The notes under the pieces: model-generated
The model's input: the letters and a program-made list of their open reading frames with translations, nothing else
What the model was told of the DNA's origin: nothing
Database searches by the model: none
Position numbers and translations under genes: made by a program
Assembly (NCBI GenBank): GCA_965203355.1
Contig: OZ241889.1
Span: 864,001 to 928,000 of the forward strand
Length of the DNA: 64,000 bases
Source of the DNA: Candidatus Latescibacterota bacterium
Lineage (GTDB): Bacteria; Latescibacterota; UBA2968; UBA8231
Reading direction: 5' to 3'
Shown here: positions 1 through 64,000 of the stretch, piece by piece
Numbering within the stretch: position 1 is the stretch's first letter
Layout: each line of letters begins with the position of its first letter

Positions 1-2
1 TA

Positions 3-1823
3 CACACACTCAGATTAAATCCAGAAATCGTGAGCGAACTGATTCTGAGAAATCGCAAAAGCGAGGTTACTGACGCCGATGGTCAATTCATTTTTAAAGG
101 GCAAGACATACATCGGATTCCGGTGAAGCCATCAAGAGAAACGATCAAATTCCAGACATTACTGGACGGTTATCTACGACACGGTTATAGATCAGGAGAA
201 AGGGGAGGGAATACCGGTCGTGCCATCGGATTCGTTATGACAACATATCGAAAACTCGCCTCGTCTAGCATTGCAGCCATCGAACGCTCCCTCCAGTTGA
301 GGCTAGAAAAGTTATCTGGCGAATCGGATGAAGACAAAGCAAATAGTCGCGATAGAGAATTGACGCTAGACGACCTGTCCGAGGGAGGAGATGACCAAGA
401 CGATCTTGCAATGAGTATGTCGAGTACTGGGACTAGGGAATTTTTCGCTCACGAACGGGAGATGATCGAAGGCTTGCTTGAGGCAGCAAAGGTCGTGTAT
501 CAGAATGACGAGAAGCTACAAATATTTCTCAATAAAGTTGTTGCACCGCTTGTTGAGAAAGGCGAGAAGCTATTGGTCTTTACGGAATACCGGGGAACAC
601 AATCTTACCTCAAGGAAGCACTTGAGAATAAATTTCCCGAAGTAGGAGAGATTGAACTTATAAATGGCTCAATGGGATTGGACGAGAAACTAGAGGCCAT
701 TAGTGCTTTCAATGAGTCGGCGCAGTTTATGGTTTCAACGGAAGCTGGCGGCGAGGGCATCAATCTACATGAGTCGTGTCACGTGATGGTAAACTACGAT
801 CTACCATGGAATCCGTCTCGGTTGGTCCAGCGTATTGGCCGATTATACCGATATGGTCAAAAGGAGAAAGTCGTTGTCTTTAACCTACACGCCCGCGATA
901 GTTTCGATAACTCTGCGATTGATTTGATGCTTCAACGTATAACTAATATCGTGCAGGACATGGCGCCGGTAGGAGAAGAGTACAATGAAAGACTTGATGC
1001 CGAGATTTTAGGCGAAATTTTGGAGAATATGGACCTAGCCTCAATTCTGAGATCGGCAACGGACATGAACACCAAGCGCACACAAGAAGAGATCGATAAA
1101 GCACTGAAGCGAGCTCAAGAAGCTAAAAAATTGCAAGATGAGGTTTTTACTCACGTTGCAGGCTACGACCCGAACGCTTTAGGAGGTACTATTGGCTTTA
1201 CGATGCAGCACGTTGATCTATTCATTCGCAATATGTTGCCGATCGCTGGGATTGGCCTGCAAACGACTCTATACGATGGAGAAGTTTTGGAAATCCGCCT
1301 ACCCAAAGACCTGCAAGGCGAGTTCCCTGAATTTGGCCGACGAACGGTAGTGAGAGTCACAACGAATCGACGACTTTCGCACCGACTCCGAGATGTCGTG
1401 TTACTCGATTTTGAAACGCAGTTTTTTCAGCATTTGATCAAGTTGGCAAAATCACAAGAATTTGATGGTCTGTACGCTTCGGCCTTATCGAATGTAGGAG
1501 AGCCGGGGATACTTGCCGCATTTAAGCTGCGCTGGCAGAATGATCAAGGAAAGGCATTGACTGAGGAGTTCGTCCCACTGTTTGCTACCGCTGATGGGAA
1601 GGTTTCAGAGAATCCACCATTCCTTGCCGAGTGGCTAATGTCTCAGATTAAGTCTGTGCCGGTGCCCAACTCTGACAGGGCAATTCGCGGTGAGGCTTAC
1701 AATGGTCTGATAGAGGAGGCTGACAGGATCCTTGATTCCAAAAGTACGCGATTCAAATATCCAAACGGCCGGGTAGATCTCGCAGCGGCGGATTGCAGGC
1801 CACGAAAGAGTAACATTGATTAG
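3..1823 (+). CDS. SNF2-family helicase, C-terminal part (5' end outside the window)
   Basis: The frame is open back to the window edge. Helicase_C motifs: LVFTEYRGT, STEAGGEGINL, NYDLPWNPSRLVQRIGRLYRYGQ. Lower GC than the next gene. Confidence 0.88.
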   Translation, partial: HTLRLNPEIVSELILRNRKSEVTDADGQFIFKGQDIHRIPVKPSRETIKFQTLLDGYLRHGYRSGERGGNTGRAIGFVMTTYRKLASSSIAAIERSLQLRLEKLSGESDEDKANSRDRELTLDDLSEGGDDQDDLAMSMSSTGTREFFAHEREMIEGLLEAAKVVYQNDEKLQIFLNKVVAPLVEKGEKLLVFTEYRGTQSYLKEALENKFPEVGEIELINGSMGLDEKLEAISAFNESAQFMVSTEAGGEGINLHESCHVMVNYDLPWNPSRLVQRIGRLYRYGQKEKVVVFNLHARDSFDNSAIDLMLQRITNIVQDMAPVGEEYNERLDAEILGEILENMDLASILRSATDMNTKRTQEEIDKALKRAQEAKKLQDEVFTHVAGYDPNALGGTIGFTMQHVDLFIRNMLPIAGIGLQTTLYDGEVLEIRLPKDLQGEFPEFGRRTVVRVTTNRRLSHRLRDVVLLDFETQFFQHLIKLAKSQEFDGLYASALSNVGEPGILAAFKLRWQNDQGKALTEEFVPLFATADGKVSENPPFLAEWLMSQIKSVPVPNSDRAIRGEAYNGLIEEADRILDSKSTRFKYPNGRVDLAAADCRPRKSNID

Positions 1824-1892
1824 ATCATTATGAAATTGTGCATTGTACAGATCGAATCCGATCACCCAACCCCCTGAACGCCGGAGGATTCC

Positions 1893-3437
1893 ATGGCCCC
1901 CCCCGATTACACGTCAAAGGTCCCCTACCACACCTTCCCCGACACCTTGGCCGAACAAGAGGAAGAACTGGCCGCCAATCCGCTGATGCAGCGCCTGCTC
2001 GAAGCGCGCCGCTCGTACGCCGGCGATCCGCATCGTCCCATCTACCACTACATCAACCCCGAGGCCAATCTCAACGACCCCAACGGGCTTTGCTGCTGGC
2101 AGGGCCGCTACCATCTCTTCTACCAAGCCTATCCACCGGAGGATACCCGCCAGCACTGGGGCCACGCCATAAGCGACGACCTCGTCCACTGGCGCGACCT
2201 GCCGTACTGCATTTATCCGCACCCAGAGCGCTGCTGTTTTTCAGGGGCCACGCTGGTCGAAGAAGACCGCGTCATTGCCATGTACCACGGCACCGAGGTC
2301 GGCAACATGGTCGCCACTTCGGCGGACCCGCTCCTGCTCAACTGGAAAAAGGTCGCCAACAAGGCCGTGATCCCCATTCAGCCCGGCCAGCCCTACCGAG
2401 TCTTCGACCCCTGCATCTGGAAGCAAGGCGACGCGTACTACTCGCTGTCGGCGGGCACCAAACCCGAAGGTCCGGCCAACAAGCCCGTCCGCGCCAACTT
2501 TCTCTTCAGGTCGAGCGATCTCGAACACTGGGAGTACCTCCACCCTTTTGTCGAGGACGATGGATACACGCTAGTCGGCGACGACGGAGCCTGCCCCTAC
2601 TTCTGGCCGATCGGCGACCGCCACATCCTCCTCTTCTTCAGCCATAGAAGCGGCGGCCAGTACCTGCTTGGCGACTACGACACTGAGCGCGACAAGTTCG
2701 TCGTAACCTATGGGGCCAAGTTCAACTTTGGCGCGGCCGGGCCGTCGGGCGTCCACGCTCCCTCGGCGACCCCCGATGGCCAGGGCGGCGTCTTGGTCCT
2801 CTTCAACATGAACCCCGGCAAGCCGACTAAGAACTGGAACCAGATTATGACCTTGCCTCGCCGACTGACTGGGGTCGGCGACGCTTTGGCCATGGAGCCG
2901 GCCGGCGACCTTGAGTCGCTCCGGCGCGACCACCAGCACATCGGCAAAACCACTCTCCCCGCCAACAAAGAACTCGTCCTCGATGAAGTCCGGGGCAATG
3001 CCATGGAAATCGTCGTCGAGCTGGATCCCCAAGACGCGCCCATGGTCGAACTCAATGTCCTGCGCGCGCCCGGCAAGGAGGAGCACACGCGCATCGCCTT
3101 TTTCAAAAACCGGGGCTTCAGCAACCGCGTCTTTGGCAGCGACCGCCACCAGAGCCTAATCTCGCTCGACACCTCGTATGCTTCGGTCGCGCCCGATGTC
3201 CTCTCTCGCGCTCCAGAAACCGCCCCGGTCATCCTCGCCCCAGGCGAGACGCTCAAGCTGCGGGTTTTTGTCGATAAGAGCGTCGTCGAAGTTTTTGCCA
3301 ATGGCCAGCAATGCGTGGCCGCCCGGGTCTATCCCGACCGCGCCGACAGCCTTGGGGTCTCGTTGCGCGCACAGGGCCAGCGCGCCGAATTGGTCTCGCT
3401 CGACGCCTATCAGATGCAGAACATCTACGCTCAATAG
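1893..3437 (+). CDS. Glycoside hydrolase family 32 protein (beta-fructofuranosidase-like), atypical catalytic motifs
   Basis: NDPNG, WGHA-S-DLVHW and FSG motifs; C-terminal LRVFVDKSVVEVFANG beta-sandwich; GGAGG RBS upstream. Confidence 0.9.
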   Translation: MAPPDYTSKVPYHTFPDTLAEQEEELAANPLMQRLLEARRSYAGDPHRPIYHYINPEANLNDPNGLCCWQGRYHLFYQAYPPEDTRQHWGHAISDDLVHWRDLPYCIYPHPERCCFSGATLVEEDRVIAMYHGTEVGNMVATSADPLLLNWKKVANKAVIPIQPGQPYRVFDPCIWKQGDAYYSLSAGTKPEGPANKPVRANFLFRSSDLEHWEYLHPFVEDDGYTLVGDDGACPYFWPIGDRHILLFFSHRSGGQYLLGDYDTERDKFVVTYGAKFNFGAAGPSGVHAPSATPDGQGGVLVLFNMNPGKPTKNWNQIMTLPRRLTGVGDALAMEPAGDLESLRRDHQHIGKTTLPANKELVLDEVRGNAMEIVVELDPQDAPMVELNVLRAPGKEEHTRIAFFKNRGFSNRVFGSDRHQSLISLDTSYASVAPDVLSRAPETAPVILAPGETLKLRVFVDKSVVEVFANGQQCVAARVYPDRADSLGVSLRAQGQRAELVSLDAYQMQNIYAQ

Positions 3438-3450
3438 AAAGGAGCACACC

Positions 3451-4185
3451 ATGAACGAAGAAGAAAAATTCGCCTTTGACCTAGCGGGTTATCTGGTCAT
3501 CAAAGACGTCCTCAGCCCGCCGGAACTGGACGATCTCAACGCGCTGGTCGCCCGGCACATCGACGGCTGGGATAACCACCCTCGCAACGATTTGAACAAA
3601 GTCAGTAGCTGGAGCCAAGCCACCAAAAGCCTGATTGACCATCCCAAAATCCTGCCCTACTTAATCGAACTCATCGGCCCCAAGGTCCGCATTGACCACG
3701 ACTACGCCATTATCATGAATCGCGGGGACTCCCGCGGCGGTCTCCACGGCGGTCCGAGCCAAGACACCGACCACTGGTTCAGTTACCGCGACGGCCAGAT
3801 GCGCAATGGCCTGAGCGTGGTGACCTTTTTTCTCGCCGATGCCAATGAGGGCGACGGCGGCTTTGCCTGTGTGCCGGGCAGCCACAAAACCAATTATCCC
3901 CGCAATCTGCCCCAAGATGTCAGGCATTTCGAGCGCGACGCGCATTACGTGGTCCAACCGACGGCTAAGGCCGGGGACGCGCTGTTTTTTACCGAGGCCC
4001 TCATCCACGGCACCATGCCGTGGTGCGCCGAGCATCAACGCCGCACCTTGCTCTACAAGTACAGCCCCGGCTACTCAACGTGGGCCAAGGAGTTTTACAA
4101 CCTCGAGGAGTACGGCGCGCTGACCGAACGACAGAAGCGCATCATGGCCCCCCCTTCGATGCACGACCACCCCGAGATCGTTTAG
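3451..4185 (+). CDS. Phytanoyl-CoA dioxygenase (PhyH)-family Fe(II)/2OG enzyme
   Basis: ATG at 3451 after AAGGAG. Motifs FDLAGYLVI, GGF-CVPGSHK, KAGDALFFTEALIHG, RR-LLYKY. Confidence 0.88.
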   Translation: MNEEEKFAFDLAGYLVIKDVLSPPELDDLNALVARHIDGWDNHPRNDLNKVSSWSQATKSLIDHPKILPYLIELIGPKVRIDHDYAIIMNRGDSRGGLHGGPSQDTDHWFSYRDGQMRNGLSVVTFFLADANEGDGGFACVPGSHKTNYPRNLPQDVRHFERDAHYVVQPTAKAGDALFFTEALIHGTMPWCAEHQRRTLLYKYSPGYSTWAKEFYNLEEYGALTERQKRIMAPPSMHDHPEIV

Positions 4186-4205
4186 GTCAGGAGCGCATCC
4201 ATGCT

Positions 4206-4614
4206 ATGTCCGCCCGCTTGCTAAGCGAAAAGAAAGCCTTTGTCACCGGCGGCGTCCTTGCGTTAGCTGTATTACCGGGGCGTCCCCGAAAACAACTACG
4301 CCGAACTGTTCTACGACTTTATCCCCGCGTGGATCGCGCCGCAGGACTTAGAGGCCGTCAAGATACTACGCTATCCGATGGTTCAGCTACCGCAGAGTAT
4401 GATCGAGAAGGACGCTGGCGCGTGTGTGGCTTCTTTCTTTAAGGACCAGCGGATGTGGTTGGGGTTTGCCGTGCCGTTCATCTTGCTCAGTCTCAACGCC
4501 CTCAACCAATACTTCCCGTTCGTACCCGGTCCGGTTTTCCTTCTTAAAACATACCTTTGTTTGGCAGATCGAATCGCGTACTTCGCCGATGGGTACTGGC
4601 TGACGAATATGTGA
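4206..4614 (+). pseudogene. Mosaic remnant: SDR N-terminus joined to collapsed pieces of a DUF6785-like membrane protein
   Basis: MSARLLSEKKAFVTGG (Rossmann start), then in another frame ENNYAELFYDFIPAWIAPQD / YPMVQLPQSMIE / FFKDQRMWLGFAVP / GYWLTNM*. Confidence 0.6.
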
Positions 4615-4747
4615 TATTTTGCGCGGATGCACCGCGGTAATGTCATTGTTTGTCAGGTGTCTGGAGCTTTGCTTTGGATAGTCCGATTATTTATAATTTG
4701 AGAACACTGAGATCGTTATAGTACATCGGCGTAAATAGGTTCACAAA

Positions 4748-5934
4748 ATGTCTACGATTACGTCACGACCCAAGATACAACGCTACCATTCGCTTGACTG
4801 CTTGCGAGCCGTCATGATGTTACTGGGTTTGGTTTTTCATTCTTCATTGCATTATTTTCCGGTTCCATACCTCAGGAATCAGATTTATTTGGACACAAAG
4901 ACGAGTGTTTACTTTCAGCACATATTTAGTTTCATCCACAGCTTCCGTATGCCAGCCTTTTTCTTGATTGCCGGGTTCTTCGCGGCCTTTCTGTGCGACA
5001 CGCGCGGGACAAGGACGTTCTTGAAACACCGCCTAAACCGCATAGGTATCCCACTCGCCTGTTTCATGCCCATTCTAACTCCGATAGTCGGTTTATGCGT
5101 ATACTATGCACAACTTTTCACGGTCGGCCCCTTATTTCCCGACCCCAGTTTCAGCTCGATATTTAATGGCCTGTTTATGCATCTCTGGTTCCTGTACCAT
5201 TTGCTAATTCTCTCTGTTGTTGCCGTCCCTGTCAGGAGTCTCATCCGTCGTCTGCGTGCGGATTTACGCGACCGCATACTCAACACCTTCGCACGAATGC
5301 TCTGCCGTCCTTATGGTCTAGTTCTACTAGCCGCAATAAGCGGTTTGACGCTATACCGCATGAAGTATTGGACACTTGACTATACAGGTTCTCCTCTCCC
5401 GCCCCTGCATATTTTAGCTACATACGCAGTATTTTTTATTGTTGGGTGGCTAATTTTCAAACGCCGCGAAGTTCTCGAGGGTTTTAAATCGCGTGCTTGG
5501 GAACATTTTGTCATTGGCCTTGTGTGCCATGGGCTATACCAGTTCTTTTATTTTCAAGGGTATGGAGATGATACCGCAGTTCGCGCTCATGTCCTAGCAA
5601 TGGCCTGTCTGGCCCTGTCGATATGGGCGTTGATTTATGGCTTCCTCGGGTTGTTCTTGCGTTATCTCGACAAACCGAGCCGCTACTGGCGCTACGTGTC
5701 TGACGCTTCGTACTGGATGTATATCATTCATTTTCCAGTAACCATCGCCTTGCCGCCCTCTTTACAGACCTTCCCCTTCCCTCAGGCATCAAGTTCAGCC
5801 TCACACTCATTGGGACAACGGCCATCACGCTGGTCACGTACCATTATTGGGTTCGCGGAACCTTTATCGGCGAAAGGCTCAACGGACGACGCTATCCGAG
5901 GGTGGTGCCGTGGCGAGAAGTCCCTACCACCTGA
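4748..5934 (+). pseudogene. Acyltransferase-3 (OpgC/MdoC-like) membrane acyltransferase with a -1 frameshift near 5758
   Basis: RYHSLD-LRA, HSFRMPAFF-IAGFF, HLWFLYHL and DASYWMYIIHFP motifs. The family-like C-terminus (KFSLT...TYHYWVRGTFIGERLNGRRYPR) is in the -1 frame and stops at 5932-5934. Confidence 0.8.
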
Positions 5935-6335
5935 ATCTGTCGCTGATCAAGTGGGCTGGTGCCCACGGCTGGCCGTACATCGGCCCGACCATTCTCGACC
6001 AGCCCGAAGCCAACATGCGCGGTTGGCTCTTTAAGGGGATTGGCGCGGCCGTGGAGGGCTTTTTAATGTGGGCGCAGCACCGATGGTTTTGGTGGCCTTT
6101 TCACCCGATCGGCTTTGCCATTGCCGTGGGCTGGCTGACGAGTCAGATCTGGTTCTCGGCGCTGATCGCTTGGCTTCTGAAACTGGTCATCCTGCGCTTT
6201 GGCGGGGTGCGTTTGTTTCAGAATGCCAAGCCGTTTTTTCTGGGGTTGATTTTGGGCGAGGTGTCCGTGTCGGGCGTGTGGGGCGCGATCTATGCGATGA
6301 CCGCGGAAAAGGGGCGCTGGCTGACGAATATGTGA
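5925..6335 (+). pseudogene. 3' fragment of a DUF6785/DUF6784-like membrane protein
   Basis: WWPFHPIGF, AWLLKLVILRFGG, KPFFLGLILGE. No credible start; about 135 codons only. Confidence 0.7.
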
Positions 6336-6424
6336 TTTGTGGTTTTATACGGATGCGGCGCGGCTCGTTCGCGCTGGCTACCGAAACGCATTGGGTCGCA
6401 CAGACCGCTAAACGGAGCGACGCT

Positions 6425-6715
6425 TCACATCGCTCCGATTGCGGTGGCCCGCTCTCGGCGCGCCTGGGCAAGTTCATAGCTCGCCTGCATCCGCATCCAG
6501 TGCTCGGCGGTGCCCCAGCCGATGTGCTCCAATGCCAGTGCCATGTTTGCGGACACGCCGGCTTTGCCGTTCAGGAGGCGCGAAATCGTCCCGCGTTCGC
6601 AGCCGAGGTGGGCCGCTGTCTCGGTGACGTTCCAGCCGACCTCTTCCATGTTTTCGCGGATCAGTTCTCCTAGGTGCGGTGGGTTCAGCATGGGTCCAAT
6701 TCGTTCGCTGCTCAT
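6425..6715 (-). CDS. higA: HigA-family antitoxin (HTH)
   Basis: PPHLGELIRE...TISRLLNGKAGVSANMALAL...HWMRMQASYEL; lies downstream of the toxin. Confidence 0.92.
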   Translation of the reverse strand: MSSERIGPMLNPPHLGELIRENMEEVGWNVTETAAHLGCERGTISRLLNGKAGVSANMALALEHIGWGTAEHWMRMQASYELAQARRERATAIGAM

Positions 6716-6734
6716 AGTCGCTCTTCCTTTCCAA

Positions 6735-7007
6735 TCAGTGATAGTCGATTAGGTCCACATCTACGGCCTCGCCGTCCTCGAAGCGGAACACCACGCGCCA
6801 GTTGCTGGATACGCGCACACTCCACTTGCCTACCTGATCCCCCTTCAACGGATGTAGCCGGAAGCCTGGCGAGTCTGCGCTGCCGGGATGTGTTGCCTCT
6901 TGCAGCCGAAACAGGATGCGCCGGAGACGTGGTACCAAGCCTGCTGGCAGCCGTGCCGGGTCGTCCCACTCGTGCAGTGCCCGCAGTCCTTTGTGTCTAA
7001 TCTTCAT
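6735..7007 (-). CDS. higB: HigB-family (RelE/ParE superfamily) toxin
   Basis: IRHKGL...PGFRLHPLKGD...WSVRVSSNWRVVFRF...DLIDYH. Confidence 0.92.
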   Translation of the reverse strand: MKIRHKGLRALHEWDDPARLPAGLVPRLRRILFRLQEATHPGSADSPGFRLHPLKGDQVGKWSVRVSSNWRVVFRFEDGEAVDVDLIDYH

Positions 7008-7015
7008 GGACCTTG

Positions 7016-7044
7016 AATGTGGCGCACAGCGTTACACGCCGCAA
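7016..7044 (-). promoter_or_regulatory. Putative higBA promoter with overlapping imperfect operator palindrome
   Basis: TTGCGG-N17-CACATT on the minus strand; TGTAACGC-TGT-GCGCCACA inverted repeat (6/8) overlapping the spacer and -10. Confidence 0.45.
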
Positions 7045-7229
7045 GTAGGCGATTTGGAGTGCTGCGGTTAGAAGCAGGCGACAGCAGGTCTAGTGTCGTC
7101 ATTTTATCTCTACACTGCTTGGCCGTCTAATTGGGAATAGTTTTTGAATGGGCGCACACATCTCTATATCTTTTTAAATTATTCCGGCAGCGTTGCCGAC
7201 GTGCAGAAATTTCAAAGAAAGGTACGCCC

Positions 7230-9014
7230 ATGAGAACCTTTTCGAGACTTCTATGCCTTTGCCTCGTCTGCGCCGCGTTTACCGCGACTGGCGTTTGGGC
7301 TGAGCCCCCTGCCGACGATGGGGAGGTCGGCAGCCGGAAAATGCCTACGCCAGGTATGGGTGCTATTGTGGAGAGTTCGCCTAGTCTTACGCTACAGGCC
7401 ATGCAGGCGGAATTGACCCGCTCCTTCAGTCTGCTCCAAGAGCAGCCGGTCCCGCCCTACTACCTCAGCTACGAAATCACCGAGACCGAGGCGGTCCACG
7501 TTGGAGCTTCCTTTGGCGCACTGACCTACAGCAACAAATCGCGTCGTCGCCAGCTCGACATTGATCTGCGCGTAGGGGACTATGCTTTTGACAATACGCA
7601 TCAGGTGCGCGGCGTTCCTAGCGATTTCTCCGAACATTATTCAATGATCGAAGTTCCCATTGAGGACGATCCAGACGCCATCCGCAGCGTACTCTGGTAT
7701 CACACGGACAAAAAATACAAGCGCGCCATCGAACAACTGACTACGGTCAAGACCAACGTCCAAGTCAAGGTGGAAGAGGAAGACCAGTCGGACGATTTCT
7801 CCAAAGAGCCAGTCGAGCGCTACGTGGAAGCCCTCGCCTCCTTTGACATCTCCCCCGCCGAATGGGAGACCAAACTCAAAAAATACACAGCGCCCTTCGC
7901 CCCATACGGCGACATTTACGAAGCCGACGCCATGCTCTCGGCCCATGTCTTGACTCGCCAGTACGTCAACAGCGAGGGCAGCGAAATCCAGACCTCGCAG
8001 GTGCTCTATCGCCTGTTCATCTACGCCTTCACCAAGGCCGACGACGGCATGGAACTGCCGCGCTACGAATCCTTCTCGGCCTTTGCCCCGGAGGGCTTGC
8101 CCAGCGACGATGCGGTTCTCGTCTTGGTGGATCGCATGATCGACGACTTGGACGCCCTGCGCACGGCCCCGATAGTGGCTCCCTACACCGGTCCGGCGAT
8201 TCTCTCGGGCCGCGCCAGCGGCGTTCTGTTCCACGAAATTTTCGGCCACCGCATCGAGGGCCACCGCCAGAAGCGCGAGGACGATGGCCAGACCTTTAAG
8301 AAAAAAGTAGGCGAGCAAGTTCTACCCGAGACCTTCTCGGTTTACTTCGATCCCACCCAGACGAGCAGTGCCGACAAGGATCTGGTGGGAGCCTATGCGT
8401 ACGACAATCAAGGGGTTAAAGGGCAACGGGTGGCGGTCATCGAGAACGGGGTTTTCCGCCGTTTCCTCATGTCGCGTTCGCCGATTGAGAATTTCCCCAA
8501 CTCCAACGGCCACGGACGCAAGGAGCCGGGCTACACCCCGGTGGCGCGCCAGTCCAACCTCATCGTCGAGACTTCGGAGCCGCTGCCCCGAGATCAGCTC
8601 AAAGAAATGCTCATTGAACAGTGCCGCATGGAGGACAAGGAGTTCGGGCTCTACTTTGAGGACATCCAAGGGGGCTTCACCATCACGGGCCGCACCATAC
8701 CCAACGCCTTCAACGTGCTGCCCATCATGGTGTACCGCATTTACACCGATGGACGCGAAGAACTGGTGCGCGGCGTTGACCTGATCGGCACGCCGCTCAT
8801 CGCCTTCAGTCAGATCGCCGCGGCTGACGATCAGCCCGACGTGTTCAACGGCATCTGCGGTGCCGAGTCGGGAGGCGTACCCGTGTCGGCGGTCTCGCCT
8901 GGCATTTTCATCTCGCAGATTGAAGTGCAGAAGAAGGAGAAATCCCAAGAGCGCCGACCCATCCTCGAAGCCCCTTTTTCCGAGTCGGCTGAAGAAGCCG
9001 ACGGCCTCCTTTGA
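7230..9014 (+). CDS. TldD-like metallopeptidase with N-terminal signal peptide
   Basis: HEIFGH zinc motif, YDNQGV, SNGHGR, RQSNL, CGAESG-VPVS. Hydrophobic leader ending VWA. ATG at 7230 after AAAGG. Confidence 0.88.
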   Translation: MRTFSRLLCLCLVCAAFTATGVWAEPPADDGEVGSRKMPTPGMGAIVESSPSLTLQAMQAELTRSFSLLQEQPVPPYYLSYEITETEAVHVGASFGALTYSNKSRRRQLDIDLRVGDYAFDNTHQVRGVPSDFSEHYSMIEVPIEDDPDAIRSVLWYHTDKKYKRAIEQLTTVKTNVQVKVEEEDQSDDFSKEPVERYVEALASFDISPAEWETKLKKYTAPFAPYGDIYEADAMLSAHVLTRQYVNSEGSEIQTSQVLYRLFIYAFTKADDGMELPRYESFSAFAPEGLPSDDAVLVLVDRMIDDLDALRTAPIVAPYTGPAILSGRASGVLFHEIFGHRIEGHRQKREDDGQTFKKKVGEQVLPETFSVYFDPTQTSSADKDLVGAYAYDNQGVKGQRVAVIENGVFRRFLMSRSPIENFPNSNGHGRKEPGYTPVARQSNLIVETSEPLPRDQLKEMLIEQCRMEDKEFGLYFEDIQGGFTITGRTIPNAFNVLPIMVYRIYTDGREELVRGVDLIGTPLIAFSQIAAADDQPDVFNGICGAESGGVPVSAVSPGIFISQIEVQKKEKSQERRPILEAPFSESAEEADGLL

Positions 9015-9043
9015 GTCCTCTCCCATCTGGCAGGAGCTATCCC

Positions 9044-10801
9044 ATGTGCAAAAGGTCTTTTATCTGCGTTCTGATGATAGCGTTTTCCGCAGCCCACGCC
9101 GAAGACGACGTTTTGCAGCGCGCCCTGCGCGATGAATTGGTGCGCTCAATGCAGCAACTCCAGCTCGAAGAGCTAGAGCAGCCCTGTTTCATTTCTTACC
9201 TCGTGCGCGAAGTAAAGTCCAAGAGCAGTTCGGCGACCTTCGGCAGCTTGCTCAGCAGCGACGAGGTACACGTGCGCGAACTCAGCGTTGAAGTGCGGGT
9301 CGGCGACTACGCGCTCGACCATACTAGTTTCCGCCCGTTTTCCTTCGACGGTACGGGTGTGGTGCGGATGTATGGGGGCGTTATGCAACTGCCCCTTGAG
9401 GACGACTACGACGAGTTGCGGCGCAAGATCTGGTTGGCTACCGACGGTGCCTACAAGAAGGCACTCGAAGATTTGGCGAGGAATCGCGCTACTTTGAAGG
9501 ACAAACCCTGCACCGAGGGAATGCTCGATTTCAGCAAAGAGGAGCCAGCCACCCAAGTAGAAGAAATGGCGCCCGTCGTCTTGGAGCTCGACGCGCTGGG
9601 GCAGCGTATGCGCCAGCTCTCGGGCCTGTTCCGCGAGATGCCTGACATCTACACGTCGCGAGTCCGGATCAACGGGTCCAACACTTCGATCCGCTACCTC
9701 AATAGCGAAGGCTCTTCCTTCTCCCGCACGAGTTCGGCGTTGACCTTCACCGCGGTCGCCGCTACCCAAGCTGCCGATGGGATGCCGCTGGAGGATTTTG
9801 TCGCGGTGTACGCCCGTTCACCGGAAGACCTGCCCAGCGACAGCGAGCTGGCCGTGCGGATCCATGCCATGGGCGATCGTCTGAAGCAGCTACGCCAGGC
9901 ACCGCTGGTTGAGCGCTATACTGGCCCGGTGATTTTCTCGGGCCAAGCGGTTACGGAACTGTTCAACCAGGGATTTGTGCCGTCCCTGCTGGCGACGCGC
10001 CGAGTGCTGTTCGGCGATCCGCTATACGAATACTACCCGCAGAGGAAGGAAAATCCGTTCCTCGACAAAGTTGGCGTGCGCGTCCTGCCCGAATTTCTCA
10101 GCGTGCGTGCCGCGCCGCTCATGGATGCTTATAAAGATCAGCCCTTGTTCGGCGGCTACCGAGTTGATGACGAAGGCGTTCCGGCGCGCCCGGTTCACTT
10201 GGTGCAAGAGGGTGTTTTGGAGACCTTGCTGACGACGCGTACGCCTGTGCGCGGCATTGACCAGAGCACGGGCAGCCGCCGCGGTCCGGGCGTCGCTCCC
10301 AGCAACATTTTGGTCGAGGCGGAGAAGGGCCTGAGCGAAAAGGATATACGCAAGGAATTTTTCAAGCTGATCAAACGGCAGCAAAAACAGTACGGCTATG
10401 TCGTTACTCGTATTGCCAACTCGTCGTACGAGGTTGCTGACTCTGAGGTTATGTATTTTTTTCCCGACACCGACCCCGACGAGGGCAAGCTGGCAAACGC
10501 GATCTCCGTCTATAAAGTCTATCTCGATGGCCGCCAGGAACTAGTGCGTAACGCGGAATTTGCGGGCATTGGTCTCTACACTTTCAAGGACATTGTGAAG
10601 GTGTCCAATACGCATGAGGTCAACACTGTTCCCTTTCGCTCGGAGGACAATTTTTCGCCTTTTTACGGCGATCCGGGAAGCGAAATTCCCGTGAGTATTG
10701 TCGCACCTCGCATGGTCTTGTTTGAGGATATTACGCTCAAGCCGCCGAGCGGCGAGATTCCCAAAGCGCCCGTGTCCGTGCATCCCTATTTTGACCAGTG
10801 A
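9044..10801 (+). CDS. PmbA/TldE-like non-catalytic partner with signal peptide
   Basis: Paralogous to the upstream gene (RVGDY, YTGPVI, DDEGV, PSNILV) but no HExxH. Leader ends AHA. ATG at 9044 after AGGAG. Confidence 0.82.
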   Translation: MCKRSFICVLMIAFSAAHAEDDVLQRALRDELVRSMQQLQLEELEQPCFISYLVREVKSKSSSATFGSLLSSDEVHVRELSVEVRVGDYALDHTSFRPFSFDGTGVVRMYGGVMQLPLEDDYDELRRKIWLATDGAYKKALEDLARNRATLKDKPCTEGMLDFSKEEPATQVEEMAPVVLELDALGQRMRQLSGLFREMPDIYTSRVRINGSNTSIRYLNSEGSSFSRTSSALTFTAVAATQAADGMPLEDFVAVYARSPEDLPSDSELAVRIHAMGDRLKQLRQAPLVERYTGPVIFSGQAVTELFNQGFVPSLLATRRVLFGDPLYEYYPQRKENPFLDKVGVRVLPEFLSVRAAPLMDAYKDQPLFGGYRVDDEGVPARPVHLVQEGVLETLLTTRTPVRGIDQSTGSRRGPGVAPSNILVEAEKGLSEKDIRKEFFKLIKRQQKQYGYVVTRIANSSYEVADSEVMYFFPDTDPDEGKLANAISVYKVYLDGRQELVRNAEFAGIGLYTFKDIVKVSNTHEVNTVPFRSEDNFSPFYGDPGSEIPVSIVAPRMVLFEDITLKPPSGEIPKAPVSVHPYFDQ

Positions 10802-11184
10802 GCAGGCCCGGAATGTTTATGCAGCGGTCCCAATTTATTAGAGGCACAACCACGATTTTTGGTGAGTGCGTCCGGGTCGGTGGAAAAACGCCTAAAGTAG
10901 CCCTCGCGTTGCCTAATCGAAGCCGACTTATTCGCTGTGAAACAACAAGAGAAATTGCGATTAGCCTGTCTCGTAGTCTATACAAAAATGTAGCTCTACA
11001 CGGACAAGCTCTGTGGGATTCTCGTACTTTGGAACTAGTCGAGTTCAAGGCGACACAAATCGCCAACCAGACATATTATTCGCCGGTGAAAGCCCTCGAA
11101 GAGATTTCTGAATTAGTAGGAGATCTATGGAAAGACACCGACGTCATTGACTTTGTTAATGAGATTCGTTCGGAAGGTACTTAG
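10798..11184 (+). pseudogene. Low-GC hypothetical protein, probably a C-terminal fragment
   Basis: Open 128-codon frame overlapping the upstream stop (GTGA), no RBS, GC drop at about 10.8 kb. Confidence 0.45.
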
Positions 11185-11240
11185 GTTGTGGTTTGTCTGG
11201 GGCATTAAAGAGGAAGCAACATCGGGCTGGGAAGGATTTT

Positions 11241-12548
11241 TTAGGCTGGGTTGAAGTCTTTTATCGTCAGTCCATCGTGTCTTTGGGCGGACAAGCCAAC
11301 GTTATTACACAGATCGAGGTTAAACAAGTTTAGGACGCGAATAATCTCGTCGCTGCTGCCAAGTGAGTATCTGGGAAATCGAGTGGAATCCATCGGGTTG
11401 CCTTGTAGGAAATCTATAGTTTGATCTGGCACAATTAGGAACGGCAAAGGCTCTCCGTAAATGTACACTTCCAACTCCAAAGCATATTCGGCGACCGGGG
11501 CTCCAGCATGATTCCTGAGTTTATCAATCCAGACCATCAAATTGGCAAACATGGTTATTAGCTCTCTGGCATATAGGTATCCTCCGGCGTGGCCCGGTTG
11601 AAATCGTAGCCAGCCTTCTGAACGGGAAGTAACCATACCTAGTTCAACGAGTCCGCTACAGTATATTTCTTGGTACGATTTTGTTGTCCCTCTTGCAATC
11701 TTTTCCATCCTTGCCCCGCGTAAAATCGGTCGGTACATCGGTTGCAAGCCGTACGTTGAAGAAGTTCTAAAGCCTCCACCTTCTAACTCGTAGGAATCAT
11801 CGCCTGAGTGTACCATAACGCTGTGCCAAGACAAATCATCGCTCAACGCCTTATGGCCGGGGTCAAACCATATTTCGTCGCCCAAAGGTGCAGCAGTTGC
11901 CCGGATGCCTATTGCATCCTGTTGCCAATTATCAAGGACATGGAATTCCTCCTTAAATCGTTTTGACCGTTCAGTAAGCAACGTATCGAGTTTTTCTGTT
12001 CCTCTTGCAAGATTGAGTACAAGGTCTTGGATTTCACGCATGGTCATTTTCTCGCATCGATCCGATCGTCGGATGGGACAAACAAGGCTAGGTTTGACGC
12101 GGTGTGGAGCCAGCCTTGAACGGCTAACACGAATTATGATGGCGCCGGCATCGCCTTGTGTTTCTATGTGGATGATTTCAATTCCCGGAATGTGTGGTTC
12201 TACGCAATCGCGGAATATCAACCCTAGGCGGTTTGCTAAGTCGGCGCAACGGGGAATGGGGGAAATTTTGTTGGCAACCCCCGGGCCATTTTCAGACTTT
12301 TCCTCGTCTATGCCCAGTATGAGAGCACCGCCGAAAGCGTTTGCAAAAGCGACAGATTCCTCAAGAATTTTGCTTTTCGCTTTCTTGCCTAGATTTCCAC
12401 TCTCATACCAAGAATCTTCTTGTCCCTTTTCTGCTGATAAATCCCTCTTGAATTCAATCCGCTCGTCTTCCTGTACACGCGAGTCAATCAATGCTTTCAG
12501 ATCATCAACGTCCAACTGGTAGGCAGGTTTGGTGAGTATGTCTATCAT
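11241..12548 (-). CDS. Schlafen/AlbA_2-domain protein
   Basis: QEDERIEFKR, VAFANAFGGALILGIDE, PH...RRSDRCEKM N-terminal domain; unrecognised C-terminal half. Confidence 0.85.
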   Translation of the reverse strand: MIDILTKPAYQLDVDDLKALIDSRVQEDERIEFKRDLSAEKGQEDSWYESGNLGKKAKSKILEESVAFANAFGGALILGIDEEKSENGPGVANKISPIPRCADLANRLGLIFRDCVEPHIPGIEIIHIETQGDAGAIIIRVSRSRLAPHRVKPSLVCPIRRSDRCEKMTMREIQDLVLNLARGTEKLDTLLTERSKRFKEEFHVLDNWQQDAIGIRATAAPLGDEIWFDPGHKALSDDLSWHSVMVHSGDDSYELEGGGFRTSSTYGLQPMYRPILRGARMEKIARGTTKSYQEIYCSGLVELGMVTSRSEGWLRFQPGHAGGYLYARELITMFANLMVWIDKLRNHAGAPVAEYALELEVYIYGEPLPFLIVPDQTIDFLQGNPMDSTRFPRYSLGSSDEIIRVLNLFNLDLCNNVGLSAQRHDGLTIKDFNPA

Positions 12549-12588
12549 GGGTCAGGTTTGTTCCTTTGTTGTCATTCTAGTTTCTCGG

Positions 12589-15500
12589 CTAGGAAACCGT
12601 GCGTCCAGCCATTTCAACCCACTCCGGTTCTGGCAAATCTCCGACGATGCGGTTGGTTTCCATGCTGACGCGGATGACGCAGGCGAGGAGTTTTAGCGGA
12701 TAGGATGGGTCGCCGATGGTTTCGGTGGCGTAGCAGTTGGCGTCGTTGACGATGCCGCTGGCTTTGTCGGTGGATACGGCCTGTCGATCCATGATCCATT
12801 TGAGGGCAGGTTTGCCGTTGACTTCGTAGTCCCAAGCGGCGGCGGGAATGTTGGTAACGGTAATGTTGCTGTTGTAGATGATCGTCGTGCGGTCGGGTGC
12901 TTTTTGGGAGCCGCCGAGTTTCATCTTTTGGACGCGGAAATAGGTTGTTGGATCGGTTCCGGCTGGCGCGTCCCAACTGCCGTTAGCAAATTCGAGCGGC
13001 CACGGGTCAACGCGGTCGAAGCCGACGTGTAGATCGCCTAATTCGCGTCCGGCCGCGGCGAGGGCGGTGAAGTGATCGGCGGCGGCGGCGAGCGGAATGC
13101 GCGGCAGTTCTTTGGCGAGATTGTTGGCGAAACGCTGGCGGTAGGATGGGAGGTGGAGCAGGCCGTAGATGTAGTGGAAAATGTCGCGTTTGGAAACGGC
13201 GTTTCCGTAAGCGGTGCGGAATTTGGCGAGTGCGTCGTCGGTGATGGCGTCTCGGCGGGTGTAGCCGTCGGTTGTGTCAGATTGTTGATTGAACAGGCCG
13301 GCGTCGTTGGTGGGTTTTTCGTAGAGGTAGAAAGGGAAGCATTGGGCTCCTGCTTCTAATAAGTTCAAATTGGGATGTCTATCAATCATCAGTACCGAGA
13401 AGGACCGTGAACCCACGCCTGTCACGCAGATCAGGCGATTTTCCACTCGGCTATGCGGGAAAATCTGCGGTATCTGATAAACCCGTTCGTTTAGACGCTG
13501 GCTGAAATATAGCCATTGTCGAGTGAATGGCCGGTAGATGGATGGTACGGTCTGTCCTTCGTCGAACTTCAACAATTTTCCACGGGCGAGCTCAGACTTG
13601 AGATTATCTGACCAACTAATTTTTTTGGGATCGTTGTTGATGAACCTGTTAATGAAGTCCTTACCGCTACTGGGACTTTCGGATTGAAACCGTTCGATCT
13701 CGGAATTATAGAAGCTGATCATTGACCGAATGTTCGCTTCGAGATTACTTGACGAAAAATTGCAACACCAAGCGTCGCGATTGGTGCCAACACCAAGTGA
13801 ATAGTTTACGAAAAATCGCGCTTTCGCTAGATCCGCTTCCTTTTTGCTTCCGATCACCGTAAAACGGACAAATTCCGTATCCCCTTGACCCAGCCAATCA
13901 TAATTTGCATCTGGCCTTATCCGAGTATAGCCATCCGATTGCGTGATACCGCGAATGCTACCGAATTGCCGGATCTTTTTGAGTTTCTCCTCTTGATCTA
14001 GGTAATCACCGATGTCGTGGAACAGAATACGCCCGTACTCTGTCGCCTCGGGATTTTTAACGAAGATAGTGATGGCGACTGGCGCACGAGATCCCGAGCC
14101 GAATACTTTGCCACCTTCTCGGCGAGATTGTTCACCCTGAGTCCGCTGATTACCCCGCAGATGGAATACGTAAAGGCTTGAGAACTCCTCGGCCAGACAC
14201 TTCCGCATTCCGTCCATCGAATTGCTATCAATCCAGCCCGCATTGGTCACGAATCCGATCACGCCGCTCTTGCCGATCCGATCACTCGCCCAACGAATGG
14301 CGCGAATGTAACTATCGTTTAGAAAGCGTTTTGTTTGAGCACGGGAATATCTTGCATAGCTTTCTTCGATGCGTCCATCCAATCCCGGATACTTCCTGTT
14401 TGCGGCGTTGTCATTCGCGCTTCGCTGCCCCGCCGACCACGGCGGATTCCCCACAATCACGCGAATATCCGTTTCTTTCTGTCGCGTCCGCCGCCCCGAA
14501 TTATCCGGCATGATCTGCGCCAGCAAATCGTCGCCTTCCTGCATTTCAAAGGTGTCGGTCAAACAAATGCCTTCAAACGGTTTGTAGTCCCCGCCAGCCA
14601 CATCGTGATAGGCCGTTTCGATATTCACCGCCGCAATGTAATAGGCCAGCAAAACGATCTCATTAGCGTGAATTTCGTGCGCGTACTTGCGCGGCAAATC
14701 CTCGGGCGCAATCAAACCCTGCTGCAACAGCCGCGTAACAAATGTGCCCGTGCCCGTGAATGGATCGAGAATGTGAACGCCCGCAGAACCCAACGTTTGG
14801 CCGAACTCGTCCTGCAAAACATCGTTCACCGAGCGAATGATGAAATCGACAATTTCCACGGGCGTATAAACGATACCCAACCGCTGCGTCGTACTGGGAA
14901 AAGCGGTGCGGAAGAACTTGTCGTATAGCTCGACGACGATCTTCTGCTTGGCCTCGTCCGTCGCCGCCCCGGCAACCCGCCGCCGGACGCTGGCGTAAAA
15001 CTCGTCGAGATTAGCCGTTTCCGCGCTGATATTCGCTGGCTTGAGCACATCCAACACATCTTGGATGCCTTGGCTAACCGGATTGCGCGAAACGAACTCG
15101 GCATCGCCAAACAGCGCGTCAAACACCGGCCCGGAGACCAAATGCTGCGCCAGCATTTCAATCGCGTCCGCGTCGGTGATGCCCTCGTTTAGATCGTCGC
15201 GCAACTCGGAGACGAACTCTTGGAAAATCTCCCGCTCGGCGTCGCCGGATTCAACGAGAGCCGCGATGCGCTCAATATGCCGCCGGGCAATGTCCGCCAC
15301 ATCGCCAGCCCATTCGTCCCAATACTTCCGGTCGCCGCATTTCTCAACGATTTTCGCCCGAATCGCCGCCGGCAATCCGTCGAACAAGGTCTGTTGCCGA
15401 TCCTCCGGTTGGATGCTCATTGCATCGGGATCCATCGCGGCCCCGCGCCCAATGCCCGGCCCATCCCCGGCCTGAGTCGCGGCTGGCCCCCAATCGGCTA

Positions 15501-17523
15501 GGGTGATGAGGCCGAGGCGGTCGCCCGGTTCGCCTAGTTCAATGCGGTTTATCATCCCCTCAAATCGCTCGTCATGGCTGCGAATCGCATTCAGCGTCTG
15601 CCAGACCACTTCAAACGCCTTGTTGTCGTTGAGCGCGGTTTCCGGCGGAACGCCCGACGGCACGACCACCGGCAGCACGACATAGCCCATCTGTTTGTTA
15701 GGTGCTCTACGCATGACCCGCCCCACCGCCTGCACCACGTCGATTTGACTCTTGCGCGGGTGCATGAAAAAAATCGCGTCCAACGCCGGCACATCGACCC
15801 CTTCGGAAAGGCAGCGGGCGTTGGTGAGCACCCGACAGCCGCCGTCCCGGTCGGCCTCGTCCAACCAGTTCAACGCGGCCGAACGCCGTATGGCGTTGAA
15901 GGTGCCATCGACATGCTGAGCCGCAACCGGATATTCCGCCAAATGCGTCCCCTCCTGCGCGCGGTATTCCTCGGCGACGCGGGCAAAGAGCCGCTCCACT
16001 TGCTGCGAGGATTTGATGTCGCGGCAAAAGGCAATGGCGCGGCGCATCCCGGCGCGGTCGTTTGCCGGGAACTGATCGGCGTCCACTTTGGCCAAGGCCC
16101 GCCAGCAGCCGAGCAGTTTGGCCCCGTCGTCGAGTTTCAATTCGCCGTCCTCGGCCAAGCTGCGCTGAATGGCCCGGGCCGCGGCGTCCTCCGGGACCGT
16201 CAGCACGATCACTTTGTAATCTGCTAGCAGACCCTGCTCCACAGCCGCGCCGAAAGTGAGTTCGTAGAGCAGCGGCCCGTAATGTTGCTCGTCTTCCATG
16301 GAGCATAGGGCGGCGGCCAGTTTGCCGGCTCGGGTCCGGGCACTGGCGGCATAGACCTTTGGCGTTGCCGTCATGTAAAGCCGTCGCGCGCAGCGGATGT
16401 GCTCGTCGCGGTGAATGCGCACGAAATGCGACGGGTCTTCGCCCTCGATCAAGGCTCCAGCCGTGCGGTGCGCTTCATCGCAGATCGCGAGGTCGAAAGC
16501 GGGCACTCCGTGTGCTTGCTGTGCTTGCTCGATTACCGGGCAAGATTGGTAGGTGGCAAAGACGACGGTCAAAGCATCCGGGGCGGGCGGGCTGCAACGG
16601 TCCGCGAGGCGGGCCGCATTCGTGGTGGCTGGAAACGCCAGATCCAGCGCGTCCATGTCGATGAGATCGTCGCGGCGGCGGCGGCGCTTGCCGACTTGTG
16701 AGTCGGAGCAAACCGCGAACGAGCGCAGCGGAATGGTTGCATCGCACGCCCATTCGCGCACTGTCTGCGCCATCAGGGCCAGACTAGGCACGAGATAGAG
16801 CACCCGCCCGCCCGTACCGGCAAGCTGTTCGGCGATGCGGAGGGATGTCAGGGTTTTGCCCGTGCCGCAGGCCATGATCATTTTGCCGCGACGGCCCAGC
16901 TCGGCTAAGCCGCCAGTGACTTTTTCCACGGCCTCGCGCTGATGCGGACGCAGGGCGCGTTGGTCGGCGACGCGGATTTCGCCGCTAGTCGCAAAGTCCT
17001 GCCAACGGATTGGGCTGGCCTGCAATTCCTGTAGGCCGATTCGCCGGACCGGCACGGCTTGGCTCCGCAGCATCTCCTCGGCTTGGGTGCTCCACTCGCG
17101 GCCAGTCGTGTCGATGATAAGCCGCTGCCGGAAATCCTTGCGGCCCGAAGCGGCCAAGAAGGAATCGATCTCGGCCTTGGCGATGCGGTGGCCCGCTGCA
17201 TGGAACTTGCACTGAATGGCGCACCAGCCCTCCTCGTCGCGCAGCTTGGCGACCAAGTCGATGCCGAGGTCTTGCGCCGACTGCTCGGGCTCGGCGTAGA
17301 ATCCCAAAGGCTCGGCCACCCGGTCGTTGCGCCGCGCCCAGTCCGAGTAGAGCAAGGGCGGCTCGTATTGCCGCGCTTGGAGCGGATCGTGCTGTAGGTA
17401 GGCCAAGCAAAGATGCTCAAAGGCGGTTCCCTTGTCGCGTTCGCGGCGGAACCCAGTCGCGGCGGCTTGTCGGCGCCAATCGGCGAGCAGTTCGTCCAAG
17501 GCGGTGATGTTGTCCTGTGTCAT
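12589..17523 (-). CDS. Type ISP restriction-modification enzyme (Mrr-like nuclease, SF2 helicase, N6-adenine MTase, TRD)
   Basis: GTAFE / DLGIDLVA / AIQCKF nuclease; ACGTGKT and DEAH helicase; DPFTGTG and NPPW MTase; YRPF and ELPRIP in the C-terminal region. ATG at 17523 after AAAGGA. Confidence 0.93.
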   Translation of the reverse strand: MTQDNITALDELLADWRRQAAATGFRRERDKGTAFEHLCLAYLQHDPLQARQYEPPLLYSDWARRNDRVAEPLGFYAEPEQSAQDLGIDLVAKLRDEEGWCAIQCKFHAAGHRIAKAEIDSFLAASGRKDFRQRLIIDTTGREWSTQAEEMLRSQAVPVRRIGLQELQASPIRWQDFATSGEIRVADQRALRPHQREAVEKVTGGLAELGRRGKMIMACGTGKTLTSLRIAEQLAGTGGRVLYLVPSLALMAQTVREWACDATIPLRSFAVCSDSQVGKRRRRRDDLIDMDALDLAFPATTNAARLADRCSPPAPDALTVVFATYQSCPVIEQAQQAHGVPAFDLAICDEAHRTAGALIEGEDPSHFVRIHRDEHIRCARRLYMTATPKVYAASARTRAGKLAAALCSMEDEQHYGPLLYELTFGAAVEQGLLADYKVIVLTVPEDAAARAIQRSLAEDGELKLDDGAKLLGCWRALAKVDADQFPANDRAGMRRAIAFCRDIKSSQQVERLFARVAEEYRAQEGTHLAEYPVAAQHVDGTFNAIRRSAALNWLDEADRDGGCRVLTNARCLSEGVDVPALDAIFFMHPRKSQIDVVQAVGRVMRRAPNKQMGYVVLPVVVPSGVPPETALNDNKAFEVVWQTLNAIRSHDERFEGMINRIELGEPGDRLGLITLADWGPAATQAGDGPGIGRGAAMDPDAMSIQPEDRQQTLFDGLPAAIRAKIVEKCGDRKYWDEWAGDVADIARRHIERIAALVESGDAEREIFQEFVSELRDDLNEGITDADAIEMLAQHLVSGPVFDALFGDAEFVSRNPVSQGIQDVLDVLKPANISAETANLDEFYASVRRRVAGAATDEAKQKIVVELYDKFFRTAFPSTTQRLGIVYTPVEIVDFIIRSVNDVLQDEFGQTLGSAGVHILDPFTGTGTFVTRLLQQGLIAPEDLPRKYAHEIHANEIVLLAYYIAAVNIETAYHDVAGGDYKPFEGICLTDTFEMQEGDDLLAQIMPDNSGRRTRQKETDIRVIVGNPPWSAGQRSANDNAANRKYPGLDGRIEESYARYSRAQTKRFLNDSYIRAIRWASDRIGKSGVIGFVTNAGWIDSNSMDGMRKCLAEEFSSLYVFHLRGNQRTQGEQSRREGGKVFGSGSRAPVAITIFVKNPEATEYGRILFHDIGDYLDQEEKLKKIRQFGSIRGITQSDGYTRIRPDANYDWLGQGDTEFVRFTVIGSKKEADLAKARFFVNYSLGVGTNRDAWCCNFSSSNLEANIRSMISFYNSEIERFQSESPSSGKDFINRFINNDPKKISWSDNLKSELARGKLLKFDEGQTVPSIYRPFTRQWLYFSQRLNERVYQIPQIFPHSRVENRLICVTGVGSRSFSVLMIDRHPNLNLLEAGAQCFPFYLYEKPTNDAGLFNQQSDTTDGYTRRDAITDDALAKFRTAYGNAVSKRDIFHYIYGLLHLPSYRQRFANNLAKELPRIPLAAAADHFTALAAAGRELGDLHVGFDRVDPWPLEFANGSWDAPAGTDPTTYFRVQKMKLGGSQKAPDRTTIIYNSNITVTNIPAAAWDYEVNGKPALKWIMDRQAVSTDKASGIVNDANCYATETIGDPSYPLKLLACVIRVSMETNRIVGDLPEPEWVEMAGRTVS

Positions 17524-19619
17524 TGTTGCGTTCCTTTGCGGTGTTTTAACGCGCTTAGCACCATCTGCCCAACCTCGTCCACGCGCACTTGATACTGGGG
17601 ATGGACGACGGTGGTTGAATCGAGCTCCTCGACGATGGCCGGCCCTTGCACCACCGCGCCAGCACCCAGCGCATAGCGGTCGTACACCGGGCAATCGACA
17701 AATCCCGCGCGCTCGGCGAAATACACCGGGCGATGTCCTTTGGCCGCTGCTTCCTCGGTTGCCTTTGCCAGCGGTGCCAGCGCAGGTTTGGCGATCTGGC
17801 CGATGGCCGCAAGCCGCACGCTGACCAATTCGACGGCCTCGCCCGGCGCGCTAAAGCCATAGGCGCGTTCGTGTGTGCGGTGGAACTGCTCCAATAGCTG
17901 CGCTAACTGCGCCGGGCCTGCCAACGGCAGCGTCAGTTCGTGGCTCTGCCCAACGTAGCGCAGATCCGCTTGGCGTCTGAAGGCCATCGCCGCTTCGGCC
18001 ATCCCCTCGCGCTCCAGCGTTTCCCGCCCTTGCGCCTCCAACGCGCGGAAGGTCTGCTCCAAGGCTTGGGGCGCTACTTGGTCCAGCGGCTGGATGAGGG
18101 TGGTCGCGTAATCGTGTTTTAAGTCGGTCACTAAAAGCCCCAAGGCCGAAGCGGTACCCGGACTTTGGGGAATGATCGCCACGGGAATCTCGGTCAGGGC
18201 GGCGAGGCGGTTGGCGTGGGCTGGCCCGGCCCCGCCAAAGGCTACCAGCGCGAAGTCGCGCGGGTCGTAGCCGCGTTGGACGGAGACGAGCCGCAGGGCG
18301 TTGACCATGGCGGTGTTGGCGATCTCGATGATGCCGTGGGCCGCCTCGACGAGGCCCATGCCCAGCGGCTGGGCGCAGTGTTGGTTGATGGCGCGTTGGG
18401 CAGCGGTTGGGTCGAGCGCGATCGCGCCGCCGAGGAAATAGCTCGGGTTGAGCCGCCCCAAGACGAGGTTGGCGTCCGTGACGGTGGGTTGCGTCCCGCC
18501 CCGGCCATAGCAGGCCGGCCCGGGGTCGGCCCCGGCACTTTGGGGGCCGACCCGGAGGATACCACCGGGATCCACCCAGGCCATGGACCCGCCCCCGGCG
18601 CCGATTTCCACGAGGTCGATTACTGGGGTGCGGATTGGATACCCGGCGCCGCGCGTTGCCCCGACGCCCGCTTGCGCCGTGGTCCCAACTTCGTAGTCCT
18701 TGGTCACGCTGGGCGCACCGCCTTGAATCAGACCGGCTTTGGCGGTCGTCCCGCCCATGTCGAAGGAAATCACTTGGTCGTAGCCCCGCGCCTGCCCCAA
18801 ATGCGCGGCTGCAATCACCCCGGCGGCCGGCCCGGACTCGACCATGTACACTGGCTTTTGCCGCGCGGCCGCAAAGGGGTACACCCCGCCGCTGCTCTGC
18901 ATTACGAGCAACTCAGCGGCGATGCCAGCTTGGGCCAACCGATCTTCAATCCGCTGCAAATAGCGCGCGACCACCGGACGGATGCAACTGTTGATCACGG
19001 TCGTGCTGGCCCGCAAGTACTCGCGAAACTCGGGCGCAACTTCTGCGGACAGCGAGACGACGGCGGCTGGAAAAACCTCGGCGAGAATCGCCCCGGCCCG
19101 CCGCTCGTGGACGGGATTGGCGTAGGCGTGCAAAAAGCAGATGGCAATGGATTCGACGCCTTCGTCGCGCAGCTTGTCGGCTACTTGGCGCAGGGCGTCT
19201 TCGTCGAGCGGTGTCAGCTCGGTACCGCTGGCATCGAGCCGCTCGGGTACGCCAAAACAGCGGTGGCGCGGCACGAGCGGCCGCGGCTTTTCAAACTGCA
19301 AGTCGTAGAGCGTGGGGCGAATCTGGCGGGCGATTTCCAGCATGTCGCGGAAGCCCTCGGTGGTGATAAAGCCGGTCGGCGCGACCTTGCCTTCGATGAT
19401 GGCGTTGGTGGCGACCGTGGTGCCGTGGACGATGTAAGCCACGTCTTGGGCGGCGATCTGCTGCTTGGCGAGCAGCCGCTGCACGGCCTCCATAAATCCG
19501 CCGGATGGGTCTTGGGGCGTCGAAGAAACCTTGTCGGTATGGATTTGTCCGGTCGCTTCGTCAATGAGCGCAATGTCGGTAAAGGTGCCGCCAATATCGA
19601 CGCCGAGTCTATAGGCCAT
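17520..19619 (-). CDS. hyuA: Hydantoinase/oxoprolinase A subunit
   Basis: GVDIGGTFTD, HGTTVATNA, ESGPAAG, DMGGTT, GAGGGS, PTVTDANLVLG. Confidence 0.93.
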   Translation of the reverse strand: MAYRLGVDIGGTFTDIALIDEATGQIHTDKVSSTPQDPSGGFMEAVQRLLAKQQIAAQDVAYIVHGTTVATNAIIEGKVAPTGFITTEGFRDMLEIARQIRPTLYDLQFEKPRPLVPRHRCFGVPERLDASGTELTPLDEDALRQVADKLRDEGVESIAICFLHAYANPVHERRAGAILAEVFPAAVVSLSAEVAPEFREYLRASTTVINSCIRPVVARYLQRIEDRLAQAGIAAELLVMQSSGGVYPFAAARQKPVYMVESGPAAGVIAAAHLGQARGYDQVISFDMGGTTAKAGLIQGGAPSVTKDYEVGTTAQAGVGATRGAGYPIRTPVIDLVEIGAGGGSMAWVDPGGILRVGPQSAGADPGPACYGRGGTQPTVTDANLVLGRLNPSYFLGGAIALDPTAAQRAINQHCAQPLGMGLVEAAHGIIEIANTAMVNALRLVSVQRGYDPRDFALVAFGGAGPAHANRLAALTEIPVAIIPQSPGTASALGLLVTDLKHDYATTLIQPLDQVAPQALEQTFRALEAQGRETLEREGMAEAAMAFRRQADLRYVGQSHELTLPLAGPAQLAQLLEQFHRTHERAYGFSAPGEAVELVSVRLAAIGQIAKPALAPLAKATEEAAAKGHRPVYFAERAGFVDCPVYDRYALGAGAVVQGPAIVEELDSTTVVHPQYQVRVDEVGQMVLSALKHRKGTQQ

Positions 19620-21345
19620 CGCTTGCCATCTCCTGCCGCCGCGCTTGGGTCGCGGCCTGATCGACTTGTCCAGTGGTGCTGTTGATGACTACACCGTACT
19701 CGTCTCGCGCCCGCTCCGCGCTCACCTTGCCCTCGCGCACATCCGCGGCCACCGCTTGGGGATTGCGGCGATGGGGCGGGCCATAGCCGCCGCCGCCGCA
19801 AGTGCGGTAGCTGAAGACCGTATTAGCCGCCAGCGCGACCGTCGTTTTGGACCCCAATTCGACGGGCTGCCCTTCCGGGTCGAGGATATAACGCGCTTTG
19901 CCGCCTGCTCGGCCCCCAGCCAGCCCTTCCGGCCCCCAGCGGTCTCGGTCCGATAGCACGGTGAAGGACACTTCGTGATCGATAAATCGGTAGTCGCGCC
20001 GCAGCCCCAAGCCGCCGCGGTACTGACCGGCGCCCTCTGAGTTCTCTATCAGCTCATAGCGGTCGATCCGCAGCGGGTAGTTGATCTCGATTTCCTCAAT
20101 CGGCGCGTTCTCGGTATTTTGGCCGTGGCACTGCACGGCGTCCGGCCCGTCCTTGCTGCTGCGCCCCCCGTAGCCGCCGGCCATGGTCTCGTAATAGGAA
20201 TAAAGCTGCCCGGTGCGCGGGTCGGTGCCGCCGAAGCCGACTTGGCACATCGTCCCCTTGGTCGCGGCCGGGATCGTATCGGGCAGGGCCGGATGCAGGG
20301 CCCTGAGAATGATGTCGGAGAGCCGCACCTGAGTCTCCCAACCTCCGACCACCGGCGAGGGTGCCGTGCAGTTGACAACGGTCCCCGCGGGAGCTACGAG
20401 CCGCACCTGTTCGTAAAATCCAGCGTTGACCGGTACGTCTTGGTCGATCAGACACTTGAGCACGTAGGCGCAGGCCGCAAAAGTCTGGGCGTAGGTGGAA
20501 TTGACCGGCGCTCGGCGCTGGGGATCGCACCCCGTCAGGTCGAAGAGCACCCCTTCGTCGTCAATGGCGACGCGGACTTGGAGCCGCACCGGCTCATCGG
20601 TAAAGCCGTCGTTATCGACGACGCCTGTGGCCGCAAACTCCCCTTTGGGCAACCGGGCCACCTCGGCTAGCGTCCGCTCCTTGGTGTAGTTGATGAGCCG
20701 ATCCATGTAAAAGGATGCCTGCGCCAACCCCACCTGCTCGACGAGTCCGTTGAGCCGGCGAATCCCCGAATTATTGGCCGCTATTTGGGCGCGAAAGTCG
20801 CCTCGCGTCTCGCGCTTGGAGCGGATTTGGGCGATGACCAGTTCAAAGACATCGGTCGCAATCTCCCCGCCGCGCACCAGCTTTACCGGCGGGATGATGA
20901 TGCCTTCTTGATACACCTGCTGAAAGGCTCCAATGCTGGCCGGCGCGCCGCCACCGACATCGACGTGATGCGCGAGATTGGCCACATAGCCAAAGAGTTC
21001 CTTGCCGCAATAGACGGGCGAAATCAGCGTGATGTCGTTGAGGTGAACCCCGCCGCGATAGGGGTCGTTGACGAGGATAGCGTCTCCGGCCTGCAAGTTT
21101 TCTGGGCCGTATTCGGCTACCGCCCGAGGCGTGAGGATCGTCAGCGATCCGAGATGTACCGGCTGGGTAAAAGCCTGGGCGACGGGCCGCAACTGGCGGT
21201 CGAAAAAGGCGCAGGAGAAATCGGCGCGGGTTTTGATGTTGGTTGAATACGCACTGCGCCGAAGGGCAATGGCCATCTCCTCGGTGGCTTCGATCAGGGC
21301 GTTGCGAATGACCTCGAATTGGATGGGATCGATCTGGTTGGGCAT
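19609..21345 (-). CDS. hyuB: Hydantoinase B/oxoprolinase subunit
   Basis: DPIQFEVI, DFSCA, PVHLGS, NDPYRGGVHLND, HHVDVGG, GGGGYGPP. Start MPNQ at 21345. Confidence 0.93.
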   Translation of the reverse strand: MPNQIDPIQFEVIRNALIEATEEMAIALRRSAYSTNIKTRADFSCAFFDRQLRPVAQAFTQPVHLGSLTILTPRAVAEYGPENLQAGDAILVNDPYRGGVHLNDITLISPVYCGKELFGYVANLAHHVDVGGGAPASIGAFQQVYQEGIIIPPVKLVRGGEIATDVFELVIAQIRSKRETRGDFRAQIAANNSGIRRLNGLVEQVGLAQASFYMDRLINYTKERTLAEVARLPKGEFAATGVVDNDGFTDEPVRLQVRVAIDDEGVLFDLTGCDPQRRAPVNSTYAQTFAACAYVLKCLIDQDVPVNAGFYEQVRLVAPAGTVVNCTAPSPVVGGWETQVRLSDIILRALHPALPDTIPAATKGTMCQVGFGGTDPRTGQLYSYYETMAGGYGGRSSKDGPDAVQCHGQNTENAPIEEIEINYPLRIDRYELIENSEGAGQYRGGLGLRRDYRFIDHEVSFTVLSDRDRWGPEGLAGGRAGGKARYILDPEGQPVELGSKTTVALAANTVFSYRTCGGGGYGPPHRRNPQAVAADVREGKVSAERARDEYGVVINSTTGQVDQAATQARRQEMASDGL

Positions 21346-21493
21346 GGCTTCTCGCGGAGGATGATTGGGGAGGTGTTGACATCTCAGTAGTACAAAAAAA
21401 GTACATACGCCGATAGGGACAAGACAAGGGTGCCATCGTGGTTTTCTTTTTCGGCGGGGCCGTACAAGCAGCTTGACCGATCGAGAGTTCGTA

Positions 21494-21592
21494 TTGATTT
21501 TCAACAAATACGTGATTGGAGCGGCGAAGTTTCTTAAAGATTACAATATTATGAGTGCGCTTGTATTACGAGAATTTCTATATCAAATATAA
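21494..21592 (+). pseudogene. Collapsed remnant of a Type II restriction endonuclease
   Basis: Translates LIFNKYVIGAAKFL-KDYNIMSALVLREFLYQI* directly before the MTase. Resembles the ExK strand and C-terminus of an REase family I recall; not verified. Confidence 0.5.
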
Positions 21593-21608
21593 GAAGGAGA
21601 TGTTACTG

Positions 21609-22670
21609 ATGAATCTGCTAATTAAAGGTGACAATATAGAAGGCTTAAATTATCTTATACACAATAGAAATCTCCAGCAAAAAATAGACTTAGTGTACAT
21701 TGATCCTCCCTTCGCTACTGGCAGTGATTTTACTGTCACCAAGGATCGCACCGCGACCGTGAGCCATTCGCGTAGCGGTTCTGTCGCGTACTCTGATCGA
21801 CTTAAAGGAGCCGAATTTGTCGAATTCTTGCGAAAGAGATTGATTTTGTTAAGGGAACTTTTATCGGCGAGAGGATCTATCTATTTACACATTGACTACA
21901 AAATAGGGCACTATATCAAAATTATGATGGACGAAGTGTTTGGTACGGACAACTTTCGCAACGATATAACAAGGATAAAATGCAATCCTAAAAACTTTAA
22001 TAGGGTTGGCTACGGTAACATAAAAGACTTGATCCTTTTTTATAGCAAAACATCGGACCCTATATGGAATGAACCAAGAGAAAGGTACTCGGAGAAAGAT
22101 ATTGAAAGGCTATTTCCAAAGACGGATCGGCAAGGGAGACGCTATACTACTGTACCTATTCACGCTCCAGGAGAAACTGAACGAGGCAACTCCAATCGAC
22201 CATTTAGAGGTATGAGGCCGCCCAAGGGCCGCCATTGGCGAACGGATGTAGAGACGCTGGAGCAATGGGACAGAGATGGGCTGATAGAATGGTCGGCCAC
22301 GGGCAATCCGCGAAAAGTAGTATTTGCAGATGAAAGAGAAGGTAAGAGAGTACAAGACATTTGGGAATACAAGGATCCTCAATATCCTATGTATCCAACG
22401 GAAAAAAATAGTAAGTTGTTAGACCTGATTATTCGCACTTCTTCTAATCAGGAGAGCATTGTGCTGGACTGTTTCTGCGGCTCGGGAACGACGCTAAAAT
22501 CCGCCCAGCAACTCAACAGAAACTGGATCGGCATCGATCAATCAGAACACGCTATCAGAGCGACAATCAAAAAAATCGAAAACACCGAAGGGAGTCTTTT
22601 TGTCGGCGGTTTAGAGTACGAGATCGTACAACTTGCCACGGAAAATCGCGGCTGCTCAGCCCAAGGCTAG
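21609..22670 (+). CDS. Site-specific DNA methyltransferase, N6/N4 family, beta class
   Basis: YIDPPF precedes YPTEK and LDCFCGSGTT. Low GC. AAGGAG RBS. Confidence 0.93.
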   Translation: MNLLIKGDNIEGLNYLIHNRNLQQKIDLVYIDPPFATGSDFTVTKDRTATVSHSRSGSVAYSDRLKGAEFVEFLRKRLILLRELLSARGSIYLHIDYKIGHYIKIMMDEVFGTDNFRNDITRIKCNPKNFNRVGYGNIKDLILFYSKTSDPIWNEPRERYSEKDIERLFPKTDRQGRRYTTVPIHAPGETERGNSNRPFRGMRPPKGRHWRTDVETLEQWDRDGLIEWSATGNPRKVVFADEREGKRVQDIWEYKDPQYPMYPTEKNSKLLDLIIRTSSNQESIVLDCFCGSGTTLKSAQQLNRNWIGIDQSEHAIRATIKKIENTEGSLFVGGLEYEIVQLATENRGCSAQG

Positions 22671-23732
22671 GTTGAAGTCCGCCGGGTCGAGGCCACTGTC
22701 TTCGGCTAGTCCCCGCAGGCTGATCAAGACATCCTCGGGCATGACAATTCCCTCGGCTAGCGCTTGTTCCCGCTTGTTCCACTCGATCTCGCCCGGCAGG
22801 AAGATGGTCCCGCCTTTGGCTGGAGAAGCACTCTTGATCTCTTTGCACAGGACGTCCATGCGGGCGTGAAATTCCGCCAGCGGCATCATCGCGCCGACGT
22901 CAATGGCGATAAAGGCGTGACCTTGGTTGGAGGGCGCGTCTGTGTCCGCCACCCAGCTTTGGACGCCGCTCATCATGGCCGCGCCGCTCAGGGTAGCTGT
23001 CAGCAGTTCCACTAGCACGGCCAATCCGTACCCTTTGTGCCCGGCCATGGGCAACTGCGCTCCTTTTTCTGGAAACTCGGTGGGATCGGTCGTTGGAATG
23101 CCGTCTTCATCTACCAGCCAAGTGTCGGGAATGCTGCGCCCTTCGTTTTTGGCCGCAAATATTTTAGTGGCCGCCACCGCGCTGGTGGCAATGTCGAGCA
23201 TGACGGTGCGGCGGGTGCCGGTGGGGGCGGCGTAGGCGATCGGGTTGGTCCCCAGCACTCTGCTCTTGCCGCCCGGCACGGTCATGCAGGGTTCCACATT
23301 GCACATGGAAAGACCGATCATGTCGTTTTCGGCGATCATGTTGGCGTAAAACCCGGCGGCACCGTAGTGGCTGCTGCCCCGGATGCCGATGTAGCACATG
23401 CCGCTTTGGCGCGCTTTGGCAACGGCCAACGCTACGGCGCGGCAGGAGATGGCGGGCGGCATGCCGTCGCAGGCGTCGATAACGGCCCAAGATGGCCCTT
23501 GGGCGACGATTTTCTCTTTTGCGGTCGCGACCAAACGGCCGCGCCGCGCATTCTGCATCAGGCCGCGAATCTGTCGGGTGCCGTGCGTGAAGGTGCCCCA
23601 AGTATCGGTGGTGACGAAGACGTGGGCACTCAGTTCGGCGTCTTCTTGGCTGAGGCCGGCTTTGACCATGGCGGCCGTGCAAAAGTTCTTCAGGTCGTCC
23701 GGCCGGATGCTTTGGCGGGTAGATTCAGTCAA
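22656..23732 (-). CDS. Ldh_2-family (type 2 malate/L-lactate dehydrogenase-like) oxidoreductase
   Basis: THG, SSHYGAAG, LGTNPIA, LDIATS, GHKGYGL, LPGE. Confidence 0.92.
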   Translation of the reverse strand: MTESTRQSIRPDDLKNFCTAAMVKAGLSQEDAELSAHVFVTTDTWGTFTHGTRQIRGLMQNARRGRLVATAKEKIVAQGPSWAVIDACDGMPPAISCRAVALAVAKARQSGMCYIGIRGSSHYGAAGFYANMIAENDMIGLSMCNVEPCMTVPGGKSRVLGTNPIAYAAPTGTRRTVMLDIATSAVAATKIFAAKNEGRSIPDTWLVDEDGIPTTDPTEFPEKGAQLPMAGHKGYGLAVLVELLTATLSGAAMMSGVQSWVADTDAPSNQGHAFIAIDVGAMMPLAEFHARMDVLCKEIKSASPAKGGTIFLPGEIEWNKREQALAEGIVMPEDVLISLRGLAEDSGLDPADFNLALG

Positions 23733-23847
23733 TGGACTGGCTCCTTTTTCGCTGATGCGTGGTTGGTGCTATGGATAAAGAGATTTTTTGCGGCCCAGTC
23801 AAGGAGGGATGCCGTTTGTGGGCGCTGAGTCGCAATGGAGCCGCTCC

Positions 23848-23876
23848 TTGACTAGCGTCCAAAAGGGCCTTTTAAT
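23848..23876 (+). promoter_or_regulatory. sigma70-type promoter for the AAA ATPase gene
   Basis: TTGACT-N17-TTTAAT, 41 nt before the ATG. Confidence 0.6.
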
Positions 23877-23917
23877 GCCTGCATCCATGCGCTGTCCGCA
23901 ACAGAAGCAAACACACC

Positions 23918-25501
23918 ATGCGTTTTTTTAACACAGCGGGGCCCATCATCGCGGCGGATCACTATCACATCCCGCCGCTGGAACGGCTGCGCCTCGACGA
24001 AGTCCTGCTGCTGATTCAGCAAAAGCGGTACTTTGTACTACACGCCCCTAGGCAGACGGGTAAAACGTCCACGCTGCTGGCGCTGATGGACGAGTTGAAT
24101 AGCATTGGGCATTATCGCTGCCTGTACATCAACGTCGAGATCGGCCAGTCGGCGCGGGAGGATGTGGGAGCGGCTATGCAGGCCATACTGGGGCAATTAG
24201 CTTCGAGGGCGGAACGTCTCTTGGGTGAGCGGATCGTGGCGGAAGTCTGGCGCGAGTCCCTGGCGGACTTAGGCCCCCACAGCGCGTTGCAAAATGTGCT
24301 GAGTCGCTGGTCGGCGGCCGACGACCGACCGCTGGTGCTGCTGATCGACGAAATTGACGCGCTGATCGGCGACACGCTCTTAGCCGTGCTCAGGCAACTG
24401 CGCGCCGGCTATCCCGACCGGCCGCAGCACTACCCGCAGACCGTCGTCCTGTGCGGTGTGCGCGATGTGCGCGACTACCGCATCCGATCGGCCACCGGAA
24501 ATGCCATTATTGCCGGCGGCAGCGCGTTCAATGTCCGCGCCGAATCCCTGCGCTTGGGCGATTTTTCACCAGATGAAGTGCAGGCACTGTTGGCGCAACA
24601 CACCGAGACCACCGGGCAGGTGTTTGCCGAGGACGCACAAGACGAGGTTTGGCAATGGACGCAAGGACAGCCTTGGCTGGTGAATGCTTTGGCTTACGAA
24701 GCGTGCTTTAGGAACAAGGCCGGACGCGATCGCAGTCGCGCCATCACGGCCGAGGCGATAAGCGATGCCCGCGAGCAACTCATTCTGCGACGCGAGACCC
24801 ACCTTGACCAACTCACTGACAAACTGCAAGAAGAACGGGTGCGGCGCGTGATCGAGCCGCTATTGAGTGGTGCCGAATCCACCGCGGCCATTCCCCAAGA
24901 CGATGTGGAATACGTGCGCGATTTGGGCCTGATTGCCCGCCGCGCTCCCATCGCCATTGCCAATCCGATCTATCAAGAGGTTATCCCCCGCGACTTGACC
25001 TACACCACGCAGGCATACCTCGTTCAGGACCCGGCCTGGTACGTGGACGCGGCCGGGCGGCTGCGCCTCGACGACTTGCTGACCGCGTTCCAAGTATTCT
25101 TCCGCGAACATTCGGAGCACTGGGTTGAGCGGTTCCAATACAAGGAAGCTGGTCCCCAGTTGCTCTTGCAAGCGTTTCTCCAGCGCATTGTCAACAGCGG
25201 CGGGCGGATTGAGCGCGAGTATGGCTTGGGCCGGATGCGCACGGACTTGCTGGTCGTGTGGCCAGTGCCCGGAGATGTTGCGTTGCAGCGGGTGGTGATC
25301 GAATGCAAACTACTGTACAAGAGCTTAGAACAGACCATCGTTGCGGGCCTCGACCAGACCCGCGCCTACATGGACCGCTGTGCCGCCAGCGAAGGGCATC
25401 TGGTGATTTTTGACCGCACGGCCGGCGTATCGTGGGATGACAAGATATTCCGCCGCGAGGAAGGCATGGGCGCGGAGAAGGTCGTCGTGTGGGGTATGTG
25501 A
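23918..25501 (+). CDS. AAA-like ATPase with C-terminal PD-(D/E)XK nuclease-like domain
   Basis: FFNTAGP, HAPRQTGKT Walker A, LLIDEID Walker B, REYGLGRMRTDL...VIECK. Confidence 0.88.
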   Translation: MRFFNTAGPIIAADHYHIPPLERLRLDEVLLLIQQKRYFVLHAPRQTGKTSTLLALMDELNSIGHYRCLYINVEIGQSAREDVGAAMQAILGQLASRAERLLGERIVAEVWRESLADLGPHSALQNVLSRWSAADDRPLVLLIDEIDALIGDTLLAVLRQLRAGYPDRPQHYPQTVVLCGVRDVRDYRIRSATGNAIIAGGSAFNVRAESLRLGDFSPDEVQALLAQHTETTGQVFAEDAQDEVWQWTQGQPWLVNALAYEACFRNKAGRDRSRAITAEAISDAREQLILRRETHLDQLTDKLQEERVRRVIEPLLSGAESTAAIPQDDVEYVRDLGLIARRAPIAIANPIYQEVIPRDLTYTTQAYLVQDPAWYVDAAGRLRLDDLLTAFQVFFREHSEHWVERFQYKEAGPQLLLQAFLQRIVNSGGRIEREYGLGRMRTDLLVVWPVPGDVALQRVVIECKLLYKSLEQTIVAGLDQTRAYMDRCAASEGHLVIFDRTAGVSWDDKIFRREEGMGAEKVVVWGM

Positions 25502-25556
25502 AGATTCGGCGGATGGAGCGAAAAACCCGCAAACAAATCAGAGGAGACATAGCGTT

Positions 25557-26342
25557 ATGAACGGTAGTACTGGACTTGAGCAGTACGTGACGATGGAAGA
25601 ATATCTCAAGGGTCGGCGCTGCATTATCACCGGCTCCAGTGGGACGATTGGCAAGCTCTTTGCGACCTTTATTGCCTCGCGCGGCGGAATCCCCATTCTG
25701 GTGGATGTGGTGCCGCAGGACGCCACGGTGGCGGCGGTTGAGTCCTGCGGTGGCGAGTACAGCGTCCATCGCGTGGACCTCAGCGATGTTGCCCAAATCA
25801 AATCCTTCTACGCTGAAATCGCCGAACAGTACGACGGCCTCGATGTGCTCATCAATAACGCCGGGCTGCTCAGCGAGGTAAAGTTGCTCGACATGACCGA
25901 GAGCGACTGGGATCGCGTCCTCAATGTAAATGCAAAAGGCGCGGCCTTTATGAGCCAGGGCGCGGTCGGCCTGATGCAGCATGGCAGCGGCGATCGACAA
26001 ATCATCAACATTGTGTCGCTGGCCGCGCTGGTGGGCGGGCTTTACGTGGGCGCACCCTATGTTTGCAGCAAGGCGGCCCTGCTCGGTCTCAGCCGCAACT
26101 ATACGGTGCAGGCAGGTAAGGAATTCGGCATCCGCGTCAATTCCATCAGCCCGGTTATTGTCAGCGGCCAGATGATTTCCAACACGCCGCGCGAAGCCAT
26201 TGACGGGGTCAAAGACCTAATGAAAGTGTGGAAGCAGGAAGTCCCCTCCATACATTTGCTTTATGTCTTTGAAATGCTGTGCAGAACCCCGTCGATGACG
26301 GGCAAGAATATCGTTCTCGATGGCGGCATTCTGCTGGAGTAA
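25557..26342 (+). CDS. Short-chain dehydrogenase/reductase
   Basis: TGSSGTIG, NNAG, YVCSK, IRVNSISP, LDGG. GAGGAG RBS. Confidence 0.9.
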   Translation: MNGSTGLEQYVTMEEYLKGRRCIITGSSGTIGKLFATFIASRGGIPILVDVVPQDATVAAVESCGGEYSVHRVDLSDVAQIKSFYAEIAEQYDGLDVLINNAGLLSEVKLLDMTESDWDRVLNVNAKGAAFMSQGAVGLMQHGSGDRQIINIVSLAALVGGLYVGAPYVCSKAALLGLSRNYTVQAGKEFGIRVNSISPVIVSGQMISNTPREAIDGVKDLMKVWKQEVPSIHLLYVFEMLCRTPSMTGKNIVLDGGILLE

Positions 26343-26483
26343 GCGCTTGGTGCCAAAGCGTCTGCGACTCGGTGCCCGACGGCGCGTGCGCGGCGGGCTG
26401 GCCGGGCCGAGGTCCCATGCTCGAACAATCCTTCCGCCGCATCAGCCGACAAGACGCGCTCGCTCGCCTAAAGGAAGCTCGCC

Positions 26484-27272
26484 ATGACCGTTCTCCACGC
26501 CTCTGAGCTAAGTGCCGACGAACTCGACCAGTTTCACGAGCAGGGCTACGTGCGTCTCGGCCACGTCGCTCCCCGCGAGGAAATTGACGCCCTCTGCCAG
26601 CGCATTGACCAGATCATGCTCGGCGAAGTGCGCTACGACAACATGCTCATGCAGCTATGCCCTTCGGCCGGCAATCCCGACCTGTCGCGGCAAACCAAGG
26701 CGTTTAAGGGTTCCTCGCTCAAGTACCGCAAAATTCAGGATCTGGAGCAGGATCCGCTGTTCTTGGACTACATGCAAAAGCCGCTTTTCCGCGACCTAAC
26801 CGCTAAGGTCATCGGCGCGGAGGTTGCGATTTTTCGCGCCATGTTTTTCAACAAGCCCGCCGAGCAGGGGGTCGTGATCAACTGGCACCAGGACGGCGCT
26901 GGCGGCTGGCACCTGAGCATTCCCCCCAAAGTCACGATGTGGACCGCGCTCGACGCTACGTGCGTTGCCAACGGTTGCTTGCAGATCATCCCCAGTTCGC
27001 ACCACACCATGATCCCCGAGACCGGCGACCAACTCTCGGCGGACGAGCGTGCGCTACACGCACCGGATGAGAAGCGGCTGTATTTGGAAATGGAAAAAGG
27101 CGAGGTGGTGCTTTTGCACAACTGGACCTTGCACCGCTCGGAGACGAATAGCACCAATCGCCCGCGCCGTGCGTTCAGCGTCTGCTACATTGACGCGGCT
27201 ACTCGCCAAAAGACTACAGGTTGCGCCTTTCCCCGCGTCTTCCCGACCTACCAGCCTATTGGGAACAGCTGA
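26484..27272 (+). CDS. PhyH-family dioxygenase with canonical HxD...H
   Basis: WHQD, WTALD, NGCL, LHRS, RRAF. Confidence 0.92.
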   Translation: MTVLHASELSADELDQFHEQGYVRLGHVAPREEIDALCQRIDQIMLGEVRYDNMLMQLCPSAGNPDLSRQTKAFKGSSLKYRKIQDLEQDPLFLDYMQKPLFRDLTAKVIGAEVAIFRAMFFNKPAEQGVVINWHQDGAGGWHLSIPPKVTMWTALDATCVANGCLQIIPSSHHTMIPETGDQLSADERALHAPDEKRLYLEMEKGEVVLLHNWTLHRSETNSTNRPRRAFSVCYIDAATRQKTTGCAFPRVFPTYQPIGNS

Positions 27273-27342
27273 CCCCATCTCTGTACCCTTTCCGTTACAC
27301 GCTCCGTCCCTCACAGCCCGCGGCCCCTCTGAGCCGCTGTCT

Positions 27343-27357
27343 TGGCACGATTTTTGC
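27343..27357 (+). promoter_or_regulatory. sigma54 (-24/-12) promoter upstream of the Rpn gene
   Basis: TGGCAC-GATTT-TTGC matches the TGGCAC-N5-TTGC consensus; 42 nt before ATG 27400. Confidence 0.55.
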
Positions 27358-27399
27358 CTCTTGCCGGTGCCACCGCACCCGCAACCCAAGGCATCGCTC

Positions 27400-28311
27400 A
27401 TGGCCGAATTCGATACCATCGCCAAACACCTCATCCACACCTATCCCCGAGACTTCGCCCGCTTCGCCCTCCAACAAGACGACCTCGAAGTCCTCGACAT
27501 CCTCGACACCGAACAACCCACCGTTGAAGCCCACCGCACCGACAGCCTCATCCGCGTGCGCGTCCACGACGAGGAGGCCCTCATCCATCACGAATTTCAA
27601 ACCACCGACAGCAACCCCCCCATGCCGCAGCGCATGGCCGGTTACATCGGCCGCAGCATCGAACAGCACGGCCTGCCCATCTATGCCAACGTCATCTATC
27701 TGCGGCCCGACGCCGGCCGGCGCGACCCGGGGTATTATCTCCAAGCGCGGCGCGGCTTCCGCGTGTTGGTGCAATACCAAGTGATTCGGCTGAGTGAGCT
27801 AGACGGCCAACAGACGCTCGATGCGGGGGATGCGGGTTTGCTTCCGTTTGCGCCGTTGATGCAGCGGCCGACGGGTGTGGATGCGGCAGCATGGCTGCGC
27901 CGGTGTGTGAATCGGGCGCAACAGATGCCCATGGCCGCGCTCGCCAAGGCCGATTATCTGGTCCATCTTGCGATTTTGAGCGGGTTGGTGTATAAATCAG
28001 AAACGATTATGACCATCATCTCGGAGGCGACCATGTACGAATCGTCGGTAGTGCAGTATTTCACGGAAAAGGCACTTGAGCAAGGCATTGAGCAAGGCAT
28101 CGAGCAAGGCATTGAGCAAGGCGGCCGAGAACGCGCGATTGAATACCTGCTCGACGTGCTGGCGCTTCGCTTTGGGCTGGCCGCGTCGGCTCCATTGGCC
28201 GTCCGCTTGGGGTCTATTGACGATGTGCAGGACCTCAAGCAGTTGCATCGAGCGGCCATACAGGTGCCCAGTCTCGAAGCCTTTAGGCACTTGCTAGACG
28301 GCCTCGAGTAA
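27400..28311 (+). CDS. Rpn-family (recombination-promoting nuclease / putative transposase-like) PD-(D/E)XK protein
   Basis: FD-IAK, RTDSL, HHEFQT, MPQRMAGY, (EQGI)n linker and helical C-terminal domain. Confidence 0.85.
   Translation: MAEFDTIAKHLIHTYPRDFARFALQQDDLEVLDILDTEQPTVEAHRTDSLIRVRVHDEEALIHHEFQTTDSNPPMPQRMAGYIGRSIEQHGLPIYANVIYLRPDAGRRDPGYYLQARRGFRVLVQYQVIRLSELDGQQTLDAGDAGLLPFAPLMQRPTGVDAAAWLRRCVNRAQQMPMAALAKADYLVHLAILSGLVYKSETIMTIISEATMYESSVVQYFTEKALEQGIEQGIEQGIEQGGRERAIEYLLDVLALRFGLAASAPLAVRLGSIDDVQDLKQLHRAAIQVPSLEAFRHLLDGLE
28033..28311 (+). CDS. Predicted internal small protein (RpnS-like, 92 aa), in frame within the Rpn gene
   Basis: GGAGG at 28023-28027, 5 nt before an in-frame ATG just upstream of the EQGI repeats. 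Confidence 0.6.
   Translation: MYESSVVQYFTEKALEQGIEQGIEQGIEQGGRERAIEYLLDVLALRFGLAASAPLAVRLGSIDDVQDLKQLHRAAIQVPSLEAFRHLLDGLE
28078..28122 (+). repeat. 12-bp tandem repeat GAGCAAGGCATY x3.75 (EQGI)
   Basis: Read directly from the sequence. Confidence 0.92.
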
Positions 28312-28517
28312 AGGTGCTGTGCAACGTCAGTGATAATTGATAAAGGCGACCTTGTGCTCGGTGAAAAACTCGGTTCTGGTGTCGCCTGATTCCGGGATCC
28401 CATGCCCGGAGGCCTTCACCTCGCCCCCATATCCACGCGCATTTGCTTGACGTGCGCTAGCGCCCTGTCGGTGAACCTCGCGCTCGGCGTCATGTAGCTC
28501 CCGTGAAATGCTGCGGC

Positions 28518-29678
28518 TCAAGACCACAGCGGCACCCCGGCAGGCAGCGCGGCGGCGATGGCTTCTTCGTCTAGCTCGACGCCCAAGCCAGGGCCGTCGG
28601 GCACGGCGATATAACCTTGCTGAATGGGGTTCTTAATGTCGAGCATGGTGCTCCACAGCGGAATGTTGCGCGAGTGATGCTCTAAGGCGAGGAAATTGGG
28701 CAAGGTGGAACAGATGTGTACTGCGGCCATGCCCGTAATTGCGCTCCGCATGTAGTGGGGAGCTATGGACATGTGGTACATCTCGGCCAGTTCGGCGATG
28801 CGGCGGATTTCAATGGCACCGCCGCTGTGGGGAATGTCCGGCTCCAGCAGGTCGCAGGCCTGTTGTTCCATCAACTCGCGGAACATCTTAGCTCCGTAAA
28901 AAATCTCTCCAGTGCAGATCGGCGTCTCGGTCTGCTGACAGATCTTGGCCAAGGCGGCGACATTGCCCCACTCCCAGCGGATGGGATCCTCCAACCACAG
29001 CAGGTCGAGGTGCTCCACGTCTTTGCAGATGCGCAGCGCGTCGGCTAGGTTGAAGGAACCGTGCAAGTCGATGGACAAGTCGATGTAAGGGCCGATCGCT
29101 TGGCGCAGACTTTCGATGGTGGTGACGATGTGGTGGTGCTGCCGGCGGCTGATAGAGCGGTCGTACGCGTCGAGTTTCCAGGGGTTGGGTACATCGAGGT
29201 CGAACTTGATCGCGGTGTACCCTTCGGCTACCACCTCTTGGGCCATGGACACGTAGGCACTGGTTTCGTACACCGGGTCTAATTGCCCGCTGGCCCGCGT
29301 CTCCTGCCAGCGTCGCTCGGAGTCTTCCCGCGTCCAGTGTGCGCCCGAGTGGCAGTCGCAGTACACGCGGATGCGGTCGCGCAGTTTGCCGCCCAGCAGT
29401 TCGTGCATGGGTGCGTTTAGCTGCTTGCCGCGGATGTCCCACAGGGCAATTTCCACGCCAGCACCGCGGCCCTGCATCTGCCACAGGTGGTCGTAGTGCA
29501 GCCGGTTGATGTGGGTTGGGTCGCGGCCAATGAGCATTTGTTTGAGCAGCCCGATAGGCCCCCCAACAGTCCACTCGCCGAGGCCGACAATGCCTTCATC
29601 GGTGAAGATTTTCAGCAAGGACCAGTGGCGATTTGCCGCGCCGAGGGAAGGCGTAACTTTGATGTCGGTGATCTTCAT
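28518..29678 (-). CDS. Mandelate racemase/muconate lactonizing enzyme family protein (acid-sugar dehydratase-like)
   Basis: TDEGIVGLGE, EIALWDIRGK, KFD, IDLH, WLEDP, TGE, APH, PGLGVE. Confidence 0.92.
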   Translation of the reverse strand: MKITDIKVTPSLGAANRHWSLLKIFTDEGIVGLGEWTVGGPIGLLKQMLIGRDPTHINRLHYDHLWQMQGRGAGVEIALWDIRGKQLNAPMHELLGGKLRDRIRVYCDCHSGAHWTREDSERRWQETRASGQLDPVYETSAYVSMAQEVVAEGYTAIKFDLDVPNPWKLDAYDRSISRRQHHHIVTTIESLRQAIGPYIDLSIDLHGSFNLADALRICKDVEHLDLLWLEDPIRWEWGNVAALAKICQQTETPICTGEIFYGAKMFRELMEQQACDLLEPDIPHSGGAIEIRRIAELAEMYHMSIAPHYMRSAITGMAAVHICSTLPNFLALEHHSRNIPLWSTMLDIKNPIQQGYIAVPDGPGLGVELDEEAIAAALPAGVPLWS

Positions 29679-29828
29679 GTGCTCGCTTTCTTTGGCTTAA
29701 AATCAACTTAGTGGACCGAATAGTACTAGTGGGGGCGATCTAGATCTAGGCGTTCCTTTTAGCCGATTTTATAATAGCTCTGTTTTATCGCATCGACAAT
29801 CAGGGATAGAATACTTGGGGTCGCGGTC

Positions 29829-30043
29829 AAGTAGAAGAAGCACTCCTTGACGTGCGCGCCGCCGAAACAGCACCCGGTGCGGTGCGTACTCGAGCATCGT
29901 CCCGGCATGTTCGGGCTGGAGCCGCGGCGCAGTCAGTCGCCCGACTTCTTGACCGGCCTCTTGAAGAACCGCAGTTTGGAAGACGATTTTACGCGCCGCG
30001 CACTGTCGCGGCCCTTGTCGATCTGTACGCCAATGAATTCTAA
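29829..30043 (+). pseudogene. 3' fragment of an unknown gene upstream of the SF1 helicase
   Basis: Open frame QVEEALLDV...VAALVDLYANEF* with no good start, ending 39 nt before the helicase. Confidence 0.35.
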
Positions 30044-30082
30044 CAATCCGCCGTCGCCGATGGCCTCCTCTGAAGACCGAGG

Positions 30083-33000
30083 ATGAAACGCCCTAAAGAG
30101 CTACGTTTCATCTCGCTGAAGTACGCCGGACGCTGCCGATCGTGCGCCATGAGGATCGAGGTAGGCCAGCGCGCCCACTGGTCACCATCGTCAAAAGAGG
30201 TCTGGTGTATTGACTGCACAAGTGGCGAGGGTTCCGCGGTCCAAGTTACATCGGATAACGTAGCGGGCGATTCGCGGAATGCGGCAACGAACGCAACTCC
30301 CAGCCGTTCAAGCTCTTCAAAGCCTACTGCCAACAGCGGGCAAACTCCTTGGCAGCAATTATGCAATTATGCGCAGCGGTGCATTGAAGCGGAAGCAGCC
30401 AAATCACTGGTCCCATACGTCCAAAAGGACTCTCTGTGGTTCTTACACTCTGGGGAAGAAGAAATGGTGGTCGGGCAAAGCGATTCAACTTCGGCATCTG
30501 GAGCACTCCCCGATAAACTGAGGTCTCGCACCGGGTCGATCCTCTACGGCTGGCCGACTGTCGTCGTAACCGACCGCGATCACAGACCCAAGGTTACGCC
30601 CCTTTTCGCTGTTCAGACCGAGCCGGAACAAGGCCCCAACTACCAGTGGAAACTCCACGCTACTATGGAGCCAGAGTTCAACTTGGCCATCACGGCAAGC
30701 GGTATCTTCGACCCTTCGATTACTGAAGACATCAGCGACCTGTTAAGTCGCGGCTTGCCATTCGGAGATGCCGATGCTTTTGGCACCCTCGCCGGACGAA
30801 CCGCCGACCTGCTCGGGCTCGAGATCCGGTCGCCTCTCAACGCTAGAATCCTCGAATCGAACATAGACCGCAAACAAGGCGTCTATAACGCCGCGATCTC
30901 GGTCGTGACCGAGCGGTCTGGATACACCAGCACTCTGCTCGAAGAACTGCGACAACTCCAGACCCGAGAAGACTGGTCGACTACGGCTGCGGCACATCTT
31001 CTTCCCAACGGTTTCGCACAGCAGAAAAACAAGCGCCCCCTATCTGGGCTTCTTGCGGCACCACTTGTATGCAACCAATCACAGGAGGAAACACTCGAGC
31101 GTCTCCGCCGAGAATCTCTGACGATCGCGACCGGCCCACCTGGGACCGGCAAGACGCAACTCGTAGTCAACGCGGTTGCGAACGCGTGGCTGGACGGCGA
31201 CAAAGTCTTGGTGACCTCGACCAACAATGGTGCGGTTGACGTGGCCGTAGATCGTGCGGAAAAGGACGTGAGTAGCGGCTTGTTAGTCCGCACCGGCAAT
31301 CGCGACATGCACGAGCAGGTTTCGGATCGCATTATCGCGGCATCGGCTCAGGCGGCAGCGCAGCGCGGCAACCAAGCCGTAGCGCGTGCCCAATTGAAGC
31401 GAGTCGCCACTGAGCGCACCCAGCTAATGGAGAAATTGGCTCGGCTGGACGAACTGGATGTGGAACTGTTGCATTTTGTAGAGAAACAAGCGGAACTCCG
31501 GCAAGCCTTGAAAGATGTGGCGCGAGTACTCTGGCCTAATGCAAGTCCTCCTAAGCTACCGGTCAGTTCCCGCAAAATAGAGCGCCGAGCTAGCCAGTTG
31601 TTGAGGGTGTGGTTGTTCCGTCGCTTCCGTGCGCGTCGTTTCTGTCAGCGGCTCGGTTGCTGTGAAACCGCTCCATTGGAGCAACTCGTCACTTGGGCTC
31701 GGATTGATCAGCGCCTAGCAGAGCTGACCTCTCAATTGGAAATTGGACGAGCGGAACGTCGACAACTGAAATCCGAAGTGGGCGATCCGTCGAGCAGTGT
31801 GCGCGAAGCAGACCAGAAATGGGCCGATGCAAGCCTCTACGCAATTCGCGTGGACACGGCAACGCGAGTCTCTTCCGGTGCTGACCGTCTAGCAGCTTTC
31901 GGCACAATACCTGCCAACGGCGACCGCTTTAAAAGAGCAATTAGCAATTCGTTTCAACACTTGCGAGGCTGGGCCTGCACGGCATTAACAGCCCATTCTA
32001 ACTTCCCCTTGGAATCAGGATTGTTTGACCTCGTGATCGTCGATGAGGCCAGCCAGTGCAGCCTGGCGGCCGTATTGCCGTTAGCCTACCGCGCAAAACG
32101 CTTGGCGGTCGTGGGCGATCCATACCAACTGAATCCAATCGTTTCCCTTAGCGATGGACGCTTACAGGAGATCGCCACGCAGACCGGGTTCGACAACGAC
32201 GATCTACGCGACCGCGGCATCCACCACAAATACGGTTCGGCCTACTCCGCGTTCGAGTCTGTCGCACCCCAAACACCAGTTCTTCTCAACGAGCACTACC
32301 GCTGTCACCCATACATCGCCCGTTGGTTCAACAAGACGTTCTACAAGGGTGAACTCACCGTATTGACGGACGTCTCCGATGTATCCCAGCGCGATCGTGC
32401 CATCTGGTGGTGCGATGTTGACGGCGCGGCCGTACGGCCCGCTACTGGAAGCTGGCGAAATCAGGTAGAGGCAGAGGAAACAGTGAAACAACTTCATGGC
32501 GTAATCGAATCCGGTTACAAGACCGTCGGCGTGGTAACTCCGTTTACCGCGCAGGCGCGGCTCATCGATCAGCTAGCCAAAACGCAATTCGGCCAGGATT
32601 TCCTAGACGACATTGATTTTGTAAGTGGAACTGCACATCGCCTGCAGGGAGACGAGCGTGATGCGGTCATTATTTCTTCCGTGCTCTCGCCCGGCATGTC
32701 TAAGAGCGGTGCCCGTTGGATAGAAAAAGAGAGAAACCTCCTCAACGTGGCTGTCAGCCGCGCCCGTCGAGCACTAATCGTTCTCGGGCACCCGCTCATG
32801 GGAGATTTGGGGAGTCCTACCTTGGCCTCCCTGCGGGGCTATCTGCGCGATGAAGTCGCCCGGGGTGAGGGCACTGGTTCGCCGTCCGCCGAGTTCCGCA
32901 CGGACAGCACGTCTGAGAAAATCCTGCTCGACGCCATGCAACTCCAAGATCTCTTACCCTATGGCAAGATTGAGATACAAGGGTACGAGCTGGACTTTGC

Positions 33001-33235
33001 GCTGCTAGAACAAGGAATTAAGCTGAACATCGAGGTTGACGGCGATCAGCACCTCGACGCCAGAAGCCAACAACGACGCCAGGATATTACACGAGACCGC
33101 GTCTTGGTCAATCTCGGTTGGACGATCCTGCGGATACCGGCGTGGCGATGCCACGAGGAAATTGACTCGGTGATTAAAGAAATCAGGAAAACACAGGCCC
33201 AATTGCTTGACAAAGCCTCTCGCCGGACGTTTTAG
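30083..33235 (+). CDS. Superfamily-1 (Upf1/DNA2-like) helicase with N-terminal Cys4 motif and C-terminal DUF559/Vsr-like nuclease
   Basis: CRSC...CIDC; GPPGTGKT, VDEASQ, VGDPYQL, EHYRC, LQGDERD, NVAVSRAR; C-terminal YELDFAL...IEVDGDQH...RDR-L-NLGW-ILR. Confidence 0.9.
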   Translation: MKRPKELRFISLKYAGRCRSCAMRIEVGQRAHWSPSSKEVWCIDCTSGEGSAVQVTSDNVAGDSRNAATNATPSRSSSSKPTANSGQTPWQQLCNYAQRCIEAEAAKSLVPYVQKDSLWFLHSGEEEMVVGQSDSTSASGALPDKLRSRTGSILYGWPTVVVTDRDHRPKVTPLFAVQTEPEQGPNYQWKLHATMEPEFNLAITASGIFDPSITEDISDLLSRGLPFGDADAFGTLAGRTADLLGLEIRSPLNARILESNIDRKQGVYNAAISVVTERSGYTSTLLEELRQLQTREDWSTTAAAHLLPNGFAQQKNKRPLSGLLAAPLVCNQSQEETLERLRRESLTIATGPPGTGKTQLVVNAVANAWLDGDKVLVTSTNNGAVDVAVDRAEKDVSSGLLVRTGNRDMHEQVSDRIIAASAQAAAQRGNQAVARAQLKRVATERTQLMEKLARLDELDVELLHFVEKQAELRQALKDVARVLWPNASPPKLPVSSRKIERRASQLLRVWLFRRFRARRFCQRLGCCETAPLEQLVTWARIDQRLAELTSQLEIGRAERRQLKSEVGDPSSSVREADQKWADASLYAIRVDTATRVSSGADRLAAFGTIPANGDRFKRAISNSFQHLRGWACTALTAHSNFPLESGLFDLVIVDEASQCSLAAVLPLAYRAKRLAVVGDPYQLNPIVSLSDGRLQEIATQTGFDNDDLRDRGIHHKYGSAYSAFESVAPQTPVLLNEHYRCHPYIARWFNKTFYKGELTVLTDVSDVSQRDRAIWWCDVDGAAVRPATGSWRNQVEAEETVKQLHGVIESGYKTVGVVTPFTAQARLIDQLAKTQFGQDFLDDIDFVSGTAHRLQGDERDAVIISSVLSPGMSKSGARWIEKERNLLNVAVSRARRALIVLGHPLMGDLGSPTLASLRGYLRDEVARGEGTGSPSAEFRTDSTSEKILLDAMQLQDLLPYGKIEIQGYELDFALLEQGIKLNIEVDGDQHLDARSQQRRQDITRDRVLVNLGWTILRIPAWRCHEEIDSVIKEIRKTQAQLLDKASRRTF

Positions 33236-33359
33236 CACTTGCTAAGAGAGCCTACCAAGACGCCGACCAGCGACCTAACTTATTTAGAAATAAAAAATTA
33301 AGCGCGCTCCATTTCTACGGAGTTACTCGTGTATAGCATCGCGCCGGGGCGTCGCCTTT

Positions 33360-33605
33360 TTATTTAAGATTTTCCAAGAAATGTTCTATTTCCACATTAG
33401 CTTTTTTTAGATTGATCTTCAATGTACCTTTCGCCATCTCGTTGCCTTGAACAAGAATCATTGTATCTGTCTGACCAGTGTCGGGGTGTGTTCTGGTCAT
33501 CACTATATGACTTCCCCTTTGTCGCTTCAAAATAAACCCTAAGCGTTGAAGGGCGTTTTGGGCTTTCTGCGACGAGATACCAGAGGGAATTTTAGCATTA
33601 GGCAA
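33360..33605 (-). CDS. hicA: HicA-family mRNA interferase toxin
   Basis: LQRLGF-LKRQRGSH...KGTLK-NLKKA. Confidence 0.85.
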   Translation of the reverse strand: MPNAKIPSGISSQKAQNALQRLGFILKRQRGSHIVMTRTHPDTGQTDTMILVQGNEMAKGTLKINLKKANVEIEHFLENLK

Positions 33606-33795
33606 GATGCAATTCTCTCTGATGGCTTTCTGTAACTTCTTCTAGATAGAGAGCTACGGCTTCTTTGAGATTTTTAAAAGCCTCTTCCTCATCCTTGCCT
33701 TGGCTGGCTATTCCGATCTGAGGACAATGGGATACGTACAGTCCTTTTTTTTCTTGATAGATTTCAGCCGTTAGGATTGTTCCTTGTTGTGGCAC
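33598..33795 (-). CDS. hicB: Short HicB-family antitoxin (no DNA-binding domain)
   Basis: YVSHCPQIGIASQGKDEEEAFKNLKEAVALYLE; GTG after AAAGGAG. Confidence 0.88.
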   Translation of the reverse strand: MPQQGTILTAEIYQEKKGLYVSHCPQIGIASQGKDEEEAFKNLKEAVALYLEEVTESHQRELHLA

Positions 33796-34004
33796 AAGCA
33801 ACTCCTTTCTTTGGGGTGAGTATTACAGCAGACTTTGCCCAGCGATACCATAGGGTGGTTGGAGTCGGGCGAATCATTGGATTTTGTTTTTGGATAAGGA
33901 TCGCACGTGAAGTGGTTGATTGCCGCCAGTTGCACTATCCCAACTTCTGAAGAGTGCGTGGATCATGCTTGGCATCCGCTCCGGGGAGCGAGACAAGTTT
34001 ATAC

Positions 34005-34037
34005 ACGTCTCTCCAGAGAATCACCCCGGAGAGACGT
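34005..34037 (-). terminator. Hairpin downstream of tmRNA
   Basis: 10-bp perfect inverted repeat ACGTCTCTCC / GGAGAGACGT with a 13-nt loop, 15 nt past the tmRNA CCA. Weak U-tract. Confidence 0.5.
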
Positions 34038-34052
34038 TTGTGTCTGGAAGAA

Positions 34053-34412
34053 TGGTGGAGGCGGCGGGAATCGAACCCGCGTCCGAGACCGGTTCTACCG
34101 AAATATGCTACGTGCGTAGTCGGCCTTAATTATCTCGCCTGTTGCGCCGCTGGCCAACGAGCCTCGCAACGAGCCAGCCCGAAAAATCTCGCCCCATTCC
34201 CTCGGGCGAAGGTTTGGGACCAGCCTGCTAAAAGATGACATTGGGGCCGGCCGCGCAGGCTCAACAGACCCCAATGGGCTGCGCTAAGTTTAGGCAGCCA
34301 GAGCGTACGTGTTAGTTTCGTCGCTTAATTTTGTTCCCGATGATTTACGAGGTGTCGGGACCTCGGCACGCAATTTGGGCTTCTCCGACCCCGTCGAAGC
34401 CAAGTCGCCCCC
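34053..34412 (-). ncRNA. ssrA: tmRNA; tag (A)DETNTYALAA
   Basis: 5' GGGGGCGAC..TTCGACGGGG; 3' GACGCGGGTTCGATTCCCGCCGCCTCCACCA; tag ORF 34322-34290 ending YALAA*; 360 nt. Confidence 0.97.
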
Positions 34413-34419
34413 TTGGAGC

Positions 34420-34449
34420 ATAATAACCGAAAATCGCCCACAATGTCAA
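34420..34449 (-). promoter_or_regulatory. ssrA promoter
   Basis: TTGACA-N18-TATTAT, 7 nt before the mature 5' end. Confidence 0.75.
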
Positions 34450-34452
34450 CGC

Positions 34453-35409
34453 TCAGTTCACCACGTTGATCGGCGCGCCCGCCAGAAAGGCCCGCACGTT
34501 TGCTGCCGTCATTTGCATCAGTCGCTTGCGCGCCTCTAGCGTGGCCCAAGCCATGTGTGGCGTGATGAGCAGATTCGGTGCCTGCAAGAGCGGGTTGCCG
34601 CTGGCAATCGGCTCGACGGAAGCCACATCCGTTGCCGCCGCCCGAGGCTTGCCGGCGCGCAGTGCTTGCAAAAGGGCCTGTTCGTCGACGAGTGCTCCGC
34701 GCGCCGTGTTGATCAACAGCGACCCTTCCTTCATGGTCGCCAACAATTCGGCGTTGACGAAGCCAGTGTTGGCGGGCGTCTGCGGGCAGTGCAAGCTGAC
34801 CACGTCGGCCCCGGCGAAAATCTCGGCCGTGCTCTTGAGGTCAAACGGCGCGTACCCCGGCCGGTCCTTGGGCGACGGCGCATACGCCCAGACTTCCATG
34901 CCAAAAGCGTGGGCCAACTCGCCGACGCGCTGGCCGATACGCCCAAAGCCTACCAGGCCGATAACTTTCCCGGCTAGCTCGGTAAGCGGCGTCTCCCAGA
35001 AACACCAATAGCCCGATTCCGCCCAGTCGCCGCGATGGACCGCTGCATCGTGGCGACCGACGTGGTGGCACAGCTCCAGCAGCAGGGCCATGGTGTACTG
35101 GGCGACCGAGTCGGTGCCGTACACTGGAATGTTTGACACCGGGATGGCGCGTGCGCGTGCCGCTTCCACATCGACGACGTTGTAGCCAGTGGCCGTAACC
35201 GACACAAAGCGCAAATTGGGCAGCTGGACAAACGTCTCGGCTGTCAGTGGTACCTTGTTGGTCAAAATCACGTCGGCGTCCACAGCCCGTTCCAAGATCA
35301 GGTCGTCGGACGTTTTGTCGTACACCGCAAACTCGCCCAGTGCCGCGACCGGATCCCAAGGATTATCCCCGGGGTTTAAGGTGTGTCCGTCTAGTACTGT
35401 GATTTTCAT
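34453..35409 (-). CDS. D-2-hydroxyacid dehydrogenase (glycerate dehydrogenase-like)
   Basis: ATGYNVVD, GFGRIG, LHCP, INTARG, TPHMAW. Confidence 0.93.
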   Translation of the reverse strand: MKITVLDGHTLNPGDNPWDPVAALGEFAVYDKTSDDLILERAVDADVILTNKVPLTAETFVQLPNLRFVSVTATGYNVVDVEAARARAIPVSNIPVYGTDSVAQYTMALLLELCHHVGRHDAAVHRGDWAESGYWCFWETPLTELAGKVIGLVGFGRIGQRVGELAHAFGMEVWAYAPSPKDRPGYAPFDLKSTAEIFAGADVVSLHCPQTPANTGFVNAELLATMKEGSLLINTARGALVDEQALLQALRAGKPRAAATDVASVEPIASGNPLLQAPNLLITPHMAWATLEARKRLMQMTAANVRAFLAGAPINVVN

Positions 35410-35430
35410 AAGGTTCCTTTTGTTGGCGTC

Positions 35431-37272
35431 CTATTTCCGTAGCTGACCCACGTCCCGCACGGCCCCGTATGCCGCGCTCGTCGTTAGTGCGGCATACGCT
35501 TGGAGCGATTGAGGGACGTGGCGCTGGCGGTTGCTGGGCCGATAGGCGTCTATTTTTTGCCGCCGCGCAGACAGCTCGGCGTCCGCGATTAGCACGTCGA
35601 TTTTGCGATTGGGAATGTCGATGCGAATCCGGTCGCCGGTTTCCACTAAGGCCAGTGCCCCGCCCTCGGCTGCTTCCGGCGAGACGTGGCCAATCGACAG
35701 CCCGGAGGTGCCGCCGGAAAAGCGGCCATCGGTCAACAGCGCACAGGTCTTGTCCAGCCCCATGGACTTGATGTACGACGTTGGATAGAGCATCTCTTGC
35801 ATCCCCGGCCCGCCCTTGGGGCCCTCGTAGCGGATCACTACCACGTCGCCAGCGCGGACCGTACCGCCGAGGATGCCCTCGCAGGCCTCGTCCTGCGACT
35901 CGAAGATCCGGGCCGTGCCCTCAAACACCCATATTGACTCATCAACGCCCGCCGTCTTCACGATGCAGCCCTCCTCGGCGATATTGCCGAAAAGCACGGC
36001 TAGCCCGCCATCCTGCGAATAGGCGTGCGCGACCGAGCGGATGCAGCCCGTTTGATCTTCCACGTCCGGCCCGATGTAAAAGTTGTTCTGGGAGAAGGCG
36101 GTTTTCGTCCGCTCGTTGCCCGGGGCCGCCACCGACCGGTCCAAGGCCATCGGGTCCACCGGACCGGGTCCGCGGATGTCGTTGGCGGCGATGAGCTCGC
36201 CCAGCGACAGCCCGGCAACGGTCGGCGGCTCGGGGTGAATCTTACCAGCGCGCAACAACTCGCCGAGAATGCTCATAATGCCGCCAGCGCGGGAGACGTC
36301 CTCCATGTGAAACTTCTGCGTGGCCGGCGCCACTTTGCAGATACAGGGGACTTGCCGCGAGAGCCGGTCGATGTCGGCCATGGTGAAATTGACTTCGGCC
36401 TCGCGCGCCATGGCCAACAGGTGCAAGACCGTGTTGGTGGAGCCGCCCATGGCAATGTCTAAGGTCATGGCGTTTTCAAAGGCCGCGAAATTCGCAATGC
36501 TGCGCGGCAGCACCGACGTGTCGCCTTCTAAGTAAAATGCCTTAGCCATTTCGACGATTCGCTTGCCGGCCGCGGCAAAAAGCTCCCAGCGCAGTGCGTG
36601 CGTGGCGAGGACGGTGCCGTTGCCCGGCAGGGCGAGGCCGATGGCTTCGTTTAGGCAGTTCATGGAGTTGGCGGTGAACATGCCCGAGCACGAGCCGCAA
36701 GTCGGGCAGGCTTGTTCCTCTATCTTGGCCAAGTCCTCGTCGCTCAAGTCGGGGTTGGCTGCGGCGACCATAGAGTCGATCAGATCGATCTTGGAGCGGC
36801 CCGTTGACAGTTCGGTTTTGCCGGCTTCCATCGGCCCACCCGAAACAAAGATCGCCGGGATGTTGAGCCTGAGTGCAGCCAGCAACATGCCCGGCGTGAT
36901 CTTGTCGCAATTGGAAATGCAGACGAGGGCATCGGCCTTGTGGGCCTGCACCATGTACTCGACGCTGTCGGCGATGAGCTCGCGGCTCGGCAGCGAGTAG
37001 AGCATGCCGTCGTGGCCCATGGCAATGCCGTCGTCCACGGCAATGGTGTTGAACTCCACGCCATAGCCACCGTGCTGGTCAATGACTTCCTTGACCTGCT
37101 GGCCGATGGGGTGTAGATGCACGTGCCCGGGCACGAACTGCGTAAAGGAGTTGGCAATGGCGACGATGGGCTTTTGGAAGTCCTCGGTCTTCATGCCGGT
37201 GGCGCGCCACAGAGCACGGGCGCCGGCCATGCGCCTTCCCTGCGTGGTGGTACTGCTGCGAAATGCTTGCAT
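35431..37272 (-). CDS. ilvD: Dihydroxy-acid dehydratase
   Basis: [48 protein letters not shown]. Confidence 0.97.
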
Positions 37273-37463
37273 AATAGCTCTTTCAAAAAGCTGCCGTCTA
37301 GCAGCGGGTTTTAGGTAGCGAGGTCAATTGCGTTGGCGGTTGGCTTGGCTTGCTCGGCACGAATAGCGCAGATAGAGCGGCTTTCGCTCTCACGCGCTTC
37401 GAGGCAAGCACCTGCAAGCGCAATCCGCTCGTTGGCGTTGGCGTGCTGTATGATTGCGACCCT

Positions 37464-39569
37464 TTAGAAAGCCTGACCAATAGAAAAATAAAAGTGCCGC
37501 CGCTGATACAACCGCCGCCACCCCTGTTTCGCGTCAGATTGGTTGTCGAGGGAGCCATCGCTGAAGGCTATGTCGAGCCGAAGGGGAAAGCCCAAAGCGT
37601 AGCGCAGCCCCACTCCATAGCCATCGACCATACTTCGCAAGGTCGCTTGGTTTGGCTTGCGCCAGACCTGCGCCCGATCCCAAAAGCCTACAAAGCCGAA
37701 GTTGTTGCGCTGATAGCGCAATTCCCCGCGCATATTCAGGCCGAGGCGTCCGCCACCCGGTGCGTTTATGGCGTCTTGCTCAACGCCGCGCAGGGAACCC
37801 TCGCCCCCGTATGCCCACCAGTATTTCTGCGGCAACCGCCGTCCCTCGCGCAGTGAGGCCGCTCCTCCTCCTTGCAGGGCCAGGGCTAACACCAGCCGGC
37901 GCGAGACCGGTTGGTAATACATGAATGCGGCGTCGCCATCGATCACATAGGTCTGACGCTGCCCTAAAATGAACGAATAGGCGTAGCGTCCGGTCAACCG
38001 CAAGAGTGCGCCGCGCATGGGGGCAAAGGGGTCGTTGCGCGAGTCGCGCAAAAACTCGGTCTTCAAGTTGACTGAGCGCTCGCGTTCGGTCAGAATTCGC
38101 AACCAGTCCGCGGTCGCTGGAATTTTGCCGTCGCTGTAGTCTATGCCGTGGTCTTGGGTGAAGAAGTTGCCTTTGCCAGAGAAATCGAACTCGGAGTCGT
38201 CAAACGGATCGTCTGCGTCGATAGGATCGTCGCTGTCTTCTATGTCAGGTGAATAGGCAATCGGCTCGCTCGAGTCGGGCCGGGTGCGCGAGTCTTCCGC
38301 GCTAAGGGAGACTTGGGCTTGGTATATCTCGCGCCAGCCCTTGGTGAGCGTTGCTTCGGCTTTCCACAAGTGCTCGACCGAGAGGTATTCGAAGGTGGCT
38401 GTCCGTATGTACTCCCGTGTGATTGCTTCCCCGCCAAAGGGAAAGGACAAAAAGCCCTGAAGGACCGAATCGTTGGCCGTCAGGAGCGCGACTTGTCGCG
38501 GGTCGTGCGGGTTGCCTTGTTGCTTGGTTTGCCGCCATTCGTCCGTGACGCCGGCCGACAGGACCAAGTCGGCACCCGTGCCCAGCAAGTTGCGCTCGGT
38601 GAAGGACGCGGTGACGCCCTGTTCCGGCTGTCCCCAACTGGCGTCGAGGCTGAGCCGAGCCCCTCGGCCCAGCCAGTTGTTGTGCTGTACGACCCCTTTC
38701 ACACGCGGCTCGATGTTGCTCAAGAAAACTTCGCTGCTTAGAGCGATGCGCTTTTTTTCTTGCAAGCGAACCACAACGGGTTGCAAGCTGTCGCCGGTCT
38801 CAGGGGTGAGCAAAAAGACCGAGCGGAACAGGCCGGTCCTCGCCAGTTGCTCGCGGCTTTTGGCTAGCTGTTCGGGGTTGTACAAATCCCCCTGTGCAAA
38901 GTGTAGATAGCGCTCGATTACCTCCTTGCGCGTGTATAGGCGGTCGAGGTTTTCGACCTCGACGGCACCGAAGTACATCTTGCGCCCGGGATCGATGTGG
39001 AAGACAACCTCAGTACTGCGGTTGGCGCGGTCGTCCCCCACCCACTCGTTGCGGACCGCGGCGTGGGGATAGCCGCGCTGATTGAGGAAGACCTGTAGTT
39101 GGCGCTCGCCTTCGAGCACCTTGCCGTAGTTGAGCGGTGCGCCGGCGCGCAAGCCGACCTGAGCGCGCAGGGCGTCGGCTGAGAAGGGGGCACCTCCAAC
39201 GAGCGTTAGCGCGCGCACGGTCCACAGTGAGCCACTGTCGATTTCAATGTGAATGTGGACTCGGTTTTTGGCGTCCAAGCGCAGGAGTTTGCGGACGATT
39301 TCGGCGTCGCGATAGCCTTTGCCGTAATAGAGATTGACCAGTCCGCTAAGGTCGTTTTTGAAGAATCGGCGTTGGAAGCGCTTGCCCTCTTGGGTCAGCA
39401 TGGCCGAGCGCAAGGTCTCGCCTTTAATGCGCTTTGCGCCTTGGTGTACGAAGCGTATCTGAGCCACCTTGTGCCCGTCGGCTTCGCGGGCCGATATTTC
39501 GCGCAGCTCGGCTTGGGCCAAGGCGGTTGCGGCGAGCGATAGACAGAGCACGGCCGCGAGCGCACTCAC
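37464..39569 (-). CDS. tamA: BamA/TamA-family outer-membrane protein
   Basis: Signal peptide, POTRA repeats, GGEGSLRG, C-terminal YFSIGQAF. Confidence 0.88.
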   Translation of the reverse strand: MSALAAVLCLSLAATALAQAELREISAREADGHKVAQIRFVHQGAKRIKGETLRSAMLTQEGKRFQRRFFKNDLSGLVNLYYGKGYRDAEIVRKLLRLDAKNRVHIHIEIDSGSLWTVRALTLVGGAPFSADALRAQVGLRAGAPLNYGKVLEGERQLQVFLNQRGYPHAAVRNEWVGDDRANRSTEVVFHIDPGRKMYFGAVEVENLDRLYTRKEVIERYLHFAQGDLYNPEQLAKSREQLARTGLFRSVFLLTPETGDSLQPVVVRLQEKKRIALSSEVFLSNIEPRVKGVVQHNNWLGRGARLSLDASWGQPEQGVTASFTERNLLGTGADLVLSAGVTDEWRQTKQQGNPHDPRQVALLTANDSVLQGFLSFPFGGEAITREYIRTATFEYLSVEHLWKAEATLTKGWREIYQAQVSLSAEDSRTRPDSSEPIAYSPDIEDSDDPIDADDPFDDSEFDFSGKGNFFTQDHGIDYSDGKIPATADWLRILTERERSVNLKTEFLRDSRNDPFAPMRGALLRLTGRYAYSFILGQRQTYVIDGDAAFMYYQPVSRRLVLALALQGGGAASLREGRRLPQKYWWAYGGEGSLRGVEQDAINAPGGGRLGLNMRGELRYQRNNFGFVGFWDRAQVWRKPNQATLRSMVDGYGVGLRYALGFPLRLDIAFSDGSLDNQSDAKQGWRRLYQRRHFYFSIGQAF

Positions 39570-42500
39570 CGGAATTCTCGCTTCAGGCCAATGCCCAGCC
39601 CATAGCTATCGTACTTGCTTTGCGCCGAGCCGACGATGGTCAGAAAGGACTTGATTTTGTGCTCAATCCGCACCTCGCCCGCGGCCATCTCTTTTAGCAG
39701 GGCCTCGTAGCGCACCCAGAGGGGTAGGGGCAACCCGCCGAGGTACTTGCCCGCCCGCAAGGCGGGATCCCCAGGATCGGCCCCGGCGATTGCACTCGAC
39801 GGCAGGACCATGAACTCATTGAGCCCCACCTTTTCGACCTGTTTGCTCAAGAGTTGGCCGGCGGCCGTAAAGGCCGCAGCGTAGTCAAGATCGGCCACAT
39901 CGGGATTAGCCATGTTAAAGACCAGCAGGTTGATGATACTCAAATCTTCTAGTAGCTGTGGCGCGTCCGGGTCTTCCGCTTCCGCCTTAAAATCCGGCGC
40001 AATCTTCTGAGCCGACCCTTTCAGCGTCAGGGTCACGTCGTACTTGTAGCCACTCTTAATGTCTGTGATTTCCGCGACTTTGGCCTGCAAATCGAGCGTG
40101 GGATTCAGTTCAAAGGGGTCGTACATCACGTCGAGAATGGAGCCAGTCGGTGCTAAGCGGTTTAAGACGACGCGCCCTTGGGTGATGTTGAACTCCTGAT
40201 TGAGTACGAAGACCTGCCCTTGGTCTAGGGTGATGTCGCCTTGGAAGAGCGGCTTGTAGAAGGTGCCATCGATCTCGACCGCGCCCGATGCTTCGACCTC
40301 GGCTAGCTCGCTGTCGAGGGCGAGTCCGCGGAGCTCAACCTCGACCGCGAGGGCCATGTTCTCCAAAAATTCGTCGCGCAGTGCCGGCGGTGGCGGGGGT
40401 ACGGGCAGCGCGAGGACCACGAGGCTCGTCTCGGTCGTTGGTCGGTCGAGGCGGACGCGCCCGGCTAACTTGGACGCGCTGAGCGAGCCGGCGAAAGACA
40501 GATCCATGTCGATGTCGTCCGCCTTAAAGGACTGCCCAACGTCCTCGTAGTAGGAGGTCAGCCGCTCGGCTTGGAGCCGCAAGTCAAAGCTAGGGTCGTC
40601 GAGCCGCGACAGGTCGATTTGCCCGGCGAGCGACGCGCTGCGAAACCCTCGCTTGGGTTCTTTCTCGACCGAGAAACCCACCAGCTCGACCTGCCGATCC
40701 TTGAATTGCAACTGTCCGTCGGGCAGCGCGTAGATCGGCTCTAAGCCGAGGAGGGCAAATTCGAGACCTGCGACTCCTATTTGGCCTTGCAATGAGAGCG
40801 TTGAGTCCAACCCCGCGACCCGGAGATCGGCGCTGATCCGTCCGTCGAGATGGTCCAGTTCGGCTATTAGGTCGCCGAGGAAGAGGAGGCCGATGCCGTT
40901 GGAATGCACTTTGAGCCAGCCCTCGTCTAAGGAGAGTTCGCCGGCTTGCAAGTCCCAAGGTACGCGGCCGGTCGCGGTGAGGCTGTCGTCGGGCGAGGTC
41001 GTCCAGTTCAAATGCCAATCGCCGCCATCCCGGTCGCCGACGAGCCGGCCGCGGAGTGCTCCCAAATCTGTGGTTTGCACGGCCAGATCAGTGGCAACGC
41101 GCGGATCGGCTGCTGTGCCGCTGACGGCGGCGTCGAGTTGGACCAGCCCTTCGGGGCCGCCGAGGAAAACCAAGTCCACGTCTTTGAAGGCCAATTCCAT
41201 TTTCGAGGGCTTGGCGCCTGCTAGTTGGCCAGCTAACCGCAAGCTGCCCGCCGGTTGGTAGGCGAGGTGATCGCGGTCGTAGCGCCGTAGGCCTATCGCT
41301 ACCGAGTCGAGGACCACGCGGCCTTCGCCGAGCGCGAATCGCCCGCCGGACAGGAGGTCCAGCCGCAGCGAGTCGGCTGACGCTTGGCTCTCGATGGCCA
41401 AGCCGTGTACGTCGATATGGCCAGACAAGTCCCGCCAGCTCGGCATGGAATCCCCTAAGGCCGCTGCTAAGTGCCCGTCGAGATCGAGCCACCCGTGTAG
41501 CGGGCGTCCTAAAGCATGACTGAGCAGAGGCCCCAAGTTTGCGGCTTTCGCTTTGATCGCGAGTTGGGCGGGAGCGGCCCCCGGCCCGAAGAGCGGCGCG
41601 GCGGGGCAGGTGAGCGCGAGGCTCATACCGGCATCGGCGGTAAACTCGGCCACGAGCGAATCCGCCAGCGCGAGGTGCAGCCGCGCATGGCCGAGGGCGA
41701 GGGTATCGAGGCGCATCTCGGTTAGCGTTATCGCGCCCTGTGCTTCCGGCCTCGCTAGCGTCCCGCCGATCCGCAGATGCCCGCCGCCCGTTGCGCTGAG
41801 ATCGGACGCGAGGTTGGATAGCTCAAGGGCGGATAAATCCGCTGCAACGGAGAGCGAATCCCGCTCGACCCAACCGGCAAGGCCCACTCGGCCGACGGGC
41901 GTTTGCAGGTGTAGCGCGGTGAGAACGATGCGCCCGTCGCCATAGTCGGCTTGGAGGGAACCTTGGTTTTGCAGCGTCCATTTCCCTTGCCGCAACAGGA
42001 GCGAGTCGAGGGAGAGGCTCGCTTGAACGGCGTCTAGGTCCGCTAACGGCCCGTCCCAGCGCAGAGCACCGCCCAATGCGGCCACAGCACCATCTACGCC
42101 CCGCAGCAGGGTATCGGCAAAATCCGCTTGAGCCGTTAAGTGCCTGTCCGCGTCTAGTTTCGCCAGTACGCTCACGCCCGTCCCCCCGCCGGACACCCGC
42201 GCTGCACCTTGGTCCCAGTTCGCGTTCAGGGCGAGTTCTCCGGTCTGCCACCCCGCGTACGCTAGCGGCGTGGTCGCCACGCTTCCGTCGAGTCGCAGCG
42301 CGTCGAGTGCCAGTCCGCCTCCCCCGCGCAAACTCGCGTTGAGCCGCCCGCTCAACCCGGGCGCGAGCCGCCCTACGGCCAGTCCGTCCACATTCGCCAC
42401 CAGCGTATCGACCTCGCTGTGCTCTAAGTCAATGTCTGCCCGCGCTATTAGGAGATCGCGCTCTAAGCGCAAATCCGCCGCGAGGTAGCGGTTGGCGGCG

Positions 42501-43840
42501 AGGTGTAGATCCGCGGCGAGCGGCCCGAACTCCTCGCCCATTGGACCGGGGAGATGGCGGGTCGTTAGCTGCAACGCCAGCGCATCGGGCTTGGCCTGCC
42601 CGGCGATAGCTATGGGCGCGGCACCGCGCAAAAAAGAGGCCGCCTGCAACGAGCCTTCTAGCGCGAGGTCGTACCTTCCCTCCAAGTCGGAAAAGCCGGT
42701 AGCTACCAACGCCAGCGGGGACGATTGCAGGTCGAGACGCGTCGCCCCATCGGGCCGGTGCCAAGCCGTTATCTCGGCGTCGAATCGCCGATCGGGAATT
42801 AGGTCTAAATCGCGCAGGCGGACGGCCAAGTCCGCCGCATAGTGCCGATGCTGCAAGTGCATTCCAGCCGCTAGATCGAACTCCGCCCGTCCCGCAAAAG
42901 GGGCCGCGTGTGCGAGGTTAAATCCCTCGCCCCGCAGTTGGGTTTGCAAACTGTCGCGGGCAAAGAAATAAGTCGCTTCGCCCGTCAGGGTGCCGTCGAA
43001 CAAAGAGACGAGCAGCGAATCCAGCACTAAGCGCGTGTCATTGACTCGCATGTTCCCGCGCAGATCCACAGCCGAGACCGCGGGCGCGTTCCCTTGGCCC
43101 CTGAGCGTCCCGCGCAGTTGCAGCGGCGTCAGTGCCCCGTCTATCTCCGCTGCTAAGGACCCCCGGGCGGAACTGGCCTCCACCGTTGCCGTGGCCTCCA
43201 CCTGCAAAGGCCGCGGCAATCTCAGCCCCAAGGAAAACGAGGCGTGCAGGTCGGTTTTTAGACTGTCGCCAGCACCCACAGCCCGGACCGCGCCGCGGTC
43301 AATGCGGTGCGGACTGAGCGCGAGATCCAGCGTTAGCGAGCGCAGCGGCACGCCCTGCAAGCCGGACAAGGCCAGTGCTAAGTGTCCCGAGGTATCGGCC
43401 AGTGCTCGATATGCACCGCGCCAGTCCTGTGCCACGATCCGCGTTTCGCCCAACTGCCAATCGAGGGCACCGGCTTTCGCGTTGAGGTTGGGGAGGAAGG
43501 CGAGGGGTAGTTCGATGTCTGCGGCTGCGGTAGTTGAATCGGCCTCGGTGCTTGGCTCGATCCGCACCTTGGGTGCCTGTATGTCGACTTCCCAAGACCA
43601 CGGCCACAAGGCGACGTGCTCGGCCTGGACGCTCACCCCGAGTGCGGGGTTTTTGCAGCGCACGTCGGAAAAGGAAAACGCGTAGAGCAAGCCGCCCCGG
43701 CGGCTGCCGATGGAAACCTGCCATCCCCCAACTCCGCGCTCCAACAGGTGCGCGAGGACGGCCGGCCCTATGGGCGTGACCGCGACGAGGACCAGGACGG
43801 CAACCAAAACGACCGCCGCCCCAAGCAGTTTCCTCTTCAT
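39566..43840 (-). CDS. tamB: Translocation and assembly module TamB
   Basis: N-terminal anchor, long beta-rich body, DUF490-like C-terminus; overlaps the tamA start. Confidence 0.82.
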   Translation of the reverse strand: MKRKLLGAAVVLVAVLVLVAVTPIGPAVLAHLLERGVGGWQVSIGSRRGGLLYAFSFSDVRCKNPALGVSVQAEHVALWPWSWEVDIQAPKVRIEPSTEADSTTAAADIELPLAFLPNLNAKAGALDWQLGETRIVAQDWRGAYRALADTSGHLALALSGLQGVPLRSLTLDLALSPHRIDRGAVRAVGAGDSLKTDLHASFSLGLRLPRPLQVEATATVEASSARGSLAAEIDGALTPLQLRGTLRGQGNAPAVSAVDLRGNMRVNDTRLVLDSLLVSLFDGTLTGEATYFFARDSLQTQLRGEGFNLAHAAPFAGRAEFDLAAGMHLQHRHYAADLAVRLRDLDLIPDRRFDAEITAWHRPDGATRLDLQSSPLALVATGFSDLEGRYDLALEGSLQAASFLRGAAPIAIAGQAKPDALALQLTTRHLPGPMGEEFGPLAADLHLAANRYLAADLRLERDLLIARADIDLEHSEVDTLVANVDGLAVGRLAPGLSGRLNASLRGGGGLALDALRLDGSVATTPLAYAGWQTGELALNANWDQGAARVSGGGTGVSVLAKLDADRHLTAQADFADTLLRGVDGAVAALGGALRWDGPLADLDAVQASLSLDSLLLRQGKWTLQNQGSLQADYGDGRIVLTALHLQTPVGRVGLAGWVERDSLSVAADLSALELSNLASDLSATGGGHLRIGGTLARPEAQGAITLTEMRLDTLALGHARLHLALADSLVAEFTADAGMSLALTCPAAPLFGPGAAPAQLAIKAKAANLGPLLSHALGRPLHGWLDLDGHLAAALGDSMPSWRDLSGHIDVHGLAIESQASADSLRLDLLSGGRFALGEGRVVLDSVAIGLRRYDRDHLAYQPAGSLRLAGQLAGAKPSKMELAFKDVDLVFLGGPEGLVQLDAAVSGTAADPRVATDLAVQTTDLGALRGRLVGDRDGGDWHLNWTTSPDDSLTATGRVPWDLQAGELSLDEGWLKVHSNGIGLLFLGDLIAELDHLDGRISADLRVAGLDSTLSLQGQIGVAGLEFALLGLEPIYALPDGQLQFKDRQVELVGFSVEKEPKRGFRSASLAGQIDLSRLDDPSFDLRLQAERLTSYYEDVGQSFKADDIDMDLSFAGSLSASKLAGRVRLDRPTTETSLVVLALPVPPPPPALRDEFLENMALAVEVELRGLALDSELAEVEASGAVEIDGTFYKPLFQGDITLDQGQVFVLNQEFNITQGRVVLNRLAPTGSILDVMYDPFELNPTLDLQAKVAEITDIKSGYKYDVTLTLKGSAQKIAPDFKAEAEDPDAPQLLEDLSIINLLVFNMANPDVADLDYAAAFTAAGQLLSKQVEKVGLNEFMVLPSSAIAGADPGDPALRAGKYLGGLPLPLWVRYEALLKEMAAGEVRIEHKIKSFLTIVGSAQSKYDSYGLGIGLKREFR

Positions 43841-44658
43841 TCGGACTTAAGGCGGGTCAGGGCCTTGGACACGTGGAAGAGCGAGTCGGGCAGCGGCGCG
43901 TACGTCATGGTCTTGATCTCGCGGTCTAAGCGGAACACTTGGCTTGGCTTCTCTTTTTGGGGCAGTTTGACTGAAGCCGTCAAGGTCGAGCGCAGCGCAA
44001 AGCCCTTGAGTTCCTCGGTGCTTTCTAACTCGTCGCGCAGGGCTTCGTGGTCTTCTAGCGCTTCTAGCCCACCGCCGATTACCGATGGATAGGACGTGCT
44101 GGCCTTCTGCAAGCTCACAAACGCTGCGATCTCCTGAAAGCCGGGGAAATCCTTGGCAATGCAGGCATCGTACGTGTAGCGGTTTTCGCGGCGGAGCTTT
44201 TGGGTTTTGGGGTCGAGGTAGCGGGCACGCATTTGCGCGATGACCCGCTGGCAGGGGATGCCAGCGATACGCGCCGTGTCTCCTGGCACCTTGACCCTAA
44301 GGGCCATCTGCGCCCCCGCTGGCGGCTTGGCCACGGCCTTGCGCGCCGGAGGAGCCTTCTGCGCGACGAAGGTCTGGGCCGTCAGGTCGATTTCGTACAC
44401 CTGCGCTTGGTCTAGTCGCAAGATGGTGCTGGTATTGAGCGACTGGCCCTGTTGCCGGAGGGCCTTGGCCATTTTCGCGTCGGTCTCAATCTGCTGTTCG
44501 ACCCGCTGGCTTTTGCCCTTGATGTAAATCTTGTGGGTCGTTTTGCGCGCTCCGGTTTTGTCTTTGCCAAAGCCCCGATTGACGACCTCTTCCTCGAAGT
44601 ACACATCGGCACCAGTGCCCGCGGCACTGACGAGCAATGTACACAAGAGTAAGATCAT
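43837..44658 (-). CDS. Secreted hypothetical protein (DUF4412-like)
   Basis: Signal peptide MILLLCTLLVSAAGTGA; IAGIPC and LPDSLF-V motifs; GGAGG RBS. Confidence 0.65.
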   Translation of the reverse strand: MILLLCTLLVSAAGTGADVYFEEEVVNRGFGKDKTGARKTTHKIYIKGKSQRVEQQIETDAKMAKALRQQGQSLNTSTILRLDQAQVYEIDLTAQTFVAQKAPPARKAVAKPPAGAQMALRVKVPGDTARIAGIPCQRVIAQMRARYLDPKTQKLRRENRYTYDACIAKDFPGFQEIAAFVSLQKASTSYPSVIGGGLEALEDHEALRDELESTEELKGFALRSTLTASVKLPQKEKPSQVFRLDREIKTMTYAPLPDSLFHVSKALTRLKSE

Positions 44659-44721
44659 GCTCGCACCCTCCTGTATTTTGAAATGATAATATAGCGAAAC
44701 GCAGGAATTCGCCCACAAAAC

Positions 44722-44812
44722 AAAAGACTCCTGCCCGCAAGGGCGAGGGGCAGAAGCTTGATGGCATCGAGGGGATTCAATAAAAAGACCCCTGCCCGCA
44801 AGGGCGAGGGGC
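44722..44812 (-). terminator. Two tandem near-identical intrinsic terminators (30-bp direct repeat at 44722-44751 and 44783-44812)
   Basis: AAAAGACYCCTGCCCGCAAGGGCGAGGGGC twice with one mismatch; hairpin plus U-tract on the minus strand after the peptidase stop. Confidence 0.8.
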
Positions 44813-44838
44813 CTTGGAACGGCTTGCTGAGCCTGCTG

Positions 44839-45513
44839 TTATTCGTCTGAGCCGCGCATGAGCAATAGGCCGACTAAATTTAGCACGGCGGTCGCGGCGG
44901 CGGCTACGTAGGTCATGGCGGCCGCGTTGAGCACCCGCCGCGCCGAGCGCACCTCGTCGTTGGCTAGGTAGCCTTGCGAGAGGATGGCCATGGCACGCGA
45001 ACTGGCGTTGAACTCCACCGGCAGGGTGACGATTTGGAACAGGACCGCGCCGGCGAAGAACATGATGCCGATATTCATCAGGCCAGTGGCCCCGAAGAAC
45101 ATCCCCGCTAGAATCAGGGGAAAGCCCAGCGACGAGCCCAAGTTGGCGATGGGCAGGATCGCGTGCCGCAAGTTGAGCGGCGCGTAGCCGTGGGCGTGTT
45201 GGATTGCGTGGCCGACCTCGTGCGCCGCCACGGCCAAGCCGGCTAGATGGTGCCCATGGAAGTTATCCGAAGAGAGGCGCACGACTTTGGCGCGGGGATC
45301 GTAGTGATCGGAAAGCATCCCGCGCGTCTCCTCGACCGACACGTCGTAAATGCGTTGCTGTTGCAGGATGCGCCGTGCGGTCTCAGCCCCCGAAAGCTGC
45401 GCGGCCGAAGCCACTTGGCTGTACTTGCTAAAGGCACTGCGGACCCGCATTTGGGCCCAAGCGACCAAAATCATCGGCAGAATGAAAAACGGGTTGAAAA
45501 GAAACGAAAACAT
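44839..45513 (-). CDS. Neutral zinc metallopeptidase (YugP-like)
   Basis: LSDHYDP, AAHEVGHAIQ, TLPVEFNASSRA, AAAMTYVA. Confidence 0.93.
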   Translation of the reverse strand: MFSFLFNPFFILPMILVAWAQMRVRSAFSKYSQVASAAQLSGAETARRILQQQRIYDVSVEETRGMLSDHYDPRAKVVRLSSDNFHGHHLAGLAVAAHEVGHAIQHAHGYAPLNLRHAILPIANLGSSLGFPLILAGMFFGATGLMNIGIMFFAGAVLFQIVTLPVEFNASSRAMAILSQGYLANDEVRSARRVLNAAAMTYVAAAATAVLNLVGLLLMRGSDE

Positions 45514-45620
45514 CTCCTCATCTCCTCAAATATGCGAAGGACTTCTATTGGGACGCTAAAGGAACGCGCAAGGTTTCTAGCAGGATAACGAAAGCACCTG
45601 AAAATTGCAAGATCGGGGAA

Positions 45621-46286
45621 TTAGACCTTCTCTTCATCTTCAACCGGAAAGGAAAGAGCCGGGGGTACAAAGACGCCGGCCGAGACGATCATCTTTAGGG
45701 CCTCTTCGACGCCGAGGTCGGTGGGACGCAACTGTTCGGGCGGCACGATGAGCATAAAGCCGGTGGTGGGATTCGGGGCCGTGGGCACGAAGATGCTGTG
45801 TGCTGGTGCTACTTCGTCCTCGCGGGGTACGTTGCCGGCCAAAAAGCCCAAAGTCCACAGCCCGGTGCGCGGATATTCGACGAGCACGACTTTCTCGAAG
45901 CCGGCCTTGCCCGGAGAGGTCAGCGACTCCACGAGCTGCTGTATGGGTGCGTAAATCGTGCGCACCAACGGCAGGCCCTCCAGCGTTTCGCGGGCGAATT
46001 GCCACAGGCTGCGGCCAACCACGTTGGTGGCGAGTGCGCCGACGATCCACAGAATGACAAAGGTCAGCACAAAGCCCAAGCCGGGGATGTGGAAGGCGGG
46101 ATCGTCGACGAACGGCTTGGCCATTTGGCGAATCAATGGCGCGGAGAAGGCATCGGCCCAGTTGAACAGCGTCTTGAGCACCCAGCCAGTAACCCACAAG
46201 GGTGCGATAATGGTCAGGCCAGCCATTATCGTGCGCCGCAACCGCTGTAGCCAAGTCGGGCTTTTGCGGGGGGGCGTATCACTCAT
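45621..46286 (-). CDS. DUF502-family membrane protein
   Basis: PLVRTIY, VVLVEYPR, FVPTAPNPTTGF, VEEALKMIVSAG. Confidence 0.9.
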   Translation of the reverse strand: MSDTPPRKSPTWLQRLRRTIMAGLTIIAPLWVTGWVLKTLFNWADAFSAPLIRQMAKPFVDDPAFHIPGLGFVLTFVILWIVGALATNVVGRSLWQFARETLEGLPLVRTIYAPIQQLVESLTSPGKAGFEKVVLVEYPRTGLWTLGFLAGNVPREDEVAPAHSIFVPTAPNPTTGFMLIVPPEQLRPTDLGVEEALKMIVSAGVFVPPALSFPVEDEEKV

Positions 46287-46403
46287 GGCGTACATTGTAT
46301 TTATATATACACATTGGCGTTTTTTGAATATCCAATCGGCTAAAAATACTGTCAATACAGAGCACAGGCTTACGCTTTTTGCACGGGTGCCTATTTTATG
46401 TTT

Positions 46404-47072
46404 ATGACGGCCATTTTACTCAGCGGCGGCATGGACTCGACCACCTTGCTCTGGTGGCTAAAAGCGCGGCAACAAGGCCCCATCCACGCCATTAGCATTG
46501 ACTACGGCCAGCGTCATCGCGTCGAACTGGAATGCGCCGCCCGCCTCGCTTGCCGCGCTGAAGTCGCCGCCCACGAGACGCTGGCCTTGGATTTGGTGGC
46601 CCTAGCGGGCAATCCCCTGACCGACCCCACGCTGGCCGTGCCCGCGGCTGAGTCCAAACGCCAACGCGACACCGTCGTTCCCTTCCGCAACATGCTCTTT
46701 GCGACGCTAGCAGCGGCGTATTGCACGACAAAGGGCCTTGTCGATCTGTATATGGCTCCGGTCAAAGACGACTACGCAGCCTACCGCGATTGCCGTCGTC
46801 CCTTTTACGACAGCCTCGCACAAAGTCTGCGCTTGGGGGCTGCTCACGACGCGCCGTGGGCGATTCACACGCCCTTTGTCAAGCTGTGGAAGCGGGATGT
46901 TGTGGCTCTTGGGCTCAAGCTCGGCGTTCCTTACGCAGAGACCCATACCTGCTATGAGGGCTGGCGGCCGGCCTGCGGCTTGTGCGACGCTTGTTGCGAG
47001 CGGTTGGCGGCCTTTGCGGCGAATCGGGCTGGCGATCCGCTGGCGTATGTCGCTGGTGAGCAGACGCTGTGA
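46404..47072 (+). CDS. queC: 7-cyano-7-deazaguanine synthase
   Basis: LLSGGMDS, DYGQRH, VPFRN, YRDCR, TCY...CGLCDAC. Confidence 0.93.
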   Translation: MTAILLSGGMDSTTLLWWLKARQQGPIHAISIDYGQRHRVELECAARLACRAEVAAHETLALDLVALAGNPLTDPTLAVPAAESKRQRDTVVPFRNMLFATLAAAYCTTKGLVDLYMAPVKDDYAAYRDCRRPFYDSLAQSLRLGAAHDAPWAIHTPFVKLWKRDVVALGLKLGVPYAETHTCYEGWRPACGLCDACCERLAAFAANRAGDPLAYVAGEQTL

Positions 47073-47719
47073 CCGCCCGCGCGACAACGCTGCAAATGCC
47101 AGCCGAAGCGCGCGCCGGTCGCCTACCGGTGTGGAGCGACTCGGGGCGCGTCCTGCAGATCAACGAGATATTCTACTCGATTGAGGGCGAGGGCCTGCGC
47201 GTCGGCGAGCCTACCACTTTTGTGCGTTTGGCGCGTTGCAATTTGCGCTGCCCGTTTTGCGACACCGAGTTCGACCGCTTCACGCCCATGGATGTCGAAG
47301 ACATTGCCGCCGAGGTGGCGCGTCACCCAGCCGAATGGGTGTGCTTGACCGGCGGCGAGCCGTTGGGACAAAATCTCGCGGCGCTGGCTGGCCGGCTCAA
47401 GGAAGCGGGCTACAAGCTCCACATCGAGACCAACGGCACGATCGCGCCCGATGCGGTGCTATTCGATTTGATCGACCATTGGACCGTGTCGCCGAAGTGC
47501 TACCCGGTCGTCGCCGGTTTTGCGCGCATTACCGAGCTCAAATACGTCGTCGGCAGGGCGTTTCGCGAGGAGCGCGTTGAGGAGCATCGCGCCGACTTCG
47601 TCTATTTGCAGCCGGAATCCTCCGAGCCGCGCTACATACAGAAGGCCCTTGAGATCCTCAAGCGCCATCCGCGTTGGCGCCTTTCCACCCGCATCCACAA
47701 GACGCTCGACCTGCCTTGA
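47069..47719 (+). CDS. queE: 7-carboxy-7-deazaguanine synthase (radical SAM)
   Basis: EIFYSIEGEG, CNLRCPFCDT, LTGGEP, IETNGT, VSPK, YLQP. Confidence 0.93.
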   Translation: MTARATTLQMPAEARAGRLPVWSDSGRVLQINEIFYSIEGEGLRVGEPTTFVRLARCNLRCPFCDTEFDRFTPMDVEDIAAEVARHPAEWVCLTGGEPLGQNLAALAGRLKEAGYKLHIETNGTIAPDAVLFDLIDHWTVSPKCYPVVAGFARITELKYVVGRAFREERVEEHRADFVYLQPESSEPRYIQKALEILKRHPRWRLSTRIHKTLDLP

Positions 47720-47742
47720 GCAAACATATCAAAGGATATCCC

Positions 47743-48606
47743 ATGCCTGACGTAGCTGAAATTTACAAGTTCGACGAGCTTACTTGGCCCGAAGTCAACC
47801 AAGCTGTAGCCATGGGCAAAATTCCCATCATACCCACTGGCTCGGTTGAACAACACGGCCATCACCTCCCGCTCAAGGTGGATCACCTGTGCGCCAACGC
47901 AGTGGCGACCGAAGCTGCGCGCCTAAAGCCCGAGCTCGCGCTCGTCCTGCCGCCTGTGAGCTACGGCTATGTTCATCACGTGATGGACTTCCCGGGTTCG
48001 CTCAACATTCACTACGAGCACTTCATACAATACGTCCTCGACATCACTAAGAGCTTGGCCTACCACGGCTTTAAGAAGATGATCCTCGTCAATGGCCATG
48101 GCTCCAACCACAACCTCGTGGACATGGTTGCGCGGCGCACCATAGTCGAGACGGATGCGAGTTGCACGTTTTGCTCGTGGTGGCACTTGCTCCGAGTCCG
48201 TCCCGACTTTGACAAAAAGTGGCGCGAGAGTGCGTTCCCGGGCGGCTGCTCGCACGCGTGCGAGTTGGAAACTTCGATGTTGCTGTATCTCGCGCCGGAG
48301 AGCGTGCGCAAGGACAAGATCAAGAGCGAGATCGCCAAGACGAACAAGCGCGGCTCAAAGTTCGTGTACACGGATCTATTTTCACACGGGCCGATGGGCT
48401 TGATCGAGTGGACGAGTCAGTATTCGGACAGCGGGGTGATGGGCGAGGCGGAGAAGGCCACGGCCGAGAAGGGCAAGATCGTCTTTGAGGAAGCGAGCCG
48501 AAACTTAGCTGAATTTGTCGAGGAATACCACGCGATGAAAATTGAATCGCGCACCCGGCGACAGGAACAGGAGCCGACGTTTCCGCTGTCTTTTCCGACG
48601 GATTAG
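47743..48606 (+). CDS. Creatininase-family amidohydrolase
   Basis: GSVEQHGHHLP--VD, HH-MDFPGSL, NGHGSN, HACELETS. Confidence 0.92.
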   Translation: MPDVAEIYKFDELTWPEVNQAVAMGKIPIIPTGSVEQHGHHLPLKVDHLCANAVATEAARLKPELALVLPPVSYGYVHHVMDFPGSLNIHYEHFIQYVLDITKSLAYHGFKKMILVNGHGSNHNLVDMVARRTIVETDASCTFCSWWHLLRVRPDFDKKWRESAFPGGCSHACELETSMLLYLAPESVRKDKIKSEIAKTNKRGSKFVYTDLFSHGPMGLIEWTSQYSDSGVMGEAEKATAEKGKIVFEEASRNLAEFVEEYHAMKIESRTRRQEQEPTFPLSFPTD

Positions 48607-48624
48607 GCATGGAGGTACCACGCG

Positions 48625-48783
48625 ATGAAGAGAACATTGACCATTGACTACGGAGATGAGGTCCTACTGGCCTTGGGATATTCACCCAAGCAATTCAGCG
48701 AAGAGGCCAAGTTCCTCGTCGCCGTCAAGCTCTACGAGTTGGGGCGGTTGTCCTCGGGGGCGGCAGCTAAGTTAGCTGATTAA
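48625..48783 (+). pseudogene. Truncated UPF0175-family (antitoxin-like) protein
   Basis: MKRTLTIDYGDEVLLALG...AVKLYELGRLSSGAAAKLAD*, 52 aa; stops within the HTH-like segment. Confidence 0.7.
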
Positions 48784-50003
48784 TGAAACAGGAATATGAT
48801 TTTTCTCAGGCTGTGAGAGGGAAGTTCTTCCGCGAGGGGGCCGAGCTGCAGCTACCAATTTGCTCTGATAGGGGGCCTAATGCTCATCAACGACCTAACC
48901 TCTTCGATTATGCGACCTCCGAACTCTCGCAGGACGCCGTCATCTGCTGGCTCGTCGCCTGTGCTGCCGAAGCCACGGGAGACCTCCAAAAGTGCGGATT
49001 AGAGTTCGTGCGTACCCTATTTCGAGCGGGCAAGTCGGATGGAATTGAGGGTGTTCCGGTGCTAGAAGCTAATGGCGAATCGACGCCTCCCTACGATGGG
49101 CCGTGCGACGTGAGCCGCGTAAACAAACCTACCCGTCAGTATTGCCGGATCGATGTATATTTCCAAGCCGAAGTGGACGGGAAGACGGTCTCTTTTGTCA
49201 TTGAAGACAAGAAAGACTCACGGGATCACAGTAATCAATTGGCTCGGCATCTGAAGGAAGTCATTAATGATAAAAACAATGAAGATCTAATCAAACCCAT
49301 TTATTTCAAAACTGGGTACATGTTCAGTGATGAGAAAGAGAGTGTCAAAAAGAACAACTACTCCTTGTTTAAGGCGGAAGACATGGCGAGTTTCCTCAGA
49401 AGTCAGGACGTAACTCAGGAAAACGAAATTCTGCACCAGTACGCGGAGTACCTGGCCTGTCAGATGAAAATGCGAGCCGATGCCCAAGCGAATTGGGACC
49501 TCAACCAGGACCATGTGCAGTGGGAATTCATGTGGAAGCTCCGTGATGTAATGGAAGATGCGGCTAGCGAATGGCAGCCCTTTGTCCCCAACGAATTGTC
49601 CGGTTTCCCGGACTGGACTTGGGGCGGCTTGGGCAGGGGCACAAGTAAAGGCACGCCGTGGACGCAGTACTGGTTCGCAAAGCATCTATTTTGGCGGCTT
49701 GATTCGGGGAGGAAGTTTTGTGTGGAGAATCCGCTGCGACTGATGATTGACCGCGGAAACGCTGGGAAGAGCGTGAAGGAGAGTGCTGGCATGATACTTG
49801 AATACCGAAATTGTTTCGACAGTGCTCTCCGAAAAGAGCAACTATGTGCCGGGGGCAATCGCAGGAGAGCAGGCAATCAGTGTACTATCGGCTCCATTAA
49901 AACTGCCAATTTTCAGGGAATGACGCTGAGTGAATTTCTGGATCGGGTGAAGCGGGTGCATATCAAATTCCTTGAGTCAGTCTCGGCAAGCATATACTCA
50001 TAG
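48783..50003 (+). CDS. PD-(D/E)XK nuclease with a fused BrnA-antitoxin-like N-terminal peptide
   Basis: MKQEYDFSQAVRGKFF..LQLPI, then PNLFDYATSELSQDA-ICWL, RIDV...VIEDK...HSNQLARH. Confidence 0.75.
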   Translation: MKQEYDFSQAVRGKFFREGAELQLPICSDRGPNAHQRPNLFDYATSELSQDAVICWLVACAAEATGDLQKCGLEFVRTLFRAGKSDGIEGVPVLEANGESTPPYDGPCDVSRVNKPTRQYCRIDVYFQAEVDGKTVSFVIEDKKDSRDHSNQLARHLKEVINDKNNEDLIKPIYFKTGYMFSDEKESVKKNNYSLFKAEDMASFLRSQDVTQENEILHQYAEYLACQMKMRADAQANWDLNQDHVQWEFMWKLRDVMEDAASEWQPFVPNELSGFPDWTWGGLGRGTSKGTPWTQYWFAKHLFWRLDSGRKFCVENPLRLMIDRGNAGKSVKESAGMILEYRNCFDSALRKEQLCAGGNRRRAGNQCTIGSIKTANFQGMTLSEFLDRVKRVHIKFLESVSASIYS

Positions 50004-50048
50004 GCGACACTCGGAAATCGTTTTGTCGTTTCCGGCGGACTGAACACC

Positions 50049-50615
50049 TCATTCCACTGGTCGCAGCCGCCCCGCTTCCTCCTCGTAATCCGCGCCGCAC
50101 TCCGCACAGACTAGATCCTCGACCAGTGTGACGCCGCAGCGGCAGGCCCAGCCTGTCTGCCGCCCCGGTACGCCGGTTATCAGCGCGTAGGCTGGCACGT
50201 CTCGGGTTACGACGGCCCCAGCACCAACGAGAGCGTACGCACCGATTTCGACGCCGCAGACGATGGTCGAGTTGGCCCCCAGCGAAGCTCCCTTGCGCAC
50301 CCGCGTCTCTTGGAACTGGCGGCGGCGGTCGACAAAAGCGCGGGGATTGACGACGTTGGTGAATACCATTGACGGGCCGCAGAAGACCTCGGCTTCGAGC
50401 GTGACTCCCTTGTAGATCGAGACGTTGTTCTGTATTTTGCAGCCGTCGCCGATCACCACGCCGCGATCGACATAGACGTTCTGGCCGAGATTGCAGTGTT
50501 GGCCGATTTGTGCGTGGGGCATCAGGTGGCAGAAATGCCAGATGTGAGTTCCCGCGCCAATGGAGACCGGCTCATCGACGCAAGTGCTGGGATGGATGAA
50601 GTAGTCTTTTGCCAT
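50049..50615 (-). CDS. Hexapeptide-repeat N-acetyltransferase (WbpD/WlbB-like)
   Basis: IWHFCH, CNLGQNV, KIQNNVS, GPSMVFTNVVNPRA. Confidence 0.92.
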   Translation of the reverse strand: MAKDYFIHPSTCVDEPVSIGAGTHIWHFCHLMPHAQIGQHCNLGQNVYVDRGVVIGDGCKIQNNVSIYKGVTLEAEVFCGPSMVFTNVVNPRAFVDRRRQFQETRVRKGASLGANSTIVCGVEIGAYALVGAGAVVTRDVPAYALITGVPGRQTGWACRCGVTLVEDLVCAECGADYEEEAGRLRPVE

Positions 50616-50702
50616 GCCGACCGAATATAAATTGTCCCTATCTATTTACCAATGCACCGACCATTCGGTCGGCGCAGACACCCTTTGCATACGGAGGAAA
50701 TC

Positions 50703-51662
50703 GTGAAACTAGCCACGTACTCTGCGGCTGGCGAACAGCGCGTGGGCGCCGTCGTTGGCGACGACAATATCGTCGTGGAGCTCGCTGCGGCCGACCGCGC
50801 ACTGGCCCGCAAGGAAAAGCGCAAAGCGCATCCCTTTTTCACCGACATGCTGACCCTGCTCTCGGCCGGTGCCAAGGGCCTGAGCGCCGCCAAAAAAGCC
50901 GCCGCGAGCGCCGCAGATAAAGAACCCAACGGCAAAACGATCCACGCCCTCAGCAAGGTCCGCCTCCGCGCCCCCATGCCCAACCCGCGCAAGGTCTTCT
51001 GCCTGGCCGGCAACTACCAAGACCACATCGAAGAGGGCGGCGGCAAAATGGATGCCCAAGACAAGGAAACCCCGCGCGTCTTTATGAAGCCGCCGACGAC
51101 CACCGTCATTGGCCCCGGCGACCGCATCCTCATTCCCCCGATCGCCAATAGCATCGACTGGGAAGGGGAGTTGGCCGTAGTCATCGGCCGCAAGACCAAG
51201 GGCGTCAAAGCCAAGGACGCGCTCCGATACGTGGCTGGGTACACCGTTATGAACGACGTCTCCGAGCGCGAGTTGCTCATCAAGAAGCGCACCGATAGCC
51301 GACCGCGCGACGAGTGGTTCGACTGGCTCAACGGCAAATGGCTCGACACCTTTGCCCCGCAGGGGCCGTGGATTGTCACGGCGGACGAGATCAAGGACCC
51401 CCAAGCCCTCGACATCAGCACGTACATCAACGGGAAGCGCAAACAACACAACAACACCGGCCAGATGCTCTACCCGGTCGACAAGATCATCGAGTACATC
51501 TCGGCGATTATCACCCTAGAACCGGGCGACCTGATTAGCACCGGTACCATCTCTGGCGTCGGCGCGACCACCGGTACTTTTATGAAAAAGGGCGACAAGG
51601 TCGAAATCGAAATCTCTGGGATCGGCGTACTCAAAAACTCGGTTGCTGCCAGCAAGAAATAA
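50703..51662 (+). CDS. Fumarylacetoacetate hydrolase-family protein
   Basis: GNYQDH, FMKP, DWEGEL, NDVSER, GK-LDTFAP-GP, LEPGDLISTGT; GTG after GGAGG. Confidence 0.93.
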   Translation: MKLATYSAAGEQRVGAVVGDDNIVVELAAADRALARKEKRKAHPFFTDMLTLLSAGAKGLSAAKKAAASAADKEPNGKTIHALSKVRLRAPMPNPRKVFCLAGNYQDHIEEGGGKMDAQDKETPRVFMKPPTTTVIGPGDRILIPPIANSIDWEGELAVVIGRKTKGVKAKDALRYVAGYTVMNDVSERELLIKKRTDSRPRDEWFDWLNGKWLDTFAPQGPWIVTADEIKDPQALDISTYINGKRKQHNNTGQMLYPVDKIIEYISAIITLEPGDLISTGTISGVGATTGTFMKKGDKVEIEISGIGVLKNSVAASKK

Positions 51663-51665
51663 CCC

Positions 51666-52883
51666 TTGGACCCAGCATCCGCGACCACGGGCCAGGACGG
51701 CGGGCTGCTCAGCCGCGCCTTCTTGGCCCTTTGTTTGATTTACTTCTTCGAGAGCTTTCTCGTCGCTCCCTTCCAAGCGCTGTTCCCCGTTTATATTGAA
51801 GCCGACTTGGCGCGGCCGCCGTGGTTTACCGGCTATCTGCGCGGGGTCATGCTGCTTCTCGGTGGCCTATTTGCCGTGGTCGCTGGCCGCCTTTGCGACC
51901 GCTTTGGCCGCAAGACGACCCTGATGATCGGCCTCGTCGGCAGTGCGCTCACCGGCCTGGTTTTTCGCACCGCCGACCCGTGGGGGCTCTCGTGCTTGCT
52001 CTTGGCGATGGGCGCGGCCAGCGGCCCTTGGTCCACCGCCGGGCAGAGCATCCTCATCACCGCTGTCACGCCCGCTCGACTCGGTTTGGGCGGTGCCCTC
52101 TACTTTCTCAGCAACACGCTCGGCAACGCACTCGGCAGCTTTTGTACCGGCTTGGTCAAAGCCGCCTATTCCTTCGCCCAGATCGGCGCTGCCATGAGCA
52201 TCGGCATGGTCGGGGTAATCGCTCTAGCACTGATGCTGTTGCCCGGCGACGCGCCCGCCCCGGCCGCGGCGCAGACCGGGCGCGTCAATACGTGGGCGGC
52301 CTACCGCCCGCTTTTAGGTCGCGGCGATGTGCATCTCCTGCTCAGCCTGCGCCTGACCATCACCACCTTCTGGGGCATGGCGACGCTGGTTTTGCCCCTG
52401 TTGATCTACCGAGTCGGCGAAAGCGAAGCCCTGCCCGCTTACTTTGTCTCCCTCTCGCTAGTGGTGGCGGCCTGCTGTCAGCTCGGCGTCGGCTATCTCA
52501 ACGACCGCCTCGGCCGCACCGCACCGCTCATCGGCTCGGCGCTGGGCATTTTCCTCAGTGCCTTGGGCCTGGCCCTTTGGCACGGTTCGCTGGTCGGCTT
52601 GTTTGTCTGCGGCACCGCCCTCACGGGTACGGCTTGGGCCGTCTCGACGCTGATTCCCCGGCTCATCAACGACGTTGCTGCTTCTGCAGAAAAAAATCGC
52701 CTCGTCGGCTTGGGCCATCTCGCTTGGAGCGGCTCAATGGTGATCGGCAGCCTGCTCGGCGGCTACCTGATCGAGATAAATGCCGCCCTGCCCTTCTACC
52801 TTGGCACCGCCCTCAGTGCGCTTGGTGCGCTTGGTGCTTGGGGCCTCTGCCGCCGTCTGGACGCCGCCGGAGTTACGGCTTAG
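51666..52883 (+). CDS. MFS transporter
   Basis: Hydrophobic helices with GRLCDRFGRK and GYLNDRLGR motifs. Confidence 0.9.
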   Translation: MDPASATTGQDGGLLSRAFLALCLIYFFESFLVAPFQALFPVYIEADLARPPWFTGYLRGVMLLLGGLFAVVAGRLCDRFGRKTTLMIGLVGSALTGLVFRTADPWGLSCLLLAMGAASGPWSTAGQSILITAVTPARLGLGGALYFLSNTLGNALGSFCTGLVKAAYSFAQIGAAMSIGMVGVIALALMLLPGDAPAPAAAQTGRVNTWAAYRPLLGRGDVHLLLSLRLTITTFWGMATLVLPLLIYRVGESEALPAYFVSLSLVVAACCQLGVGYLNDRLGRTAPLIGSALGIFLSALGLALWHGSLVGLFVCGTALTGTAWAVSTLIPRLINDVAASAEKNRLVGLGHLAWSGSMVIGSLLGGYLIEINAALPFYLGTALSALGALGAWGLCRRLDAAGVTA

Positions 52884-52892
52884 ACTAGGCGA

Positions 52893-54047
52893 ATGCAAAA
52901 ACTCCGCTTGTTCGTCATCACGGTCTCGCACTTTTGCGTCGATAGCTACGCCACGATGTTGGCCCCGCTCCTGCCGTTGGTCAAGGTGAACTTGGGGCTG
53001 AGCTTGGCGCAAGTGGGGTTTCTGGGTTCCATCGTCTCTATATGCAATATCAGCCAGCCCCTCATGGGCTTGTGGGCCGACCGCATGGCTTGGCGCTGGC
53101 TGATCATTGGTGGCTTGGCGCTGGCGACCATTTTCTCTCCGCTCATGGGGTTGGCTCACAACTACCTGACGCTCGTCGGCATCCTGACGCTGGGGGGGCT
53201 CGGGGTCGCCGCCTTTCACCCCCAAGTCTTTTCGCTGGCTGGCGAACTCAGCGGGCCGCGCCGTTCCTTTGGCTTGGCGCTCTTTATCTTTGGCGGGACG
53301 CTGGGGCTGGGCCTGACGCCGCTGTGGGCGCCGGCGTTTACTAATTCCTTCGGGCTGGAATCGCTGCCGTACCTGTCCATTCCCGGCTTGTTGTTCCTCT
53401 TGCTCGTGTATCGCACGGTGCCGCTGAGCAACCCCAACTTTTCCTCCGGCAGAAGCGCGGCCCAGTGGCGCAGCCTCGGCGACCAAGCCGGGGCCCTCGT
53501 GCTGATCACCGCGATCGTCGTTTTGCGCTCCATATCGGGGCTGGGTTTTGGCACGTTTTTAACGCTCATGGCCCAAGAGCGCGGCCTCGGTCTGGTCGCG
53601 GGCGGCATTCCCTTGGGAATCTACAATATCGCTGGCGTGGTCGGCGCGCTCATCGTCGGCTATCTAGCCGACCGCGTCGATCCTAAACCGCTAGTCTGGG
53701 GATCGCTGCTGTGCGCGGTGCCGCCGCTCTACGCCTTCATCTATGTCGAGGGAATGCTGGCCAGCTACAGCCTGCTTTTTGTGGGCGGCGGCTTGTTGCT
53801 GGCTTCCAACTCAATTATGGTCGCCTTGGCCCAGGATTTTTCGCCGGAAAATTCGGGTTTGGTCTCCAGCTTGCCGCTGGGCTTTAGCTGGGGGATGGCC
53901 AGCCTCGCGCTGCCGCTAATCGGCCATTTTGGCGACCAGATCGGCGTGGCTGAGACCTTGAAATACCTAGCCCTGCTGCCGATATTGCCCGCTGGGCTGG
54001 CCTTCTTCCTGCCCAACCGCTCAACCGCAAAGGACGCCGCCCCATGA
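52893..54047 (+). CDS. MFS transporter (Fsr-like)
   Basis: HFCVD, QPLMGLWADR, AAFHP, GYLADR. Confidence 0.9.
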   Translation: MQKLRLFVITVSHFCVDSYATMLAPLLPLVKVNLGLSLAQVGFLGSIVSICNISQPLMGLWADRMAWRWLIIGGLALATIFSPLMGLAHNYLTLVGILTLGGLGVAAFHPQVFSLAGELSGPRRSFGLALFIFGGTLGLGLTPLWAPAFTNSFGLESLPYLSIPGLLFLLLVYRTVPLSNPNFSSGRSAAQWRSLGDQAGALVLITAIVVLRSISGLGFGTFLTLMAQERGLGLVAGGIPLGIYNIAGVVGALIVGYLADRVDPKPLVWGSLLCAVPPLYAFIYVEGMLASYSLLFVGGGLLLASNSIMVALAQDFSPENSGLVSSLPLGFSWGMASLALPLIGHFGDQIGVAETLKYLALLPILPAGLAFFLPNRSTAKDAAP

Positions 54048-54379
54048 GCTTGCTCATTTTAGACCCCGAGCAGAAGCAGTTTTTCGACGACAATGGCTAT
54101 CTGCTACTCAAGGGCTTTTATGGCCCGGCCGAGATGGAGCAGATGCACGGCGAGTTTCATCGCTTGGTGACCGAGATCGAAAACCGGCCAAAGAACGTCA
54201 AATACTCTTTTATGGACGCGCCGGAAGGCTACGCGCCCGACCCCTTCAACCCGCGCAATGTCGTCGGCCTGAACAAAACCGCGGCCACCATCGACCAATG
54301 GGGCAACGCTTGCGCCTTTGCTGGCTTGCCGCTGGCTCGCAACGGCCAGCTTCTGATGCCGCGCGTTTATCAGGGATGA
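54044..54379 (+). pseudogene. PhyH-family gene with catalytic core deleted
   Basis: N-terminus QFFDDNGYLLLKGFY is intact, but only 111 aa and no HxD/H. Confidence 0.7.
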
Positions 54380-54440
54380 GTGCGCCTCGCCTTGCTATTG
54401 TTGCAAACTCCTGCTACTTAAATGTGGATCGCTTGTTTAG

Positions 54441-56360
<1,920 letters not shown>

Positions 56361-56397
56361 GCACCGGCGACTTTTCAACCCAATAGAAAGAGAAGGA

Positions 56398-57390
56398 ATG
56401 GACAAAATTCGCGTGGGATTTATCGGCTGTGGTGGAAATGCCAGCGGGCATATAGGTCGGGTACTCGACATCCCCGAAGCGGAAGTGGTGGCTTTGTGCG
56501 ATGTAGATCCGGCCAGTTTGCAACGCGCCAAAGATCGCAACGCGCGGGCGGCCGAGTTGCCGGAGTTTACCCACTACCAAAAGATGCTGGAGCAAGTCGA
56601 ACTAGACGCGGTAGAAATTTCCACGCCGCACACATTGCACTTTGAGCAGATCGTGGCTGCGCTGGACAAAGGACTACACGTGCTGACCGAAAAGCCGATG
56701 GTTTGCACTGTCGATCACGCGCGTCAAGTTATCGCCAAAGCAAAGGAGGCCGGCAAGATTTTGATGATCTCCTATCAGCGGCACTTGCAGGCGCAGTACC
56801 GCTATGTGCGCAATCAGATCGCGGCCGGGGAACTGGGGGATATCCAGTTTATATCGGCGCTCCAAGACCAGAAGTGGTATCAGGGGACGCTTGGGCTGTG
56901 GCGGCAGCAAATGGCGCTGTCGGGCGGCGGACAGCTCAACGACTCGGGCAGCCACCTGCTGGACATCGCGCTGTGGATGACCGGGCTGGAGGTGGCCGAA
57001 GTGCAGGCCTACATGGAGTATTTCGACTCCGAGGTGGACATTAACTCGGCACTGTCGCTGCGCTTTCGCAACGGCGCACTGGGGACGATTGCGGTGGTGG
57101 GCAACTCGCCGACCAGCGGGATATGGGAGGACATTACCATCTGGGGGACCAAGGCCGTGGTCTATATTCGCCAGGGAGCGGTTTTCTACAAGACGCAGCA
57201 CAGCAACGCGGTGTACGAAGTAAACAACTTGCCCGGCTCGACGACGCCCGACCAGAACTTCATCGACGCGATTCTCGGCCGCGACCAAGTGCAGGTGCCC
57301 CCCGAATGCGGCCTGCGAGTCATTGAATTAACCGAAGCGGCGTGGGCCGCGGCCGCTGGTGGGCAGCCGGTCAAAGTAAAAAGCATTTGA
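56398..57390 (+). CDS. Gfo/Idh/MocA oxidoreductase
   Basis: GFIGCGG, HVLTEKPM, GGGQLNDSGSHLLD. Confidence 0.93.
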   Translation: MDKIRVGFIGCGGNASGHIGRVLDIPEAEVVALCDVDPASLQRAKDRNARAAELPEFTHYQKMLEQVELDAVEISTPHTLHFEQIVAALDKGLHVLTEKPMVCTVDHARQVIAKAKEAGKILMISYQRHLQAQYRYVRNQIAAGELGDIQFISALQDQKWYQGTLGLWRQQMALSGGGQLNDSGSHLLDIALWMTGLEVAEVQAYMEYFDSEVDINSALSLRFRNGALGTIAVVGNSPTSGIWEDITIWGTKAVVYIRQGAVFYKTQHSNAVYEVNNLPGSTTPDQNFIDAILGRDQVQVPPECGLRVIELTEAAWAAAAGGQPVKVKSI

Positions 57391-57416
57391 CATGATTCTA
57401 CGGACTTTGTCATATT
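57387..57416 (+). promoter_or_regulatory. sigma70-type promoter of the intergenic RNA
   Basis: TTGACA-N18-CATATT with extended -10 TG; TGACA...TGTCA inverted repeat overlaps it. Confidence 0.6.
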
Positions 57417-57422
57417 AAAATT

Positions 57423-57723
57423 TAAGACGGGTTCGGGGGTCTAAAGCCTCTGTTGCCGCCCCGCCGAGGCCCGAGGCTACGCGAGCGGGCCAGCCCGGCT
57501 TTGTAATTGGCCGCAACGACGCGCAGAGTTGGAGTATGGATATGAGGCGCGCACAAGCGAAAGGAGGTGGTCCATTGAGTAGTAATTGTACCGCAGGGAG
57601 GTTGATCACTTGATCAACTCCAGGTGATTAACTACCTGGTCAGGAGCATTGTCGCTTCGGCGATATAGCTTCTGAGAGTACAGCCGGGCGCGCCCCACCT
57701 TAGAGGGTGCGCCCGGTTTTTTT
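57423..57723 (+). ncRNA. Candidate structured RNA / small-ORF transcript of unknown family
   Basis: Own promoter and terminator; four-way junction with a cUUCGg loop; GAAAGGAGGTGGTCCA complementary to the 16S rRNA 3' end. Confidence 0.6.
57683..57723 (+). terminator. Intrinsic terminator
   Basis: GCCGGGCGCGCCC / GGGTGCGCCCGGT stem ending in a T7 run. Confidence 0.9.
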
Positions 57724-57789
57724 GTCTGCGCTGTCCTAAGTTGGTTTCCACGCGGCATTTTTGCCATATTGTCCACGAGGAGGCCGTCT

Positions 57790-58761
57790 ATGAAACGCAT
57801 CGCCAAGCCCGCCGGGGCCTACAACATTTTGGTGGAAGAGGTCGAGGTTCCGGCGATTGCTCCGACCGAGATTTTGATTCGCGCTCAGTGTTCGTTGATA
57901 AGCCGTGGTTCGGAGATTTGGCGGCGCTACGTGCGCGAAGAGGCGATTGATCACCGCATGATGGGCTATTCGCTGGTGGGTCGGGTCGCAGAGGTCGGTG
58001 CGGAGGTCGCGGAGTTCAAAACCGGCGATCTGGTCGCGGCTCTCGCACCGCACGCTGAGTACGCAGCGGTCGAAGTCGTAGCCAGCCAGCACAAGCCGGC
58101 GGTCGTGCGCCTGCCAGCGGGTATGTCGCCCGAAGCGGGTACCTTCTGGCCGCTGGCAACCAGCTCGGTCCTGTGGATGTGGGAGACCGAGGCCGGGCCG
58201 GACGATGTCATGGTCGTCCAAGGGCAGGGTTTAGTCGGTAGCGGCTGTATGCAGGCGGCCAAAGCACAGGGGGCCGGGCGCGTCATTGGGATCGATGCTG
58301 TGCCTTTGCGATGCGACTTGGCGCACGAGTTGGGAGCCGACGCGGTGATAGATGCCAGCAGTGGTGACCCTGTTGCCCAAGTTTTGGAACGGACGGAAGG
58401 CGCAGGTGCCGACATAGTGGTCGAAGCGGTGGGTGGGCGGGCCGGGGCGCGGGCTTTTGCCGAGGCGCAGGACATGCTCAAGCGCGGTGGCCTCTTACAA
58501 GTGCTGGGCCTGTACGAAGACGAGCCCCTGCCGCTCTACTCGGGCAAAATCATGGGCAAGCGCCTCATCGGTAGCTATCTCGACGCCAGTCGGCGGCCCG
58601 AAGGGTCGGCACGTGCGTTAGAACTGCTGGCTGCGGATCAAATCCAATTTGCCAAGATGATTACCCACCGCTTTCCCTACGCCGAGGCTGCCGCCGCTTT
58701 CGACTTGCTCTACCATCGGTTGGGCGAGGCCATGGCGGTGTTGTTAAGGTGGGACAACTAA
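57790..58761 (+). CDS. Medium-chain (zinc-binding-type) dehydrogenase/reductase
   Basis: SLISRGSE, MGYS, GQGLVG, GADIVVEAVG, MITHRF. Confidence 0.88.
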   Translation: MKRIAKPAGAYNILVEEVEVPAIAPTEILIRAQCSLISRGSEIWRRYVREEAIDHRMMGYSLVGRVAEVGAEVAEFKTGDLVAALAPHAEYAAVEVVASQHKPAVVRLPAGMSPEAGTFWPLATSSVLWMWETEAGPDDVMVVQGQGLVGSGCMQAAKAQGAGRVIGIDAVPLRCDLAHELGADAVIDASSGDPVAQVLERTEGAGADIVVEAVGGRAGARAFAEAQDMLKRGGLLQVLGLYEDEPLPLYSGKIMGKRLIGSYLDASRRPEGSARALELLAADQIQFAKMITHRFPYAEAAAAFDLLYHRLGEAMAVLLRWDN

Positions 58762-58775
58762 CTCGGGAGACGACG

Positions 58776-59477
58776 ATGAGTAGAACCATAGAAAAGCTCT
58801 TTCGCGCCCCCTATGGGGTGCCCAATGCGCTGCAAGTAGTAGAAGAAGGGCTGTGGATTACCGACCAAATTACCGACCGGGTGGCTCTGATCGAAATCGC
58901 CGAGCCGTCTGAATACGGCGTAACCCGCCTGATCCGCGATATTCCCAGCGAGTCGTCCAACACCAGTGGCATGGCTTGGGGCGGGGGTTCGCTATGGCTG
59001 GCGGCCAATGGGGCGAGTACGCTCTGGCGACCCTCGCGGCCCACGGACGCCGCGCAAGGGGCCGGCGAAATTTTCGAGGTTGATCCGGCCACTGGCGCGA
59101 CCCGCAATCGCTATCCAGTGCCCGGCGGAGGTGGGGTACATGGGATGGAGTACGATCCGTTTGAAGAGGGCTGCGTGTGGATCACCACTCTCAAGAGCCA
59201 GACGCTGAGCAAAGTCAAGATCGCTGGCTGGTCGGTCGAGCACGTGCTGGGCTTGCCCTACGGGCGGGCGCACGGCGTGGTGCGGGTCGCCGATGGCATC
59301 TGGGTGGTGCATACGTCCGACCGCGCGATCGTCAAACTCGACGTGGAGAGCGGAGCCGAGTTGGATCGAGTCGTGGTGCCCGACAGCGACCCCCAGCCGC
59401 ACGGCCTGTCGATTTTTGGCGAGGATTTGCTCTATTGCGACGCGGCCTCTGGCTGGGTCGTCAAGATCGGTTTGTGA
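58776..59477 (+). CDS. Beta-propeller protein (Vgb/glutamine cyclotransferase-like)
   Basis: Repeated blades PNAL, SGMAW-GGSLW, HGMEY, HGVV, PHGL. Confidence 0.6.
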   Translation: MSRTIEKLFRAPYGVPNALQVVEEGLWITDQITDRVALIEIAEPSEYGVTRLIRDIPSESSNTSGMAWGGGSLWLAANGASTLWRPSRPTDAAQGAGEIFEVDPATGATRNRYPVPGGGGVHGMEYDPFEEGCVWITTLKSQTLSKVKIAGWSVEHVLGLPYGRAHGVVRVADGIWVVHTSDRAIVKLDVESGAELDRVVVPDSDPQPHGLSIFGEDLLYCDAASGWVVKIGL

Positions 59478-59494
59478 GGTGAGGGGTGAGCGGC

Positions 59495-59974
59495 ATGGCA
59501 AGAAAGTACTGGCTCGTCAAGTGCGAATTCGACGAGTGTTCCTTTGACGAGTTAAAGCAGCGGCCGCAAAGCACGGGTTACTGGCGAGGGGTGCGCAACT
59601 ACCAAGCGCGCAATCTCATCCGCGACAGCATGGCAAAGGGGGAGCTGGCGTTCTTTTATCAATCCAGTTGCGCCGAGCCGGGGATCGCCGGAATCGCGAC
59701 GATTACAAGAGCAGGGTACCCCGATCCCAGTCAATTCGACGACCAGCACCGCTACTACGACGAAAAATCCACGGTCGCCGACCCGCGTTGGTTTTCCTTT
59801 GACGTGAAGTGGAAACGCAAATTCAAACGGTTTGTCCACCTCGCCGATCTCAAGGTCAACGACAAGCTCGCCGACATGAAAGTGGTGCAGCGGGGTCAGC
59901 GGCTCTCGATCCAGCCGGTTGCCGAGCAGGAGTGGAGGGAAGTCTGCAAGATGGGCGGCGTTAGCCCGACGTGA
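59495..59974 (+). CDS. EVE-domain protein
   Basis: YWLVK-E, WRGVRNYQARN, FFYQS, YPDPSQFD, RLSIQPV. Confidence 0.93.
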   Translation: MARKYWLVKCEFDECSFDELKQRPQSTGYWRGVRNYQARNLIRDSMAKGELAFFYQSSCAEPGIAGIATITRAGYPDPSQFDDQHRYYDEKSTVADPRWFSFDVKWKRKFKRFVHLADLKVNDKLADMKVVQRGQRLSIQPVAEQEWREVCKMGGVSPT

Positions 59975-60091
59975 ATGATTCGCCTGGGTTATCCAGTTCG
60001 CAGGCCGAGCCGAGGCCTGGACACCCGAAGAAAACGGCGGAGCGTGGGCTGCAACGCGATCAACGTGGTATTCAACTGAAAGGACTGAAGC

Positions 60092-60931
60092 ATGGAGTTG
60101 CTGCCGACGACTAATGCCGACGGGCGCGACGTCATCCCGATGAGCGAGGCCCAGCGGTACCGCTTCGATCTCAAGGGATTTATCCTCTTGCCCGCGCTGT
60201 TGAGCGAAGAAGAGCTAGTGTCGATCCGCGCTCACCAAATGAAATTTCTCTACGAGCGCGAGTCCCTGCCGCCGGATGAGCGCGACAATCACGGCGGCCC
60301 GTCGCAGATTTTGCTCGACCACCCAGCGGTAGTGGGCGTGCTCAACGAAGTGCTCTCGCATCAGGCACTGGCCAGCGAAGACTGCTACGGATTCCGCTAC
60401 GATCACACCTATACCAGCCATCGCCAAGCCGGACACGACAACTTCCGTCCGCACGGCGGCGGCGGGTACTTCAACTTTCGCGGCAGCTCGCACATCTACC
60501 AGATGCAGCCGGGCAAGGTGCATGCTGGATTGACGCGAGTTGTGTGGGAGCTCAACGAAGTCGGCGCGGGTGACGGGGGTACGCTTTTTCTGGCGGGCAG
60601 CCACAAGGCCGCTTTCCCTCGACCCGAAGAATTGAGCCAGCGCGACAGCTCGCTGTGGGAGAGCTACACCTGTCCAGCCGGTTCGGCGGTGATTTTCACC
60701 GAGGCCCTGTGCCATTCGGGTACGCGTTGGATCAACGAGCAGCGCGACCGGCTGAGCTTGTTCACTTGCTACGACACCGTCAATTCCAAGTGGGGCAAAG
60801 GGTGCCCGTCCGCCGAAGTGATCGCCTCGTTTCCCGCGAAGCGCCGCACGCTCTTCCGGGGCGTGTGGCACGGGATGAGCGACGTGCCCGGCATCAACAA
60901 ATACTACGAAGCAGCCAACCAAGCCGTTTGA
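60092..60931 (+). CDS. PhyH-family Fe(II)/2OG enzyme
   Basis: FDLKGF, GGTLFLAGSHK, PAGSAVIFTEALCHSG. Confidence 0.85.
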   Translation: MELLPTTNADGRDVIPMSEAQRYRFDLKGFILLPALLSEEELVSIRAHQMKFLYERESLPPDERDNHGGPSQILLDHPAVVGVLNEVLSHQALASEDCYGFRYDHTYTSHRQAGHDNFRPHGGGGYFNFRGSSHIYQMQPGKVHAGLTRVVWELNEVGAGDGGTLFLAGSHKAAFPRPEELSQRDSSLWESYTCPAGSAVIFTEALCHSGTRWINEQRDRLSLFTCYDTVNSKWGKGCPSAEVIASFPAKRRTLFRGVWHGMSDVPGINKYYEAANQAV

Positions 60932-60950
60932 CGCGACGAAAGAATTCTGC

Positions 60951-63677
60951 ATGAGCCAAACAGTTCTCTTCCTGCTCGATGGGATGGCCCTCGTCTATCG
61001 GGGTCACTTCGCGATGATCCGCAATCCGCGTATGACCTCAAAGGGCGTGAACACGTCGGCCGTTTTTGCTTTTGCCAACACCTTGCTCTCCATCGTCGAA
61101 AAGGGCGAGCCGACGCACATCGCCGTTGTCTTCGACACGCCTGAGCCGACGCACCGGCACCGCAAGTACGAAGAGTACAAAGCCCAGCGCGAGGCGATGC
61201 CCGAGGACCTGAGCCAAGCCCTGCCGTACGTATTCCGGCTCTGCGAGGCGTTTAACATCCCGGTTTTGCGCGAGCCGGGATGGGAGGCCGACGACGTGAT
61301 CGGCACGTTGGCCAAAAAGGCCGAGGCCGAGGGGTTTGCCACGTACATGGTCACGCCCGACAAGGACTACGGCCAGCTCGTTTCCGAGCGGAGCTTTATG
61401 TACAAGCCGGGCCGCGGCGGCGATGAGGCCGAGGTTTTGGGGGTGCCGGAGATTCTCGCCCAATGGCAGGTCGAGCGGATCGACCAAGTGATCGACGTGC
61501 TGGGGCTGATGGGCGACTCCTCGGATAATGTGCCCGGCGTCCCCGGGATCGGCCCCAAGACAGCGCGAAAGCTCATCGCCGAGTACGGCAGCATTGAAGC
61601 GTTGCTGGCGCACACCGATCAGCTCAAAGGCAAGCAGAAACAGAACGTAGAGGAATACCGGGAACAGGCTCTGCTCTCCAAGGAGCTAGTTACCATTGAG
61701 TGCGATGTGCCATTGGACGTGGGGCTGGCGGATTTGGCGAAAAAGGAATGGGATCGCCAGAAATTGGCGGCTCTCTTCTCCGAACTCGAGTTCAATACGC
61801 TGGGGCGGCGGCTCCTCGGCGACGAGTTTAGCGTTGAAAAGGATCCGGTCCACGGCCCGCTCAAAGGGGTGGCGGATGTGGAGCACGCCTATCAGCTCGC
61901 TGATACGCCCGACAAGCGGCAAGCGTTAATCGAGGCGCTGCTGGAGCAGCCGGCGTTTTGCTTGGACTGCGAGACTAACGGCCTCGACGTCCGGCAATGC
62001 GACTTGATTGGCTTGGCGTTTTCGTGGGCACCGGGCACGGGCCACTACGTGCCGCTGCCTAGGGAGCGGGCCGAGGTGCTGACCGTTTTAGAGGAATTCC
62101 GCCCGGTATTTGAAGGGGAAGTGTGCGAAAAAATCGGCCACAACCTCAAGTACGATCTCAGCGTCCTCCGCTGGCACGGTATGCGGGTGGAGGGACCTTT
62201 CTTCGACACGATGCTGGCGGCGACCTTGGCCGAACCAGAGCTAAGACGCAGTATGGACGAACTGGCCAAGAGCCTGCTCTCCTACTCGCCCAAACCCATA
62301 TCTGAGCTGATCGGCGAACGCGGTGGTGAGCAGCTGACGCTCTTGCAGGTGCCACTGGAGCAAGTGGCCGAGTACGCCTGCGAGGACGCGGACATTACCT
62401 TTCAGCTCGCCGCGGTGCTGCGGCCGAAAATAGAAGCCATGGATCAGCAGCGCGTTTTTTACGAGATCGAAGCTCCGCTGCTGCCGGTGCTGGTAGATAT
62501 GGAATACGAAGGCATCCGCATGGAAGGCTCGGCCTTGGCCGCGCTCTCGCGGCAGTTTGAGGAGGCCATTGAGCGGGCCAGCGAGCGCGTCTTTGCGCTC
62601 GCCGACGAGCGTTTTAACCTCAATTCGGGCAACCAGCTAGGCACCATTCTCTTTGAAAAGCTCGGGCTGGATCCCAATGCGCGGCGGACGCAAAAGACCG
62701 GCCAGTACCAAACCAGCGAACAGATCCTGCGCCGGCTGGCCAATCGCCACGAAATCGCGCAGCAGGTACTCAACTACCGATTGCACACCAAGCTCAAGTC
62801 AACGTACGTCGATCAGCTACCCAGCGCGGTCTTTAAGGCTACGGGGCGCATCCATACCAACTACGAGCAGCTAATGACTGCCACCGGGCGCATGAAATCC
62901 GACCGCCCGAACCTACAGAACATTCCCATCCGCAGCGAGCAGGGGCGGGAAATCCGCCGTGCCTTTGTGCCGCGCAGCAGTGACTATCTGCTCTTCTCGG
63001 CTGACTATTCGCAGATCGAGTTGCGGATCGCGGCGGCGCTCAGCCGCGACGAGGGGATGTTGGACACCTTCAACAGCGGCGGCGACATCCACTTGGCTAC
63101 GGCCGCAAAGATCTACCAAGTCGCAGAAGATCAAGCGACGCCCGAGATGCGGCGTCAGGCCAAGACGGTCAACTTCGGCATCATCTATGGGATCTCGCCC
63201 TTTGGACTGGCCGAGCGGCTCGATATTTCACGCGGGCAGGCCGCCGAGTTAATCAAGCAGTACTTCGCCCAGTATCCAGGGGTGCGGCACTATCTCGACG
63301 AGACCGTGGAGTTCGCCCGCGACAAGGGCTACGTCGAGACGGTGACCGGGCGGCGGCGCTATCTGCGCGACATCAACTCGCGCAATGCTACCACACGCAA
63401 AGGAGCCGAGCGCAACGCAATCAATACCCGCATTCAGGGCACGGCCGCGGATATGATTAAGCTGGCGATGAGCCGCATTCACCGGCTGATTCGCGAGCAG
63501 GGGTTCCGCTCGGCGATGCTGTTACAGGTCCACGACGAGTTGGTTTTCGACCTGCACCGAGACGAAATGGAGACCCTGCCGCCGCTAGTGGCGCGTGCGA
63601 TGCGCGAGGCCCTGCCCTTGGAGGTGCCGATAGAAATCGAGATGGGCACCGGCGAGAATTGGCTGGAGGCGCATTGA
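60951..63677 (+). CDS. polA: DNA polymerase I
   Basis: 5'-3' exonuclease (EADDVIG, GDSSDNVPG), 3'-5' exonuclease (DCET), DYSQIELR, KTVNFGIIYG, QVHDEL. Confidence 0.98.
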   Translation: MSQTVLFLLDGMALVYRGHFAMIRNPRMTSKGVNTSAVFAFANTLLSIVEKGEPTHIAVVFDTPEPTHRHRKYEEYKAQREAMPEDLSQALPYVFRLCEAFNIPVLREPGWEADDVIGTLAKKAEAEGFATYMVTPDKDYGQLVSERSFMYKPGRGGDEAEVLGVPEILAQWQVERIDQVIDVLGLMGDSSDNVPGVPGIGPKTARKLIAEYGSIEALLAHTDQLKGKQKQNVEEYREQALLSKELVTIECDVPLDVGLADLAKKEWDRQKLAALFSELEFNTLGRRLLGDEFSVEKDPVHGPLKGVADVEHAYQLADTPDKRQALIEALLEQPAFCLDCETNGLDVRQCDLIGLAFSWAPGTGHYVPLPRERAEVLTVLEEFRPVFEGEVCEKIGHNLKYDLSVLRWHGMRVEGPFFDTMLAATLAEPELRRSMDELAKSLLSYSPKPISELIGERGGEQLTLLQVPLEQVAEYACEDADITFQLAAVLRPKIEAMDQQRVFYEIEAPLLPVLVDMEYEGIRMEGSALAALSRQFEEAIERASERVFALADERFNLNSGNQLGTILFEKLGLDPNARRTQKTGQYQTSEQILRRLANRHEIAQQVLNYRLHTKLKSTYVDQLPSAVFKATGRIHTNYEQLMTATGRMKSDRPNLQNIPIRSEQGREIRRAFVPRSSDYLLFSADYSQIELRIAAALSRDEGMLDTFNSGGDIHLATAAKIYQVAEDQATPEMRRQAKTVNFGIIYGISPFGLAERLDISRGQAAELIKQYFAQYPGVRHYLDETVEFARDKGYVETVTGRRRYLRDINSRNATTRKGAERNAINTRIQGTAADMIKLAMSRIHRLIREQGFRSAMLLQVHDELVFDLHRDEMETLPPLVARAMREALPLEVPIEIEMGTGENWLEAH

Positions 63678-63940
63678 GGGGTACAAGATGACCGAATACT
63701 CATCGGCTAAAAAAATCAAGCTATCGTCCGATGTTGTGAGCGACGCGTACCAGTTGACGCTGGACGAACTGACGCGCCCGCGGCAAACGGAACACAGTCT
63801 CAGTATAGATCGCGCCTTTCCCGAGGAATTTGTCAACGATCTTTCCCGTCAGGAGGTGTTCAACAAACATCTCTTTCGTCCAAAATAGAAATGGGTACCG
63901 ACGAGAATTGGTTGGCCGAGTACTGAGGGGTGCAGGCTGA
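63636..63940 (+). repeat. Diverged 56-bp direct repeat of the polA 3' end (63636-63691 and 63885-63940)
   Basis: 43/56 identical by hand alignment; IEMGTGENWLEAH* versus IEMGTDENWLAEY*. Confidence 0.88.
63688..63888 (+). pseudogene. 5' fragment of a gene resembling DUF1156-type DNA methylases
   Basis: IDRAFPEEFVNDLSRQEVFNKHLFRP is cut off at the second polA repeat. Family recalled from memory. Confidence 0.5.
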
Positions 63941-64000
63941 AGTAGTTGTACACTTAACATGCACTGCATACGTTTTGTCTCAATAGTAAGGAGGGTATAT

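Follow-up and report, generated by a model that had tools for sequence, protein, structure and literature searches.

Small integrase-free gene islets behind housekeeping genes of an uncultured Latescibacterota bacterium, a few with leftover anchor-gene tails

The chromosome of an uncultured Latescibacterota bacterium carries small restriction, toxin-antitoxin and other accessory genes directly behind housekeeping genes. Behind a few of these cargo genes stands a leftover tail of the anchor gene which, from comparison with related genomes, looks like the scar of one-sided homologous pasting from relatives. Here we describe the islets in a stretch of 64,000 nucleotides (hereafter the window) and at the corresponding sites of relatives, where short intergenic spots behind core genes appear to be turnover sites for small cassettes of restriction-modification, toxin-antitoxin, nuclease, helicase and acyltransferase genes. 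Homology-facilitated illegitimate recombination (HFIR), followed by microhomology deletions, would probably explain the islets; the process is an already known one, and no new dedicated system. The integrase-free islets behind core genes are real, and the interpretation put on them in the original prediction is partly supported.

Results

The three peptide pairs on which that prediction drew are all present in the window, at a DUF6785/DUF6784 membrane-protein gene, a creatininase-family gene and polA. We scored each pair by ungapped local alignment (+1/-1), with 200 shuffles and 644 empirical opposite-strand comparisons as controls. The polA and DUF6785/DUF6784 pairs lie far above chance, but the creatininase pair is at chance level within the window. 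To call the pattern window-wide was an overstatement: mapping against four relatives gave about 13 variable segments, and a gene end is repeated at only three of these; nine other bordering gene ends, tmRNA included, gave background scores (10-14) and no repeated end. Cargo at these sites is indeed gained and lost among relatives with no integrase nearby, and it is cut mid-gene, as had been described, in the case of a methylase fragment (~200 nt of ~2.1 kb) and of a UPF0175 antitoxin (52 aa).

The background score of the creatininase pair would fit chance similarity, or a strain-chimeric assembly, as the source of such repeats. However, the polA pair (score 32; 200-shuffle maximum 13; 0/644 opposite-strand controls reach 29) and the DUF6785/DUF6784 pair (score 21; shuffle maximum 15; 1/644 reach 20) exceed their controls, and the same architecture recurs in relatives, including records titled as whole chromosomes. 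Moreover, the junctions are not chimeric, since contigs from other samples and studies (X3, X4 and X5) give read support across 48606/7, 50022/3, 63684 and 63884 with zero differences. We therefore consider an artefact of this kind extremely improbable.

The polA gene (60951..63677, + strand; Pfam DNA_pol_A and related domains; 95% amino-acid identity to L001) keeps its native tail at 63636-63677, with the WLEAH* ending found in 28/28 Latescibacterota-type relatives. A second copy, IEMGTDENWLAEY*, lies at 63885-63923; in nucleotides, 63634-63691 matches 63883-63940 at 45/58 positions. Between the copies is a truncated restriction-modification cassette (63688..63884, + strand), comprising the 5' ~200 nt of the gene for a ~700-aa N6_N4 DNA methyltransferase; nine relatives have this gene in full length, and its start is 84-92% identical to the fragment. 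The full-length proteins of L001 and L002 match Pfam N6_N4_Mtase, and in L001 a NotI-like endonuclease adjoins.

The diverged polA tail stub (63883..63940, + strand) ends in …DENWLAEY*, four residues off a near-invariant tail: none of the 29 more distant loci carries any of these substitutions, and all 28 close loci end in WLEAH*. The stub is therefore not a recently functional resident end. It is ~22% diverged, whereas the adjoining methylase fragment is only ~8% diverged from relatives, and this inequality, together with the deviant ending, calls for an older, multi-step history. The flank of the stub is homologous to that of a stub in L002, with 84% identity between 63903-63998 and L002 14906-15000, upstream of a GIY-YIG/DUF7508 gene. 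Possible microhomology at the window joint amounts to only 3 nt; this and the divergence of the stub both count against HFIR.

The spacer between polA and the neighbouring lyase gene is empty at six loci (L009, L012, L013, L016, L019 and L027) and filled at eight with two types of restriction-modification cassette (L001, L002, L005, L010, L021 and L025; L006 and L020). Type A cassettes in L001, L005, L021 and L025 end ~70 nt into the spacer and have no stub, and type B cassettes leave the spacer whole; indeed, a stub is absent behind most cargo at this site. In L002, the methylase cassette and the polA tail have TGAGAAC(T), 7-8 nt, in common at the precise point of the joint, and the endonuclease gene on the far side is missing. 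The joints of L002 and the window both fall inside polA, at different positions.

Some of these features would be expected of an active insertion with long target duplication, in which nuclease-coding cassettes (many encode restriction enzymes, PD-(D/E)XK or GIY-YIG proteins) insert themselves through widely staggered, filled-in breaks and duplicate 17-450 nt of target. Direct target repeats stand on both sides of cargo devoid of any other mobility gene, the cargo at polA is restriction-modification, and the repeats (27-128 nt, perhaps ~430 nt at the DUF6785/DUF6784 site) fall within the range of a published account, in which one repeat likewise overlaps a gene 3' end (PMC2853133). However, a self-inserting unit would be expected whole, and here cargo is truncated at the stub-side joint, with the endonuclease of L002 deleted; in addition, most restriction-modification insertions at polA have no duplication. 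We regard such an insertion mechanism as unlikely, and the creatininase site bears on it further.

At that site the core gene (47674..48606, + strand; Pfam 6.5e-67) carries a cargo-linked, TAG-type tail. It ends in LSFPTD* at 48586-48606, and the second copy in LSFPAD* at 50023-50043; the two match at 14/16 nt, with a score of 12 against a shuffle mean of 11.7, and 297/644 controls reach 12. We accept this pair only on the strength of relatives, in which the site is empty or the repeats are clearer. In G002 and G061, 48605-50023 is wholly absent and the creatininase tail is joined straight, at the very place of 48607-50023 in the window, to the right flank, a convergent hexapeptide-transferase core gene (50049..50615, - strand; Pfam Hexapep). 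This flank is kept at 19 of the 21 creatininase sites examined, the exceptions being G003 and G059; the G059 joint contains ~15 nt of filler, which likewise counts against HFIR.

Tandem accretion occurs at this site. In the window, cassette A consists of the truncated UPF0175 antitoxin (48625..48780, + strand; Pfam 7.3e-13, profile positions 3-44 of 75), which has a full-length homologue of 88 aa at L104. In G052 the UPF0175 gene runs on beyond this point and a stub stands behind it; in the window this stub was deleted at a GAT(TA) microhomology. Cassette B, a 406-aa ORF with a PD-(D/E)XK region (48783..50003, + strand; PDDEXK_4, Pfam 5.8e-05), is common to G001, G003, G056 and G062 at 77-82% identity. 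The terminal creatininase-tail stub, of TGA type (50024..50043, + strand), lies 5 nt from the stop of the convergent neighbour and is exact over 19 nt in G001 and 17 nt in G062. Besides the weak stub of the window, blastn-short found one or two stubs at 7 of the 21 sites, with lengths of 17, 19, 34, 38-41, 43 and 128 nt; on the right they all reach the stop codon and 0-3 nt more, and on the left they begin at various points.

The creatininase stop is TAG in 11/11 cargo-bearing close relatives, and TGA in both empty sites and in the terminal stubs. These patterns support the idea that the functional gene end moves together with the cargo, and that the resident-type stub differs from it. They also argue against target duplication, in which fill-in would give identical left and right copies, as does the fact that toxin-antitoxin and acyltransferase cargo comes without a nuclease. 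In its favour, many different cargo left ends share one position behind the creatininase stop. The same observation counts against HFIR: a new left junction cannot arise by this process, yet at least eight different sequences lie within 0-3 nt behind that stop. Selection may explain the shared position, given that no more than ~6-10 nt of spacer separate it from the convergent gene; a site preference behind the stop may be an alternative.

The DUF6785/DUF6784 site departs from the predicted order of host 3' end, cargo and second copy: the repeat is there, but the first copy ends a broken pseudogene and there is no intact host gene. Degraded 5' remnants (4284..4557, + strand) align at 85-93% identity, with gaps of 440 nt and 149 nt, to an intact 639-aa gene of G001 that has both DUF6785 and DUF6784. 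The left tail copy (4596..4637, + strand) consists of the last 20 nt, stop included, and ~22 nt of diverged post-stop sequence, and G060 has a 91% match to 4596-4642. The ending WLTNM* occurs at 4597-4614 and 6318-6335, within an exact 20-nt repeat (4596-4615 and 6317-6336) whose diverged continuation runs to 4637 and 6363, respectively. A foreign segment (~4638-5933) lies between and holds most of an acyltransferase ORF (4748..6034, + strand; Acyl_transf_3, Pfam 4.6e-31), the last ~100 nt of which is host-gene sequence. The 3' 404 nt of the gene and the right repeat copy at 6317-6363 follow (5934..6363, + strand; Pfam DUF6784 5.7e-30), with 90-94% identity to five relatives. The acyltransferase segment replaces 757 nt from the middle of the gene. 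It is absent from this locus in G001-G004, and a search of 75 family genomes gave no copy with more than 75% identity.

Cargo had also been described as attached directly to host stops, but several such cases proved to be secondary deletions, and deletions of this kind with short homology are documented in our comparisons of the window with relatives. A small accessory gene (10798..11184, + strand; from the ORF list) does start with a GTG overlapping the stop of a pmbA/tldD-family gene, as reported; in G001 the same gene has its own ATG, an AT-rich leader and a different junction, with a short shared TGAG motif at the joint. The ATGA overlap between hyuA (17520..19619, - strand) and a Type ISP/IIG restriction-modification enzyme (12589..17523, - strand; Pfam Type_ISP_C and related domains; PADLOC REase_MTase_IIG, 2049 bits) likewise exists, but alignment with G001-G004 shows that it came about by the loss of 11 nt from the 3' end of hyuA, which carries the frame on to a TGA overlapping the ISP start. 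In G001 the hyuA stop lies ~30 nt before the same start. The ISP islet downstream of hyuA is variable: it is present in G001 and absent from the site in G002 and G003, and in G004 40 nt of it are left next to the hyuA stop, with an ISP copy elsewhere. The predicted host transcription of cargo is not supported by our analysis; consensus scans of the short spacers detected neither a promoter nor a terminator.

We surveyed gene-end stubs across 615 gene calls in 800 kb of two relatives, using mirror-image classes as controls. The genome-wide, 3'-specific excess that had been proposed did not appear, with six downstream 3' stubs against 6, 5 and 5 in the mirror classes, and only one of the six was clean on inspection.

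The statement that the window has no integrase holds for its 47 ORFs (Pfam scan), but there is one Rpn-like, multi-copy putative nuclease/transposase unit (27264..28331, + strand). This only mobility-type gene of the window is a precise insertion outside the stub pattern: the site is uninterrupted in G002 and G004, and there is no target duplication. It scores 26 bits with TIGR01784, below the cut-off of 52, its Atlas neighbours are Rpn/DUF4351 clusters (0.97), and each relative genome has 5-18 matches to it.

Decayed or trans-mobilised site-specific elements (CIME-like, or satellite islands) were also considered; the repeats would then be the attL/attR cores of a tyrosine recombinase encoded elsewhere or lost. 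Like the ends of integrative elements, the repeats extend over the stop codon and make the gene whole again; the tandem arrays look like accretion at a single att site, and the creatininase repeats have a constant right boundary. However, no integrase was found at any examined site in any relative, none of the 46 proteins encoded behind polA at 17 loci is an integrase or transposase, and the syntenic regions of G001-G005 held no tyrosine recombinase (PF00589). Those five genomes have only 3-4 PF00589 matches each and no serine recombinase (PF00239; 0/5). Three tyrosine-recombinase groups recur in 5/5 genomes, as judged from E-values and open-frame lengths alone. Furthermore, repeat lengths and joint positions vary between events at one site, the L002 microhomology joint lies inside a cassette gene, and no motif is common to the three sites. 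Site-specific elements therefore seem to us a quite improbable source of the repeats.

Discussion

The results presented above are consistent with a model in which cassettes would come on DNA of relatives that already carry one behind the same core gene. One end of the incoming DNA would recombine homologously inside that gene, and the other would be joined illegitimately, with little or no homology, to the resident chromosome. Should the illegitimate joint fall downstream of the resident stop, part of the spacer would be lost; should it fall within the last 17-450 nt of the resident gene, that piece would remain as a stub behind the new cassette. In the latter event, the incoming cassette would be cut at whatever point the joint fell. 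Repeated events would give stacked cassettes with stubs between them, and homologous recombination through both flanks might then spread or remove whole arrays, with microhomology-mediated deletions eroding them. In favour of HFIR, stubs differ in their left ends (17-128 nt), cargo is cut short on the side of the stub and one joint has the 7-8 nt microhomology, although this is the only one cleanly resolved. The proposal that the lineage samples genes from relatives by anchoring on core-gene 3' ends thus agrees with the anatomy of one homologous anchor and one illegitimate joint, but a general excess of stubs, as it would require, is absent from the 800 kb surveyed.

HFIR has reportedly been shown in transformable bacteria, in experiments with Acinetobacter, Streptococcus and Pseudomonas credited to de Vries and Wackernagel 2002, Prudhomme et al. 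2002, and Meier and Wackernagel 2003. Those systems likewise have one homologous anchor, one joint with a few nucleotides of microhomology and a variable loss of resident DNA. There, HFIR was reportedly demonstrated by experiment; here, it is read from scars only, and from these we infer the order of events, the uptake of DNA and the enzymes involved. As for a putative natural competence, ComEC and DprA were matched in 5/5 relatives, but also in 10 and 11 of 14 control genomes. With integrons the islets share newest-first stacking and promoterless-looking cassettes behind a fixed point. However, no IntI, attI or attC-like folded sites were found and joints are scattered and cut through genes; nothing indicates the dedicated, integron-like machinery that had been suggested.

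The idea is not new in kind. Sequential displacement by HFIR has been published for T6SS effector-immunity modules and Rhs/CDI orphan arrays (Kirchberger et al. 2017, PMC5361080), a system that the paper itself likens to integrons. There, as at our sites, a new module is inserted beside a conserved upstream anchor without an integrase, and arrays build up downstream from the displaced older module and 3' gene remnants. The islets differ in that their anchors are housekeeping genes (creatininase family, polA, DUF6785 membrane protein) rather than toxin loci, their cargo is mixed (restriction-modification, toxin-antitoxin, nuclease, acyltransferase), and their remnant is a short anchor-gene stub rather than an immunity gene under selection.

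Restriction-modification systems inserted with long target duplication (Furuta, Abe and Kobayashi 2010, PMC2853133) similarly lie, without other mobility genes, between direct target repeats of tens to hundreds of bp, and most cases come from naturally competent species. The criteria given there were R and M genes both inside the insert and a repeat >30 bp, unlike the 200-nt methylase fragment of the window and the L002 insert, which has no R gene and a 27-nt repeat. Non-restriction cargo and multi-stub arrays are further differences.

Short strain-variable segments unexplained by known mobile elements are likewise described in E. coli, S. aureus and S. pyogenes (Touzain et al. 2010, PMC2884548), where direct repeats flank ~10-18% of segments and homology-assisted illegitimate recombination was proposed to generate this microdiversity. 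Gene-tail stubs or arrays are not described in the parts of that report drawn on here. An arbitrary 400-kb sample of G002 yielded, in further support of HFIR, a clean extra case of such a stub, in which a DMFA2_C-family gene is followed by an antitoxin-like ORF, a PIN toxin and a stub of 43 nt.

Repeated gene tails in the window

At the protein level, polA of the window shares 95% identity with its counterpart on a Latescibacterota chromosome, and about 28 related polA loci were recovered; genome-scale tests were run on the genomes of relatives (G numbers; L numbers denote loci fetched from relatives). The closest of these, G001, is collinear with the window over positions 1883-63884 at 85-94% nucleotide identity. 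Scanning the 47 window ORFs with Pfam, NCBIfam and PADLOC revealed core or housekeeping genes (GH32, hydantoinase A and B, IlvD, BamA/TamB, QueC/E, MetRS and polA) with accessory genes interspersed among them. The latter comprise a BREX/DISARM-type helicase fragment, an acyltransferase, a Schlafen/AlbA_2 protein, a 1644-aa type ISP enzyme, a type II methylase, an AAA ATPase, a UPF0175 antitoxin fragment, a PD-(D/E)XK protein and, next to the tmRNA, a Mokosh-like helicase accompanied by a DUF559 nuclease. None of the 47 ORFs matched an integrase, resolvase or classical transposase family in these scans.

The original prediction held that three host genes have their 3' tails repeated behind cargo, and all three peptide pairs lie where it placed them. 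The polA pair matches at 45 of 58 nt, with a score of 32 against a shuffle maximum of 13, and 0/644 control comparisons reached 29. At the DUF6785/6784 locus, 20 nt of exact repeat are followed by a diverged continuation of about 22 nt (score 21; one of 644 controls at that level). The creatininase pair, at 14/16 nt and a score of 12, is background: 297 of the 644 controls reach this value, so the pair would not count on the window alone. For DUF6785/6784 the repeat stands, but the upstream copy does not end an intact host gene, as had been supposed. The DUF6785+DUF6784 gene is intact in G001 (639 aa); in the window its 5' part carries many deletions and an acyltransferase segment takes the place of 757 nt of its middle. 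A search of 75 family genomes for this acyltransferase cargo found no donor-like arrangement, only partial matches at 69-75%.

The pattern is not window-wide, since a repeated gene tail borders only 3 of about 13 variable segments. Scores of 10-14 were obtained for nine further gene ends that border variable segments, among them tmRNA, and no tail repeat was found for tmRNA, hyuA, EVE, Ldh_2, MR_MLE, pmbA, hyuB, GH32 or SDR. Two overlaps had been read as cargo attached directly to host stops. The ATGA overlap of hyuA and the ISP gene exists, but it reflects an 11-nt deletion at the hyuA tail; in G001 the same ISP start lies about 30 nt behind the normal hyuA stop. The GTGA overlap at pmbA is also present, with the joint exactly at the start codon of a small gene; the G001 version of this gene starts with an ATG of its own behind an AT-rich leader. 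Overlaps such as ATGA can thus arise from small deletions and should not be taken for designed couplings, just as truncated "extra" gene ends should not be misread as attachment sites. The AGGG that follows the stop at polA and creatininase is absent from the DUF6785 site, and no motif is common to all three sites. Promoter and terminator scans between host stop and cargo start found nothing, a result too weak to argue for the suggested read-through transcription.

Cassette exchange behind polA

In the relatives, the next core gene after polA encodes a beta-eliminating lyase, and an amidohydrolase comes after it. The site is empty in six loci. Six others carry an N6_N4 methylase of about 700 aa, with or without a NotI-like endonuclease (type A), and two carry a NotI-like endonuclease plus a D12 methylase (type B), to which L006 adds a DpnII-like gene. 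Type A cassettes have their end about 70 nt inside the polA-lyase spacer; type B cassettes leave it whole. No recombinase was detected among 46 proteins scanned at this site, and L002 does have an IS4/5 transposase fragment, but about 8 kb away and beyond the lyase. Most filled sites lack a stub, that is, a leftover second copy of the host gene's 3' tail behind the cargo. A polA stub occurs only in L002 and the window, in both cases preceding a flank that leads, in L002, into a GIY-YIG/DUF7508 gene.

The L002 joint is clean: the polA tail and the cassette sequence of L021/L025 share TGAGAAC(T), 7-8 nt, at the switch point, the cassette has lost the endonuclease gene beyond the joint, and the final 27 nt of polA make up the stub. 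In the window, the switch from methylase to polA sequence comes after about 200 nt of the methylase gene, leaves about 45 nt up to the polA stop and has an overlap of at most 3 nt; the difference in position and overlap indicates a separate event. Joint positions at the polA site thus range from the spacer, where about 70 nt are lost, through the stop itself, to points at -27 and about -45 within polA. The native polA tail is nearly invariant: WLEAH followed by the stop ends all 28 close loci, and 23/29 distant loci are identical to the native tail of the window. The window stub departs from this tail at four residues, and its changes occur in 0/29 distant loci. Since the stub is about 22% diverged and the neighbouring methylase fragment only about 8%, the stub must be older than the fragment.

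Stubs and stop codons at the creatininase site

The creatininase pair gains its weight from comparison of 21 sites. In G002 and G061 the site is empty; the creatininase tail, with a TGA stop, directly meets a convergent hexapeptide-transferase gene, leaving about 6-10 nt between the two stops. In the window and G001, cargo is followed by a stub of 17-19 nt. G052, G056, G060 and G062 have the antitoxin cassette, then a 38-41 nt stub, then more cargo, and G062 has a terminal stub as well. Stubs of 34 and 43 nt are found in G003 and one of 128 nt, at 98% identity, in G059, where the joint contains about 15 nt of filler. In total, 7/21 sites have a stub (blastn-short, E up to 0.05), in addition to the weak stub of the window; G036, G041 and G004 carry cargo and no detectable stub, and the spacers of distant relatives are short. 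Between the truncated UPF0175 antitoxin cassette and the PD-(D/E)XK cassette, the window has lost a stub by deletion at GAT(TA) microhomology, and the same deletion truncated the antitoxin. Other copies of the UPF0175 cassette (L104, L105 and L106) showed no convincing stub of a neighbouring gene.

Across the stubs, which span 17-128 nt, the right end is always the stop codon plus 0-3 nt, and the left ends vary. The functional creatininase stop is TAG in 11/11 cargo-bearing close relatives, and TGA in 2/2 empty sites and in the terminal stubs. Cargo is thus linked to a donor-type end of the functional gene, which is the homologous anchor of homology-facilitated illegitimate recombination (HFIR), a process that combines one such anchor with one illegitimate joint; common ancestry of the TAG alleles is also possible. 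Another hallmark of HFIR, a variable joint position with loss or retention of resident DNA, is seen both in the polA joints and in the range of creatininase stub lengths.

Within 3 nt of the creatininase stop, at least eight different cargo ends are found. This sits badly with HFIR, which is unable to create new left junctions. The very short spacer between the convergent genes means, however, that selection would be enough to explain the near-constant insertion point.

Recombinases and assembly

Tyrosine-recombinase (PF00589) matches number 3-4 per genome in G001-G005 (19 in all), with none in the syntenic regions of these genomes or in the window's ORFs. A resolvase-type serine recombinase was found in 0/5 of these relatives, versus 12/14 control genomes. 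All five relatives have ComEC and DprA, but matches also occur in 10 and 11, respectively, of 14 control genomes, which makes the presence of these genes uninformative on DNA uptake. Chimeric assembly, raised in the original prediction as an alternative source of the junctions, is not the explanation: contigs (rather than raw reads) of run X3, from another sample, and of X4 and X5, from other studies, cover the junctions without any difference (48203-51524, 48162-48759, 48757-52658, 49976-52414, 56019-64000 and 63544-64000).

A proposed model: one crossover and one illegitimate joint

These results suggest a model in which a donor fragment from a relative already holding the gene-stop-cassette arrangement would replace the resident segment in two steps, by one crossover inside the gene and one illegitimate joint further to the right. 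Where the joint fell inside the tail of the resident gene, the remainder of that tail would be left as a stub behind the incoming cassette, and the cassette would be cut at the joint. No integrase would be required. Such a scheme would account for the variable stub lengths, for stubs that run seamlessly into the native flank and for truncated distal cargo genes, as well as for insertions that cost spacer sequence and left no stub, the TAG/TGA allele split and the stacking of cassettes. We therefore regard HFIR, as originally proposed, as the most likely explanation, and a fairly probable one. Among the joints that can be compared with an uninterrupted donor, convincing microhomology is present at only one, that of L002. 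A Campbell-type single crossover of a circularised fragment would also fit the fixed right and variable left ends, but only with very small circles, of about 250 nt at polA; we have folded it into HFIR and do not claim it separately.

The process itself has precedents. HFIR-type sequential displacement has been proposed for Vibrio T6SS effector-immunity arrays and Rhs loci, where older modules and 3' remnants are pushed downstream, with an explicit analogy to integrons and no integrase (PMC5361080), and homology-assisted illegitimate recombination has been proposed as the source of small variable segments (PMC2884548). There is also a catalogue of restriction-modification systems that lie between long target duplications and have no other mobility genes; one of these repeats overlaps the 3' end of a gene (PMC2853133). 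The defining features of such systems are a repeat of >30 bp, an insert of <20 kb and no other mobile element. The loci described here resemble them in the diverged 58-nt polA repeat of the window around an insert of about 0.2 kb, in the 128-nt creatininase repeat of G059 and in the lack of mobility genes; the L002 repeat is only 27 nt. They differ in that R and M should both lie in the insert, whereas the window has a methylase fragment and L002 a methylase without an endonuclease.

An integron would have an adjacent IntI-type tyrosine recombinase, and there is no PF00589 match in the window ORFs or in the syntenic regions of the five relatives; its cassettes would be bordered by attC-type imperfect inverted repeats. 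The cassette borders seen here are copies of a host gene tail. An integrative element or CIME would have a constant att core and a cognate integrase. Here the joint positions differ between events, and the 3-4 tyrosine and 0 serine recombinases per relative genome all lie away from the sites. A limited literature search turned up no account of the pattern for Latescibacterota, and none of illegitimate recombination at defence hotspots. What is new is thus the setting, namely housekeeping-gene tails and mixed cargo in an uncultured phylum poor in recombinases, and not the process, which is already known. The loci give a sequence-level picture of how an integrase-poor uncultured lineage still swaps restriction, toxin-antitoxin and other accessory genes: they travel in small cassettes behind housekeeping genes, and gene-tail stubs record the order of acquisition. 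Stubs could mark cassette histories in metagenome-assembled genomes and help to detect integrase-free hotspots missed by island predictors.

Repeated gene ends across the genome

In its strong form, the original prediction described a distributed acquisition route anchored on core-gene 3' ends. A first stub scan over 885 gene ends of the fetched loci, a biased and orthologue-rich set, gave 10 downstream repeats at a score of >=20 versus 3-8 in controls. We then used two arbitrary 400-kb stretches (G001, 1.0-1.4 Mb; G002, 3.0-3.4 Mb; 615 gene calls). The unfiltered scan was dominated by tandem paralogue arrays and needed filtering; foremost was an array of near-identical genes of about 2.1 kb with small companion ORFs at about 1.046-1.073 Mb of G001 C1 (L115-L116). 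Counting gene ends with a repeat outside whole-gene duplications (score >=18), we found the 3' end repeated downstream in 6 cases and upstream in 5, and the 5' end repeated upstream in 6 and downstream in 5; the opposite-strand controls gave 1 and 1. There is accordingly no 3'-specific excess, the very outcome that the prediction had named as speaking against it, and the strong form does not hold. On inspection, most filtered matches were tandem duplications or paralogues with shared termini and not cargo-flanking stubs. One textbook case was found, in which a DMFA2_C-family gene is followed by an antitoxin-like ORF and a PIN toxin, and then by a 43-nt stub including the stop. Elsewhere, then, the scar occurs about once per several hundred genes, and the window is unusually rich in turnover sites.

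An Rpn-like unit

The only mobility-like gene in the window encodes a 303-aa Rpn-like protein within a 1068-nt unit (27264-28331, + strand). Insertion of the unit was precise and without target duplication, at a site that is uninterrupted in G002 and G004. The protein falls short of the Rpn family cut-off (TIGR01784, 26.2 bits versus 52.1, C-terminal part only) and has no Pfam match at E up to 10; in the Atlas it neighbours Rpn/DUF4351 clusters, at 0.97, which serve as leads only. A 12-nt tandem repeat at 28078-28122 gives the protein an (EQGI)n repeat of four residues. Each relative genome contains 5-18 matches to the family. Work on E. coli Rpn proteins has addressed RecA-independent horizontal transfer (PMC5350276), and rpn genes have been described as toxic antiphage nucleases with variable four-residue repeats (PMC10400941).

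One may imagine a lineage-typical, recombinase-independent turnover of defence cassettes at many core-gene borders, in which Rpn-like PD-(D/E)XK nucleases would make the illegitimate joints, cassettes would be stacked behind core-gene stops and the near-constant creatininase insertion point would reflect a real site preference. If true, this would amount to a functional integron without an integrase. We consider it very unlikely, and the part assigned to the Rpn-like nucleases is pure speculation.

Other variable segments

Several further segments differ between the window and its relatives. The window starts inside a low-GC (46%) SNF2 helicase gene (3-1823, + strand) that matches the BrxHI/II and DrmD models and is absent from the equivalent site in G001 and G002; it is probably part of a BREX/DISARM-type island extending past the window edge. 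Positions 6338-10798 hold two unannotated ORFs and a TldD/PmbA-type pair. G001 lacks all of this segment, and G002 and G003 have the TldD/PmbA pair (window 7184-10805), so that its absence looks like a deletion in G001 rather than cargo in the window. Downstream of the 3' end of the tmRNA (34053-34412, - strand), the segment 29734-34052 holds the Mokosh-like SF1 helicase with its DUF559/MTES_1575 nuclease (30083-33235) and a low-GC stretch. This segment is present in G003 and absent in G001, and neither a tmRNA tail repeat nor an integrase was found within 29734-34052.

Remnants of accessory genes are also found in relatives. G004 (L076) has kept 40 nt of the 3' end of the type ISP gene beside the hyuA stop, and G001 (L070) the first 64 nt of the AAA ATPase gene (window-equivalent 23918-23981), which indicates that islets are lost by imprecise deletion. 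A PhyH-family gene of the window lacks 447 nt (149 codons, in frame) at 54272/54273 that are present in all five relatives, leaving a residual ORF at 54044-54379. Finally, between two minus-strand genes at 44722-44812, a GC-rich, hairpin-like sequence of 30 nt occurs in two copies (97% identical, 61 nt apart), and the relatives have a single copy.

Follow-up and report, generated by a model that had tools for sequence, protein, structure and literature searches.

A probable small mRNA of Latescibacterota with a 16-nt Shine-Dalgarno block, resembling the rre RNAs of alpha-proteobacteria

The 64,000-nt window analysed here, from an uncultivated Latescibacterota bacterium, carries on its + strand an element that is probably an rre-type RNA: an independent small mRNA of about 300 nt that would dock on the 30S subunit, and for which being translated would matter more than the peptide produced. 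Its features, in window coordinates, include an extended Shine-Dalgarno (SD) block and a short open reading frame (sORF):

57387 to 57416, + strand: sigma-70-type promoter, TTGACA and CATATT separated by an 18-nt spacer with TG; 10 of 12 positions match
57423 to 57723, + strand: predicted transcript of about 301 nt, its start placed from the -10 box and its end from the terminator T-run
57434 to 57548, + strand: structured 5' domain, with helices P1, P2 and P3
57434-39/57447-52, + strand: P1, 2 of 6 pairs compensatory
57455 to 57460, + strand: GCCGCC, in the consensus fold the predicted mask of GGUGGU (57566-57571) in the long SD
57468-73/57486-91, + strand: P2, GGCCCG/CGGGCC, 4 of 6 pairs compensatory
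57493-57504/57523-57535, + strand: P3, mostly invariant or with one-sided changes
57559 to 57574, + strand: extended SD block GAAAGGAGGTGGTCCA, 16 nt complementary to the 16S 3' tail with one G-U
57575 to 57613, + strand: sORF TTG-SSNCTAGRLIT-TGA (MSSNCTAGRLIT), 12 codons, its TTG 7 nt after GGAGG
57588-91/57678-81, + strand: closing stem GTAC/GTAC around hairpins H1 to H3
57596 to 57602, + strand: internal SD-like block GGGAGGU within the sORF, its GGAGG ending 6 nt before the last sense codon
57599 to 57619, + strand: hairpin H1, AGGTTGATC/GATCAACT with loop ACTT, invariant in 35 close sequences
57605 to 57613, + strand: anti-SD-like block AUCACUUGA at the sORF end, containing the stop codon, in and beside the H1 loop
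57620 to 57639, + strand: hairpin H2, CCAGGTG/TACCTGG, 100% of cells paired, one-sided changes only
57640 to 57675, + strand: hairpin H3, TCAGGAGC/GCTTCTGA with an apical GTC/GGC stem, 7 of 8 pairs compensatory
57684 to 57723, + strand: intrinsic terminator of the consensus fold, with a 12-bp G+C-rich stem (57684-57695/57705-57716), a 9-nt loop and T7

An earlier, sequence-only reading of this DNA had proposed the 16-nt pairing with one G-U, assuming that the organism has the conserved 16S tail. The 16S genes of five of five related genomes end in ...GCGGCTGGATCACCTCCTTT|CT, in agreement with that assumption, and against this end (that of the relatives, not of the window's own organism) GAAAGGAGGTGGTCCA does pair without a break over 16 nt, one of the pairs being G-U; the first pair assumes that mature 16S rRNA includes the C one base past the end of the Rfam model. 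No other run in the window reaches this length on either strand: the next longest, of 13 and 12 nt, contain three to four G-U pairs each and lie against helix 45, not the SD core. The computed duplex energy of the 16-nt block is -29.0 kcal/mol, compared with -8.7 for GGAGG and -10.5 for the SD of a neighbouring gene. The run stops at A57574; T57575 is opposite a C of the 16S rRNA, so the start codon lies outside the complementarity. Across the family GAAAGGAGGUGGU is nearly invariant: the first 13 nt of the block are the same in all 62 unique cores except for a single GGAAGG variant, whose A-to-G change still pairs with 16S, as G-U. The final CCA of the block varies among members (TCA, TAA, CTA, CAA, CCG), and the complementarity conserved family-wide is only 13-14 nt, the full 16 nt being that of this window. 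The nearly invariant 13 nt are complementary to all of the single-stranded 3' tail of 16S rRNA. Thermus thermophilus is a candidate source of 30S subunits whose 16S rRNA ends in ...GAUCACCUCCUUUCU.

The TTG-SSNCTAGRLIT* frame seen directly behind the block by the earlier reading is a family trait, retained at 9-13 codons in 61 of the 62 unique cores; the other core (L180, genome G043) was excluded for its ambiguous sORF start and lack of downstream blocks. Start codons are TTG in 45 cores, GTG in 11 and ATG in five, and the stops interchange at one position (TGA 56, TAA 3, TAG 2). There are at least six length changes, all in frame. Where TTG has been lost (L127, L129 and L163-165), the frame is regained from an ATG lying 4 nt further on, and a -1/+1 shift pair flanking the internal GGAGG leaves the sORF at 12 codons. 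These in-frame indels, start and stop swaps and the compensated frame shift indicate, at the level of sequence comparison, that selection keeps the sORF open. The upstream in-frame ATGs at 57536 and 57542, also entertained earlier as starts, did not hold up; in the alignment, relatives either lack them or have them in another frame, and we rejected them. The peptide itself recurs at its ends, with MSS N-terminal and T C-terminal, and its middle is free to vary (N/K/T/P, C/R/S, L/W/C/S; AGRLIT versus AGGATT). Ribosome binding and translation, rather than the 12-residue peptide, are probably what is selected; some role for the peptide may remain.

Further blocks follow the long SD. The internal GGAGGT is kept at the RNA level across frames, being read as GCA GGA GGT in L172-L182 versus A GGG AGG T here. 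The anti-SD-like block, AUCACCUGA or ACCACCUGA in relatives, is able to pair over at least 7 contiguous nt with the 3' half of the SD in all of 61 members, and in 54 of the 61 with the CAGGUGAU block that comes next; both are raw counts. A second mini-ORF, TTG ATC AAC TCC AGG TGA, overlaps the sORF stop at a suitable spacing from the internal GGAGG. On inspection by eye it was rejected as a coding frame: it requires ACT as last codon, and relatives have ACC then CTG.

The fold was assessed with RNAalifold and pair counts on 35 sequences. The consensus comprises 79 pairs, with 98.1% of cells paired; 23 of the 79 pairs change on both sides, compared with 9.8 +/- 1.8 in shuffles (0 of 500 reach 23) and 4-8 in slid controls. 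For the 5' domain, one of the stems proposed from the single sequence, GGCCCG/CGGGCC, is the covarying P2, and the two others, CTCTG/CAGAG and TTGC/GCAA, were dropped, since at 86.3% paired they do no better than shuffles (103 of 500 equal them). The GCCGCC:GGUGGU helix is paired in 98.6% of cells with one-sided changes only (G-U to A-U, n = 16; C-G to U-G, n = 9), double compensation being absent since the SD side is constant. Across 19 members, single-sequence ensembles gave no consistent partner for the SD 3' half. In the modelled fold it is possible that this mask would leave GAAAGGA free as a toehold.

The 3' domain is also compatible with the form first suggested for it, a closing stem around H1, H2 and H3: this arrangement fits the 35-sequence alignment, in which H3 covaries and the other elements are invariant (H2 apart from its one-sided changes). 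The closing GTAC stem, identical in 35 of 35, hence gives no covariation; the pair flanking it is T-A in 14 sequences, A-T in five and unpaired in 16. Among distant members this stem is not kept and H3 is missing or placed differently; H1 shows compensatory changes in L126 and L128 (GGTTGATC/GATCAACT versus GGTGTATC/GATACACT, by eye). In H2, the 5' arm is similar to the 3' half of the SD, and the 3' arm is a repeat of the anti-SD-like block. RNAalifold favours an alternative in which the H2 5' arm pairs with the sORF end in one long hairpin; H1 plus H2 and this alternative fit the alignment equally. The earlier suggestion of a ribosome-binding RNA or a micro-ORF transcript agrees in its general idea with these data and with rreB (below), the single analogue studied by experiment. 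The two options, kept apart in that suggestion, appear from the sequences to be one thing: sORF, motifs and structure are all under selection.

The bounds of the element, a promoter and a terminator enclosing about 300 nt, likewise stand. The promoter is the sole promoter-like site found by a promoter scan of 56800-58300 (about 1.5 kb), and homologues keep it as TTGAC..TATATT or CATATT. The terminator stem has compensatory changes at 4 of its 12 pairs and is followed by a T-run in 35 of 35 sequences; a simple terminator scan called nothing at the element because it allowed loops of 3-8 nt and the loop here is 9 nt. An ORF search found no long ORF on the + strand between 57390 and 57769. The MFE z-score is -3.83 for the + strand versus -1.78 for the - strand, and the 35-sequence alignment has many invariant G-U pairs, possible on the + strand only.

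Metatranscriptome contigs at least 82% alike across 57427-57699 occur in four of four RNA runs examined, from four studies; such contigs give no strand, ends or level of a transcript. Summed contig depth figures over the element are 121, 4,594, 10,252 and 498,592, and those of flanking-gene contigs at most 45, figures which, coming from contigs in runs chosen as holders of the element and from RNA libraries that may contain DNA, cannot rank genes. Positions 57286-57393 are uncovered in all four runs, which is no evidence for a transcript boundary. The small word shares (0.16-0.22) are uninformative on habitat.

A covariance model of the core matched 59 of 150 Latescibacterota genomes (about 40%), once in each, and BLAST found the element in 48 of 167 genomes of the phylum; a 37-nt piece of the 5' domain in G073 and a similar second match in G132 are not taken as members. 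Homologues were found at 35 of 79 metG loci. In the close clade the gene order is metG, oxidoreductase, RNA, dehydrogenase; at L122-L129 the neighbours are unrelated and often divergent. Judged by gene order, the element is probably an independent gene; its neighbours change between lineages. The pattern of SD block plus start codon gave no match in five unrelated genomes.

The sequence-only reading implied that such an RNA lacked precedent, and this needs correcting: rreB/rreR are precedents, and so is CC2171, even if the match to the latter is weak. Small mRNAs with 16-17-nt SD regions, rreB and rreR, were described in alpha-proteobacteria, the only group from which rre is reported (Hahn et al., RNA Biol 2016/2017, PMC5711450; our statements on rre follow part of that paper). 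In Bradyrhizobium, rreB sediments together with 30S and is poorly translated, the long SD and the GTG start both holding its translation down; overproducing it has no growth effect, and the authors argue against simple ribosome titration (PMC5711450). The Latescibacterota RNA is alike in that it is predicted to be a stand-alone small transcript, bounded by a promoter and a terminator of its own, in having a 16-17-nt complement of the 16S 3' end that includes the canonical SD and reaches the start codon, in its weak start codon and tiny sORF with a peptide conserved only within clades, and in the prediction that the block is free at its extreme 5' end and paired over the rest. Judged by what marks an rre RNA, the window has, against the relatives' 16S, 16 contiguous nt including the SD and, behind them, a small ORF with a weak start (TTG 57575, 12 codons); it has neither an alpha-proteobacterial host nor, as judged by eye, RNA or peptide homology beyond the SD block.

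The differences are also plain. The hosts are alpha-proteobacteria for rre and Latescibacterota here. The length is 165 nt for rreB versus about 300 nt here with a structured 5' domain of 70-140 nt, whereas in the alpha-proteobacterial loci that we examined by eye only some 25 nt separate a promoter-like box from the SD block. The sORF has 14-18 aa in the rre RNAs of that text and 20-49 aa in 12 alpha-proteobacterial loci, versus 9-13 codons here. The rre start is GTG or ATG with its first G inside the complementarity; here TTG predominates, and the complementarity stops at the base before it. The SD of this RNA has a conserved G-U wobble, unlike rre, and is followed by repeated SD-like and anti-SD-like blocks, none of which were seen in the alpha-proteobacterial loci. 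Finally, 30S binding and weak translation were measured on rreB, whereas this RNA is known from sequence and contigs. Outside the SD block we saw by eye no similarity to the 12 alpha-proteobacterial loci. Among 301 alpha-proteobacterial genomes, 53 have the pattern of block plus start codon, versus two for a reversed control.

The match to CC2171, a Caulobacter sRNA (Rfam RF01867), is weak. The window matches this model end to end over 57551-57715 at 25.1 bits (E = 0.003), far from the gathering threshold of 75, and most of this score is contributed by the SD block and the terminator. Among 11 further members of the family, four give 22.3-25.1 bits and seven no match. The CC2171 consensus opens with GAAAGGAGGUGAUCCAGUG, that is, with the same block, then GUG, and continues with a stem-closed multi-branch domain and a terminator, as here. 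Two of the alpha-proteobacterial pattern loci (L190 and L191) exceed its cut-off, at 83.4 and 82.1 bits, from which we infer that CC2171 is itself an rre-type RNA; the part of the Hahn paper drawn on here (PMC5711450) makes no mention of Rfam or CC2171. No Rfam family passes its threshold at the element, so that in the strict sense the known-family hit named earlier as a refutation is absent, and the earlier failure to recognise SRP, RNase P, 6S or a riboswitch is confirmed: at gathering thresholds the only Rfam 15 match in the window is the tmRNA at 34053-34412, so that neither these families nor tmRNA matches the element, and at E <= 10 the region 57200-57900 yields only CC2171, P36 and folP, all far under their cut-offs.

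Other classes of RNA and gene share parts of this design. Leader-peptide attenuators that persist as small RNAs, such as rnTrpL of Sinorhizobium, reportedly lead the operon they regulate and have ordinary SDs and regulatory codons. Like them, the element is predicted to be a short transcript in which a tiny ORF precedes a terminator and translation would alter the fold; unlike them, it has no conserved downstream operon, its sORF lies 150 nt into the RNA and its SD is extreme. Across 201 genomes of a Bacillota-type phylum, a 14-nt block plus start codon occurs in 20 (control, 6), one of them ahead of an S16-like gene; these were rejected as family members, being mostly ordinary genes or unrelated small ORFs. 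Since long SDs stand ahead of ordinary genes, complementarity length alone does not define the class.

A possible objection to reading the element as a small mRNA is that it might be a purely non-coding binder of the 30S tail (a sponge, hibernation or maturation factor), the sORF being an accidental by-product of RNA motifs. The 3' half of the sORF is indeed mostly conserved as nucleotides, with variable bases that co-vary with H1; the internal GGAGGT persists where the frame differs, and the depth figures from RNA libraries are very high, as a stoichiometric binder needs. However, the in-frame indels, same-frame replacement of the start, TGA/TAA/TAG swaps and compensated shift are hard to account for if the sORF is not decoded, and in rreB overproduction was without growth effect and titration was argued against (PMC5711450); we think such a binder unlikely. 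It is quite unlikely, too, that the element is an ordinary small-protein gene whose product is the 12-residue peptide, with the long SD serving its expression. The maintained ORF and the recurrent MSS and T termini would fit such a gene, but the middle of the peptide varies freely, about 260 nt of surrounding non-coding sequence are conserved and structured, and in rreB extension of the SD lowers translation instead of raising it (PMC5711450).

The remaining explanations concern the locus itself. The constant position in the close clade between oxidoreductase/metG and dehydrogenase, on the same strand, and a short ORF upstream of a terminator, like those of leader-peptide attenuators, might suggest that the element acts in cis on the dehydrogenase gene, as its leader or attenuator, or else belongs to the 3'-UTR of the gene upstream. 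We hold this to be very unlikely, given the element's own conserved promoter, neighbours at L122-L129 that are unrelated or on the opposite strand, an sORF that begins 150 nt into the RNA, and a consensus fold in which no anti-terminator alternative using the terminator stem is seen. As for a chance match or a merely strong ordinary SD, long SDs do precede ordinary genes in some phyla, but the run is unique in the window, no long ORF follows the block, and the block is invariant across 59 genomes; this conservation refutes a chance match, and the probability of the whole explanation is negligible.

For the rre-type small mRNA that we prefer, a course of events can be proposed. The free GAAAGGA of the block would nucleate pairing with the anti-SD tail, and the duplex would spread through GGUGGUCCA, displacing the internal masking helix and yielding a 30S-RNA complex whose stability would be unusual (-29 kcal/mol by computation). 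The full duplex would reach the base before the weak TTG and leave no spacer to the P site, so initiation should be slow, as measured for rreB. A translating ribosome would then run into the second SD-like block, 6 nt ahead of the last sense codon, and would terminate within the anti-SD-like block. For this block, as for the repeat downstream of it, two partners are possible, the SD and the SD-like H2 arm, alternatives through which ribosome passage would switch the fold of the 3' domain. Neither the masking helix nor the switch has compensatory support, and the blocks involved hardly vary. As candidate outputs, the RNA could govern its own stability, occupy 30S tails or signal how much 30S is free.

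A bolder version, which we regard as speculative and on balance doubtful, is that the whole RNA, or a stable 5' fragment ending at the SD block, may be a very abundant clamp on the 30S anti-SD tail, with the sORF and alternating blocks forming a ribosome-operated switch; a trans-acting gate or reporter of global initiation would then have evolved separately in Latescibacterota and alpha-proteobacteria.

Small mRNAs with 16-17-nt SDs have been described once, in alpha-proteobacteria, with only three later citing papers in the literature covered by a title-word search. What is new here is a second family, in Latescibacterota, beside the known alpha-proteobacterial rre design. That this design recurs in a phylum which is unrelated, and uncultivated, is an argument for its being useful in itself at the ribosome. 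The second family adds independent constraints, namely the conserved wobble, the duplicated anti-SD-like blocks and an internal SD-like block whose distance from the stop is fixed; they may help to show what very long SD duplexes do to initiation, to the release of ribosomes and to the stability of the RNA. If the element does act as a clamp and switch, the two families would represent an overlooked general class of anti-SD-directed riboregulators.

The adjacent metG gene served to find relatives, the nearest of which, with MetRS up to 95% identical, are Candidatus Latescibacterota MAGs. The 16S gene ends ...GCGGCTGGATCACCTCCTTT|CT in all five relatives' genomes compared, and therefore the block GAAAGGAGGTGGTCCA pairs with this tail over 16 contiguous bases, one of them G-U, just as the sequence-only reading had claimed for the conserved 16S end; the first pair presupposes a mature rRNA containing the C after UUU. 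To form the final two or three pairs, helix 45 would need to open at its end, given its presumed boundary on the relatives' tail. Scanned on both strands, the window has no other run longer than 13 that pairs with the 16S tail; the duplex is computed at -29.0 kcal/mol, whereas the Shine-Dalgarno sequence (SD) of the neighbouring gene reaches -10.5. The anti-16S complementarity is real and well beyond what chance would give. The block lies in the following setting.

56398-57390: oxidoreductase gene, upstream flank of the element
57387-57416, + strand: predicted sigma-70-like promoter (TTGACA, 18 nt with TG, CATATT), the sole such site in 1.5 kb
57468-57473 with 57486-57491, + strand: stem GGCYCG/CGRGCC, with compensatory changes
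57559-57574, + strand: anti-16S block
57640-57647 with 57668-57675, + strand: hairpin H3, compensatory in seven of eight pairs
57684-57695 with 57705-57716, + strand: predicted terminator, a 12-bp G+C-rich stem followed by seven T
from about 57790: zinc-dehydrogenase-like gene, downstream flank

The delimitation first proposed stands: the promoter opens the element, the terminator found in the consensus structure closes it (a simple scan missed its stem because the loop is 9 nt), and the + strand carries no long ORF between the two flanking genes. Folding is much better than that of shuffled sequence on the + strand (z = -3.83) and not on the - strand (z = -1.78).

A covariation test on collected homologues had been suggested, and we counted compensatory changes in 35 full-length sequences, 73-95% identical. 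The consensus structure has 79 pairs, with 98.1% of cells paired. Changes on both sides affect 23 pairs, versus 9.8 +/- 1.8 in shuffles (none of 500 reaching 23) and 4-8 in slid-partner controls. These compensatory changes cluster in the first hairpin, H3, the terminator and the GGCYCG/CGRGCC stem, the last of which the sequence-only reading had picked out as GGCCCG/CGGGCC. Its other 5' stems, CTCTG/CAGAG and TTGC/GCAA, pair at chance level and are rejected. The GTAC/GTAC stem and hairpins H1 (57599-57619) and H2 (57620-57639) show zero variation among the 35 homologues; by eye, H1 has two compensated positions in loci L126 and L128. RNAalifold pairs GCCGCC (57455-57460) with GGUGGU of the long SD and leaves GAAAGGA free. 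This helix is compatible with one-sided changes (G-U to A-U and C-G to U-G), double compensation being absent because the SD side is invariant, and the partner of the SD's 3' half is inconsistent between single-sequence ensembles. We hypothesize that GCCGCC:GGUGGU could act as a masking helix.

BLAST detected the element at 35 of 79 metG loci and, across the phylum, in 48 of 167 genomes (one by a fragment match only); a core covariance model found it in 59 of 150 genomes, in single copy every time. In the close clade it lies 3' of metG, or 3' of metG plus the oxidoreductase gene; among more distant lineages it is flanked by unrelated, often divergently oriented genes. Since neighbours differ between lineages, the element is part of no operon, and is a conserved gene in its own right. 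In five relatives (L018-L022) the RNA gene follows metG directly, at about 40 nt, with no intervening oxidoreductase gene; the latter is either an insertion or a loss relative to the RNA-metG linkage. The outlying member L180 (genome G043) has the same 13-nt block, then a small ORF (sORF) with an ambiguous start (TTG or ATG), next one long hairpin instead of the H1/H2 blocks, and finally a terminator.

An sORF of 9-13 codons is kept in 61 of 62 unique cores, starting 6-11 nt past GGAGG with TTG (45), GTG (11) or ATG (5) and stopping at a single fixed position with TGA (56), TAA (3) or TAG (2). At least six times the length has changed by a multiple of three. Where TTG is lost (L127, L129, L163-165), an ATG four bases downstream brings the reading back into frame with the stop; members L172-L182 have the internal GGAGG one base farther from the stop and one base nearer the start, still giving 12 codons. 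In-frame length changes, start and stop swaps and frame restoration show that the frame is under selection, and the sORF is probably decoded. The middle of the peptide is highly variable (MSSNCTAGRLIT, MSSTSTTGRWIT, MSTTTGRCIT, MESTGRSIT, MSSCIPAGGATT), and conservation within the sORF is that of RNA blocks.

Inside the sORF: SD-like block GGGAGGU, with 6 nt from the end of its GGAGG to the last sense codon
End of the sORF: anti-SD-like block AUCACCU or ACCACCU plus the stop, resembling the 16S tail
After the anti-SD-like block: SD-like block CCAGGUGAU or CCAGGUGGU, resembling the SD's 3' half
3' arm of H2: second copy of the anti-SD-like block

Counting at least seven contiguous pairs, and without a shuffled control, pairing of the anti-SD-like block is possible with the SD's 3' half in all 61 members and with the next SD-like block in 54 of 61. 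The repeats look like a possible switch.

At gathering thresholds Rfam, also proposed as a check, has no match at the element, and tmRNA is the window's only family (RF00023, full-length, 34053-34412, - strand, 198.9 bits; a possible internal yardstick for RNA abundance). The only notable match in a permissive search was CC2171 (RF01867), end to end but with 25.1 bits where membership requires 75; the CC2171 consensus starts with GAAAGGAGGUGAUCCAGUG. A precedent in design is rreB, a small mRNA of 165 nt from Bradyrhizobiaceae that is complementary to the 16S end over 17 nt and encodes a 14-codon sORF beginning with GTG (Hahn et al., PMC5711450). It is located on 30S subunits, its translation is hindered by the SD extension and GTG, its stability is start-codon-dependent, and a role as simple sponge was judged unlikely. 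Our literature search for rreB with Shine-Dalgarno returned Hahn et al. alone, three later papers in the library searched citing it by title, and found no such RNAs outside alpha-proteobacteria.

Fifty-three of 301 alpha-proteobacterial genomes contain the block plus a start codon (reversed control, 2). In the twelve loci inspected the sORFs are 20-49 codons long and, by eye, little sequence separates a promoter-like box from the block. Two of them exceed the CC2171 cut-off, from which we infer that CC2171 is an rre-type RNA. Hahn et al. (PMC5711450) do not mention CC2171, and a preprint (10.1101/2022.01.24.477521) reports Northern confirmation in Methylorubrum with no function assigned. Five of the 53 genomes (G370, the source of L185; G185, G368, G213 and G388) carry GGTGGTC, a G variant forming G-U with the 16S tail that is common to the Latescibacterota family. 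Weak matches to BjrC68, a Bradyrhizobiaceae sRNA family in Rfam (cut-off 39), adjoin or overlap rre-like elements in L181 (202-275, 25.4 bits) and L191 (1353-1435, 22.5 bits).

In a Bacillota-type phylum, normal genes can also carry a very long SD. There a 14-nt block plus start codon was found in 20 of 201 genomes (control, 6), mostly upstream of ordinary genes, so a long SD alone is insufficient to define the class. One example is L199 (genome G591), where GAAAGGAGGTGATT precedes a gene whose product, starting MAVKIRLRRMGAKRQPFYR, looks like ribosomal protein S16.

The element is present in RNA libraries. Fourteen RNA-recorded runs contain part of the stretch, and four metatranscriptomes from four studies, compared with 56800-58400 at 82% likeness, all gave contigs of relatives on the element, in pieces lying within 57427-57699. 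The peak bin had summed depth figures of 121 (run X1), 4,594 (X10), 10,252 (X4) and 498,592 (X9), against at most 45 for flanking-gene contigs. This strongly hints at very high abundance, although genes cannot be ranked by such figures, the runs were selected using the element, and ends and strand are unreadable from contigs. In three of the four runs the 5' half (57448-57585) is deeper than the 3' half (57610-57717): about 10^5 versus 10^3 in X9, 4,594 versus 0 in X10, and 10,252 versus 207-2,458 in X4. X9 contigs pass into sequencing-adapter letters just past 57540, 57546, 57567 and 57574, the last being where the anti-16S block ends. These patterns may reflect a stable 5' fragment with its end at the SD, but contigs are no proof of ends.

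The element follows the rre principle and represents a new family in a new phylum. By eye, the block is all the sequence it has in common with the rre RNAs. What it has in addition is a long covarying 5' domain and a series of repeats, SD-like and anti-SD-like. We consider it fairly likely to be a 30S-docking small mRNA, on which the 30S subunit would dock through the block, and slow, selected translation of the sORF would then refold the RNA's own 3' domain. Our boldest reading is that it may serve as an abundant anti-SD clamp gating initiation.
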